Positions 1-64,000 of a stretch of 64,000 bases of DNA are shown in pieces (within the stretch, counting starts at the first letter, position 1; every line of letters starts with the position of its first letter). Both the position numbers and the translations under genes were made by a program. The notes beneath the pieces were generated by a model. It saw only the letters and a program-made list of their open reading frames with translations. It was not told where the DNA came from and did no database searches. This DNA is from Tubulanus polymorphus (Eukaryota > Animalia > Nemertea), in the NCBI RefSeq assembly GCF_964204645.1, contig NC_134030.1, positions 16,802,110 to 16,866,109 of the forward strand, read 5' to 3'.

Positions 1-500
1 ACATTCAGTCGGATTTCAAAGTAACTTCGACGGTATTGCATCGGACTATCAATCTAATAGAGTTCAAAATTAATGATCAGGTCGACACTGAAAATTCGTT
101 ACATTTGATTTTATATCAAATCAAACTTTTGAAAATTTGTAATGGATTTCTACCTTCTTGCGAAAAATGTACATCGACCGACACTTCTTATAAAAGCATG
201 ATTGATAAAACCCGATTAAGATCAATGAATTGTCGCATAATTCATTCGGACGTCAATACAAATTGTTCAACATGTAAATATTGTAAATACTACATGCTCA
301 CTCAAAATGCTTTAAAAAAGACTTAGGCCTACTGGAATTAAGTGAAAAAGATAGCAATGACCTGATCAAGTTGCTGGACGACTTTTTGGAAAAAGTTCCT
401 GACAATGAAGAACTGAAACTGTTCTTACGTGTCCAAAATGACAGTTTATCGTACCAAGACAAAAGACAGTGGAAATGGAAGTAAGTTCATACCACCGTTA

Positions 501-660
501 GGGATCATTCATTTATTACGTATGGCTAAAATTAGAATTTTTCAACCCCCCTCCCCCTCTACGTAAAATCGGCCATTTATTCATATACATTAAGCATCAC
601 AGTACACAATTGCACTGACCCCCCTTCCCCTAATGTGTACGTAATAAATGAATGACCCCC
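501..660. mobile_element. Tourist/PIF-Harbinger-like MITE (~160 bp)
   Basis: TIRs gggatcattcatttattacgta / tacgtaataaatgaatgaccc; preceded by TTA; further copies at 967-1307, 1095-1260 and a partial copy at ~3128-3244. Confidence 0.8.
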
Positions 661-966
661 TAGCCCTAAGTGGGCTTTAAAAAATTAGTATCCTTTCTCA
701 ATAATGACCTAAAAACCCTCACTTGCCAGGGTTTGATTTCCTCCCGCCAAAGCTCATTCATGCCAACATTAACCGAGGCCCCAGTTCCTGCATGAATCTT
801 TTACATGGCACTGATTTCTTGGGCAGAAAAGTTGGAACTTGACTACCACCAGTCTATATATCTAGCCAATTAGATACATTGTTTGTATCGAGCCAATTTG
901 ATAGTTTGATAAATTGTCCCTCTCATAAGATCATATAAAGTGCCGCAGCACTAGCTTGATTAGTTG

Positions 967-1307
967 GGGATCATTCATTTATTACGTACGCATAAAATAT
1001 GAATTTTTCAACCCCAGGCCCTCCCCCATGTATGCAAAATCGGCTATTTTTTCATATGCATTAAGCATTACAGTGACATGCAAATTTGCACTTAGGGGTC
1101 ATTCATTTATTACGTACGCATTAGGGGAGGGGGAAGGGGTCAGTGCAATTGCGTACTGTAATGCTTAATGTATATGAAAAAATGGCCGATTTTGCGTACA
1201 GAGGGGGAGGGGGGGTAAAAAAATTCAAATTTTATGCGTACGTAATAAATGAATGATCCCTTACGTCTCCCCCTCCCCTATTGCGTACGTAATAAATGAA
1301 TAAGCCC
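967..1307. mobile_element. Tourist-like MITE interrupted by another copy of itself
   Basis: Same TIRs as 501-660; ends ...aataaatgaataagccc then TTA. Confidence 0.75.
1095..1260. mobile_element. Nested Tourist-like MITE, opposite orientation, TTA target-site duplication
   Basis: TTA at 1092-1094 and 1261-1263 flank TIRs ggggtcattcatttattacgtacgca / tgcgtacgtaataaatgaatgatccc. Confidence 0.85.
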
Positions 1308-2189
1308 TTAGCAATTGGAAATCAGAAGCCAGAGTTTGCCATAAACTTTAGTGGCAGGATGCATTCGATTGACTAAGTATATAGACTGGTAGCCACTCAG
1401 CGGCAATTTGTCTCCCTAAGAAATATTGGATAGTGTAATAGACTGATGAATGATCTGCAGCCACAGTTAGTGTGGGCATGATCTTCATCAGCAGGCAATA
1501 AAACCCTGGCAAGCCAGGATATCATATATGCAGGTACCAATCTTTTGCCTGTACTTTAAGGCTGGCTTATGTCAACAACCCACGCAACTGAGAGCAACCG
1601 CGATCGCAGCCCTGCTTATGTTGACTGTGCTCCGATTCGTAGCAACTGATAGGATTTCGGGATAGGATTTCCTCCCAGTTGCTTTCCTGCTTATGTCGGT
1701 TACGATTACTGGCAACTGCAATGGCTCAGATGGTCACGTGATAAGCATTTTGAGAATAGATTTGAATTATTGGGAAATATGTTTCTATTAGAAAAGCTAT
1801 TTCTTTAAGATCTTTATCTTTCTGATTCTGTTTTTAATACGATGTGCTAGCAACATCATATAAAGATGGCCTCTTACATCATAATTCTGCCAATTTCGTT
1901 TCTAGATCTTCGGTCCAGTCATCTGCCGTGCTGAAGGTTTGGTTTATATTTTGAACTACTTGAATTTGAAAGTTTATGACTAATTACGAATGGCGCTAAC
2001 TAGCGGTCATAATTTGTACTATGTATATGCGATCTCTCATTGGCTTGAACCCCTGCGCTCCGTTTTGTCGCGTCGCAGATGAGCGTATGTCGATTGCGAT
2101 CGAAAGCAACTGTCTGCCTACCGTCGGTAGGCGTCGGGTTGCCGTCGCAAGCCGGCCTCTCGTAGGCCGCTTGTAGTTCGTCAAGATTC

Positions 2190-2527
2190 ACTAAAATTGA
2201 TGATAAACAAAAATATAAAATATGACCAGTTTATTTTACGTCCAGAGGTAGAATGCATTTTACAATGTAATAGATATGATAGGTGTACATAATTTTTTGA
2301 ATATGATAGAACTATAGATGATTAACATGAAGGATGAATGATTATGATATAGTGAATCTAAATGAGTCAAATACAGTAAAGTTTATCTAGGCCTATATTA
2401 TGATGTTTTAGTTAAATACAATATACAAAATACATAGTTGAAACATGCAAAGACTGACTTACCTAAAATTGATGATAAACAAATATATAAAATATGACCA
2501 GTTTATTTTACGTCAAGAGGTAGAATG
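2190..2527. repeat. Dispersed ~65-bp direct repeat (2190-2255 and 2463-2527)
   Basis: ctaaaattgatgataaacaa...tatgaccagtttattttacgtc.agaggtagaatg occurs twice. Confidence 0.7.
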
Positions 2528-3320
2528 ACCTAACCCGAGCCAAACCACAGGAAGATGATTTAGGCCACTCCCCCAAGATGACTGGTTTCGAGGTAGATTA
2601 TAATACATCCTAAAATATCACCCGGTAAATGTATGAAAACATTGAAAACCTGTAATGTTACTTTTCAGGTGACGTACCTGTTTATGGATGGAGCGCAATG
2701 TAATCACACATTGATGAAAATGATGCTCCCTATTGAGGGAAAGTTTGCGGCTATAAATCCTTTCGGACATAAGCCCCTTGTTCTTCTAATGGACCCATCG
2801 GTAAGGGCTGTAAATTAAAGAAAAAAAAATTAACTTTTATCTGGATAAATGAAACAAGTTATTTACTAGGGTATTTACCAGTTTTCACTGCTCTCTCACC
2901 TGAGGGGATTTCGAGTACTAATAACGGTGTTATTTATTTACCCTAGCATCTGTTTAGAAAGATCTGCAACAATCTTCTGAAAGGTGGTCATCAAAAATAC
3001 CACACTACAACATTAGTAGCAACATTGTTTACTAGAGAATATAGTTACAGTCACTGGTTTTATGAACACTAACATATAGATAATCATTGAATAGGTTTAT
3101 GACATGTTTAAGAGACTAGTGTAATAATTGCAATTGCGTACTGTAATGCTCAATGTATATGAAAATGGCTGATTTTGCGTACAGAGGGGAAGGGGGGTTT
3201 GAAAACTTCAAATTTTTTGCTTACGTAATAAATGAATGATTCCATAGCAAAACTTATTTCCATTTACAATCAATCTTGTTTACATTTCAGACTTATCACA
3301 TTTTGTCTCAGACTTTGGTG

Positions 3321-4988
3321 TCAATCGCCTCCATTCACAGTGACTACGCTGCCTTCTTCCTCAAAAAAGTATGGCCCGATAATGTTGGATGACCCAAGAG
3401 CACACCAGACAGTACACTTGGTGACGTGAGGCGGCTTCTCAGCAATCAAATGGGGATTCGCAGAACCCCAATATCTGTAGTTCTGACTGTTGACTTGACC
3501 AGTGAGATAGAAATGGGCTTCATCACGCAAAAACCATAAAGTTCCCCAAGTCTCTGTTTATAACGCATGCGCATTAGGAAGTGTTGGGGAAATCCTCTAA
3601 GTCCAGAAATTGGTCGCGTGCGCATGCGTCGCTACATGTGTATTTTTTCCTAAACTGGGTCATGTCAGAACGCTGAAACATAGAACTATAACGGAATGAA
3701 CCTGCGTGAACTTTTGCGCAGCGGGAAGGCGCAGTTTGTTTGGTCACTTAAGACTCTTCATGATCCTCTTAGAGGATCATTTGTATTTTTGGGAATGACA
3801 GGTGTTCAAGTGGTCTTGCCATAAGCTAAAAATCTAAGATATATATCGGTATATTATAAAGGATGAATGTATTTTTCTGCTACACATTCGGGATTCGAAC
3901 CTAATAGCACTTAAAAGTAAATCCTGGGGCTATCAAAGTTCATTATTTCATATTCGGGATGCTATCACTTTTTTACTCGGCAAACAATAACCCAGTGACA
4001 CTTTAATCATCAAAGTTCATGTCGTAATGCTTGAAATACGATCAGTAATTTTCGGGTTTCGAATCTGATAGCGCCGCTTGATGAAGATGAACCAGCGTAA
4101 ATAAGATCAATATTTTTACGGGATTCGAACCTAATGGAAACTACAGCGACTATTAGTCATTAAAGGTTACATGTAGCTCACATGTAGTGCCGCATGCGCA
4201 ATGTGCCGATTTCTCGACTTAGAGCAATTCCAGCACTGACTAATGCGTATGCGTTTGGTAGAAACGGAGACTTGGGAAACTTTACGGTTTTTGCCTTCAT
4301 CACTAAACCAAATCTTCTGAAGCAATTCCGGTGATGCCTGCAGTTCTTGTGACATCCATCGCGCAAACTGACGTCTTAACACCTTGTCCTTATCTCTCAC
4401 TCGCTGACTGATTTGAATTTTGTATGGATAGAGAACCAGTTCATTGACCATAATTCTGTGGATTGATGATCTGCTTATTCCTGTTTCTGATGAAATTCTT
4501 CTAACAGATTCATAGGGGTCATCGTCCACTGCAACTGTAACTTTCTCAATAGATTCGCCTGAGGTAGAGTGTTTAGGTTTCCCATTCTTCTTTCTTTGGT
4601 CTTCAACTGATCGATTCTCTTCGAATTTCTTTATCAGGTCATACACTGCTTTTCTGGTCGGAGCTGTGTTAGTGTTAAACTTGACTTAAATCTTCTTAAC
4701 AACTTTGAGACAGATTTATTTTCATTCCACTAGAATACTATGTAAGTTTTTTCTTCCAGAGACATAGACATCGTTTAGTAGTGTTTTATTCTAATTCAGA
4801 AATGCCAAAAATCACTAAAACAATCTAATCAGTTGCAACGAAATCACTAAGCAAATTACCATAGCAACCATGGTAATAATCCAAAAGTACCCTTACCTTC
4901 TATCATTTGGTGGAAAATCGAAACATTTCATTAAGAAATGTCAAGGATACAGGCAGTTCTTTATGTATAGTAATTAATGGGACACCCT
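3321..4988 (-). mobile_element. Tc1/mariner-superfamily transposon, 3'-truncated, with an interrupted transposase pseudogene
   Basis: The 4167-4646 and 3321-3530 ORFs join to give HTH...KIWFSDE|AHFYLTGQVNSQNYRYWGSANP...VWCALG..IIGPYFFE; TA-CAGGGTGTCCCA terminus at ~4988 on the minus strand. Confidence 0.85.
3527..4294. mobile_element. Non-autonomous Mutator-like element, ~33-bp TIRs, 9-bp TSD
   Basis: TIRs gcaaaaaccataaagttccccaagtctc / gagacttgggaaactttacggtttttgc; TSD cttcatcac at 3518-3526 and 4295-4303. Confidence 0.8.
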
Positions 4989-5938
4989 GTATTAGCCTAT
5001 GCTCAAGCAGTTGAATCGTTGACTCACTTCCAGCGTATACATGTGCCAGTTTTTCCTTCCAGAAATCTGTAAGGAAACTTATCACTTCTTGAAATTCTAT
5101 CGGTAGATGTTTACATAGCTAAAATAAGATATGATAATGGTAGAAATTTCAACTAATAATATAATGCTGGTGTAAATGAAGAAAATCTTACCATTTTTGT
5201 TATAAATAACAAGGTCACGTAATTATAGCATGCTCTTGTCCGTAATCCAAGTACTTCACGCGTGGGCTTTGTTAAATTTTTGGATGATATTTTGTGCCCG
5301 ATCACTAATCAGGACATCGCACCGGGCAATCATCAAATCCATTGCCTGGTCCGGTCTTATAGTGAGGGCCTGGAGGCAATTGGGTCAGACACAATTTTTT
5401 CACATCGAAAAAAAGGAATGTAAATGGTTCTATCCGGTAGTCTGCAATGAAATAAGTATTTCATGGAATTATTTAAACTATACATGTAATAACCAATAAA
5501 CATATCATATATGTACAACAAAATTCATATCTTGCACTCTGTGCTGTCTCGAGATTCGTGGTTATGAGTACGCCTGCCTGCATGGATTGTTCCTCGGATG
5601 ATTTTGTCCCTGCATTCTTTCTGTCGAAAAATGCCACCGATACATTTTCTTGGAATTTTTGAGGATGAACAATCGTCATATCCTTTCGGCATGGTAGTGT
5701 TAGCTGCCTTTTGTAAAATGTATCCGGTTGAGGTGGCATTCAACAAAATGTGTATTGCGCCACAAATTGACTGTCCTGCTGTCATAGCTGTTGTTTTCCC
5801 TATAAAGAACATGAAAGCATTGAAAATAATCATAACATATGCTAATTAGCCATGTGCTCAAACTACAAATTTAATTCAATTTTATTCTGCAAAAAATATC
5901 AAATCCAATTCAATTTTACTTCATTGAACAAGGTCAAA

Positions 5939-6217
5939 TTGCAAATCCAATTCAATTTTGTTTTATTGAGCAAATTTTAGGAAATTCAATTCTATTCCGC
6001 ATTCAAATCAATAAGACCAAGAAAAAGATTCATCTGAGGTATTTGTTCCTACCAGCTCCAGGCGCTGTCTGTGCTACTTGATTTGCAATTCAATTTTGTT
6101 TTATTGAGCAAATTTTAGGAAATTCAATTCTATTCCGCATTCAAATCAATAAGACCAAGAAAAAGATTCATCTGAGGTATTTGTTCCTACCAGCTCCAGG
6201 CGCTGTCTGTGCTACTT
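5939..6217. repeat. ~138-bp tandem duplication
   Basis: caattcaattttgttttattgagc...gctgtctgtgctactt repeated twice; the upstream sequence (5837-5910) resembles 29332-29407. Confidence 0.85.
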
Positions 6218-7139
6218 ATGAAAACGCGATATTAGCCTGAGATTGACTAAGTCTATGGGCTGGGAGTGTATTTGGACAAATTTAACCCACAGAATGCATC
6301 ATCTGCCATTTTTGGTTCGATGAACTAGAACGTAAGCTATCGTCAAGTTGCAGTCATGAAGTCACGTGACAGGATCGGAAGATTTTTTTTTCAGATTGAG
6401 TGATACGCCTCAATGAAATAGGTCCACATACGTAATTCACTTGTCTTAAGAATATTATAATTATCTTGATAGATATCATCAAATACTCTGAATAATATCA
6501 TTTTCTAAAATCATGCGTAATGAACGCCGATTTAGCGGTTGGTTAAAACAAATCATTACATCTACTCGCGCATAAATACACCCTCAATGCTGAGCCTGTT
6601 AAAGCGCCAGTACCCGTACGTACAGCCATACACACGTTTATGCCGACACCGGCTTCCACTTCAAAAGTTAAGAACAAAATATTAGAAATGTTTGTGATCC
6701 GATTTACACCAAATAAACCTTTAAAGTAAGGTATTTAGCATCAGATATTGTGCCGAAAATTCTAGATTGATACACTACATAGTTTTTCAAGTAAGCGTAT
6801 CTTTAGTGTTAACCAATTATGTTGATTGGCAGGGAAGCTCAGCTGCGCGCCTAATTTTATCGATGACGTCAGATATAAACAATTCAAATTCAACTTCTTG
6901 GAACCCCAGGACTTTGAGGTCCTCTTGTCTGTAAAGCTGACAGGCTGGCCATAGTGCCCCTTGGGGCTCTTGTCTGTAAATAAAAATAATGATCTAATGA
7001 CACACGGCACAGAAAAAAGGTGCAGAATATACAAGCGACAAGGTTATGAAATTGAAAAAGTAATGAAAACAAAAAAATTATAAGTACATGTAGGTTTGTC
7101 GACCTGAAAAGATTTGTTAAATCTCACCACAAGGGTTTT

Positions 7140-8699
7140 CCCTCTCCATTTCTAATCTCAAGTCCTTTAGAGACTGAAGTACCCAGTATTCCGTCAATGG
7201 TCTTCCTAAATATGTGTGGTCATGTACAGCAGATTTCAAGTCAGCAGGCGGGTACATGTATCGCATTGGAATATCTTTGCCTGTCTTTCCTAAGTAGTTG
7301 AGCGTTATGTTTCTTACATGATCTTGATAAGCTGGATTGTTTCTCAGAAATGCTAGACGTGGATCGTCGAAATTTCGTTTCTTATTTGATGGTAAATTTT
7401 CTGATTAATAGGAGAGCCTGAAACATGTAGGGAGTAATACTCAATCTCAAATTTTTTTTTAAATATAGTTTGTCTAAAATAGATTAATTGAAAATATTCT
7501 TACCATCATAAGACTTTGAAGGCTTGTGGAATGACTTCAAAGTCTCTGTGCAACTTCTGCCGACAAATAAGTCACCACTCTCGGTTAGATTTACTACGAC
7601 TAAAAGCACTGTGGCTACATGCTTGCAGGTTCCATGAGGTCCCCTTCCAGCCGGACACTCGCAGTCACTATTCAAGACTTCACCGTTTGGTTTGACTTTT
7701 ACTTTCACAGAGTATGAAACCTGAAATTAATTTCGAAATTATGAGTATTCGCCGTACAAAGATAAACTGTTTCTGCTACAGAAATAGATAATTAAATTCA
7801 TTCTTTTCTCTACGGATAGACAATTTAATTCTAATGATCATAATATTATAAGAGGAAATTATAATTTCATTTGAAATAAAAATATAGGCTTTGATCAATA
7901 CAATACTGTTATCAGAATTCATTAATATAATAATACATAATACCTATAGTATTCAAAGGAACCTACCTTTTTTTCATAGCTGCCCTGACAATAGCAGTGA
8001 AAAATATGCCAACATCCAGGGAAATGTAACTGCAGGCTTCAACTCTATTTGATTCTAGCATTAATCTGGCCTTCTCCATGGCTTTATTGTCACCTGTCAT
8101 CTCCCTGTCAGTGGCCAGTCTAAACTTGAAATATCCACGAATCTGATCATCAGTAATTTTAGGCAGGATGTTTCTATGGTCTCTCGACAGCTGCTTAAAG
8201 CCTGTAACATCTTCTGGCCAATTCGGTAGAAGTTCTCTGGGTATGATGATTGCTTCGTTTTGAAAGTTTTCATTGCAATCATAAGCTTCCAGCCTGAAAA
8301 CAACCAGATAATGCTTAAGTAAATATGACCGGGAGGTGCTGCCACCAGTTTTACATAACTCATGCTCCCTGTTCCAGGAAAAGAGATGGCGAGATCCGTA
8401 GGGATTCTAGGAAATGAAAACTAACATGCTACGTATATCGTTTAAGTTTGTGTTTTTATCGAATTAGCAGTGAAAATGGATTATTTCTAGGATAGTATGA
8501 CACTTGAGCGGTAGGGTACTTATCTTACCTTTCAATCAAATCAGATTTACGACCAGTTGTCTTTGTTCCCCTCTTCTGCAACTTAACTTTAAGTTCATTT
8601 ACATTTTTATTTTCATATCTGGCCGCCATTGTTTAGAGTAATGAGCACCTCTCCCGACTCGCGCGCCATCTATCCATGAGCGTCTAAATGGCGAACCTC
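7140..8699 (-). mobile_element. Truncated ISL2EU (PHIS) element: spliced SAP-SWIM accessory gene, YqaJ part missing
   Basis: SAP-like exon from ATG 8629 (MAARYENKNVNELKVKLQKRG..TGRKSDLIER); SWIM CECPAGRGPHGTCKH at 7484-7708; GT-AG introns; terminus CCTC|AT at 8696-8701, as in the 12316-16354 element. Confidence 0.75.
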
Positions 8700-8896
8700 A
8701 TTGGAATAAGTTTTTTTATTTCTATGACTGTTATATTTGTTGTTAATTAAATCTTTATCTCGTGCTTACCCGCCCGAAGTATAAATGTTTAAGTCCTTTT
8801 AAACCTTGCTGCTCGATTGCTATGTAATTTGTAAAATCGATCACGAGTTCATAATAATGTCCACTGGTCTTCCAACAATTCCAATCTTCTCCAAAG

Positions 8897-10811
8897 CTAC
8901 CCGCACTCCAGGCATGCCATCAATGTTAGTTTGTTGTGTAGAGGATGAAGGCACTGCGGGTTTCCCGGTTGTAGTAATACATTCCTGCCCGGTTGGATCA
9001 CGTATGGCCGGCCCTTCACGATTTCCATCACGCTCGCATACCAGCTCTGAGTTGGCCAATTCGGTACGATGAGAATTCCCTGAGCTTGAGCCTGGCAGAT
9101 TTTTTGCACACATCTGCCGATGAGACTGAAAGGAGGGAATGCATAGAATATACAATCAGTTCACGAGACTGTGAGTGCATCAATTGCACAAGCCCCCGGA
9201 TCGGGGTGCCATGAAATGTATCTGGGGATCTGACAGTTAAGTCTAGAGGCAAATAGATCAACATCTGGGATACATGAATTCTTGAAATAATCAGTGATCT
9301 TCTTAAAAAGCTCTTTGTTTAACATCCATTCAGTTTCGTTTTGGAATTCCCGACTATGCCTATCAGCTATAGTATTATCTACACCCGGCACGTGAGCCAC
9401 ACTTAGCCAAATATTTCTGTCTATAGCCCAATGCCATATTTCGCGGGCTATTTAGTCACAGTTTCCAGCATGGCAGCCACCCATGGACCGGATGTAACTA
9501 ACACATGTTTGATTATCAGTCATCACTCTGACGTGAGAATTACTAACTTTCCCACACAAGGCTTTCAAACCAAAGAACGCTGCTAACATTTCAAGATAAT
9601 TAATGTGGCATTTAGCCTCAGCAACAGTCCATTTGCCTCCCCCAGACATTTCCTCGTTTCCGTGCATGGTGTAACCATAACCAGCTGTTGAAGCGTCAGT
9701 ATAGATCGTAAACTGAGGGTCCCCATGAGAGATTTGTTTACTAGAAACCAACACATTGTCAACCCACCACTTCAGTTCTATTTTAGCGTGGTCTGACAAC
9801 TGCATTCGGGCTTCGAAGTTGCCGCGATTTTGATTTAGTGCTCGCGTTTTCTCCCTATCAAGGGTTCTATAATGTAGTTTCCCATATTCTACCCAGGGAG
9901 TGCCGACACAAGAGAACCAATTACCTCCGCCACTGATCTAATAGTTTGCTCTGTTTTTTTGGATAGCTTATGCACACATTTGCCTGATTTTTTCCCCTTT
10001 CTTCTGTGTGAGCTTTACTGACATAGAGATAGAATTAAGCAAAACCCAGTGTCTCAATTGAGGTATTAGGTTCCAAGCAAGATTTGACTGGGTGGACAAC
10101 AAATCCCAATTTATTCAGTAAGTCTACCGTTTTCTGTACATTGGCTCTACATTCAGTAAGGGTTTTTCCCTGAATGTATAAGTCGTCGATGTAAATGACG
10201 ATAAGTACTCCATCCTTCCTCAACACTGCAATCATAGGTTTCATGAGTTTTGTAAATATGCGCGGTGCTGAGGAAATGCCATTAGCAAAGCAAGTAAACT
10301 GGTAGGGTTGGTTGTCCCATACAAATTTCAGGAGTTTCTTGTGCCCTTGGGCTATAGGGATCGAGTAGTATGCATCTTTAATATCCAGCGATGCCATGTA
10401 GCACCCTGGCCGCATCATTTGAATGATGGTTTCAAGCCCCTCCATTTTAAAATGATGGTATTCAATATAGTCGTTAAGTTTAGAGAGGTTAAGAATCATA
10501 CGGAATTGCCCATCTGGCTTCGGTCGTACAAATATGTTTGACAAGAACTCGCCTTGCTCATGGCAGCAAATCTCTAAGACACCTTTAGTCTGCAGTTTAG
10601 CAACTTCCGAATCTATGACGGTTTCTTCTTTATTATTACATTTAATCCCCTTAGGGGCTCTACGCATGGGTAGGGCTGTTAATTCAAGTTTATAGCCGTT
10701 TTTGATGATTTCTAGAATAAAGGGGTCTGAAGTGATATTCCGCCAATTTTCTAGGCACTTTGTAACGCCACCTGCTTTAAATGCCTGAACGTTCTTTACT
10801 GCCATTTGCAA
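8897..10811 (-). pseudogene. DIRS pol: RT / RNase H / DNA N6-adenine methyltransferase-like domain
   Basis: LDIKDAYY, GISSAPRIFTK, YIDD; YTDASTAGYG, HINYLEM, TDN, HVPGVDNTIAD; DLFASRLN, VPNWPTQSWY. Confidence 0.9.
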
Positions 10812-10860
10812 GGTGTTCGTAACGAGTCATAAGAATCTGATATTTCACTTACCAAGGGTT

Positions 10861-11951
10861 TTATACCTGCTGGTCGTCCACTTTGGGCTTCTTTGACATT
10901 TTCTGCTGATAATGCTGGGATTTTCCCCGTTTTCCTTTCTGATACGGATAGCGTTGTTGTTGGTATCCGCTGCCGCGATAGTGTGTTGTACTGACCGTTG
11001 TACTGGGGCCCCGACCTCGCCAGTTTTTTGAGTCAACAGTTTTTGTTGGTTCTGCTGGGGAGGTATAGCTGGCTTCCTTACTAATATCATCCGACTGTCT
11101 GACGTCTTTCAACAGTTTTGCCAGATCATCCCCAAAAAGCCACTTCGTGACTTCGACGTTCTCGTCACAGAGTCTAGAGGCGAATTGTCTTTTCAACACT
11201 GGCCTAATTAATTCTCTCCTTCTCAGGGATAATTCATGAACGCTATGTCCTATCAATCCCAGACAGTCGGTCAGCATAGGTATAGGTATAACGGATGCGA
11301 CATGTTTCCCATTAATCAACTGGTCAGTGGGTCAGTAGCTTGAGCTACTGCCGAGCCTGCTTTAATAAGAGCGGCCTGGTTTGCTGATACCGCGAGGTCC
11401 GAGCCCCTCTTGTACTTATCTAATAATTGCCAGATTTCGGCATTGACCCTTGGCACTATCATGTTGCTACAGTTTTCGGGTCTTAAGTATTCTTAATTTT
11501 TAACTGTTTCCTTGGGCATACTCTTGCCGAATCTCCGATTCGCGACCTTGGCCACTTTAGGTTCAAATGACGGCCCATAGGCCTCGTCGTCAGATCCTTG
11601 ATCATCGATACTATCGAGAAGTGTTTGTTTGTCTGTGGGAGCTTGGTGTAATTTAGCCACCAGGTCCCTCACATCCACATCGTCCTCGTCACTTTGAGGT
11701 TCTTTCTCCTCCTCTGACATGTCGTGGTGGGGTTTTACCCCTGAGTTTGGCTTTCGCCTTTTGTTGGGATTTACCCTAGAATCACCTTTCGGTGGTTTTT
11801 GCGCATCTAGCGCCTGTTTAATCGCTTCCGCTATGAAGCCTTTCAGGTCATTATTAAGACTGGAGGAGGACCCAGGTCCTACCTCATCCACCGTTGTCGA
11901 CTGGTCAAGAGTTAACTCGTCACCAGATCTTTCATCACCAGCCGTATTCAT
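10861..11951 (-). pseudogene. DIRS gag-like ORF1 (frameshifted)
   Basis: ELSLRRRELIRP...WLFGDDL motif typical of DIRS gag, directly upstream of RT. Confidence 0.7.
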
Positions 11952-12440
11952 GATAATGGTGGGAACAAAGTTCAGAATAACAATTATATCCAACGAAAAA
12001 TAAAAGTAATCCAAGCGATATACACAATAATATCCAATCGTCAACGTTTGGTTTTAATCCAAGAGTCAAAGTTTTTAAAAATAAATCCGATTAAATAAAA
12101 TATGAGTAAAAGCACACTGTGATATGGGTAAGCACACTGTGATATGGGTAAGTATACACAAAATAGCGCAGTAACATGAAAGTGCGTGTAACCGATCTAC
12201 AAGATAGAAGCACACTGATCTACAGATGGCTTCACGGATCTCATGTTACACGGAGTGAGGAGATTGATGGGGAGATAGAATCGCCAATTCTAAAAAGGTA
12301 CTGAGAAAATCCAATGAGGTTCCGGCGGAACTAATACCACTCGCGGCGCCACAGTACAGTACGACATCCGGTCTTCCCGTTGATAAAGAAAACTTGCTGA
12401 TTTACTATCTTTTTAATCGTCACTTATCATCAAAATAAAC

Positions 12441-14672
12441 ATGGATTCAGAGCAATATGAGAAATTTAGTTCAATGACACTCGTTGAACTAAAAGCTAAG
12501 CTACGTGAAAGGGGAATAAAAGTATCGGGAAAGAAAAAATCGCTTGTAGATCGGTAAGTCTGAATGAAACTGAAACACACAATTTTTTTTTAATTCCGGG
12601 TTCGCATTCGCGGCCTACTTAAACTTTTACGACTTTACAAACAAATACGAATTACATGTAATAATTACACTATTTGAGCTGTTCATATGCGAAATTTTTT
12701 AATGTTATTGTAATTTTTGCGGCAGAAATTTCTTAGATTTATTGATGGTGATGTGATAGTACGGCCTATTCGTAAAATGACAATGCCAACAATGAACAAT
12801 GAAGTTTATTCAAACCTGACACTACTATGAATGGGACCTTAAAAGGCCACTTCTACAAATAATGGTGATTGCTTTTAAACTATTTTTAATTTTTTTTCTG
12901 TAGGTTAGTATTTTTCGATACAATCGGGAAAAAGTTACTGGAACCAGAGCCGGAATATTGCATGCAGTTGCCGGATCCTTCCCTCTTCAAGGATATTCAT
13001 GGTGGAATTAGAGAAGCTTTTCCGCCGTGTACCGCCGACAGAATAACGGAATATTTGAGCTGTTCCGATAAGAAAATTGAAAAGAAGATTGAAGATTTGT
13101 ATAAAGAAAGGTGATTAGGCCTAAGGCTGTCTCTATTTTCATAATGTTCATCGTATTGCACTTTCCTATGTGACAATTGTATATTTCTAGATACGTCCGA
13201 TATATAAGATCGACCGCCAAGAATGATCTGACATTTATAAAGGGGAATGTTTGGGCAGAAATGCGAAAAGCAACATCTTATGGTGTTGAAATAAGTCTAA
13301 ATCGTGATGGGGTGGTTGTCAAGTGTCAGTGTGAATGCGCAGTGGGCCAGGGACCAACAGCACACTGCAAACACGTAATTTGTATCCTTTACGGACTAGC
13401 TCATTTCAAGAAAACCTGGGATGTACTAACAGAAATAACTTGTACTCAGGTGAGTCGAGAAAAATTCATCTGCTTTGTTCAATTATTCGGTTCTATTTAA
13501 TGAGGATACATTCTTATTTCAGGTTCTCCAAAAATTCCATCAAGCCAAGCCCCATAAAGGTAGTCCAATAAAATGCAAACAGTTCGGCGAAGTGAGAGGA
13601 AAATCTAAGTCTCTAATTTATGATCCGCGTCCGCTAAAGAAGAGAAATGTGCCTGGAAAAGAAGACACTTGGAGAAATGCCATAATTAATCACCAAGTAA
13701 GAAAACTATTTTTTATTTAGCATTTTTCGAAGTCAGTATCGATTATGGGTATTAACATTTTTTTTTTTTATCTATCTCAAATTAAGGGTAGAAAAAGGAT
13801 GCCCATTTCGCAGTTATTCCCACCAGCGGATATAGAATCACTTACTATTGACCATGACTACATGAAACCAATGATGGAAGAAGACTTTTTAATTAAGCTT
13901 AAGGTACGTTGATGTTAAAGACTCACTGCCTTTCGATAACCTTTGTTGGTTTTTTATTTCAACTATAAAATGAGATAATATTTTCTGTTTTAGGTTTCTG
14001 CTATCTCTGATTTGGAAGTTAGGGAAACAGAAGTCAACATCGGGCGCAGGGCGAATCAAAATTGTGGCTAAATGAACGCAAGAAACGAATAACTGCTTCA
14101 AACTTTGGAACAATCTGTCGAATGACCGAGCAGAGAGACATTGACTCGCTACTCAAAACTTTAATCTCAAGAAGCGACATTAGAAGTCAGGCCATAAACC
14201 ACGGAAAAAAGTTCAAAAAAATAGCGCTCAAGAATTTTGAATGTTCGACAGATAAAAACTGCCATTTGTGGGCTCTTCATTTCGAGTCAAAACCCCATGT
14301 TAGCAGCCAGCCCAGATGCGGTAATTGACGATGAAACTCTTGTGGAGATTAAATGTCCTTTTTCTGCACGTAACTGAAATAAATCCCATTACTGTGCCAT
14401 ATCTTGTTATGAATGATAATAATGAACTTGAACTGAAGAAAACTCATCAATATTATTACCAAATCCAAGGTCAATTGTACTGTTCGAGACGAAAGTATTG
14501 TAAGTTTATTGTATATACATTTGTAGACATGAAAGTTTTTGATATTTGCTATGAAACGGAATTCGTTGATTCAATGGTGCAGAAACTAGTATGCTTTTAT
14601 AGAAACCATTTCCGAAAAGCCATTTTATCCAAATACTTCTATAGGAATACAAGAATGTACAATTTCACTTAA
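12441..14672 (+). pseudogene. SAP + SWIM + YqaJ (lambda-exonuclease-like) protein, spliced, frameshifted
   Basis: SMTLVELKAKLRERGIKVSGKKKSLVDR; CQCECAVGQGPTAHCKH; RKKRITASNFG; LAASPD..EIKCP; HQYYYQIQGQL. Confidence 0.85.
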
Positions 14673-14677
14673 ACTAT

Positions 14678-16203
14678 TTATTCAATCATCATGTTATAAA
14701 TTACGCATCCAATGGTACAATACATTGTTTGAAATAACACAATAAAAAACACAGTTATTATTGCATCGGCTAATTCTGAGTCAGTGTTGTTCAACGGAGT
14801 AGTCAATATTTTGAATGTTTTTGCAAGTCCAATAATTCTTTCCACGTGAACTCGTTTGCTTGCGATTTTTCTATCACTTACAACTGATTGAGCAGACATC
14901 CTGTTTTTCTTTTTGAAAAATTCAGGGATATTGACAGTAACTTGGGCAGGTATGAATAAATCCTAAACATTAAATCCCTTGTCTGACATTATTGAGTCTC
15001 CAGGATCACACATTCTTGTAAGATTACTCCTTTCGCATATCTGGCGGTCACTAGCTGACCCCCCATATGAATCTGAAATATAACTAACTAGACCTCCTGG
15101 CGTGATTCCGATCAATACTTTAACAGTATTCCGATTTTTGTACGTGGAGTAGGTAGCCTGTTGCGCAACAGGCTGCTTGGGTTTTTTTAGAGGAATTTCT
15201 GTCCCATCAATTATCACTCTCGTTGTTGGAAATTTGATCTTGAAATCACTTGGTGAACAGAATCGGACTTACTCGGTCAAAAATTTATCTCTTTGAATTC
15301 GCACATTAGAAAATTAATCCAGGTGACAAAGATATTTGTAACCTCCTTTTCATTTATATCGAAAAATCCAAAATATTTCATATTTTGAATACGCTCGACG
15401 CAGTTTAATGAGGGTCATATAAAACTCATCTTCAGCAGTTAAGGAAGGGGCTATGCCATAATAATAATTCAGTTCATTCACTGTTTCTCCAAGCAATGAA
15501 AAAATAAGGATAAAAGTATCATAATCTTCTAAACCGGTGTTGAAGTGGAAACATTTTTTATCATAAACATAGTCCTTTGAAGAAAATCCATGTCTCGCCG
15601 TTGTCTGTGAGCATCTGTTTCGAGTTACACAATTATCAGTTAAATGCTGGCTCTCATCTGCTTGTAAAACAGTTTTTTCGGTTGCATCTGAGGCGACATC
15701 CACATTTGCACCGACATTGTCCCATATTAGGAGAGGAAACAATTCAATTCGCTGGCGCTTTTTGGCTCGTTCAATTCAATCATTTTCACAGGGCTTCTGC
15801 TTGCTTGTCCAGTTGATATGTGGGGGGATGGTGCCAATCTTCAACCTTTGGTGCACTGGTCTGTCTTCTGTCAAAGAAATAGCATACACACATTAGACTA
15901 CCATTGGAATTCTATTACCCTTTTGGTATTTTATTTTCATAAAACTAATCCACATATTGTGAGATAAGATATCGTGGCTTGAGTAGAAATAAAATAATAG
16001 TTATAGAACTTACTTTCCACTGTTTCTGTGATATAATCATCGGAACTAAAATGAGCCCTACACACGGTAGTCCACGGCTTCGGCGACCAACGGTGCTCAC
16101 CACGCTTTACTGCCTGTATCCAACATTTTTTTAATTCGGCATCACTTGGAAAGCGATGGCCTCCTTTGCCAATACAATGAGGGACACAACAATGACCTGG
16201 CAT
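14678..16203 (-). pseudogene. THAP-domain Harbinger-type DDE transposase, frameshifted
   Basis: THAP CCVPHC..HRFP..W..VCRAHF; IIDGTEI, YSTYKNRNTVK, GGSASD, MSDKGF, RVHVERIIG. Confidence 0.9.
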
Positions 16204-17609
16204 ATTTAGAAACCCTTGAATAAACACGCTTAATAAACGAGTTTACATGTGTATAACAATACCAAAAGAATGCGTGAATAGATCACTTCCGGGTTGAGCG
16301 AGTCGTACTCGACTTGCGCGCCATCATGCGGTCGCTGTGGTGTGCGGGTTCCTCATTGATTTACTACTGGTAGATCAAATATTCCTACGTTATCTTGCTG
16401 GAAATAACATACTCTAATGCATCTACAGTTGTCTTGATTTCTTGATACATTTTTGAAGTGCTTGGTTCAATACTACTTTCCATAACGACGACTTTCTGAA
16501 GAAAAACAGGTCATGAATTAACAGTTTATAGGCCCTATAATGTAACCACATGTAAGAATCTCCTTTTTTCAATCATACCTTTGTTCTCCTTGCGATTGAC
16601 TCCAGTTTTGTTTCATCATGTTTCAAATTTTTCTTTTGTTCAATCCTTAGTTTCTTATCAATTTTTTTCTTCTTCTCGTTTTCGTTCTAACTCGGCAGCT
16701 TCTAGTTTGCTCTTGTAAGCTTCGTTGCTGGATATGATGAAATAATGTTCAGGTGATGACTTTCTTTTATTTTTTGTTTTCAATGATTCTTTCGGATAGA
16801 TAAGTATGTCGCTGTTACTGCTTTCAGGGTTTGACTTGTTGGAAAATGGAATTGAAGGATCAATCGACTTCTGAAATTATTAACTGCATCAAAAACAGTC
16901 TTTTGGAATGCTCTCTAAGAAGTATGTTAAAGAAATAAGTTTTTAGCATTGGTTGACGTCTATGATGTCATGCCAATGCTAGTAAAATGGATCGAAAATA
17001 GTAGTACGAAAAAATAGCGCCGACTCTTCTCATTTTCATAGTAACTTCAAATTGTCACTCTGTTCACGTAAAACATTAGAAACAGCTGAAAATGACTAAA
17101 AAATGTTTCAATTATTCCCCACAACATAGCGTCGCCAGATTTCTGATTTAATGGTCCAAAAAGTTATTCGATCGCATTTTTCTCGTTCATTATCTGGTTG
17201 ATGAGAGCGGGTTAAACAAGGGCGTAGCGTAATGTCGGCATTGACATTGGCAGTAAAGAATGGGGAACAGCCTCTTCTGAATAGAAAAACATAAAATTAA
17301 TAGGGATAATAGGCTTTCATACCAAAGGTCGAAAGGTCGAGCCCGAGAAATTTTCCAAAATGTTAAAATAACAACAATTTCTACTTGAATTAGTCGCAAA
17401 ACTCATAAAAATGAAAAATAAATTCTCACACACTCGAATTTATTTTCCATTTTCTACTCACTAGAAGAAAGTGTGAGTAAAGTGTGAGTGAAATAGTTTA
17501 TATTTTAAACATATTTCGAGTAAAAATATTTGTATGAGTTAGATTTTTTAAACATTAAAAGTGTGAGTAAAGTGTGAGTGAAATAATTCATAAATCATTG
17601 AATATTTAT

Positions 17610-18269
17610 ATGCGTTGGATTCATTTTAATAAAAATTTTGTTATAAAAATGAAGAAAGGAGAAGAAGAACCCAACTTTAAAATCGAAATCAATGAAACCA
17701 ATAAATCATTTTCACAGTTTTACATTAAAAATTATATTTCAGCAACAAATTTAGTGTCCGCAAGGTATTATAAAATCGATAACATAACTATGATTAATCA
17801 ATTATCATCAAATGAAACATATTTAATTACTGAACTAGTAGATACTTTTGATAATGGCGTTAAAAATCCTAAAATATTCAATACAGTTTTAAATTTTAAA
17901 GGAACTTTAGATGAAAACATAATTAATATTCTTAAAACTCCTTTCAATGAAAGAAATGATGATTTAATACTTTCTAAAGATTATAATGATTTGATTAACT
18001 TAAGAATTGAAAAAAGACAATTATATTATTTCAATTTTGATAATAAACAAATTATCTATAATGAAAATTCATCAAATATTGGAATTCAATGTGAGTTAGC
18101 TAATGAAAAATCATTTAAAGATATTGCAGTTCAATGTAAATTAGATGATGAATTTAGAAAATTCAATCCTAATGAAAAAGTGCATTGTTATTGCGGAGGT
18201 AAATATTTAAAATCACATAAATCAAAGCATTATGAAACAATTAAACATAAAAACTGGCGTAAAGAGTAA
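17610..18269 (+). CDS. Unit ORF1, ~219 aa, C-terminal CxC...H...H zinc-finger-like motif
   Basis: First ATG at 17610 within ORF 17574-18269; CYCGGKYLKSHKSKHYETIKH; homologue in copy B. Confidence 0.7.
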   Translation: MRWIHFNKNFVIKMKKGEEEPNFKIEINETNKSFSQFYIKNYISATNLVSARYYKIDNITMINQLSSNETYLITELVDTFDNGVKNPKIFNTVLNFKGTLDENIINILKTPFNERNDDLILSKDYNDLINLRIEKRQLYYFNFDNKQIIYNENSSNIGIQCELANEKSFKDIAVQCKLDDEFRKFNPNEKVHCYCGGKYLKSHKSKHYETIKHKNWRKE

Positions 18270-18321
18270 CAATTCTACATTATAATTATTGAATTGAGTT
18301 AAATGATTTAAATATCTAATA

Positions 18322-18728
18322 GACTGTTGAAATGATAAATTGTTTGACAGTTGAAATGATAAATTGTTTGACAGTTAAAATGATAAATTGTTTGACAGTT
18401 AAAATGATAAATTGTTTGACAGTTGAAATGATAAGACAGTTAAAATGATAAATTGTTTGACAGTTGAAATGATAAATATTTTGACAGTTGAAATGATAAA
18501 TTGTTTGACAGTTAAAATGATAAATTGTTTGACAGTTGAAATGATAAATTGTTTGACAGTTAAAATGATACATTGTTTGACAGTTGAAATGATAAATTGT
18601 TTGACAGTTGAAATGATAAATTGTTTGACAGTTGAAATGATAAATATTTTGACAGTTGAAATGATAAATATTTTGACAGTTGAAATGATAAATTGTTCGG
18701 CAGTTGAAATGATAAATTGTTTGGCTGT
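18322..18728. repeat. 24-bp minisatellite, ~17 units
   Basis: Unit acagttgaaatgataaattgtttg; mirrored at 21803-22209; absent from copy B. Confidence 0.95.
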
Positions 18729-18847
18729 AAATTTAATTGTTATTTGATTTAATCATTTAAAAGTTTAATATTTTTAAAATGATTATAAAATATTTAATTA
18801 AAAACTAGCAAATATTTTATAAACTGTTTAATTTTTCTCTTAAATAA

Positions 18848-19066
18848 ATGGATGGTTTCATTCCAACTGGGAAAAGTGATTTGAAACATTATTTAGTTGC
18901 TGGAGGTTTAATATTGGCGGCATTATACTTTTACTATGAAAATATTTCAAAAGATTTGATGAATGAAAATAATAAATTGAGTAAAAAATTAAAGAAGTTA
19001 AATGGAAACAATCACAGAAATAAAAAGAATAAAAAAGTTAATTTAGAAAATGATTTAGAGGATTAA
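18848..19066 (+). CDS. Unit ORF2, 72 aa, single-TM protein with basic tail
   Basis: YLVAGGLILAALYFYY hydrophobic helix; TAAATG start; divergence from copy B mostly synonymous. Confidence 0.75.
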   Translation: MDGFIPTGKSDLKHYLVAGGLILAALYFYYENISKDLMNENNKLSKKLKKLNGNNHRNKKNKKVNLENDLED

Positions 19067-19104
19067 AACAGCATCTTTTAATTTCATTTATTTTGACTAT
19101 AAAA

Positions 19105-19407
19105 ATGAGTGAAAATATATTAAACTTATTACATCTAATATATAAAAATCAACAGAATATTAAATCAATTATTATGCTTACAGGTTTATTTTCATTCTCA
19201 GTTTATACTATAAAACAGTTGTTAGAATTCTATGATAGCTGTAAAATTAGATACACTGAATTAATAGAAAATATGAATTATATTTCAGATAGATTGAATA
19301 ATATTAAGTGTTGTGAAATTTGTAATAAAAGATATAAAAATAAAAAGAGTTTGAGAAATCATAAATATATTCATGAATTAGATGATAAACTGTATAATTC
19401 AAATTGA
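19105..19407 (+). CDS. Unit ORF3, ~100 aa, hydrophobic segment plus C2H2 zinc finger
   Basis: CEICNKRYKNKKSLRNHKYIH; AAAAATG start; conserved in copy B. Confidence 0.75.
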   Translation: MSENILNLLHLIYKNQQNIKSIIMLTGLFSFSVYTIKQLLEFYDSCKIRYTELIENMNYISDRLNNIKCCEICNKRYKNKKSLRNHKYIHELDDKLYNSN

Positions 19408-19520
19408 GAATAAGACTGTTAAATTGGTTGAAAATATAAAAATAGATAATATTATAACTATTTCAATATTTAGATTAATAATTTATATTTATGATTTTTA
19501 TAAAAACTAATTTATATATC

Positions 19521-19605
19521 TATGTACTAGACGTACGAGTAAGAAAGTAAGATTCTTGCCAAGAAAGTAAGAATCTTACTTTCTTACTCGTACGTCTAGT
19601 ACATA
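19521..19605. repeat. Internal perfect hairpin, 37-bp arms, 11-nt loop (mirror at 20926-21010)
   Basis: tatgtactagacgtacgagtaagaaagtaagattctt-gccaagaaagt-reverse complement. Confidence 0.9.
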
Positions 19606-21123
19606 AATAGTTTTATCATATATATTTCTGTTTCAATTTCTATTTATCTAACAGATTTATTATAAATATTTGGAAAATTATAAATCATATTCAATTATGT
19701 ATTTACATTTATCATTAATAAAAGAGGATTACAATGAACCCGCTAGATTGTTTAACTGTTTAAGTATTAAATTGTGTATATTGTATATTCATAAACTAAA
19801 TGAAATAAATCACGAATAAGACTGTTAAATTAGTTGAAAATATAAAAGTTAATAAAAAAGGGGGTTGAGGCATCAATGTATTAGATACCCTATTAGATAC
19901 CCTAATACCATGTATTAAATACGTATCAAATACGTATTAATGGTATTTAATACGTATTAATGGTATTAAATACATATTATGCTTTATTTCTGAAAATGAA
20001 GTAACAGAAGTAATTTATGTTTTAATTCATTCAAGTATGATATTGTAAATTCTTTACATTTGACTAGGATAATACAAGAGTGATATTAGTTAGTTGGCTT
20101 ATTCAATAAGAGAAACAATGAAATAATACAAGAGTGATACTAACAGTTAAAGTTATTGAATTTCTTGTTAAATCTATTTGAATTCTAGTCAATTCTTGTT
20201 AACCAATAGCGCGAATAGAAATCAAGTAGATTTAAATAAAAAAACAATAAGTTACTTTATCTAATACTAACTTATTTAACTTATTGTTTTTTTATTTAAA
20301 TCTACTTGATTTCTATTCGCGCTATTGGTTAACAAGAATTGACTAGAATTCAAATAGATTTAACAAGAAATTCAATAACTTTAACTGTTAGTATCACTCT
20401 TGTATTATTTCATTGTTTCTCTTATTGAATAAGCCAACTAACTAATATCACTCTTGTATTATCCTAGTCAAATGTAAAGAATTTACAATATCATACTTGA
20501 ATGAATTAAAACATAAATTACTTCTGTTACTTCATTTTCAGAAATAAAGCATAATATGTATTTAATACCATTAATACGTATTAAATACCATTAATACGTA
20601 TTTGATACGTATTTAATACATGGTATTAGGGTATCTAATAGGGTATCTAATACATTGATGCCTCAACCCCCTTTTTTATTAACTTTTATATTTTCAACTA
20701 ATTTAACAGTCTTATTCGTGATTTATTTCATTTAGTTTATGAATATACAATATACACAATTTAATACTTAAACAGTTAAACAATCTAGCGGGTTCATTGT
20801 AATCCTCTTTTATTAATGATAAATGTAAATACATAATTGAATATGATTTATAATTTTCCAAATATTTATAATAAATCTGTTAGATAAATAGAAATTGAAA
20901 CAGAAATATATATGATAAAACTATTTATGTACTAGACGTACGAGTAAGAAAGTAAGATTCTTACTTTCTTGGCAAGAATCTTACTTTCTTACTCGTACGT
21001 CTAGTACATAGATATATAAATTAGTTTTTATAAAAATCATAAATATAAATTATTAATCTAAATATTGAAATAGTTATAATATTATCTATTTTTATATTTT
21101 CAACCAATTTAACAGTCTTATTC

Positions 21124-21426
21124 TCAATTTGAATTATACAGTTTATCATCTAATTCATGAATATATTTATGATTTCTCAAACTCTTTTTATTTTTATATC
21201 TTTTATTACAAATTTCACAACACTTAATATTATTCAATCTATCTGAAATATAATTCATATTTTCTATTAATTCAGTGTATCTAATTTTACAGCTATCATA
21301 GAATTCTAACAACTGTTTTATAGTATAAACTGAGAATGAAAATAAACCTGTAAGCATAATAATTGATTTAATATTCTGTTGATTTTTATATATTAGATGT
21401 AATAAGTTTAATATATTTTCACTCAT
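21124..21426 (-). CDS. Unit ORF3, mirror copy
   Basis: Translation identical to 19105-19407. Confidence 0.75.
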   Translation of the reverse strand: MSENILNLLHLIYKNQQNIKSIIMLTGLFSFSVYTIKQLLEFYDSCKIRYTELIENMNYISDRLNNIKCCEICNKRYKNKKSLRNHKYIHELDDKLYNSN

Positions 21427-21464
21427 TTTTATAGTCAAAATAAATGAAATTAAAAGATGCTGTT

Positions 21465-21683
21465 TTAATCCTCTAAATCATTTTCTAAATTAACTTTTTT
21501 ATTCTTTTTATTTCTGTGATTGTTTCCATTTAACTTCTTTAATTTTTTACTCAATTTATTATTTTCATTCATCAAATCTTTTGAAATATTTTCATAGTAA
21601 AAGTATAATGCCGCCAATATTAAACCTCCAGCAACTAAATAATGTTTCAAATCACTTTTCCCAGTTGGAATGAAACCATCCAT
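21465..21683 (-). CDS. Unit ORF2, mirror copy
   Basis: Translation identical to 18848-19066. Confidence 0.75.
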   Translation of the reverse strand: MDGFIPTGKSDLKHYLVAGGLILAALYFYYENISKDLMNENNKLSKKLKKLNGNNHRNKKNKKVNLENDLED

Positions 21684-21802
21684 TTATTTAAGAGAAAAAT
21701 TAAACAGTTTATAAAATATTTGCTAGTTTTTAATTAAATATTTTATAATCATTTTAAAAATATTAAACTTTTAAATGATTAAATCAAATAACAATTAAAT
21801 TT

Positions 21803-22209
21803 ACAGCCAAACAATTTATCATTTCAACTGCCGAACAATTTATCATTTCAACTGTCAAAATATTTATCATTTCAACTGTCAAAATATTTATCATTTCAAC
21901 TTTCAAACAATTTATCATTTTAACTGTCAAACAATTTATCATTTCAACTGTCAAACAATGTATCATTTTAACTGTCAAACAATTTATCATTTCAACTGTC
22001 AAACAATTTATCATTTTAACTGTCAAACAATTTATCATTTCAACTGTCAAAATATTTATCATTTCAACTGTCAAACAATTTATCATTTTAACTGTCTTAT
22101 CATTTCAACTGTCAAACAATTTATCATTTTAACTGTCAAACAATTTATCATTTTAACTGTCAAACAATTTATCATTTCAACTGTCAAACAATTTATCATT
22201 TCAACAGTC
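21803..22209. repeat. 24-bp minisatellite, mirror copy
   Basis: Reverse complement of 18322-18728 with at least two substitutions. Confidence 0.95.
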
Positions 22210-22261
22210 TATTAGATATTTAAATCATTTAACTCAATTCAATAATTATAATGTAGAATTG

Positions 22262-22921
22262 TTACTCTTTACGCCAGTTTTTATGTTTAATTGTTTCATA
22301 ATGCTTTGATTTATGTGATTTTAAATATTTACCTCCGCAATAACAATGCACTTTTTCATTAGGATTGAATTTTCTAAATTCATCATCTAATTTACATTGA
22401 ACTGCAATATCTTTAAATGATTTTTCATTAGCTAACTCACATTGAATTCCAATATTTGATGAATTTTCATTATAGATAATTTGTTTATTATCAAAATTGA
22501 AATAATATAATTGTCTTTTTTCAATTCTTAAGTTAATCAAATCATTATAATCTTTAGAAAGTATTAAATCATCATTTCTTTCATTGAAAGGAGTTTTAAG
22601 AATATTAATTATGTTTTCATCTAAAGTTCCTTTAAAATTTAAAACTGTATTGAATATTTTAGGATTTTTAACGCCATTATCAAAAGTATCTACTAGTTCA
22701 GTAATTAAATATGTTTCATTTGATGATAATTGATTAATCATAGTTATGTTATCGATTTTATAATACCTTGCGGACACTAAATTTGTTGCTGAAATATAAT
22801 TTTTAATGTAAAACTGTGAAAATGATTTATTGGTTTCATTGATTTCGATTTTAAAGTTGGGTTCTTCTTCTCCTTTCTTCATTTTTATAACAAAATTTTT
22901 ATTAAAATGAATCCAACGCAT
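22262..22921 (-). CDS. Unit ORF1, mirror copy
   Basis: Translation identical to 17610-18269. Confidence 0.7.
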   Translation of the reverse strand: MRWIHFNKNFVIKMKKGEEEPNFKIEINETNKSFSQFYIKNYISATNLVSARYYKIDNITMINQLSSNETYLITELVDTFDNGVKNPKIFNTVLNFKGTLDENIINILKTPFNERNDDLILSKDYNDLINLRIEKRQLYYFNFDNKQIIYNENSSNIGIQCELANEKSFKDIAVQCKLDDEFRKFNPNEKVHCYCGGKYLKSHKSKHYETIKHKNWRKE

Positions 22922-25041
22922 ATAAATATTCAATGATTTATGAATTATTTCACTCACACTTTACTCACACTTTTAATGTTTAAAAAATCTAACTCATACA
23001 AATATTTTTACTCGAAATATGTTTAAAATATAAACTATTTCACTCACACTTTACTCACACTTTCTTCTAGTGAGTAGAAAATGGAAAATAAATTCGAGTG
23101 TGTGAGAATTTATTTTTCATTTTTATGAGTTTTGCGACTAATTCAAGTAGAAATTGTTGTTATTTTAACATTTTGGAAAATTTCTCGGGCTCGACCTTTC
23201 GACCTTTGGTATGAAAGCCTATTATCCCTATTACTCCCCCGGTTTATAAATATCACAGTGTTTGGATATCACTGTTATTCCAACTATCAGTATCCATGGG
23301 ATTATTTGGGATTCATTCTCAGCGTCAGAATACGTATTTCTAGAGCAGTGGAACGGCAGCCTGCTCGTGACTGAAACCCGTATGTGATCGTGCGGGAACG
23401 CCTTTACTAAAGTTAAAACCATTTCATGATGACACGAAACATCAAACAGTAAACGGTAGGCTACTACCATGATACGATATCACCAATAAAGATAGATCAT
23501 TTTATTTAATTTTACCAGAGTTGTTTATTGGAGGAAAATATCATTGTTAAGTACGCCGAGAACAACCATGTTGTATTATCAATCAGTTGAATGACATTGT
23601 AAAATTCGATTCGGCTATATTCTAATATAAGTTTTAACTTTAGGACCCCCCTTCCCGCCTGCTGCGCACTCATAAGGCGGTAGCACCCTCTTACGCACTC
23701 GGCAGAGATTCGCTTTGTAATGTGCGCCGGGAAAAAATACCTTTTATTATCTTTTCCATGCGTTAAACAACAGTGATTGAATTTAAGCGTTGTCATAAAT
23801 TGCAATATTTCGATGGTTATTTGCCGCTGCTCTAGTTTTTTGGAATTGAATTGAGCGGCCTCGGTAGCTCAGTGAGATAAGGCGTGATGCTGTTGAATCC
23901 ACTAGCAATGCTGAGTGACAAGTGGGTTCGAGTCTTGCTAGCTGCAAACAGTGTGCGGGCAACACTTCAAAGGCCGTACCATTGTGGTGTTAGATGAACA
24001 ATCCAATAGGAATAGTCTTGGGAATCCAAGATCCAAACGACGTACGTAAAGCCAAAGGAACAAAAAGACAAACAAACAATCATCAGCCGGCCTCAGTGAC
24101 ACCAACGCCGGCATCGCTCTCTGCGACGTTTTTTGCATGCATACATGCATCAGAGCTTGAAGCTCTAAGATCAGAGGGTCTCGTTAATTTTTTGTTTTCA
24201 TTATTCAGTGGGGCCTAACAGTTCATGCGTAAAAATGGGTTTTTGTCTCCAAATCTTGATTGATATAAATATCTTGGCTGGGACATGATGGAAAACATCA
24301 GAATAAACTAGTTTCGTCTTTTTAACAGAATCGCATGAATGAGGTTTAACAGTACAAATAGCCTTGGCTAAATCGTTCGGCAGAAAATAAATTCATTTTC
24401 AGGAATAAAATCGTACTAGACAAATAGACCTTTAAGTCTGTGGTCCTCCCAATCAACATCGTCATAGAAGATTTTCCGGCAGATGTAAAACATTATAACC
24501 ACTTAATACCACAGTATAATCTACCAATGCTTCAAGGCCCATGGGCCTCTTGTTAACTGACTGTATCCAGTTTATATCTTTTCCACGTTTGGTACATCAC
24601 ATCGGGAATATCATAGCCTTCAGCAAGACTTTTTTGTATTTTGATAATTGATTTGTAGTCAATGTGTTTTAAGCGCTAACGTTGACGGACACCGTCTCTC
24701 AATCCCATCGCCCTGAAGTCAACATCTTTCATTTTTTCCTCAATACCATGGAAAGACTTTAAGTCTGTGCATTGGTCCAAAAAAATGATTCTTCATTGCA
24801 GCTTCTAGTATTCATGCTTCGCAGGAGAAAAATCATCTCAACCTGGTTATCCAACATCTTTTGGAGCAATTTACAAACAGCTAAATCTACAATGGGGAAA
24901 TATCAATAGTATACATTTATTAGAAACGTAGTTATACTGAATATTTCACTTCATTTCATGCTTTCTCTCTCAAAATGGGTGATGTCATTCAAGACAATGG
25001 GTGATGTCATTCAAGACAAAGGAAAATAAAATTTTCCATCG

Positions 25042-25358
25042 TCCCTCGGCAGGGATTCGAACCTGATGGCATCGAGATTGCCACGGTACAAAACCCTGCC
25101 ACACTAGACCGAGTATGGAGCTACATGCGCAGCTTTGATGATGTCATTATCAGCCAATCAGATATCCCGTTTCATTTTAGCCCGGGTTTTCCCATTTATA
25201 GTTCTTCCTTGAAATTTTCCTCAGCGATTATACAACGAGCAATCTGGTGCTGCAAGGTTTCGTGCGGCAAAAAACCTATGCGCCCGGTCTACTGTGGCAG
25301 GGGTTCATGCCATGGCTGAGTGTAGCGATGCTATCAGGTTCGAATCCCTGCCGAGGGA
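25042..25358. mobile_element. Small inverted-repeat element with tRNA-like (Pol III A/B box) arms
   Basis: tccctcggcagggattcgaacctgatggcatcg / cgatgctatcaggttcgaatccctgccgaggga; B box GGTTCGAATCC in each arm; partial relative at ~62400-62486. Confidence 0.65.
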
Positions 25359-27319
25359 GGATATAAATTTTCATAAAATGTCGTTTCTTAAGGGTAATTC
25401 AGCAATCAATGAAAATCAATGAAAGGGCATTACAGAATTGTCACTGACCACTGTATAAGTTTGAATTTACACGTATACGAAAACCAAATGAAGCTCATTG
25501 TTTAAAATCCATGTGTTCTTACTTTAAACTTTCGATGAATTAATGAATTACTACATACAGGTTTATACAAATTTTCCTTGTCCATTGCAGAAAAAAACTT
25601 AGGAGCGACACGTAATTTCTTACAGATTGTCGAAAGTTTCGGATGGTTTATCATCTAGTAATAACATATCGATTCATAAGTGAAGAAAGACAACTTTTTG
25701 TAAATTTCAACCTGTAGCCTCAATTCATACCCTGTTCAGAATAAATTCAACCCTCAATGTGCAAATTGTTGGAATTTTTGGAGGTTTCTCTAATACCGTC
25801 AATTTTAATATAGGTTTCTCCCACATAACAAAGCCTTATCTAAATGCATATTATCTGGTATAAACACATCTGTTACATAATCGTTGTTCATGTATTCAAT
25901 TGTATTATCTGTCTCATAGTTCCTGTCCCTAACCTTCCTAACACTTATCATTTATAAATCTTGAAAATATTTTTGTTTGGCCTACATAATATAACAATCT
26001 CACCATCATCACTATCGTCCATTTCATATCGAGATGGAATCTTTCTTTTCCTAATTCTTGTACATTCTTGCTCTTCTGATTCACTGATATTACTTGTTTC
26101 TTCACTTCGCCGCATCTTTTTGATGGCCTCCACATAGGTTTCTAAAAAATAATTTACAGATAACATATTTATTTGTAGTAATTCCTAAAGTTGCATTTCT
26201 ATATCTGATAAACCAGTCCAAAATCCATCCATCAATTATATCTTAAAGGCAGACGAATTTCCTTTATGACCCTATATTTAATATAACGATTTTGCATGAC
26301 AACATATCAACATGTTTGGGAAATTCAACAAGCCTAATGTCATTTGTTACAAGCCCTGTGATTGGGGATTGGCTTGACTGGATTCTGGTCCACTAGTTAC
26401 GACTCTGATGAATTGCGAGGTCAAGGGGTTCGGGGAATGACTTTAGCAAAATGGGTTGAATCCCCTGATGGGTGATGAAATCACAATTAATTTTGATAAA
26501 AAGAATTTTGAAATTTTGAAATCTAACTCACCTGCATAAGACATGATTCTTACTTCAAAGTTCTGCCAATTCTTTTTATCAGGCAACTGTCCTCGCATGG
26601 CCTTCTGACTAGGGTTTGTATTAGGCCAGTATGACATAGTTATCTGCAAAATTTTGTGGACTAAATAATGAGTATGAATTACTTAGATGATCAGCAGCAC
26701 AAAGAACATAGCCTGAAAAATGTCACAAACACAATATAAAAATGTATAGTTATGAAACTATTAATTACAATAGGTGCCTGGCCAGTCAGCTACTTTTATT
26801 ATGATTAAAGCAGCAGAAGTTTCTACATAAAGGATGTATAAACTTAAAAGAATCAATATTTCTTTCTAAGAACAAATTTTAGGTCAGGATGGATCGTTTT
26901 GATGTCTTTGTAAGATACCGCATTGTAATCGTCTTAAGGCTAAAAAGTAGATAGCTTGTTCCTCATCCATCTCTGGTAAGCCTCAAAGTTGCCCAGCAGC
27001 CACCTATCTACCCTGTAAATGAATTTTTTTATACCATAGCAGACCCGGCAGCTAAAAATGAACCGATTATGCATTTTAAACAATAATATTTCATCATCAT
27101 TGACCTACTTACATCATTTTATTTTTCAAGCCAGGATTTGTGCGAAACAACAACTGTATCATCCTCAATGAAGTGGACTATTGCAAAATCTCCCATCTGT
27201 GGAAACAAAAGGAAATAAAATTCTTAATGTTTGGACATGTAGATAGCAGTTTAATTCTTCTTTTACTGGAAAACATACATTGTGACTACAGGAATCTATT
27301 TGCCTTGTCCATGCCACTA

Positions 27320-30300
27320 CTAAAGATGGTGCAAGAAAACCATAAATGCATATGAGCCTGTTATATAATTGAGTGGTTTCTTCATTGCTCTTGATGTGGG
27401 TAATTGGTGTATTTGTTCCACATATGTATTTCTACAGTTTACTTTATAAACTCCAACATGACGAGAATCGCAGGGCTGGCGAAACAGTGGCTCTAATCGT
27501 TCAAACACACGGCAACATAAAATATGGTTAACATCATAAGCATTTTCAAGAACCTCGTAGCACATTCCTCCATGGAAATAACAGTCTCCGATGTGTGGCT
27601 TTCTAAGCAGTGGTAATTGGTTCTCTTTCGGTGGTGAGTCAGATATCTCACCCAATCGTTTCACAATCTGTGCTAACGGAGAATTGGCAGATCTGAGCAA
27701 CTGCTTAATATGTTGCATGTAGTTTTCGAATGGAAAAGCGCTAAACATGTCAAGGTTTCCATACCTTCTCACATCATTGGTAATATGAAGCAGTGAGTGA
27801 AAATTATACACCAGCATTTCTTGTCCATAAAGGTTCTTGGTCTCATGCACAAAATATCTTAGTAGCTGTTCTGCATAATTGATATGTTCGAAAGAAAGTC
27901 TTGGACCAATAAGAATAGAGATAGCAACGCTTAAGCAAAGAAAATGTTGATACAGATCTTCTCTGAGTATATCTTTTAATACAAGTTTCCCTGTATACAA
28001 TAAAAATTGTCTTAGCTCCGTGGCTTTTCAAATCTTAATCTTGTCAAGGCCTCGGGGCCTGCGTTGAAATACATCACATGGAACATACTTTTTAGGCCAG
28101 CCGTAGGCTGAGCCTATTACTATACAAATGGAGCGAATTTAAATGACATGGTTTCCACACAAAAGGCTCTTTTGCTTGCCAAGTGAGGGCATATTCGAAC
28201 AAATCACGTATTTAAGCGTAATCCATTCTCGGAATCGTAGCGAGCAGAATTTTGAAATAGGGTCTCATAAAAATGTTTTCTGCATTTTTCACCAAAAAGT
28301 TAAATCGTGAAAATTTCAATTTTTATCAGCCAATCAGGAAGTTGTGTCTTCCCTGTGATTGGTTTATCTGAAAATATCAGCAGCTGTTCACGTGAATTAT
28401 CGCGATTTCATTACTGGCGCTTTTGCGCATGACGTCATGTATCAACACGCGACAATACTTCCGCGTTCGCTACGTGTTCGCTGATTGGCCCATTTACTGG
28501 GAAATTCCACAGAAGCCTAATGTGGTTTGTTACAAGCGCTGTGATTGGCCCGACCCAATTCTGGCATGGCTTTAGCTTAGTGGGTTCAAATCCCTTGACG
28601 GGTGAAGATGATGGATCCTATCAATATCTATTGAAACAAATAAGTTTCCCGGTTGGGCAGCCGCGGATATCTACCGGAAGTGTTCTGGTTCGATATTTCG
28701 AGGTTTCTTAGAATTTTGGAGTGATATTGAAATCCGGTGAATACCAGCGGTAGATCGTGAAAACCCATTGCATGATATTTGTATTACTTAATCAACGAAA
28801 AGCGTCGGGGCCCGCCAGGAGTTTTCGTGATTCAAGTAGCGCAATAGCCTACTTCTTCGTGTTCGTCCACCTCAATTTTCACTCCGCCGATCTCTGACAC
28901 GGCTCTGTCCCCGTCGGCGCTGTGATTGCACTTTCGTACCACCAAAATTTTTTATTTCTATATCAGGGAGGTCTGGAGAATAAAAAAGTCAAAATTTGGA
29001 TATCACATAGGCCTGATTTCATCGAATAAGTCGACCATGGTCGTTACGTTTCCGTACTTATTACCACCTAAAACCGTCTGAACAATTTTGTCACAACCAA
29101 CATTTCGTTTACAGAAATCAGGTGTTCACGTGAATCCGCGGTATCGTCTACTGTTTTACTTCCGGGTTTTATTTTAAGATTTAAAATTGTATTTCAAGAT
29201 TGATTTCTATGAAGTCTTTAGTTGATTTGGTGTTTGGGAGGAATTTTTATTTGCTCTACAGAAAATTCATCCTTGACAATTGCGCAAGGTTCGCGAAAAA
29301 AAGGTTTTACCAAATCGGGTGTATGACCTTGATATGCTAATTAGCCATGTGCCCGAATTGCAAATTCAATCAAATTTTATTCTGCCAAAAAATGTTAAAT
29401 ACAATTCGCTTTCCGAGAGTTAATGGTATGCTGCATGGAACAAAGTTGTTTTGAGATGGGTCTTGAAGCTATTGAGGTCGAGAGACAACCATCTAGATAG
29501 TTTGTGAGAGTTCCAAAGTTTTGAAGACGCTTCAAGGTAATGCCTTGATATTTGTTTTATACGTGTATCTACCCTAGACACATCTTCAGGCCAAAAACTG
29601 GCCCTGTCAGATTCAAGATGGCCGACTGGCAGCCATTGTTGTTCGCCAAAATCAGCACTTTTTACACATTTTTGAAGTTTTCGAGGGAAATTTTGAAGAC
29701 ACTTTTATCAATAACCTTGATCATTCGTATATATTTGTAGCCCCCGAGGGCCCATCGGCATGAGAAAAATTGAGTCGATCGGACTCAAGATGGCCGTACT
29801 GTGACCTTTTTTGTTCCCAAAAATGTCAATTTTGGCCTGAATTCTGAGTACTGTAGCTTTCTAATGGTGCGCCATGTTTCATTGCAATTTGTAATGGGTA
29901 TTCTTTGGAAAGGGATCTTTTATATCCGAGAGGGTATTTTTGACCAGGCAATTATGACGCACTTGGCAGCCATCTTGGGGTCATCAGTACTCATTCGTAG
30001 GTGGAAAAAAAGTTTTTCCACATCATAATTGATACTTAAGCATATTTTGCTACTATAATCAATTGGAAAGTTGTAGCTCATGACATGTTCTACGATCGAG
30101 GTGAGTTTCAAGCTCATTGGTTTTTTTTATGGCCACCAGGGGGCGTTGAACAATACAATAACTTAGTATTTCTATATTACATTCGTTCCTGTTGTCTGTG
30201 TTAACACACGATTTTACTATGTAAATGATATTGAGCAGGGAGTGTATATTGATAAATATAACCCACAGATTACATCATTTATAAAAAGCAAATCTGACAG

Positions 30301-31622
30301 GCTGGCCATTGTGCCCCTTGGGGCTCTTGTTTAATTCATTCAGCCGAGCACTTATTAGAGTGATATTTTGATGTGATATTCTTACGCGACGGTTACCAAA
30401 TGTCCAAGATAACAATAGACGTTTGGTAACACCGAGACAGACCTGGTGCATATAGTCTATCGGAAAGTGGTTGACCATATCTATATCCAAGACTGAAAAT
30501 GGGCTTAAACCACGGTGATGGGCTTCTTGTTCCTGTGTTCTGTATGACTCATCCGTTCGTGATGTAATATCATCCACATTTGGATATGTCATGCGCCCAA
30601 CCCACTCTCACTTTTGATTGCACTTGTCACAACCATGGTAACCATTGTAACTTATTACTCATCTTACAAATGCCTTCGCAGGCATATCACAGACAATGCA
30701 TCTTAGTGAAATACGTATTTGCCTTTCATCGAAAATTATTCCATTCACAAGAATATACCTCAATTCATTGATTGCTTCCATGAAGGAATTCAAGATCATC
30801 TGGTTTTGAAGCGCCACAGGTGACTGTCACGGCAAATAGAGTTAATTTCTCTAAGTTAACTATTGCACACAGAACAGGCCACAAAGAGAGACTTGAACTC
30901 TTGAACAAAGGTAACCCATCAATGTTCAGAGATAAGACAATGTGATCCAAAGAGGTTTGTATGTCAACTGGATAATGCCTCAGTGCTTTAACTAACTGTG
31001 TTTCAAGCTCCAAATAAACATATTCCATTCCAGACTTTTCACTTAATGTTACAGAGCGAACTGTACCCAGCAACGTACGAGTAGTTTTAGGTAACTGATG
31101 ATATTGTCCCAAAATCATTAGTATTTCATCTGCAGCATTATGCTTAATTTTGTATTTGTTTATCCATTGACACAACTCATCACGTAAAGATATATCCCGA
31201 ATAAAATCATTGCCATCTTCATCTGATGAAGAATCAGAAGTTTTACCCCTCAATCGATCTGCATTAAAACGTTCAATATTTTCAATGTCCATATACGGAT
31301 TATAAATAACGGGTTCCCCATCTGAATTCTCTGCATCCGGATCATGAAAACAGGTTCTCCATCTGAATAGTCTGCATTAGGATTCATGATAATGCCATCT
31401 AAATTTTCAATATTTCCATCATTATTAACATCGACGTCATGGCTTCGTACATCACCATCATCAGATATTCCAAATTCACAATTTTGGGAATTTTGTACAC
31501 TGCCTACTGGATCCCTCAGGGATTGAACATTTCGATTTTTGCTTTCAACACTTTAATGCGCTAGTCGGTATGCTCGCATGTATGATCTGTAAGTTTTACG
31601 TGAATTAAGTCGATTAGCCATC
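27320..31622 (-). pseudogene. EnSpm/CACTA transposase, interrupted and frameshifted
   Basis: LPKTTRTLL, LNIDGLPLFKSS..LWPVL, DYMHQVCLGVTKRLL, ATELRQFLLYTG, VYNFHSLLH, SAFPFENY; accessory-gene exons downstream at ~25940-26710. Confidence 0.85.
28089..30332 (+). mobile_element. Helentron-like non-autonomous insertion (composite) inside the EnSpm transposase
   Basis: 5' T-run + ggccagcc; 3' ggctggcc + gcccc-tt-ggggc hairpin + tcttgtt; splits the transposase at RLNELN|KYVP; same 3' end at ~6937-6972. Confidence 0.6.
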
Positions 31623-32382
31623 CTAATGTAATGATAAATTAAAGTTGATAAATAATAATCGATAAAACATAACACTAATCAGATTAATGGTCGAGGCCAC
31701 AATTATGTCCTGGTGGCTATAAAGTGAATCCAACCCTACTTGTGTACTAAGTTTGAAATAAATCTTTCAACAATTATGGCCTCTAGGCTGTTTACACGTT
31801 CACTGCCACCTAGTGGTTTAACGTCCGGTCGCCATTGCCAACGCTAATTTTTGACATTATACAATTTATATACTGCCAGCACTATTTGTACATTGATAGA
31901 TAAATACACTGATCTATTTTAGTGTAAAAAACCAATGACGAGATAACTCGTCACTGGCACTGGTAAAGAGATTCTCAATTTTTTCTTGTCCCCATTACCA
32001 GTGAAAAGCGTGAAAAATCAAATAAAAATCTAAAAGAATAAAGGTTTTATTTTAAAAATGATATAGAATGATTTTAGTCGTTATAATCTCTAAATATTGG
32101 CCGGAAAAGAAGCTAAAATGCATTGCTTTCTGAATATTTTTTTGAAAAAATTTCAAGTGTGCACCAGACTTGAGTTACCCCCATAAATGATATCTTAGTC
32201 TCTCCATACTGCCAGACAATTATTATATGGTTTCTCGCCTCTGCCAGGTCATTCATAACGCTGTAAAATGACATTGAATCGATGACGATATAACTCGTCA
32301 TGGCAAACTGTAGCGCACCCACCATGACGATTTATCTCGTCAGCGGCAGCGAACGTGTTAAGGTCACTTCAGACGAAGGTAA

Positions 32383-33301
32383 ATAAAAAGTTGGTTTTAG
32401 CTTGACGTTAAAATGAAAAGTTGGTTTTAGCGCGACGTTAAAATGAAACGTTGGTTTTAGCGCGACGTTAAAATGAAAAGCTGGTTTTAGCCCGACGTAA
32501 AAATGAAAAGTTGGTTTTAGCCCGACGTTAAAATGAAACGTTGGTTTTAGAGCGACGTCAAAATGAAACGTTGGTTTTAGCGCGACGTTAAAATAAAAAG
32601 TTGGTTTTAGCGCGACGTTAAAATGAAAAGTTGGTTTTAGAGCGACGTCAAAATGAAAAGTTGGTGTTAGCGCGACATTAAAATAAAAAGCTGGTTTTAC
32701 CCCAACGTTAAAATAAAAAGCTGGTTTTAGCACGACGTTAAAATGAAAAGTTGGTTTTAGCGCGACGTCAAAATAAAAAGCTGGTTTTACCCCGACGTTA
32801 AAATAAAAAGCTGGTTTAAGCAGGATGTTAAAATGAAAAGTTGGTTTTAGCGCCACGTCAAAATGAAAAGCTGGTTTTAGCCCGACATTAAAATGAAAAG
32901 CTGGTTGTAGCGCGACATTAAAATGAAAAGCTGGTTTTAGCCCGACGTAAAAATGAAAAGTTGGTTTTAGCCCGACGTTAAAATGAAAAGTTGGTTTTAG
33001 CGCGACGTTAAAATGAAAAGTTGGTTTTCGCCCGACGTTAAAATGAAAAGTTGGTTTTAGCCCGACGTTAAAATGAAAAGTTGGTTTTAGCCCGATGTCA
33101 AAATGAAAAGTTGGTTTTAGCCCGACGTTAAAATGAACAGCTGGTTTTAGCCCGAAGTCAAAATAAAAACTTGGTTTTAGCCCGACGTTAAAATGAAAAG
33201 TTGGTTTTAGCGCAACGTTAAAATGAAAAGTTGGATTTAGCCCGAGGTTAAAATGAAAAGTTGGTTTTAGCCCGACGTCAAGATAAAAAGCTGGTTTTAG
33301 C
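32383..33301. repeat. 30-bp minisatellite, ~30 units
   Basis: Unit aaatgaaaagttggttttagcccgacgtta. Confidence 0.95.
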
Positions 33302-34818
33302 ACGTAGTTGAATTCAATGAGGTGATGAAATGAATATTATAACATGGCTGCCTTAGGCATAGCTTTTTAGGCCTACCTTTACTTTTTACATGTAGCCCAG
33401 TTGTTTAACAAATGCTAGCTATGAGTTTTGACTAGTCTGCCAACAATAAGAAGTGATTAAGACTTCAGAAGACTGATTAAGGCGCAACAATTTACGTTGT
33501 AGCCTATCTATGGACATGCCCTTGCCTACACAATTAGATAAAAACCCACTAGGCCTATCTACAAATGAAAATAATTTAAAAACAAGAAATTAATTTGTGA
33601 CGTCATTTCATAAATAAATAAAGAAGCAAGGCTCCGAGAATATCCAAATCACTGGTTACTGTGAATAATTGGGGTTCGACCAGCCACAAGTTAAAAATGT
33701 ACTACCTTGTTTGTGAAGTAAGTTTATTCATACTGTTATTAAAAGCAGTTCCTTTTAAACATTCTATAATATTATAGTTTTGTTCGTGGATATCAATACT
33801 TCGAAAAATCAACAGCGGTTTATTTATTTATTGTACCGGTACGTGTTTTCTTAATTGAATTGAATTGGTCCGGTTCAAAAGGCGGGTCATACTAGTTAGC
33901 GTCAGAAAATGTCAGCGTCGGTGATACCTTGTTATCGTCGATATTAAACGGTCTAAAGTCAGTTTATACATCACATACATTACAAATTGGAGGTCCCTTG
34001 TACATCACATCGTGACACAGCGGCGATGGTAATGTCATAGAAGAACAAAGTCAGTTGAAAATACCTACCCACTGCACCGATAAAGAATGATTGCAAGCCA
34101 GAGGTCAGTGACAGACAGTCAGTAATGGGGAGTGATGGTACCGTTCGTGATAATGTTTTTATAATGGTTATTGGACGTCAATTTCATATGTGAATTGTAG
34201 TCCCCATCTGATCGCTTGACTTGTCAGATTGTTTTGTCACTCCTCTGCTTATAGTAACACTATAAGGCCTTCCCACCTGCATAGTTTAACCTATCGGCCA
34301 AATTTGTGCTTTGGGCCAAATTCGGTTTTCTTATCTAGTCAACTTTTTTTCTGAACTGATAATAACCGAATATGCGCTTAAACTGTCACTAGGGGATGGT
34401 AAAAACACCGTAGCTTCGTTCTTCTCGATGTTATTTCCCCCAAAACCTGGCACATTAGTACTTTGCGCGTAGTAGCACATGTGGGTCAACATATCCATGT
34501 TGTGAGTTGACAACTAGGTGGCACTCTTTCAAAAAAACGGAATGTAACAAACTAATTTCGGGTGAAATCTTTGCTCGCATCCCTGAACGACATTCTTTCC
34601 AGAAAGGCAGACCCGTTATCGCTGCTTGCAGCTATATTTAGTGATTATAATTGTTACGATTTCCGGAAAGTTCAACTTCAAGTTCTAGTACTCCTTTAAT
34701 CTAAGATTAGACAGGAAGATTTTATGTAGCGTTTTATGAGATTTAACATCGTCATATTTTCACCAAATAACTAAATCTTCAAAAAGATTCTAAACAACAT
34801 GAACATACCTAACATATA

Positions 34819-34821
<3 letters not shown>

Positions 34822-34899
<78 letters not shown>

Positions 34900-35051
34900 T
34901 ATATATATGCGTGCGTGCGTGCGTACGTACGTACATACATACGTACATACATATTTACATACATACATACATACGTATACATACATACATACATACACAC
35001 GTATACACATGTATACATACGTATACATACATACATATGTATACATATATA
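34822..35051. repeat. Compound microsatellite (TA)n/(GCGT)n/(CATA)n
   Basis: Directly visible. Confidence 0.95.
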
Positions 35052-36960
35052 CAACTGTAAAGGTTTACAGTTTTTCGTTTTTTAACTTTTTCGACTTTGC
35101 CAGACCAAACAGATTTTGAACGACTGTCTCTGTCAAACCAGCTGTGAAATATCGTACGTCCAATAATGCGTCCTTCTACTATATCGGGCAACAGACTGAT
35201 AGAGTTCTCATCAAGTTCTGGAAATTCTGCAGAATAATTTTCGATTGACAAGGTTCTGAAATTTTTTTTCGATTTTTTTCCTTTCTGATGTAGATTTCTT
35301 TTCAACTTTTGAGTGCAATTCTTCTAGAAATTTCAAACTTAACTTTTTTCACCATGTTTTTGTTAACTTTATTGTTATTCGGTCCTGCTGTTCTGTCAAA
35401 TTTGATGGCATTTTTCTGCTGCTCTGGTGAGAGTGAATCAATGAAGTCCATAACCTTATTTTTTTTAGCATGGATTCGAGCAGAAAGGAACGACAAAGTT
35501 AAGCGATCTTTGCTGTGCAGCAGAAAACATTCCCATAATTTCTTCTGCATTGATATTGTGCGAACGCGCAGTTTCGGTTTCCTTGCGGAGGTGTTCAGTT
35601 ATATCAAGAGAAAAGTAGCGCTCATACTGACGGTTTAAAACTGTGACAATAGCATTCATATAAGAAAAAAACATGGTAGAAAATAGGGTGAAGTTCTCGT
35701 TCGCGGGTTTAACCATTAGCTTTTCCAATATTTTATCACTTCCTTCTAAATCGTTACCAAAGAAGTCTTTTTTCAAGTTAAACACACTTGCTGGATCCTA
35801 ACATATACTTTCACATTGAGTGATCACCTTTCTAACTTTTGCTATTCCATCCATGTGCGGAATCTCTGCTGCAGCTGATCTGTAAAACATTTGCATCCAG
35901 GGACCAGAGATCAGTTTACTGATTAATCCAAAGACATGCAGCTGGAGCAGTTTCAATTTTTTCCATGTCTGCAAGGAGACTGGCAGTTAAACCCCCACAA
36001 GATGCAGCACCGTGAGCGAGAAACTCGAGGAAATATGAATGATACACAAAGTACTTTCCACATAAATGAAAAGCTACGTGCAGTCTGTTGCCACGATATC
36101 TTGGTATGAATCCCTTCTTGAATTTTTTCTCTTCAAGAAAATTTACGAATGATTTTGGGTCTTTTTTACTGTCTTATCTGAGCTTTTTCATTTGAAGAAC
36201 GACGTTGCCTGCTAAGCAGTCTGATCCAAACAGGCTGCCCTTACTCTGCTGAATAGTTTTCAGGGCAGCCCGGCATTTTGTTGACAGAGTGTCCAGCGGG
36301 TGTAGGTGGCAGTTCGATGGTTCACAGTCACTCTATCCGTCGTAGTATTTTGAATATTTTGTATCATTTTTTTAAACTTAGGTAATCTACACCATAGTGA
36401 AGATGATTGACTTTGGTTAGATGGTCAATGGATTCTAGTATGTGGTTAAGATAGTCCTCACCAGTGCCACCAGGTTATTGATCGATAGCTATAACAACAC
36501 ATTCCGATTTTGTGGTCACATGAATGCTATTGATATGAACCCCTTCCTGAGTTGTAGAATCAAACGCGAGCGTTAAATTTTCATTGTTCATCAATACATT
36601 TGAGGATTGCAGGTCTGCCAAAATACCAAGCTCTCGGGCCATCGATTCAACAGTATTCCGACATGGAACTTTGTCCAGTTTAACACCTAATCTTTCACTG
36701 AATTATATTACAAGAACTGGCACAATTTTTGGTGGGAACTTGGTTTATAATAGCCTCATACACCAAGAGTCGAATCTCTGAAGAATAAGTTTTTTAATAA
36801 ATTTTTGATGATGTTAAAGTTGCATTAAGATCACAGATGATGTCCTCCAATATAAGATTTTCATTCTGTAAGTTTGCAATTTCCTCATTTTTACCACTGA
36901 ATTCTTGAGATTACATTGGATGGTCATCAGCCATAGATGGTTCATCACTTTCAACCACGG
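35052..36960 (-). pseudogene. Decayed DDE transposase with CxxH motif, superfamily unassigned
   Basis: Pieces read across frames: LTLAFDSTTQEG, TDRVTVN, NCHLHPLD, RYRGNRLH, SGPWMQMF, SHNINAEEIMGMFS. Confidence 0.55.
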
Positions 36961-38959
36961 TTGCTGACGGAGGTGTTGATCTATGCAAAGAAAATGAGAG
37001 CTTTTAGAAAGAAATAACCGGATATGTTATTGGAAGCATCAGAACGTGATAGACAAAACATGCTTAGTAACATAATTTTTTTTTCAAATACCTTATTAAT
37101 GTTGTCTCTTGAGATACATATGGCCTTCTCTATTTGGAAAATATTGAAATAGATTATTGCAACAGGGCAATGTAAACATTTATGGGTAATTTCATCAATA
37201 GCTGGTATGGAGAACTGCACTGAAAATGTTTCATATATTCTTAATCTAATCTAGTAAGAGTATAGATTGACATCATTAATTCAAAATAGAATGAGGTTTT
37301 CAATAACATAGTTGACCATACTTACAAATGATATTTCAGGAATTTCAAAATCGTCATCATCTCTCTCTTCATTGGTTATCTGATAACCAAGCAAAAAATA
37401 ACAGTGCATATTCAATAATTTCTGACTCTGTAACCAATTAAAAGAACGTCAAAAAGGCAAGCATAAAATGTTTTACCTCTGTAGTCCTAATCAAGACATC
37501 ATCACCATGACTATCATCTTCTTTTACTTTTTCTCCTTCTCCAGCGATTTTCAAATAATACTTACTTATAGTTTAAAGGTTCTAAAGACCCAAGTGGGTT
37601 AATAATGTCTGTATCAAAATTAACTACAGTAAGAAGTGGTACACAAGTGTAGTTCCCTGGACTTGATTCTGCGACTACTAAACTATAAAATTTCATGTTT
37701 TGGACAGATGTGATTTACTTACATTGCATCCATTTTCCGAATGGGCCCGAAGATCAGAAATACTTATCAGTTTGTGGCAATTTATGCAGCGGACGTGACC
37801 ACCATCATGTTCGCTGTCACTGTATTCGTCGGTAGGAACATCACATTGGATGGAATGAATATAGAATTTACTGCCTACCAAAATTTTGAGCTCGGGTATG
37901 CTGATCGGCCCACTGTGCAACACCTCTAGACAGGTTCTAGTGTTTGAGGAGGGACACATAATATCATACCCTCCACTCTTTCAATTGAAAGAAAGCACTA
38001 AAAAATAATCAATATTCATATGAAATGAGAAACTTCCATCCTGTTAGGATACATTTTTATTCCCAGTAAATGAATTTAATTCATTCACAATATTGGATGT
38101 TGAAAGATGAATATATGCAGGATTTGACAACTTAACTTACTTGAAAATGACATCCCGAAAATGCCATTTATCCCCTTCCGCGTCAAACACCAGTTTCCTC
38201 TGGCCAATCCCTCTCCGTGTCAACTGGAACTTTTCTTTTCGGGATTGTAAGACATTCCTTATCCGATAAACAGACAACCTCCCTTGTAAATGTCTTTAAC
38301 GTTGGTACTGAATGATAAAATGAGTAAAATGATGGTAGATTTTTTTTTTAAATTTACTAAACCACAAATACCATGTCACTTTACTGGAACTATGACTTTT
38401 TAAATTTTGTTCCAATTTAATCTACTGAGTGTTCCTAAGATTACATTTGAATAAGCCATCAACTAGTCGAAATGCTAGATGTAAGGACAGGAACGAGGGC
38501 TATACACTCATGACTCATCATGATTATCAGATAAAAGAAGTTCACATCATGTCCATTGTTGGATTAGAAGATGAAATATTCATAACTGTTAAAATTATTG
38601 TAAAAATGTAAAAAATGTAAACATTTAAATAAATGTAAACGTTGATTTGATTCTAAGCTGTACTGTTAAGAAATTAATAATAAATATTTCCTTTTTAAAT
38701 GAGGGAAACAAGGTATCATTTTTTGGCCTAAGTTCTAGAGGGGTATTTTTATCAATCATAGTAATCCTGATGGTGGGTTCTGATGCCCTTTCAATTTTCT
38801 TTTGGAACCCTTTTCTTAGGTTTCCCATATTCACAGCCTTTGCATCTACCAGGTTAGCATTCTACACAAAATATAACATCAATTTTCATTAAGAGTCACT
38901 TTCATACTGGTTTTTAGACTGTGGGGTCATCGTCATTCATCAATTGGTCGAAAGTTCTT

Positions 38960-39667
38960 CTCTGGTCTCCTCTCATTGGGAGAAAAAGGTATCGAACCCT
39001 CTTATAATGCACTGCGTGGCGCTACCGTGTTTCAGGGTAAAAAAAAGAATTGATCTTTTGTATATATTTGAATCCAAAAGGGTCCATCAGCACAAGAAAA
39101 TTTGGGTCGATCGGACTCAAGATGGCCGTCCTATGACCGTTTTTGTGGCAAAAATTGTCAATTTTGGCTTGAATTTGGAGTACTGTAGCTTCCTACTGGT
39201 TTGCCATTTCTCTTTGCAATTTGTGATGGGAATTCTTTGGAAACCCGAAACAGGTATTTTTGATCAGCCGATTATGATGCAATTATGGCGGCCATCTTGG
39301 TGTCATCAGTACTCATTCGTAGGCGGCAAATAGTTTTTCCACATAATATTTATACATAAGCATATTTTGTTGGCACAATCAATTGGAAAGTTGTTGCTCA
39401 TGACATGTTCTATGACAGAGGTGAGTTTCAAGGTCATTGGATTTTTCATATGGTCACCAGGGGGAGTTGAGTAGAAATTGGTAATGAGGCATATTTTGTT
39501 ATCAATTACAAAATCGTAGCTGCTGACATGTTCTATGATTGTAGTGAGTGTCAAGGTCATTGGTTTTTGTGTATGGTCACCAGGGAGCATTGAATGTTGA
39601 AATTGTTTGATTGTTGAGCATTTGAAACCACTTCCCAAGTGGACATGGCGTCCCTGGACCCCTAGTT
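38960..39667. repeat. Interspersed repeat homologous to 29740-30150
   Basis: Shared gtcgatcggactcaagatggccg...tgtcaattttggc.tgaatt..gagtactgtagc; internal ~120-bp duplication. Confidence 0.7.
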
Positions 39668-42600
39668 TCTTTTGGCCTTCACATTATCCTGGATTCTCTT
39701 ATGTGCTGTTGGACTATGTTGTTTAATTAGCCTGACATTTTATTCATCCCTACACCTTACTATGGTAGAAATGCAGGCCCAATCTCCCTATCAGAAAGTC
39801 CTAAGAAAAAGAATGTTATGATCTAAAGAAATACTCATGCCTGAGTGTGGACTGTATTGTATGAATATCCTGAATTATTCGGATGATGCACATACAGAGG
39901 ACTTTCCAGGGAAGAAATGTACAAATGTAGACATCATGGCTACATTAATGAAAAATCATGGCATAGTGAGATCGTAAGTAGCCCGAAGCCTGGTAAAGTC
40001 TTTCGTATGATAAAAATTTAATTACTGTACTACTTTCCATGCAAGCTGTTCGATTATGTACAGTGAGTGCATGACCTGTGCACAGTACCAGTACCCTAAT
40101 AGTAATGATTAATTGGAAGTAGTTTATAAGCAGGGACCATGCAATTTTCATGTGACATTTCGAAAAAGCATAGTTTTGTATTTGACCAGATATATGGGAA
40201 GTACAAATTGTAATCTGCATGCATAAGATGAGATATCATCGAGAACTCTTTTTTGGTCTATCTTATTTTCGAGAACTGCAGGGAAGGGTATTGTGGAAGG
40301 GTAAAGTGAAGAGAGATTGCTATCAAAATTATTTGTTTGAACTGATAAATAATAATCCATGACTCGCAAATCAGTTTTCGTCGAATTGAAACTTCTTCTG
40401 ACATCCTGAATCAAAGTTAATTGCATTGATAGGGCCACAACATATGCCATCACGAGAAACACAACATGAGATATCGTTGACAAAATTTGCAGAGGCCGTT
40501 AAGTGCTCCAAATAAAAATCGATAACGCCTAATGGGGGTTTGATGCATACCGTTATTTTTGGCGTGTAATGTAAGACACGTAGATTGTCTAGTGATCTTA
40601 CGCGACTGATTGCTACACCAAACTGACCAGGTGTTCATATGTTGTGACAATATAACTGCTTCTAAAGTCATTCTTTGTAGCTGCGATCTTTTACAAATTT
40701 TTACAGCTTTTCTTTTTGAAATTATAAAAAAGATTGCTGGTTTGATATCAATGGTATTATCGTCAGATAGAAAAAATGCGGTAAGATTTTCTGGGTGTAT
40801 ATTCTTTACATAGCGTTGTAAACCATTGACAAGAATCTTATTGATGTTTCAAAAAAAGTTAAGCACAAGTCTTCAAATGTAACTTATGAACCACCTGCAA
40901 GGAGTTAAGGGGATCAGATGTCCGTTCCTCATCATTAGCTGCATATATTTTTGCAATACCGACAAGTTTACTTAACTCTATGATGTTCATTACTTCTACA
41001 TCAAAATTGTTCGAAAATACATGAGTGACAGTAAGACTTTCAGGTAAAAGGACGTAATACACTAGCTTACACTAGATACCGTTACCCGATTGATGATCTT
41101 ATAAATGCCTCATCAGCTTGACGAACAAAATCCTACTCAAAATTTTCATATGACTTAAGTGAAACATTCAAAGCAATAGTTGCCATAATCCCCATAATCC
41201 TCATATTTCGGATTAGGTACCGGGAGAAATCACCACTTACTAGTACTTGTTCAAAAATATTTGTGATTAGCATTGAAATTTCATCAATTGACAAGTCATC
41301 TGTTGATTAAATTTTAAATCAATAAGTTGGGCAACTGTCAAGAGCCTTTCTTCATTTCAGATTAAGATCGTCCATCTAAGATACCTGACCAGTGATATAT
41401 AGTGACTGCATTAAGGGCTGTCAACTGACGACAAACAATACCAAGCACATAAAACAAAGAATAAATTCATAAAATAAATTTGCAATAATACTGAAAATAA
41501 CCAGCGGGGCCATGCTGGCTGTCAAGCTTTTTGTAAAATCCCCTCTTCGCACCAACGTTTGTTCCCATGAAGCAGCATGTAAAGCACCTGTTAAATTCTT
41601 ATTGAAAACAAATTCTTCCCAGAAAGACCCCCAATTTCTGTTGTGGTAGAAATAACCGAATTCTTGCCATTCTAAAACTGCTGGTCTTCTTCATATAGAC
41701 TTGTCTCCTTCATTCTGGTTATGGAGGTGTTAGTGCAGCTATGTGTGCTCTACCTTGCATAGGAAAGAGTACTGGTTGATATGTTAATGGTGTTGATGGC
41801 TTAGGTAAAGCTAAATTTTGTCGAGGTTGTGGTGATGGTGATGCTGGGAGTGATGGTGATACCGGAGGTGATGGATAGTTGGCTGGAATACTTCTAAGTG
41901 GCTTTCTTTTTTATTGTGGCTGTGGCTCTTCGTCATCTTCGGATGATGATATAGATCGTGGATTCTGTCTAGGAATGAGAAGAAAGTACGAAATATTCAA
42001 TTCATTTCCTTTCCAATTATTTATACCGTAGGTGGGGTGGATGGGTTAACAGTTACGAAGTATCTCAACTCTGTTAGCTTCAATCAATGTACATGGAATT
42101 AACACATCTAATCAAATATGAAATAATTCTAGCAATTGACTCGGCCTATTGGCCTACAGATAATATGACCTATAAATACTGATATGGTAAAAGTAGATGC
42201 CGACCAGCTAAGCCCACACTCAAGCCATCTTCATTAACTAAAGCAAGGTCACAACAAGTCTGTGAAAATTGTCAATTTACAGGAGTCGTTGGTGGCCATT
42301 AGTATATCAGATCTTGACTATAATCAAAATTGTAGGACAACGAAAAATCATCAGTAAATATTGAGGCAAGTTGCAAATCAAAATTGAAAATAACAAGAGT
42401 ACTGAATAATGATAATAGATATCTATAACAATTACTTTATTTTACGCTTCCTTTTTTTTGACTGGTCATCCGTTTAGTTGACATCTGTCTGGTCGAATGA
42501 TTTTTGAAGCCTGTATCTTGCTCTCTCAAATGATTTAAAAAGCCAAAAAGAAAGTACATTATCTTAAATTGTGTTACAAATCCACATTGAATATTCCTCA

Positions 42601-42701
42601 AAGCTAATAAATTCTAGATAATTCAGATACCTTGGTCCATTTCACATTCACTTATAAACCATCCTTGTAAAATTAATATGTTACATATACACACAGTTCA
42701 A

Positions 42702-43460
42702 CTAACCACTCTTTGCTAGAACTTTACATTCAGAATATTTACATGAATCACTAGGATGAACGTGATTTTTCACTGCTGCATCCACTTTGGAATGCTGTGT
42801 AAATGGAGGCCAGTAACATCTATCATCATCTTGTAGGGAGCTTGCTGGTACGATTTCTGTTGCACCATCCTCCTCACCAACAAATTCAACCACGAGAAAT
42901 GACATGTTTGAAGAATTGCTGGTTAAGTGGAGCTTTATCTGATATGTTCTATAAGATATATAACCAACAGCAGTATTACGTATTAAACCAAAAGAAATAT
43001 GGTATAGCCAACGATGCATATGTTTTATGGTAATGATTTCATATTTTTGTTTAAGTGCAATATATTTTGATACAGTCATATCATTCTTAGATTACTAATT
43101 CATCTTCTTATTGTTTCTGAAATCTGCTCTAATTCTTGATGATGACAACTACGCTAGCCTTATCATAAACACTTAATTAATCAATGAATTGCATTAAAAA
43201 TGAAATCCATTAAGAAATATAACGCAACCTTTTTAACTAAAATTCCGTAGTGGGATAGCAATTTTCTTGTCTAGTGACAAAAACATAAACTTCGATTCAA
43301 TTACCCCATTTAGTTGTCTAATAGCTTGTATTCCGATGATGGCTGAATCTAAAGGGTAATCGAAGAGGTTTTCATAGTGGGTAAATTTTTCAGCTACAAT
43401 ACTTATCATGTCAGCAGAGACAATATGTCTCAACGAGGTAAACCTTATCCTGATATCCAA
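42702..43460 (-). pseudogene. Second EnSpm-like remnant: transposase C-terminus plus accessory-gene first exon
   Basis: ENLFDYPLDSAIIGI; MSFLVVEF...EIVPAS.....CYWPP, with the same arrangement as 26000-27400. Confidence 0.55.
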
Positions 43461-45699
43461 TGCAGTTATCAGATCTCTCTCTGAAAGACAATTATTTTTC
43501 CAAAATTTGTCACAAATTTGATTTTATTGGACTACATTACTAAATGCTCATCATATTCTGCCGGGATAGGTCCCTCGCGGTGCGTTCCGGACAAAATTGG
43601 CATATCGGATTGTTCATAAGGAAGATCCAAGCTTGTTTCTTCACTTAAATGTCGAATCACTTGCTCACGGCCGTACAACTCTGCAATTCATTATGTTAAT
43701 GTGCCCCATTATTATTAATGAGCTCCTTGGCAACCTTGAACTTGAACTGGAATAACTACAGCCGATGCGTAACAATTGCATTATTATTGAAACAGCATGG
43801 CGGATGTTGAAATCATTTTCGTCATAAATTTATCACAATTTTAGGACTTTATAAAGTTAATGAATGAATTTCACGGAACTATGATCCGTAAAACCAGTCA
43901 CCTGATCAAATCTCTTAAATCATTATACGTTTGCTACATTTCCTGATGGATTCTGGCTCAAATCAACGTAACCAAAATAGCTTCCCTGTAATATTTGGAT
44001 TTCGCGGGGGACAAGGAACTCCTGTGCAGCTGTGCTTGTCCCGCCTCCACCCAACTTAGGCCTCCACGAACGGCCAGGATCCTCTCGGGGCGCCCCCTAT
44101 CTCTTGGGTACGTCCAGGTCCCCTCGTCCTCTTGGAGGCGAGATATTCAGCTGGAACCCTCTGCGGGACAAAATGTCGGTAGCGTGACTGGCCTCTTCTC
44201 AGCTGACCAGATTCCACGTGCCCTAAAAGTTAGACTAATTGACTCTGACTCTCTTCTTCACTCCGATCAAGTCCACGATAACTCAAAAAAAAACGGCCCG
44301 ATGCTAATTTTGAATTAGTAACTAATATATTTTTTATTTTGCAGTATAACCGCCTGGAATCCGATGCATATGAGCCTCGAATTAATTTCCAATTATATTT
44401 AACACCATTTTCACGGTCGGTCATTTCGAACACGTTCACTATATACGAGGCTCCCGGACAACGCGGAGTCCGGGACAAACACAGTGTCAGGGCGGACAAC
44501 CATGTCCGCCGAGGACAACGCGGCCTCTGCCTAGGACAACGCCGACCCTGAACATCAATAAACCCGTGGACAATATCCGGGCTAATAACTATTTACAATG
44601 AATTAGCGCGGTCCGGGTGCCCGCATGTGGACACGGGGACACGGACGGGTAGGTTTTTACATTATAATCACTGGTAAGTGCAGTCAAATACAGGAATTAG
44701 CGTTTACGTTTTCTGCGGCGCTTGCAAGCGTATAAGTTGCATGGACAGTCCGAGTGAACGGTTTGTTGTTGAATCTCGCGCTCCGCGTGCTTTTATAGCC
44801 CGCGATTGTCCCCGCCGCGCTCACATTGACTGGAACAAAAGCCTGGACACGCGTGTTTGGTTACGCGTGTTGCGTGACTTCAAGGTTGGCTGACTTCCAG
44901 CCACAATGAGAACGGAGCCGGGCAACCGCACACCGGCTGCAAAAGGTCACGGCGGACACGAGACGATATGTAAAGATTAGTTAAAATATCACAAAGGTTA
45001 TAGTATAATATGCATGAGCAACAAATGTTCTTAAGTAATAAACGAGTTGAAAGGGTTCGAACCCCGCACTCAGAAGATATACGTAATAATAACAAATCCA
45101 ATTCAACCAGAAGGGTTAAATTGAATCAACGCGGACCCGGAACAACCGGTCGCGAAAGACATTAAACAGGATAATATACAAAGATACGAGCAGAGCGGTG
45201 AAATCCGGGAGAAGGTGATTTTAAATTTAGCGCCAGGAAACAGGAATAGTAGGAATGACATTTTCGTTTATTCTGTCGGATTCTGAGGCACTTGGTGGAA
45301 TATATACCTTGGTTTATAAGCCCTGTTTCCAAGCCCTGTTCCCCGAATATCCCAAATGATTTCCATGTTCGTACGAAGTTGGGAACATGGTGTATAAGTA
45401 CGTGTAGTTATGGGGTAATTGTACTCTCTGAGAAATTGGCTGGAAACCATTCACCAGTTACATTGGGCTTCTAGCTGGTCAATTTCGGATTCTGTTAGGA
45501 GGCGGCATGCAGTATATAAGTGATGTAGTACACTGAATCGCGTGAAAAGTTCGAGGTATAGGGATTTCGGCTCAGGATATGTCAAGGGCAGAAACTAATA
45601 TAGTTGGATTATTAATGAAACTATGGTCATCGATTTTCAAAGGTTTGTTATGGTTACCAACAAAACTGTTTGAATGATCTTATCTTATCTGAGATGCTG

Positions 45700-46860
45700 T
45701 GACTTAATGGTCCACCTTGACCAGCCGCTGCTCTTTCAGCATTGGGCAAGTAAGTGGCGATTGTCCGTCGAGGGTACGCTTCATATGGCGAATGTGGCCT
45801 GCCGTCTTTTCTCCGGAGCTGCTCGAGATTCACAAGGCACCAAAAGCAAGGATATGATGATGTACAACCTTAGTGCCCCATCATCGTACACATATAATTC
45901 AAATCACCGTTGGAGAATTTCTGCACATTAACTTCTTCCCCCGAGAGTCGTCTCACTTGCTCAAGCTGTTCGAGTGGTTCTCTTAAGGATCCGAATATCA
46001 TGTTCAGGTAAGTAGCCGTGTCAACTCCTTCGAAATAGCCTAGCAAGTGGGAGGAATCTGTGCTGTTAGGGTTTTTAGAACTTACAACAGCCATAATCAT
46101 TTTGGTTGAACCCCCACCCTAATTGACACCAGTTTTCAACCAGAGTTCATTATGAAACTCAAATTATGAAATTCATTATGTTAGGGTTTATAGAATGTTC
46201 AACAGCCATAATCATTTTGGTTGAACCCCCACCCTTATCGACACCAATTTTCAACCAGAGTTCATTATGAAACTCAGAATCGGTGTTATATTCCCCTTCT
46301 GATTCTATTGTATGGAGACATTGTTCAATCTCGGCTGGAACATCATCACAACGTTTTTGGCAGGTTTACACTCAGGCGTACGACTATTAATTTCAATGAC
46401 TTTTTTCCAGCTACGAATCATGGAATGAACTGGTCACTATGATTTTCAATTTCTCTGCGGATGTTTGCAGCTGGTGGAAATATATTGAAACCGTGTTAAT
46501 GTATGTTTCAGATCAAGCATTTTTGTCATTGGCATTCGAAGCCGTAGTTTAAGCTCGACTCTCTCAGATGGTGTAAGTTGTTTACGTGTCATGTAACTGT
46601 TTTTTTCCAATGCTATGTTGGTGATTTTTGGATATTTAGTCATTAAACGTCCCAAGGTACAGGCAGAATCGGATTCATTTTTATCACCAGATGGTACTTC
46701 ATCACACATTGATTTTAACTGCGACGCACGGGCTTCAAGAGTCCGGCGATATGCCATGGACGATGGAACCACTACATGATGCAGCTTACTCAAATTTACC
46801 ACAGACACTCGTTTCGGGGTAAACTTAATTGCCCTGAGAATACCACTGCCACTCGGCTTA
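45700..46860 (-). pseudogene. Chapaev/Transib (RAG1-like) transposase remnant
   Basis: LKTGVN*GGGSTK, NPNS, GDLNYMCTMMGH*GCTSSYPCFWC; internal ~117-bp-period duplication at 46084-46276. Confidence 0.5.
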
Positions 46861-48468
46861 ACAGTGTCGATGCTTTGTATGACAGATCCAGATTTTTCAC
46901 TACAAACGCATGATTTTAATTTGCTTATAAGATTTCGATTCTTTTTCTTTGCTCTCCTATGATATGATTTAAATCAGAAATTTGTACATTCGATGGTTCT
47001 ATTACAGAAGGAAAGAGTTCAGTTGGTATGAACATTGGAAGTGGCTGAATAATTTGAGCAAGTTGATCCGGTGTTGATGTTTCTAATGGTGTAGCCAAAA
47101 TACTTGTTTCGTCAGGGGTAGACAGTGTGTCTGATGATAAACGAATACCGGAACTTGACTGAGCGTGGTCTTGATCAACGTTAGTTAAATTTGCTGAAAT
47201 TTTTTTTCTAGATAAATCAATACATATAATTACATTATTCACTTCAAAATCCGTGTTCGGTAGAATTTTGTTCAATAAAATATAGATATATACACAAAAT
47301 TTTGTATTCAAGATTGAATTTGATTTGATTTTAAAACCAGAGAAAGCATTCAGGAATTAGGAAAATCTTTGACAGTCAACATCTAGTTGCTGGAATCAAG
47401 TCCAGAGTTGAAAGGCCTTAGGTGACTGGAACCAATAAATTGGTAGTCAAATTCTAGATTGTGGACGAGTGGATGATATACTCTGTACTTGTATGTTGAA
47501 CAATTAATATCAGTAAATTTTGCTGATAGTAATTTGCATTAGAAAAACATTCAATTTTTTGAGTCCCTATAATGCCGTGTGAGATGGAGTTAATATGCTG
47601 ACAAATTTTGAAGATCAACATTTTTCATCATACAGTCAAACTGGCTAATCGTCATTTGGATAAGTTGACATTGAAGACGTCTCTTTGTGTCATTATTGGT
47701 GGAGGTATATTTCCAATTTTTGCTAAGTGTAGATTGTCATTTAATCGTCATAATAAACATAAAAACCGCCCTGCTCTGCTGCAACTGAGACTGAGACGTA
47801 AACAAGTTTGACTGTATTATGCGTTACCTTGATGCTTTAGCTTGACCTTTATGACTAGTAAGACAACCTTCCAAATCAAATGTCAATTAAGAAAGAACAA
47901 CAAAATCAATTAATCACCAACAGTTAATCAATTTTATTAAATACTGAAATTTCAAAACAATGATAGGAAAGAGGTAACAATAAGTGTGTTTGCCTTGCGT
48001 CTTTTAATTTTGCCCTTAAAATATTTCTTTTTTTTTACCACTACCTGCCTTTGACGTGAGACTTTTCCGCAATAGTTTTGCTAAAAATACATATCAACAT
48101 ACAATTCATGGATGGGAATTATATATACTACAATTTACTCTCACTGTCAACATTGGAATAAACTATATCTTTAAGGAGGAAATATTGATACAAATGATAT
48201 TAGAAAATACTGACGGGAAAGATTTTACTGAATTTTATGGATAATCTGTCAAATGTATGGTCAAAGGTTTACCTTTACAAAAAATCACACATGTGACTTT
48301 TAAAAAACACGTGTGATTCACATGTGTAAAAATGGGACATTTATTTGCGATATAAAGTATTCTCTTTTGAAAAGAATTGTATAAGAAAATATTAAAAATT
48401 AAAATAGAAATAATAGATAGTTGAAGGTATGTAATTTTTATTATATTTTATTTGAGATATATTAATCT

Positions 48469-49251
48469 TTAACCACTTAATAATGATTCAACATATTGTT
48501 CATTATTTGGATTATTGTTCCATAATTCAATGAATTTCTTTACTTTTGTTAACTGTTCTAAATATAACTGTAAATCTAGTTTGTCATGTTTAATCATATT
48601 TTCCTTTTTTTCAAGAGGTCTCAGGTTTTTCCAATTCCAAAGTAACTTTTTATCATATTCATCATTCATGTCAAATTTAGATATTGGTAACACATGATCA
48701 ATATGAAAATAATTGCCATAATTATTTATATTCATTTTATCATGGAATTGATATATTATCCATGATTTAAAAAATTTATCTGAACAATCCAATAAATGTG
48801 CTAGTGTAACTGAGTGGTTTTCTTTACTGAATAATTTTGATACTTTAGATCTTAAACATTTTTTCAATTTGTAATTAAAATCTGTTTGATATCTTTCTTT
48901 CTTATAATTATTTTGATACGCTTTATAATATTCTCTATTATTATCCCTCCATTCTCTCATATATTCTGTTATATAATCTGAGTGATTTTCTCTCCATTGT
49001 TTATTTCTAACTTTGAATTTTTCAATATTATCCATATAATATTGTGTTGAATAATTTGGATTATTTTCAAGAAATTTGTTATTGTATAGTTTAGTACAGC
49101 TTTTGCAATATGTTTGTTTGCCATCTTTTTTAGTTTTATTTTTTTGAAATTCTGTTAATGATTTATTCAATTCACACTTATTACATTTCTTATAGCATAT
49201 ATTTATTACACCATCATTGTTTATATTTATAGCTTGTGATTGTTCCTCCAT
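48469..49251 (-). CDS. 260-aa His-Me finger (HNH / endonuclease VII-like) protein of giant-virus type
   Basis: N-terminal CNKC...EF......DG....CKSC; C-terminal NYGNYFHIDHVLPISKF...NWKNLRPLEKKENMIKHDK; intact and intronless; TAAATG start. Confidence 0.75.
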   Translation of the reverse strand: MEEQSQAININNDGVINICYKKCNKCELNKSLTEFQKNKTKKDGKQTYCKSCTKLYNNKFLENNPNYSTQYYMDNIEKFKVRNKQWRENHSDYITEYMREWRDNNREYYKAYQNNYKKERYQTDFNYKLKKCLRSKVSKLFSKENHSVTLAHLLDCSDKFFKSWIIYQFHDKMNINNYGNYFHIDHVLPISKFDMNDEYDKKLLWNWKNLRPLEKKENMIKHDKLDLQLYLEQLTKVKKFIELWNNNPNNEQYVESLLSG

Positions 49252-49318
49252 TTATAATATATATTTTTATTAAAATTGATTAACATTTTAGAATCCTCTT
49301 CCATTTCTTCGACTAACG

Positions 49319-49606
49319 TCATCCTTTTTCATTCCTTAAAATATCATTATTCTTATTTCTAATATGACTTTTAGATTTTAAATGTTCATTATAATATCTT
49401 TTATCACTGAATGATTGATTACATGTATCACATTTGTATGTTTCTTTTTCATTCTTTAATTCATCTAATTTAGTTTCTAATATATCATCGTTATATTCTA
49501 GTTTCAATTTATTCTCTAAATGTGTTTTAGTTTTATTGTGTCTTGCTTTTTGGGATTAATCTATATTGATATTACATGTTGCGCGGTAGTACTTATTTGC
49601 TTCCAT
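49319..49606 (-). pseudogene. Small two-zinc-finger protein with an internal stop
   Basis: ATG at 49606 is in frame with 49319-49507; YKCDTCNQSFSDKRYYNEHLKSKSH plus a degenerate first finger (ATCNINID*SQKARHNKTKTH). Confidence 0.6.
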
Positions 49607-49812
49607 TTTAATACTAAATTTTTTATTAAAATTGATTTTAGAAGTTCAATGATTTATATCATGTATTATTTCAATCACACTTTACTAACACTTTTAATGT
49701 TTAAAAATCTAACTCATACAAATATAAATATTGAAATAATGTTGTAAATATATACTTTTATATTGAATAATCTGTCAATTTAAATGTTATTCATGTATAT
49801 GATTATTTTAAG

Positions 49813-50221
49813 AGTAATAGGGGTATTGGGCTTTCAGGTTAAAGGTTGAATGGTCGAGTTCATTAAAAACAAATATTAAAAGTAATTTAAAACTATAATA
49901 TATTTTCATAACCGTGTGTATTTCAGTTGAATAATAGAATAATTATTATTATAAAAATATATTTGATTATATGAATTTGTGTATTGAAAATAAATCAATT
50001 GGTCGCGGAGCGGAGCGGTAGCGAAGTGGAGCGACCAATTGATTTAATACAATATGCTTTTAAAATTTAAATTATTAATATCTTAGAATAAATATTTAGT
50101 TATAATATAAAATGCACACGGTTATGAAAATATATTATAGTTTAAAATTACTTTTAATGTTTTGTTTTTAATGAGCTCGACCATTCGACCTTTGGCTTGA
50201 AAGCCCATTACCCCTATTACT
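49813..50221. repeat. Terminal hairpin of copy C: ~110-bp outer arms and a 16-bp inner stem
   Basis: agtaatagggg...gtgtgtattt / aaatgcacac...cccctattact; inner taaatcaattggtcgc / gcgaccaattgattta. Confidence 0.9.
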
Positions 50222-51310
50222 GGTATTGTTGTTTTTTATTGTTCTAGAGCTTTGATTTTGCATGTGTAACTAGGGTTTCCCTATTCTTTCTAAAACTATT
50301 TAAAAAACAATCATACTCTGAACTTCGGTAACTAGTCGGGTATGAGACCACAATTAGGTCAGTATGCCTCAAGACGCGTAGGTGCAGGACGCCTGAAATA
50401 GTACCTAAAATAAACTGCAGGGCTCCCATTAAAGTTGCCATGGTTACACAAATAGAGGACGTGATGGTAAACTGTTATATGTATAAAATCTTAGGGTACT
50501 GAGAGACATATTGATAATAAAATCGAGGATTTAAAATCGACTATTTTCCCTGTAGTGATAGTACTAAACACATTGGGGGACTCCCTGTGAAATTCAGCTC
50601 CAATGTACTGGTATACCTGGCATTGGGGGACCCCTAATCTATAAAAGTATGATTATTTCAAAAGTTAGGTTGGGTAAGTGCGGCGAAAACCACGTCAATG
50701 CATAGCTAAGATTCTCGTTTATGAGCCATAAGCTAGATTTCCCTTGGTTTTATGCGATTATATATGAAATTAATATATATCGAGTTTCCTGTTTTTACAA
50801 TAGGATATAGAAGACTTTAGAATGGTGGTCTGAGCTCATCAGGTAGAAATGCCCTTCATTCACTTGTTTTTACACTACAATGACTTTAATGAGCTAAGAT
50901 GTTTTCACCTTTTCTAGTTTTAACTCGTTCTTATTTGCAATTTTATGTTCATTATTGTTATATTATTGTTATGTTATATTATTGATGCTAAGAAGGTCTT
51001 TCTGTCTCCCATTTGCATAGAAAAAAAATTATGAAATTGAAAAGTGTTGGTGACTCGTCCCCTCATCCCCTGGCCTGATAACCCTAACTTTGCAGTTACT
51101 CAGAAACTGTCCATTCTAAAAATAAAGAGTCGACTGTAAGCAACATGATGCAGGTTTCGGACTTTGGCTTTTGGGAGAGACGCGGGCTGCTTCGAGATTT
51201 GATGAGAAACGAGGTATCAATTTGAAGGGCCTATCCGGTGGATTAATGAACTTTTAATTATCACTATCACTACTATCCACTGGTTAACTGTAAGCAACTT
51301 CTGAGCAAAA

Positions 51311-52591
51311 TCATACCGCACATAAGCCTGGTCTTCGTGCCTTTTTATTGATCGAAAACATTGCTTTCAGTTGATTTCGAAATCGACGCCTCGACGCACA
51401 ATAGATGATAAAATTACTAGATGCTACGATCATTCTGATGATATTTTGGAGTTGGTTCAATATCGCGTATGAGGAGCTTCTACCGATCGTGCCGTTCAGA
51501 GTTAAAATAAGATTGATTATTGCTGCTCTTAGAAAAAAGGCTTTTTTCACTAAATACAAACACGAGATGAGAACTAACGTCAATGTTAGGCTAAGGTCAT
51601 TGCTGTTAGGGTTGCTGGTGCTGTTACTGTTGAGAATTTTGTTGTATGTAGACATGGTTTTTCTCGCTGACCTTGCGCGTCTCAACGTGAAAATCAATCG
51701 GATGGTTATAACAACCACGATCATGGTCGGGATTATAGTTATTATAGGAGCGCGGGCAAAGACATTATAGTATTTCAAGTACTTGTTTTTCCCAAATGGA
51801 GTGAACCTACGCGTCCATCTCTCGTGTCCAGTGCACGGATTGATAGAACGACGAGTATAATACTTGAAAATATCCCGAGACTGATCACAGGCTGACAATA
51901 CTGCCACCAGAATGATGCAGATATAACTTCTCTTCATGCTTATGATTCTGACAGCTTTCAGGGGCCAACAAACAGCGATATATCTGTCAATAGCTATCAA
52001 CAATGTGATCAGATCACTGATACTTGATGATAAGATGCGTATGTTTTGAGTATAGGTGTACATGCGCTTCATAGTATGGTTTATTTCAGCAGTCATGTCC
52101 AGTAACAATGTGTGACTGTAGAGCCAGTACTGAATGTCAAATATAATATAAGACAAACAAATAGAGAAATCCGCAACTGCCAAACACCTCAAATAGAATA
52201 TACTGGTGTTATTTGAACGTTCTTTGCTGAGAAGTATAAAAGACAGTAAATTGGTGCCGAAACCAAAGATGACAATGCCGAAAATAACGTAAGTAGTGAC
52301 CTGTATTAGAAGATTCACGTGAAACGGTTTGTAATCGGCATGATGTATGTATTTACACCGCGGATGAGGTTTAAACCCGGCCTTTTCGGTGGTGGTTGCC
52401 TGGTCCGATCCATTGAAGCCGAGAAACCAACCGCCAAGTGTAGCATTTTCTGACGAAGCCATTTCCGCCATACACGATTTGCATACAGTCACAGGTAAAT
52501 TAGGTAGCTGTCTTAAACTCCCATATTCCAAATTCTTTAAATCAGTCACCCACCTTGCTGCAGCAGTGACGATGGAAGACTGAAAATCCAC
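51311..52591 (-). CDS. Class A (rhodopsin-like) GPCR, invertebrate FMRFamide/peptide-receptor-like, intronless
   Basis: Seven hydrophobic segments; GTN (TM1), LAVAD (TM2), IAIDRYIAVCWP (DRY), NFIIYC (TM7), RRFR helix 8. Confidence 0.9.
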   Translation of the reverse strand: MDFQSSIVTAAARWVTDLKNLEYGSLRQLPNLPVTVCKSCMAEMASSENATLGGWFLGFNGSDQATTTEKAGFKPHPRCKYIHHADYKPFHVNLLIQVTTYVIFGIVIFGFGTNLLSFILLSKERSNNTSIFYLRCLAVADFSICLSYIIFDIQYWLYSHTLLLDMTAEINHTMKRMYTYTQNIRILSSSISDLITLLIAIDRYIAVCWPLKAVRIISMKRSYICIILVAVLSACDQSRDIFKYYTRRSINPCTGHERWTRRFTPFGKNKYLKYYNVFARAPIITIIPTMIVVVITIRLIFTLRRARSARKTMSTYNKILNSNSTSNPNSNDLSLTLTLVLISCLYLVKKAFFLRAAIINLILTLNGTIGRSSSYAILNQLQNIIRMIVASSNFIIYCASRRRFRNQLKAMFSINKKARRPGLCAV

Positions 52592-53736
52592 ATACAGTTC
52601 TTCAGGTTGATATCATACGCAAAATCTATGACATTTTTTTTAAGTAAGCTACGATTACCAATTAAACGGTCAATTTTGAAATAATGAGGGAAAAGATATG
52701 CCAATCGTTATATTCGAATAATATATGCGAATCACATGGAGAGAAAGCTCTCTACTGTACGTTACTATAGTAACCATGGTGGCCGATACTGGAAATAAAA
52801 TATGACGCCCAATCTTTGAAAATGGACAGGCGGCAATTTAAACATGGCATGCGAATCTACATACAATTGAAACTTTGTAATTGCTCTGTTGTTTTATATG
52901 ATAACCTTATTGCGTTTCGAGTTTAAGGGAATGACGTTATGAGAATAAAATCATTTGCAATCGTCGCGCAGAGTCACGCAAAGAAAGCTTATGGAATGAG
53001 GACGTACACTAGCCCTAAGGCCACACCAAAGGAAAACCCTGTTTCTTGGGCCCGACCGACCCGACATTTCGTCGTTTCAAATAATCATTTTCTGAATAAA
53101 ATAATATTGCCTACCCACCCTCTTTCAAAATTTGGGTAAAATAAAATTGTTTCAACAGTATATATGTGGTTGACCGACTACCAAACTCTCCATTCTCGTA
53201 AATATTTTTTTTCCTTTTTAATCGAATTGTGATGTCGGCAATAAGATCAACATCATAAGAATATTTTATTACATCTGATTTAACAGTTTGATTATGGATT
53301 GGATTGTACAATTCAGGAATAAATAGTTTTTTTATAGGTAATTGTACAAACGCTTCAATTTCCTTTAATCATTGTGGTCTACTAGCTGGTAATCATATTC
53401 TTGACTAAAAATTTGGTCCAGTAAAAAGGATTAACGGCGACATACCCCATTTTCAAAGTGTACCCACAATATTTTTTCTATAAAAAGAAAAAACAATTCC
53501 ATACCTACCTACCGATTTTGGTAATTGCCCGGCCAGAGAAACAGCATTTTTTATGTGAACGTATCCAAATTATTTTAGCACAATACACTTTAGCGTATTG
53601 AGTTTTTATCCATGGTGCTATATTTATTGGGCATATGGGCATAAATTGTATGCATATATGGTTGACGATTATGAATAATATACACTAGCTTCCAACTCAG
53701 TTTTACAACAGAAAATACAACATTATGTACCGTAGA

Positions 53737-53772
53737 TAGCAAGGAATATATACGTGTATATATTCCTTGCTA
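53737..53772. repeat. 36-bp palindrome (17-bp arms, GT loop)
   Basis: tagcaaggaatatatac-gt-gtatatattccttgcta. Confidence 0.85.
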
Positions 53773-54205
53773 CACCATCTGAAGAATTAACGGTTTAGTT
53801 ATGCAAATGATTCATCACATGGCAGTTGAAGGATGAAGGGAGAACATGTAGCTCAAAAAACACACTTTAATGTAACGATACGTAATGAATCGGGAATTGT
53901 GATCTTTGGGTCGACTAACCATAACGATCTAGTCACATCTCTTTCAACAGGATGTAAGCCGTCCTATAAAACGCTTTCTCAATATCAGAACAATGGGATT
54001 TTGAACGAAATCTCAATTATATGGCCGTGATATTATTAAATAGAGTTCTATGTATTCCTTTAAACTCGGTGAACCAAAGCTGCAACCGAACACAACCGAG
54101 GCGATTTGTGTCGTGCAGGAATCGCGAAAAATCTCGTGCCAGCGGGAAGCGCAGTGTTTTAGGCCCCACTGGCAGGGAACCTTCATTGTTTCTGATTCGT
54201 CTGCG

Positions 54206-54369
54206 TCTAGTCAATTCTTGTTAACCAATAGCGCGAATAGAAATCAAAAAGATTTAAATAAAAAAACAATAAGTTAAATAAGTTAGTATTAGATAAAGTA
54301 ACTTATTGTTTTTTTATTTAAATCTTTTTGATTTCTATTCGCGCTATTGGTTAACAAGAATTGACTAGA
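54206..54369. repeat. Left hairpin of copy B: 71-bp perfect arms, 22-nt loop
   Basis: Loop aataagttagtattagataaag is the reverse complement of the centre of A. Confidence 0.95.
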
Positions 54370-55313
54370 TTTCAAATAGATTTAACAAGAAATTCAATAA
54401 CTTTAACTGTTAGTATCACTCTTGTATTATTTCATTGTTTCTCTTATTGAATAAGCCAACTAACTAATATCACTCTTGTATTATCCTAGTCAAATGTAAA
54501 GAATTAACAATATCATACTTGAATGAATTAAAACATAAATTACTTCTGTTACTTCATTTTCAGAAATAAAACATAATATGTATTTAATACATTGATATCT
54601 CAACCCCCTTTTTTGGTTCACTAATATTTCATACAGTATTCCATACATTTCAGCTAATTTAACAGTCTTATTCGTGATTTATTTCATTTAGTTTATGAAT
54701 ATACAATGTACAAATTTAATACTTAAACAGTTAAACAATCTAGCGGGTTAATTGTAATCCTCTTTTATTAATGATAAATGTAAATACATAATTGAATATG
54801 ATTTATACTTTTCCAAATATTCATAATAAAATCTGTGAGATAAATAACTATTGAAACAGAAATATATATGATAAAACTATTTATATATCTATGTACTAGA
54901 CGTACGAGTAAGAATCCAAGAAATCTTACTTTCTTGGCAAGAATCTTACTTTCTTACTCGCACGTCTAGTATATAGATATATAAATTAGTTTTTATAAAA
55001 ATTATAAATATAAATTATTAATCTAAGAAATAGTTATAATATAATCTATTTTTTATTTTTATTATGTGAAAACATATAATTTATTCATTTTTATAAATAT
55101 ATTAGAATTATTATTAGAATAATTATTATAAAACTAATTCATATACCCAAGTACGAGACGTACGAGTAAGAATCCAAGATTCTTACTTTCTTGGTAAGAA
55201 TCTTACTTTCTTACTCGTACGTCTAGTACATAGATATATAAATTAGTTTTTATAAAAATCATAAATATAAATTATTAATCTAAATATAGAAATAGTTATG
55301 ATATAATCTATTT

Positions 55314-56500
55314 TTTGACGCCTTATAAAACGTTACCATTATGAAACCTAAACAATGTTAACCATTCAGCGTCATTTTACAAACGACAGCCGTAAATCGA
55401 TGTGCAAAACGTCACAGGTCTATGTGTACGCAAACAAGCTATCTGGCAAAATATTATTGACATAGATGTAGAATGGCTTCCTGTGATTATATAATGACCT
55501 ATATTTGAACGTCGAAATGTTATATTGCATTGAATATCATTAGAAGACGTATTGTAATAGTAAAGGATGTATGATTATATCAGAAACGGCAGGCATAAAT
55601 AGAAATGATAAGTAAATCGGATTATTCGGTTAAATGGCGGATGTATACACGATTTGGAAGTCTGATATAAAAGTCAGACCCTAACGTTGGCATGCCGGTG
55701 GAATGACGAAGCTATCTACGATGTGTGTAGGGCCGGCGTGAATTTCATCAGCGGCTACAAGCGGTAAATATGAAAATGTGTAAACATATAATTTCAATAT
55801 TCAAACGTTTTAGAAAATATGTTTGATATTAGGAGTATGCAGGTTTCGTGAGATTAGCAATTTATAATAGCATAGCTGTCATATACGGCTCCGCGTCCTC
55901 TGATGGCATGTGTATTAGGTGACAATTCAATTCTTTATTGATCCTTATTACATTGAAATTCCGGGATAAAATTCCCAATTCAATAAATACAAATTTTAAA
56001 ATAAATTAATACAACATACATGACACACGGGTAATTCATACAGAACAACATAAGCATGTTATTTTAAATGACAATGTCTACTTCAACCCACCCAGACTCA
56101 AGACTCTAGGATATCGAGTGACAGCCAAACCCGTGGCCCGGGCCCGGGGACCGGGCCGGCTGGCTAGGCCACACGATATGCTCGAAGTCATGATGAAGCA
56201 GACATCAGAAGAGCTCTTTCTTCAACCATGGAGGCAATGAAGTTGCAGACCAGCTTAGAGGCATAAGTAAATGAAGTCGGTCGCAAGTTCGCGATCAATT
56301 ATTGACGAATTTTCAATTAAAAAATTTAAACCACTACTAGAGTCGAAGACCTGTATCATCTACCCAATCGCAAAATCTCATCATTCCCCAAATTTCTTAA
56401 AACTTCGATTTCAAATTTGCAATTCCACATTAGCTTAGCCCAGAAATTCTACATTTTTTTCGCAGGCGTCAAATAATTTTCTAAAATTAATTTTCTTGTT
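55314..56500 (+). mobile_element. Helentron-like (DINE/HINE-type) insertion inside copy B
   Basis: Absent from A; tttgacgcct / aggcgtcaaa asymmetric TIR followed by a taatttt-ct-aaaatta stem-loop and tcttgtt; inserted in a T-run. Confidence 0.7.
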
Positions 56501-56531
56501 ATATATTTCAGCCAATTTAACAGTCTATTGC

Positions 56532-56834
56532 TTAATTTGAATTATAGAGTTTATCATCTAATTCATGAATATATTTATGATTTCTCAAATTCTTTTTATT
56601 TTTATATCTTTTATTACAAATTTCACAACACTTAATATTATTCAATCTATCTGAAATATAATTTATATTATCTTTCAATTCTGTATATCTAATTTTACAA
56701 GAATCATAGAATTCTAACAACTGTTTTATACTATAAATTGAAAAAGAAAATAAACCTGTAAGCATAATAAATGATTTAATATTCTGTTGATTTTTATATA
56801 TTAGATGTAATAAGTTTAATATATTTTCACTCAT
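56532..56834 (-). CDS. Unit ORF3 (copy B), C2H2 zinc finger
   Basis: Intact and about 93% identical in protein to copy A. Confidence 0.75.
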   Translation of the reverse strand: MSENILNLLHLIYKNQQNIKSFIMLTGLFSFSIYSIKQLLEFYDSCKIRYTELKDNINYISDRLNNIKCCEICNKRYKNKKNLRNHKYIHELDDKLYNSN

Positions 56835-56872
56835 TTTTATAGTCAAAATATATGAAATTAAAAGATGCTGTT

Positions 56873-57091
56873 TTAATCCTCTAAATCATTTTCAAAATTA
56901 ACTTTTTTATTGTTTTTATTTCTGTGATTGTTTCCATTTAACTTCTTTAATTTTTTACTCAATTTATTATTTTCATTAATCAAATCTTTTGAAATATTCT
57001 CATAGTAAAAATATAATGCAGCTAATATTAATCCTCCAGCTACAAGATAATGTTTTAAATCACTTTTCCCAGTTGGGATGAAACCATCCAT
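56873..57091 (-). CDS. Unit ORF2 (copy B), small TM protein
   Basis: 69/72 aa identical to copy A. Confidence 0.75.
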   Translation of the reverse strand: MDGFIPTGKSDLKHYLVAGGLILAALYFYYENISKDLINENNKLSKKLKKLNGNNHRNKNNKKVNFENDLED

Positions 57092-57150
57092 TTATTTAAG
57101 AAAGAAATTAAAAGATTGATAATTAATTTGAAATATCTTATTTTGAATAT

Positions 57151-57810
57151 TTAGAGTTGAATTATTACTTTTGAGTTATGATATTTTGATTTAAGATGGT
57201 GTGATTTATTGCTTCGAGTACAATATTTTCCACAATTACATAAAACGCTTTCATTAGGATTATATTTAGGCGCAACAATTTCATTATCTAAGTTACATTG
57301 AATTCCAATATTTTTATATGATTTTTCATTATCTAATTCACATTGAATACCAACATTTGATGAATTTTCATTATAGATAATTTGTTTATTATCAAAATTG
57401 AAATAATATAATTGTCTTTTTTCAATTCTTAAGTTAATCAAATCATTGTAATCTTTTGAAAGTATTAAATCATCATTTCTTTAATTGGAAGGAGTTTTAA
57501 GAATATTCATTATGTTTTCATCTAAAGTTCCTTTAAAATTAAAAACTGTATTGAACATTATAGGATTTTTAACACCATTATCAAAAGTATCAATTAGTTT
57601 AGTAATTAAATATGTTTCATTTGATAATATTTGATTAATTACAGTAATGTTATCAATTTTATAATGTCTTGCGGACACTAAATTTGTTGCTGAAATATAA
57701 TTTTTAATGTTAAACTGTGAAAATGATTTATTGGTTTCATTGATTTCGATTTTGAAGTTGGGTTCTTCTTCTTTCTTCATTTTAATAACAAAACTTTCAT
57801 TAAAACTCAT
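57151..57810 (-). pseudogene. Unit ORF1 (copy B) with one premature stop
   Basis: 57481-57810 and 57151-57441 are in frame; TAA replaces the GAA of copy A; alternative C-terminal finger CNCGKYCTRSNKSHHLKSKYH. Confidence 0.75.
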
Positions 57811-57814
57811 TCAA

Positions 57815-58190
57815 ATATAAATATTCAATGTTTTAAATATGAATTATTTCACTCGTTAATTACTCGTTACTTTTTATGTTTAAAAATCAAGAATTTATCG
57901 CATATAAATATAAATATTCACTGTTTTAAATATGAATTATTTCACTCGTTAATTACTCGTTACTTTTTATATTGAAAATAAGAATTTAACGCATATAAAT
58001 ATAAATATTCACTGTTTTAGATATGAATTATTTCAATCACACTTTACTAACACTTTTAATGTTTAAAAATCTAACTCATACAAAAAATATTGAAATAATA
58101 TATAATAATAATATATAAATATTGAAATAATGTTTAAAATATATCTATATTATCTATTCTATTAGAGCTCACACTTTACTAACACTTTTA
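57815..58190. repeat. ~92-bp subterminal tandem repeats of copy B
   Basis: atataaatattca.tgtttta.atatgaattatttca... three times, each with a doubled cactcgtt/cacacttt core. Confidence 0.75.
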
Positions 58191-58256
58191 CATTGAATAA
58201 TCTCTCAATTTATATGTTATTCATATATATTTTATTCATGTATATAAATATTTTAA

Positions 58257-58452
58257 GAGTAAAAGGGGTTTAGTTGTTCTAGGTTAAAGGTTGAATGGTC
58301 GAGAAATTTTCCAAATGTGAAAATAATAATAATTTCTACTTGAATTAGGAGTGTATGCGACTAATTCAAGTAGAAATTATTGTTATTTTCACATTTGGAA
58401 AATTTCTCGACCGTTCGACCTTTGGCCTAGAACAACTAAACCCCTATTACTC
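58257..58452. repeat. Right terminal hairpin of copy B: 92-bp arms, 12-nt loop
   Basis: gagtaaaaggggtttag...tgaattag-gagtgtatgcga-ctaattca...ctaaacccctattactc. Confidence 0.95.
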
Positions 58453-58608
58453 GCTTAACGTCCCCACATCGGCATCGATAGCCGTGTTGGGCTTGAAGGA
58501 CGAACATGTAGTTGCATAGTAGCTATAGTTGCATATGCCGAAAACCGATAATATGCGACTCTATAAATGAGGAGAATTACTAATCAATTCAAGCGTAAAT
58601 GGCGGCCT

Positions 58609-59409
58609 TCAACGAAGAGCTGCAAGCACCTGTTTTGGATCGAAGACCACGCGGTATACGATCCGAAGTAGATGCTCTTCGTTGAAAGCTGCCATTTGCG
58701 TTTGAATGGCTAGTAAGATGGAATTAACTTCCCCGACCCGAGGCTTGAATGAGGCTTCCTTCTGTGTCGCACCCGAGGTCGGGAACGAGACCGAGAAGTC
58801 GATGATACCAGGATATTCATCAGCGGAAGGACACATAATCCCTCTGGGGTTGGGTGCAGGGGACAGAGCACCTACTCGGGAATGGAGAACGGTGTCTCCT
58901 ACAACCGTACTTATTAATTTTCCTACTGCTCACTCGCGGGTGCCGCTCACATTGCTAACTTCACTAGCGATCTGCTGTAGAACTGTTACGGGGAGATACA
59001 AAGATCTAGTATTCACGTGTCCTATGGACCTAGACTGGGGAGTCCGGGACTGTATACTGGAACTTTCAACGGACGCCGAGAGCGGGAAGCTGAAGACAAA
59101 CGAGTTCCTGGCCGGACTCTAAATGACTGGGGCCGAGCCTTCGACCTGGGACGGTTTTTTAATCGTTATCCGGAAAATAACGCCCGGGGTTGCAATTGGT
59201 GCCGCGTTGAGTCAGAATACACTAGGAAAATCCAGCTTTCCTCCAGGGGAGGCGGATCTGACCTGCGTGTCCGGCCTATTGAGATCCGAGGGAGCATAAA
59301 TGCTTGGAGACTTGGTAACTATTGTCGTGTTGTCAGTGCTACCAGTGGACTTCGCTTTCTGAGAAGCGTAGGAGTGGGACTTTGTCACGAATTTCTGTTG
59401 AGCCATCAA
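58609..59409 (-). pseudogene. Degenerate Ser/Pro-rich ORF of unknown family
   Basis: ORFs 59212-59409 and 58609-58836 are in the same frame, with three stops between them. Confidence 0.3.
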
Positions 59410-59633
59410 TCCATCGAATAAATACGATTCATAATTTCAACTTCACCAACAATTTATTTACACTATGTACAATTGTCTTTCTTTAATAGCTCACACACAT
59501 TCTATTATCAAATTCCTGCTCTAAAGCAGCAAAATATATACCACAATAAATCATAGGTTATTTATTGAATAAAATATACTTAGTATCTAAACATACATTT
59601 GTTTTACAAATACTTACGGACTTAATGCGTCCC

Positions 59634-59783
59634 AAAAACCCGTTCATTACACGATTGGAATTTTCTTCAGTCCTATGAATTACCGACCAACGGTTTCTTT
59701 AATACATGTATGTATTAAAGAAACCGTTGGTCGGTAATTCATAGGACTGAAGAAAATTCCAATCGTGTAATGAACGGGTTTTT
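59634..59783. repeat. 150-bp perfect palindrome (74-bp arms, GT loop)
   Basis: aaaaacccgttc...aatacat-gt-atgtatt...gaacgggttttt. Confidence 0.95.
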
Positions 59784-59836
59784 ACCAGCAGGACTTCTCC
59801 TGAAACACGTGTGTCCCTGTCCCAGTACACACACCA

Positions 59837-59974
59837 AAAACCAACCCCAAACCTCAATCATATTCCCTTATATAACTCTATCTATTGCCATACACCACAC
59901 CACATAAAACCAACCCCAAACCTCAATCATATTCCCTTATATAACTCTATCTATTGCCATACACCACACCACAT
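59837..59974. repeat. 69-bp perfect tandem duplication
   Basis: aaaaccaaccccaaacctc...caccacaccacat twice. Confidence 0.9.
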
Positions 59975-62900
59975 GACAAGTTACACACCGTGCAGCCAGC
60001 TGAGTCCTATGAATACAAATATAAAAGACAGATTATCATATTATACCGAAATAATACCGAAAGTTCTTGATTTTATGAAAATGTATTAACCCTTTGTACA
60101 GCGCATAGATTATTATTTTAATTATGCGCTATATAAGAAATAAATTATTATATTGTTATAGATACCAGCCTTTTCTGTAAAATGACACATATGAATGATT
60201 ATAACTAATCTATCACAGAAATACTTCACAGACTTGTGGGCCCGTTTCCATGTCGCATTGTCCAGCTCCAGACACGTTACACTGATCTGAGCCCTAAAAG
60301 ACCGAGCCCGTGTAACGCTGTACGGCATCCCTGGAACGTGAGGTGCGAATCCCACTGCCCGTAAACAACTCATGCAACTCTCACCAGTGCATCGTCATTG
60401 TCCCTCGGGCGCGAAAAACCACTGCTCGCCATACTCTGTACATATACAAAACTCGAGAGAGAAGAATGTATTACTAAAGATATATTCATTAAAGTGTCGA
60501 AACGATAGCCGGAAAGGAATTTAATACAAACCGATGAATCAACTACGAATCCCGGCAGAGACCAATCGTACATCGACGATCCTAATTCTATGGATTACAT
60601 CCCGCAACCAACCGATTGTGGTCAATAACGATAATCATCCACTTCCCTCAATCTCTGTATCCGATAACTGTTAAATTATATATACCACCCGATGTGTGTT
60701 TAGAACCGACCAAATCAACCGATTTTCCAACCAATTAATCAAGCAGACTTGCTCTTCTTCTATTGTGGGCGCCGCTATACAGGTTCTCAAAGTCCTTATT
60801 TCTGTCGTTATAACGTTCAAATTAGCGTTGGCACTGTATGTTTTTACAGGGAACGTAATGTATGGAATAGGGTTTTAATAGAGAAAAAATAGTCCCGCAA
60901 AGTTGTAGGAAAGAATAGGCTTGCGGACAGACATGGAGAAAACCATTCTTAAAATGGACTCGATTTTTGTCAGTGTCGACGTTTAATTGAACGGTTTTTA
61001 TTAGATTCAGCTCTGCTGAATCTACTAGTATAAAACGGAGTGCTGAATTGTTTTTGACCGCTATCTCCTCCGAGTGTGAAATGATTCACGGCTAAGGTCA
61101 GCATTTAGTTGGCTGTTATAACTGGCGATGGTCGTTCACTGATAGACCTACGGGGTTCGTCCTCTCCAGCTCCTCATCAATTAAGTTGGGATCAACAATG
61201 TCAGCTTGCATTTCTATTTCTGCCTGGTCCTCTTCTGAACTACCAAACTCCCTAACGCTCAAATCGTACCAACTGATATCCAACATAGGATCTGGGCTGA
61301 GTATAATTGTATCTGATGAACTAATCTCCTCACCTGACCTGGGTGTATCAGATCTTTCTTTTCTTGTAGCGGAAGTTTCCATCGTCGATGACCTAGCAGT
61401 CTCATCGGGTACTGTGATCACAGCTCGGTTATCCAACGCCTCAGCTCCATCCCAGTTGCAGGAACCATTTTTGGTGTATCATTACACTGTTTTTGGGGGT
61501 AGACAACTCGAAGCATTAACTCCTCCTCCCGTTCATCTTCTTCGGGTTCCTCAGAGATCGTTGTTTCTCTCAGGACAACTGCTGCCTTCGGACATGTCAA
61601 TTCTTCAGCCGGTTTGCTTCCATAAGAAGTTGGTACCCTCGGAAGGAAGGCCAGAGCATACCCAGGTGTAGCGTTTCGTAGGTAGAATACATTAAGAATC
61701 TGGCTTGTCTCGACATCCGCATAGTACCTGAAAATTCTCACCGGTCGAGCGTGTGCACTTGCTCGTACCAGAGTCGATCATAGTGGTAGCGTGGTCCTCT
61801 TTAACCTCAGAGTGTGTACTGATGTAATAGATGTATATAGAATAGCGCCGCTACAAAGGGTCCGCCTGCGTCGCATAAACAACGGGAAAGATGTTTATGA
61901 GGGGGTCTACGACCACCACAGGAAGTTATGTTTGTGTGTAGAATAATCAATGACTCTCAGGATTAACTCGACCTAACACATGAGTAAGCAATTCCCGCAA
62001 TCCCGGGTGTAGATTGCTGATAGATCCAGGACTGGGCCGATTCGAAAACTATCGTCCGGGAACTAAGGATTGGGCCCAACCCTATGTTAGAACCAACAGA
62101 TTGCGATGCGCACCCTTCTGTCCACCCAATAACATACGACCTCGTAGTTATACATGAACCCAAATCGACCGTACCACACACCACGTCACCCACTCCCGAC
62201 GTGGAATTTCCTCGCTTGAGCCTAAATTGCATAGCGGAATAAACAGAAACAGCCCGTCACCCGAACGGGATTGCACTACGTTCCGCTGGACTCCGAGAGC
62301 AAACCTCTACGCAGACGTCGCTTCTCAAATATAATCATTCTGATATAGAATTTTTCAATATTGGCTTCGTTATTGTGGTATTTCTCTCGGCATCCATTAG
62401 ATGATGTCATTATTAGCAAATTTAGATTGCAAGCTGCGCATTCGGTCCAGTGTGGCAGGTTTTAATACCGTGGCACTGTCGATGCACTGCTGTAGACCAG
62501 AGCCTGGGCCTGAAAAAGCATAGAGAATTATTCCATTGGAAAATTATCGAGGCCATATTCCTCGACCTCGCTTTCTGTCGAATCGGGGAACTGTTTTAGG
62601 CATACTTTTATGCAATAAAATTAATCGACGAGCTTACTTCAGACACCTCCAAATATTATCGAAACTTCCCCACTGGGCATTTAAGGTGTTTTTTGACGTG
62701 TTTGTCCCGAGTTTTTACCCCGTGTTCGACACGTCGAAAATGCAACAGCAGAACACGTGTAGAAACTGGTGCCCGTTACGTATCACAACACCGAACTAGG
62801 TCGAGCATTTCTTGTTTCCTGACACTTGATTCTTACAAGATCTCGAAAATAAACCGTTCCTCTCCGATGACCAGCGCGTTTTTTTTCTCGGAATTTTGCC

Positions 62901-64000
62901 ACCAGACGAGTTCCTCGTTTCCAATCCATTTTGACAACCTTAACTACTAATTTATGTAAACGTATAAAATTTATTGAACATGCACTAATATATAGAGACA
63001 TTATACATATAGACTTTCATATAAAAACTAAAAACAATTTTCTTTACCTGAGACATAATAACTTTTAAGACATTATTCTTTCTCTGGTAAATAAACAAAA
63101 CATTGTTCGATGACATTTGACCGTTATATAACAAGGATTAACAAGTTTCAGTTGTTTCCGAATCCATGACTAATGTCTAAATGTATTTATTTCCGATTGA
63201 CATCGATATTTCGCTTAATGTTATGAACAAACACCTGAATTTGGTCTTAATAGGAAGAGTGAAACTCATCGTTTTTGTTGCAGTGCAGTCATCGTGAAGA
63301 ACTGCCAAAAAGTCGTCATTTGCTCATGTTGAAATGAGAAAAGATCAGCCTTTTTTCGAAATTCTAACCATAGTTTCCTGTGTTTCCATGCCTACGAATC
63401 ATGATTTTTTGATGCTTTGAAAATACCTTCAGATGGTAGGTATGGAAAGTATTGAAAAAATTGATTTAGTTTATGAAATGGAGTCTCTTTTCTTTGATTC
63501 AAACGAGTTAAGTAAGAATTTTTGGCATTCCTTCAAAACAGTGTACAATGGATATAAAAACGATGATTTATCTGGATTGCACAGTTTCACTGGTCATATC
63601 AAGATCAGTTGAGGTATATGTTCAAAAGATTAAGAGAAATATCCCAAAAAGATTGATGTCAATCAAAATTAAATAGACATTATTTAGTGGTAAGTCTTAT
63701 TTTTATGGGTCTTTTCTTAATACATTAAAAATACCTCATCCTCGCAGTCATTATCTACCACGCAGTACTGAAACCCTTGATGTCAACCCTTCTTTGGAAA
63801 ATTTATTTGAAAGCAGTGGAATAATGTACAATAATAAATGCATAAATTCTTAACACACACATTCTTCTGTATAAAAAACTGCCATGACATAGAAGGGAAA
63901 TCTTTCTCCTCCAACCTTATTAATTGATTCCTGCACATGTACCTTGTCGCTAATTATTACATAACTAAAATGTTTCTGAAATCCTGAAGTACACATCTTG

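What the first reader, a model, noticed from the sequence alone, without database searches (positions are those of the whole stretch)
17296..58451. Candidate new family of hairpin-ended, virus-like linear DNA elements, seen as dimer (A), monomer (B) and variant-cargo (C) forms
Seen: three very AT-rich intronless islands (A 17296-23235, C ~48340-50221, B 54206-58451) share the terminus ...GACCTTTGG...CCCTATTACT-3' and a subterminal repeat. B is a ~3-kb unit with a long palindrome at both ends. A is two such units joined through B's left palindrome. C carries different genes behind the same end. None encodes a transposase, integrase, RT, Rep or polymerase, and no TSD is visible. Known: hairpin ends with inverted dimer junctions characterise rolling-hairpin or telomere-resolution replicons (parvoviruses, poxviruses, linear plasmids), and AG...CT termini characterise Polinton/Mavericks. 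Inference: a helper-dependent, hairpin-ended mini-replicon (satellite or defective of a Polinton-like or large DNA virus) with swappable cargo that has integrated repeatedly. It fits no standard TE superfamily I can recognise.
Basis: partly seen in the sequence, partly recalled or inferred. Interest (0 to 1): 0.93.

Follow-up and report, generated by a model that had tools for sequence, protein, structure and literature searches.

The report
Mirror-image satellites of a Polinton virus
Three AT-rich islands in an animal genome share the ends of a many-copy virus-like transposon family of the Polinton/Maverick kind (one keeps a broken stub of that kind's DNA polymerase gene, one is a 5.9-kb mirror-image palindrome), and they likely ride on a helper Polinton by folding back on themselves during copying, a likely variant of a known element and not a new kind.

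Summary
The anatomy is real; the reading as a family unlike any known TE is not. Island C keeps codons 1-98 of a protein-primed DNA polymerase (63% identical to a metagenomic Polinton-type pPolB), followed by the HNH gene that follows that polymerase, beside AGT...ACT ends. A and B share those ends and a start-codon motif. Reads show roughly 250-320 precise ends per single-copy depth, with unlike flanks. A is a young whole-element palindrome (5,940 bp, 22-nt imperfect loop), likely a snap-back satellite copied by a helper Polinton. B is one arm plus 82 bp; its left end did not recur in a second DNA run. B and C end in 194- and 409-bp fold-backs whose transitions give 12 G.T and 0 A.C pairs on the 3'-end strand. 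Not shown: a helper with these ends, episomes, TSDs (absent at A). Terminal palindromes are in a 2026 preprint on protist virophages. This scan already noted palindromic Polinton satellites in at least 4 other genomes. Verdict: new variant of a known kind; interest 0.5.

The parts
17296..23235 (.). Element A: whole-element palindrome, 5,940 bp, 22% GC, Polinton-type ends, no TSD
   Evidence: its two flanks are contiguous in an empty-site-like contig of a paralogous host repeat (table 7)
17649..18269 (+). ORF1, 206 aa (219 from an upstream ATG at 17610); C-terminal zinc finger, rest without homologue; mirror copy 22262-22882 (-)
   Evidence: 19 hits, all on the zinc-finger end; pLDDT 31; start motif shared with the pPolB and HNH genes
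18322..18723 (.). 17 x 24-bp tandem array (mirror 21808-22209); absent from B
18848..19066 (+). ORF2, 72 aa with one hydrophobic segment (mirror 21465-21683; B 56873-57091)
   Evidence: no Pfam family
19105..19407 (+). ORF3, 100 aa, hydrophobic segment plus C2H2 finger (mirror 21124-21426; B 56532-56834)
   Evidence: (zf-C2H2_4, E 5e-4, below the curated cut-off)
19517..19609 (.). 93-bp internal hairpin (mirror 20922-21014; present twice in B, about 54873-54993 and 55119-55250)
20255..20276 (.). Central AT-rich, incompletely paired loop of A; same loop, reverse-complemented, at 54276-54299 in B
   Evidence: reads of a second DNA run cross it at depth 77 against 60-76 on the arm
22883..23235 (-). 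Family end of A: subterminal ACTCACAC repeats and AGTAATAGGG terminus, without the inner palindrome arm
   Evidence: 1,317 reads break off behind 23235 with unlike flanks
48469..49251 (-). Element C: HNH / endonuclease VII gene, 260 aa, open
   Evidence: phrog_1035 E 2e-16; 52% identical to the HNH right behind pPolB in L006/L007
49328..49606 (-). Element C: relic of pPolB codons 1-98 (two zinc fingers), broken by an in-frame stop near its start; about 3.8 kb of polymerase core missing
   Evidence: 63% aa, E 6e-30, 76-79% nt to L006/L007; matches 3 of 120 pPolB homologues
49607..49812 (-). Element C: subterminal repeat shared with A and B
49813..50221 (+). Element C: 409-bp terminal palindrome AGTAATAGGG...CCCTATTACT
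   Evidence: 7 G.T, 0 A.C, 2 other in 108 aligned pairs
54206..54369 (.). Element B: left hairpin, perfect 70-bp arms and 24-nt loop; equals A's centre
   Evidence: junction with host DNA confirmed by a 1,065-bp contig with 0 differences
55315..56471 (.). Nested 38% GC insertion in B, bounded by a short inverted repeat (TGACGCCT)
57151..57780 (-). Element B: ORF1 copy, broken by a stop at 57481-57483, with a diverged zinc-finger end
58258..58451 (+). Element B: 194-bp terminal palindrome (91-bp arms, 12-nt loop)
   Evidence: 5 G.T, 0 A.C, 1 other in 91 pairs; inverted joints at the matching place in 208 and 194 reads

Best explanation
A, B and C are defective members of one many-copy element family with Polinton/Maverick-type ends, C keeps a broken stub of a Polinton-type polymerase gene, and the family likely borrows the polymerase and integrase of an intact helper, with the palindrome A likely copying as a fold-back ('snap-back') satellite. 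Steps. (1) Shown: shared AGT...ACT end and subterminal repeat; hundreds of precise ends in unlike flanks; pPolB stub plus HNH in Polinton order in C. (2) Inferred from how protein-primed replicons work: the helper's pPolB starts at the AGT terminus and displaces one strand. (3) Inferred: A's displaced strand folds at the 22-nt loop into a 3-kb hairpin whose open end is again a double-stranded origin; copying it gives back the 5.9-kb palindrome, so hairpin and dimer alternate with no Rep or resolvase. (4) Inferred: in B- and C-type ends the 3'-terminal strand folds back locally (194 and 409 bp), re-forming the origin or a primer without needing the far end. (5) Inferred: copies enter chromosomes mostly through the helper's rve integrase (precise CT ends); B and C are broken or deleted copies.
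For: C 49606-49328 matches aa 1-98 of the 1,365-aa ORF of L006 (63%, E 6e-30), and the HNH follows in the same order. That ORF has the B-family motifs, folds with pLDDT 86, and its best matches are phi29 polymerase (E 3e-17) and PolBs of MELD, adintovirus and densovirus-labelled entries (E 4e-54 to 1e-48). 20 of its 120 listed homologues carry PF03175. An rve integrase lies 1.4 kb downstream of the HNH in L007 (E 6.5e-9). AGT...ACT is the commonest vertebrate Maverick end (PMC8097293 section 7). A start-codon motif derived from these sites occurs 5 times on both strands of the window, all at element genes, and twice in L006, once at pPolB. Run X5: 1,317 reads leave the element behind 23235 with flank agreement 0.34; depth falls from about 180x single copy in the subterminal repeat to 55-83x in ORF1 and 9-14x at the centre. 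The terminal fold-backs give 12 G.T against 0 A.C pairs (p 0.0005; 9:0, p 0.004, after merging 3 shared sites), which points to a single-stranded phase of that strand. [quoted passage not shown]
Against: No helper with these ends was seen: the genome is not held, L006/L007 lack their termini and do not match the end, and 0 matches to two end patterns were found in viral contigs. The link from A/B to a Polinton is indirect, through the end shared with C and the start motif; ORF1 and ORF2 matched none of 25 related pPolB loci, nor did ORF3. The pPolB stub is only two zinc fingers, which are mobile modules. A has no TSD, where Polintons make 5-8 bp (bioRxiv 2023.08.22.554363), and the empty-site-like contig implies 4-8 host bases lost. 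The terminus is AGTAAT, not the perfect (AGT)2. Loop depth equals arm depth in X5, which fits one long arm per loop better than the 1:2 ratio of pure dimers.
Confidence: 0.72

Rival explanations
1. Hairpin-capped replicon: B-like monomers with a closed left loop and a self-priming right fold-back exist as free DNA and replicate by a rolling-hairpin route through A-like dimers, using Polinton-derived ends.
For: AT-rich imperfect loop like poxvirus telomeres (PMC8956199, abstract start only). Loop depth 77 against arm depth 60-76, and no inverted joint at 54206 among the 8 joints listed. Terminal fold-backs are common (208 and 194 reads) and strand-biased. Three inner-arm differences are shared by B and C although their arms otherwise differ. 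Hairpin priming is proposed for terminal palindromes of protist virophages and PLVs (10.64898/2026.07.28.741278 section 7). Run X1 holds arm contigs at depth about 2,000 against 30-37 for single loci, 2-5 times the X5 ratio.
Against: No recurrent end at or near 54206 among the 6 best X5 loose ends (each 11 or more reads; 95 further rows over both runs not shown) and no place where many molecules end. No Rep, resolvase or nicking protein other than the HNH in C. A lacks the terminal fold-back yet is the youngest copy. The X1 excess could be AT bias, ploidy of the baseline or individual copy number. The G.T bias is also what cytosine deamination on a displaced strand gives.
Confidence: 0.17
2. 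Passive chromosomal debris: ordinary Polinton ends were truncated, and A arose once by a fold-back (template switch at a short inverted repeat) without ever replicating as a satellite.
For: No TSD and a small target loss at A; B and C each have one broken end; depth decays inward from the end as in a decaying family.
Against: Both ends of A join the two halves of one host repeat, so A entered as a finished unit. The same loop is present at about 10-15 copies in another DNA run, with variants of shorter arms. B carries the identical loop at 97.7% arm identity.
Confidence: 0.08
3. Assembly artefact: the 5.9-kb palindrome is a chimeric long read or a collapsed repeat.
Against: A's flanks are the two halves of one host sequence, which a fold-back chimera would not restore. 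The arms differ at 3 sites outside the loop. B's junction and the loop are in public runs.
Confidence: 0.03

Closest known systems
Polinton/Maverick elements of animals (adintoviruses; Beta-type pPolB judged from the lack of a direct PF03175 hit)
   Same: AGT...ACT ends, subterminal repeats of a few hundred bp, AT-rich intronless genes pointing inward, pPolB followed by HNH and an rve integrase in the nearest relative (L006/L007), many chromosomal copies with precise ends.
   Different: No intact pPolB, integrase, ATPase, protease or capsid in these three copies; 2-6 kb against 13-25 kb; A is wholly palindromic; B and C ends carry 194-409-bp fold-backs; no TSD at A.
Virophages and PLV subtype 4 of Halocafeteria seosinensis with terminal palindromes (bioRxiv 10.64898/2026.07.28.741278)
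   Same: Palindrome inside the TIR at the very end, proposed to fold and prime replication.
   Different: 52 nt in subtype 5 against 194-409 bp here; there complete elements of a protist, mostly with non-pPolB replicases; here an animal family tied to pPolB, with a whole-element palindrome as well.
Hairpin/duplex deletion derivative of the kalilo linear plasmid (Vierula and Bertrand 1992, title seen in a reference list; pGKL1 hairpin plasmids recalled)
   Same: A protein-primed replicon yields a shortened form that alternates between hairpin and palindromic duplex and needs the parent's polymerase.
   Different: Those are organellar or cytoplasmic plasmid derivatives; here the form is integrated many times in a nuclear genome and carries its own small genes.
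Poxvirus/ASFV hairpin telomeres and parvovirus rolling-hairpin ends (search listings; mechanism recalled)
   Same: AT-rich, incompletely paired loop that appears as an inverted dimer junction; a 3' end able to fold back.
   Different: No resolvase or HUH Rep gene, no fixed resolution site seen, and the outer arm has the same form at all 4 termini in the window (no flip/flop there).
Transpovirons (PMC5499653, passage)
   Same: Small linear helper-dependent DNA with terminal inverted repeats in the Polinton supergroup.
   Different: Transpovirons encode an SF1 helicase and depend on mimiviruses; none is present here.

Membership tests
Polinton/Maverick (lineage) | [quoted passage not shown] | tested here: inconclusive
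   Only a broken 98-codon 5' stub in C; the parent ORF in L006 is a pPolB; none in A or B. Met for ancestry of C, not met for autonomy.
Polinton/Maverick (lineage) | rve integrase gene | tested here: not met
   None in the three islands; present downstream of pPolB-HNH in L007.
Polinton/Maverick (lineage) | AG...CT / AGT...ACT termini | tested here: met
   3 of 4 outer termini read AGTAATAGGG, A's left reads ATTAATAGGG; first three letters as in (AGT)2//(ACT)2 of PMC8097293, the second triplet differs.
Polinton/Maverick (lineage) | Terminal inverted repeats of about 50-1,500 bp | tested here: met
   End and subterminal repeat shared by the ORF1 end (A, B) and the pPolB end (C); in A the whole element is the repeat.
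Polinton/Maverick (lineage) | 5-8-bp target-site duplication | tested here: not met
   0 of 1 two-ended copy (A) has one; a later small deletion at A's left junction cannot be excluded; B and C have one end only.
Polinton/Maverick (lineage) | Capsid, packaging ATPase and protease module | tested here: not met
   No such ORF in the islands; L006/L007 cover under 8 kb and show none.
Non-autonomous Polinton derivative | An autonomous helper with the same ends in the same genome | not testable with these tools
   Genome not held; a scan note mentions Polinton copies on another piece (e1-10418976), ends not compared.
Non-autonomous Polinton derivative | Many insertions with a precise end | tested here: met
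   1,317 reads end behind 23235 with unlike flanks, about 250-320 per single-copy depth, inner arms included.
Rolling-hairpin / telomere-resolution replicon | Self-complementary terminal hairpins | tested here: met
   B left and right, C right; A's outer ends lack them.
Rolling-hairpin / telomere-resolution replicon | Fixed resolution site giving a recurrent monomer end | tested here: not met
   No recurrent end at 54206 among the listed loose ends, joints or molecule ends in X5 (the loose-end table is cut).
Rolling-hairpin / telomere-resolution replicon | HUH Rep, protelomerase or resolvase in cis | tested here: not met
   No such family in ORF1-3; the RepL hit of ORF1 (E 0.018) is below cut-off; an HNH/endonuclease VII is present in C only.
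Rolling-hairpin / telomere-resolution replicon | Free, covalently closed linear DNA | not testable with these tools
   Short reads and contigs cannot tell a closed hairpin from a dimer junction; the X1 depth excess is ambiguous.

The most novel reading that the evidence does not exclude
An animal Polinton lineage has moved to hairpin-capped replication. Its 3' ends fold back on a conserved, deliberately mismatched inner arm to prime synthesis, and its gene-bearing satellites exist as free 3-kb molecules closed by a poxvirus-like AT-rich loop, with A as the trapped dimer intermediate. This would be a living link between protein-primed Polintons and hairpin-ended viruses.
Probability: 0.17. Interest if true: 0.82.

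Novelty: new variant of a known kind. Interest (0 to 1): 0.5.

Why it matters
Polinton replication rests on a model of single-stranded fold-back intermediates that the papers read here describe as a model still to be tested. A multi-copy whole-element palindrome and strand-biased terminal fold-backs are the traces such intermediates would leave, and they give fixed sizes (3-kb hairpin, 5.9-kb duplex) to look for on a gel or in long reads. They also show that Polintons can carry small satellites with their own genes, which repeat annotation would miss. I found no paper describing whole-palindrome Polinton satellites, but the library lacks most subscription papers and Repbase, and this scan has noted the form in other genomes.

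Tried and rejected
Genome-wide search: no genome held; L006/L007 records not held. ORF1: 0 of 133 candidates at E<=0.001; Atlas best score 0.88, unnamed; 19 profile hits, all on the C-terminal zinc finger, 2 of 5 checked being GIY-YIG proteins; model pLDDT 31, not used for a fold search. ORF3: 0 of 21 viral stretches. End patterns in viral contigs: 0 matches. pPolB as a single query in viral contigs: 0 of 20; as an alignment 25 of 69, but these 25 loci share neither the ends nor ORF1-3, and none of their ends was recognisable as an AGT-capped long palindrome, so they do not show whether the fold-back is clade-wide. Rfam: 0 matches in 17000-59000. PDB sequence search of pPolB: only zinc fingers. 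L007 ORF211: no Pfam or Atlas hit, so a resemblance to adintovirus accessory genes was dropped. No RNA holder listed. Episomal amplification in run X1: about 55-65 arm units against 9-14 in X5, but baselines may differ twofold and AT bias is uncontrolled, so not used as evidence. A CRESS-type origin (TATTAC inside the terminus) was considered from memory and dropped: no Rep, and the motif is part of the AGT end. bioRxiv 2022.05.25.493380 concerns protein beta-hairpins; PMC11296320 and PMC6431247 passages added no hairpin-ended Polinton.


Full report
1. Observation. The window is eukaryotic DNA of about 38% GC with host transposons and a GPCR frame; scan notes call the animal a ribbon worm, which I did not test. 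The three islands are 21-26% GC. A (17296-23235) is a 5,940-bp palindrome. Of 18 positions that differ from its reverse complement, 12 lie in the loop 20255-20276; the others are two substitutions in the tandem array and one at the terminus, each counted twice. Each arm reads, from the end inward: terminus and subterminal repeats, ORF1, a 17 x 24-bp array, ORF2, ORF3, a 93-bp hairpin, non-coding DNA, loop. B (54206-58451) is colinear with one arm, lacks the array, has the 93-bp hairpin twice, holds a 1,157-bp insertion, and runs 82 bp past the centre, which makes a hairpin with perfect 70-bp arms; its loop is the reverse complement of A's. B and C end in palindromes of 194 and 409 bp that begin AGTAA(T/A)AGGG and end CCCTATTACT (z -25 and -22); A's ends have only the outer arm. 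The end motif is above chance (8 hits with at most 1 mismatch, 0 of 100 shuffles reach 8). There is no TSD at A.

2. What C is. The 260-aa ORF of C is an endonuclease VII/HNH (phrog_1035, E 2e-16). Its best relative (53%) led to two overlapping metagenomic contigs, L006 and L007, with the order pPolB-like ORF, HNH, two small ORFs, rve integrase. C matches them in two adjacent blocks: 49606-49328 to aa 1-98 of the 1,365-aa ORF (63% aa, E 6e-30; 76-79% nt) and the HNH (52% aa, 70% nt). The start of the large ORF and the start of the HNH are 4,114 bp apart in L006 and 355 bp apart in C, so about 3.8 kb is missing, and the stub has an in-frame stop. The large ORF is a protein-primed polymerase: motifs at 487, 664, 922, 1088 and 1187; 20 of 120 listed homologues carry PF03175, though it has no direct hit itself; its model (pLDDT 86) matches phi29 polymerase first in PDB (E 3e-17) and MELD, adintovirus and densovirus-labelled PolBs first among viral models. 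Of the 120 homologues, 3 match C's stub. Caveat: the stub is two zinc fingers; the case rests on identity plus gene order.

3. What ties A and B to C. They share the terminal 45 bp and a subterminal block. A pattern drawn from the start-codon contexts (so not a blind test) occurs 5 times on both strands of the 64 kb, at the three ORF1 copies, the pPolB stub and the HNH, and twice in L006, once at pPolB. AGT...ACT is the commonest Maverick end in vertebrates, with TIRs of 46-1,447 bp and 6-bp TSDs (PMC8097293, passages and section 7). ORF1-3 have no informative homologue: only zinc-finger matches.

4. Reads. In raw DNA reads of run X5 (12% read; single-copy depth about 5, from 7 bins ranging 2.7-9.4), 1,317 reads leave the element exactly behind 23235 and their continuations disagree (agreement 0.34). 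That is about 250-320 ends per single-copy depth, inner arms included. Depth is about 180x in the subterminal repeat, 55-83x in ORF1, 22-36x in ORF2-3 and 9-14x at the centre. Inverted joints at 23134/23138 (208 reads) and 23078/23138 (194) show that B-type terminal palindromes are common. Contigs in X2 and X3 from a paralogous host repeat (30 differences in 211 bp) join A's right flank to a sequence matching its left flank at 19 of 21 letters, with 4 letters between: A entered as a unit, with 4-8 host bases lost and no duplication; a TSD removed by a later small deletion is also possible. At B's left end, a 1,065-bp X1 contig confirms the junction with 0 differences at single-locus depth. In X5 no listed loose end (6 best shown, 95 further rows over both runs hidden), joint (8 of 8 listed) or molecule end marks 54206. 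Against my reading, loop depth (77) equals arm depth (60-76) and no inverted joint marks A-like continuation, which fits one long arm per loop better than pure dimers; palindromes bias short-read libraries and the tables are cut, so this is unresolved. X1 arm contigs reach depth about 2,000 against 30-37 for single loci, 2-5 times the X5 ratio depending on baseline; I do not count this as evidence of episomes. The tables show only part of their rows, and A's own junctions were not seen in them.

5. The terminal fold-backs. Folded on the strand that ends in TATTACT-3', the aligned arms of B (91 pairs) and C (first 108 pairs; the inner, poorly aligned part of C was left out) have 12 G.T, 0 A.C and 3 other mismatches (p 0.0005, or 0.004 with 3 shared sites merged). 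Three inner-arm differences are the same in B and C while neighbouring letters follow each element's own outer arm. Either the fold of that strand is selected, or that strand is single-stranded often enough to deaminate; both imply a single-stranded phase. All 4 outer termini have the same form, so no flip/flop is seen at this end.

6. Mechanism. Shown: shared Polinton-type end, many precise insertions, pPolB-HNH relic, palindromic anatomy, strand bias. Inferred: a helper pPolB primes at the AGT terminus and displaces a strand; A's strand folds into a 3-kb hairpin whose open end is a duplex origin, and copying restores the palindrome; B/C-type ends fold back locally; the helper's integrase makes most insertions. 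Confidence is about 0.9 for Polinton descent and 0.72 for the whole account. Rivals: hairpin-capped free monomers 0.17, passive debris 0.08, artefact 0.03.

7. Comparison with what is known. Polintons are defined by pPolB and an rve integrase (PMC8502044, PMC6431247, bioRxiv 2023.08.22.554363; passages); these copies fail autonomy and the TSD test (0 of 1), so I file them as derivatives, not as autonomous members. Terminal palindromes with a hairpin-priming model are described for Halocafeteria virophages and one PLV subtype, mostly with non-pPolB replicases (10.64898/2026.07.28.741278, passages and section 7; its supplements are closed and may list lengths or pPolB-bearing cases). A hairpin/duplex deletion derivative of kalilo is known (title only). 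Poxvirus and AAV hairpins were seen as search listings only. Kapitonov and Jurka 2006 was not read; its non-autonomous Polintons are recalled, and a phrase search found 1 paper, about Tlr1. Searches listed no paper whose title or abstract start describes whole-palindrome Polinton satellites (25 of 175, 12 of 12, 20 of 30, 3 of 3 and 1 of 1 listed). This scan holds 13 notes in at least 4 other genomes matching 'palindromic Polinton snap-back satellite' (8 shown), one a 5-kb gene-bearing form, and 2 notes on terminal hairpins. These came after my reading was recorded, are unchecked, and are not counted as support.

8. Verdict. Real, and a new variant of a known kind. What this window adds is one family showing a gene-bearing whole palindrome, a polymerase-end deletion derivative and long strand-biased terminal fold-backs together. 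Interest 0.5; 0.82 if free hairpin-capped forms are found (probability 0.17).

Noticed in passing
window 9452-12053 (-): DIRS-like retrotransposon remains: gag-like ORFs, reverse transcriptase (PF00078, E 9e-18) and RNase H (PF17917); the DIRS label is recalled from gene order.
   Followed up: partly
window 51311-52612 (-): Long open frame for a rhodopsin-family GPCR (PF00001 E 1.4e-10, Srw E 5.7e-9) between C and B.
   Followed up: partly
window 25037-25362: MITE-like repeat with precise ends: 2,721 and 3,765 loose-end reads in run X5, depth about 600-850x single copy.
   Followed up: partly
window 23236-24729 and left of 17296: A sits inside a host repeat with depth about 150-300x single copy; contigs of a paralogous copy join A's two flanks (19 of 21 letters match the left flank) with 4 letters between.
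   Followed up: yes
window 55315-56471: 1,157-bp, 38% GC insertion in B bounded by an 8-10-bp inverted repeat, holding a GC-rich GGGCCC stretch near 56130-56170; family not identified.
   Followed up: no
window 27320-28027 and 30765-31376 (-); 4167-4685 (-): Transposase-like open frames (CMC/EnSpm-like by recall, no Pfam hit; an HTH-bearing Tc1/mariner-like frame).
   Followed up: partly
window 32381-33301: 30.7 x 30-bp tandem array with a 334-codon open frame on the minus strand.
   Followed up: no
window 59634-59783, 58577-58716, 496-1265: Further host palindromes (150 bp at 98.7%; 140 bp at 72%; a MITE-like pair), unrelated to the family end.
   Followed up: no
L006 and L007 (overlapping, 99.6% identical): Metagenomic contigs of a 22% GC Polinton-type element: 117-aa ORF, pPolB 1,365 aa, HNH, 211-aa and 129-aa ORFs, rve integrase; 70-79% nucleotide identity to C, so a close relative of this family occurs in environmental samples.
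   Followed up: yes
window 19517-19609 and B copies: A 93-bp internal hairpin lies just downstream of ORF3 and is duplicated in B; it may be a transcript-end signal like the hairpins of giant viruses (recalled), untested.
   Followed up: no
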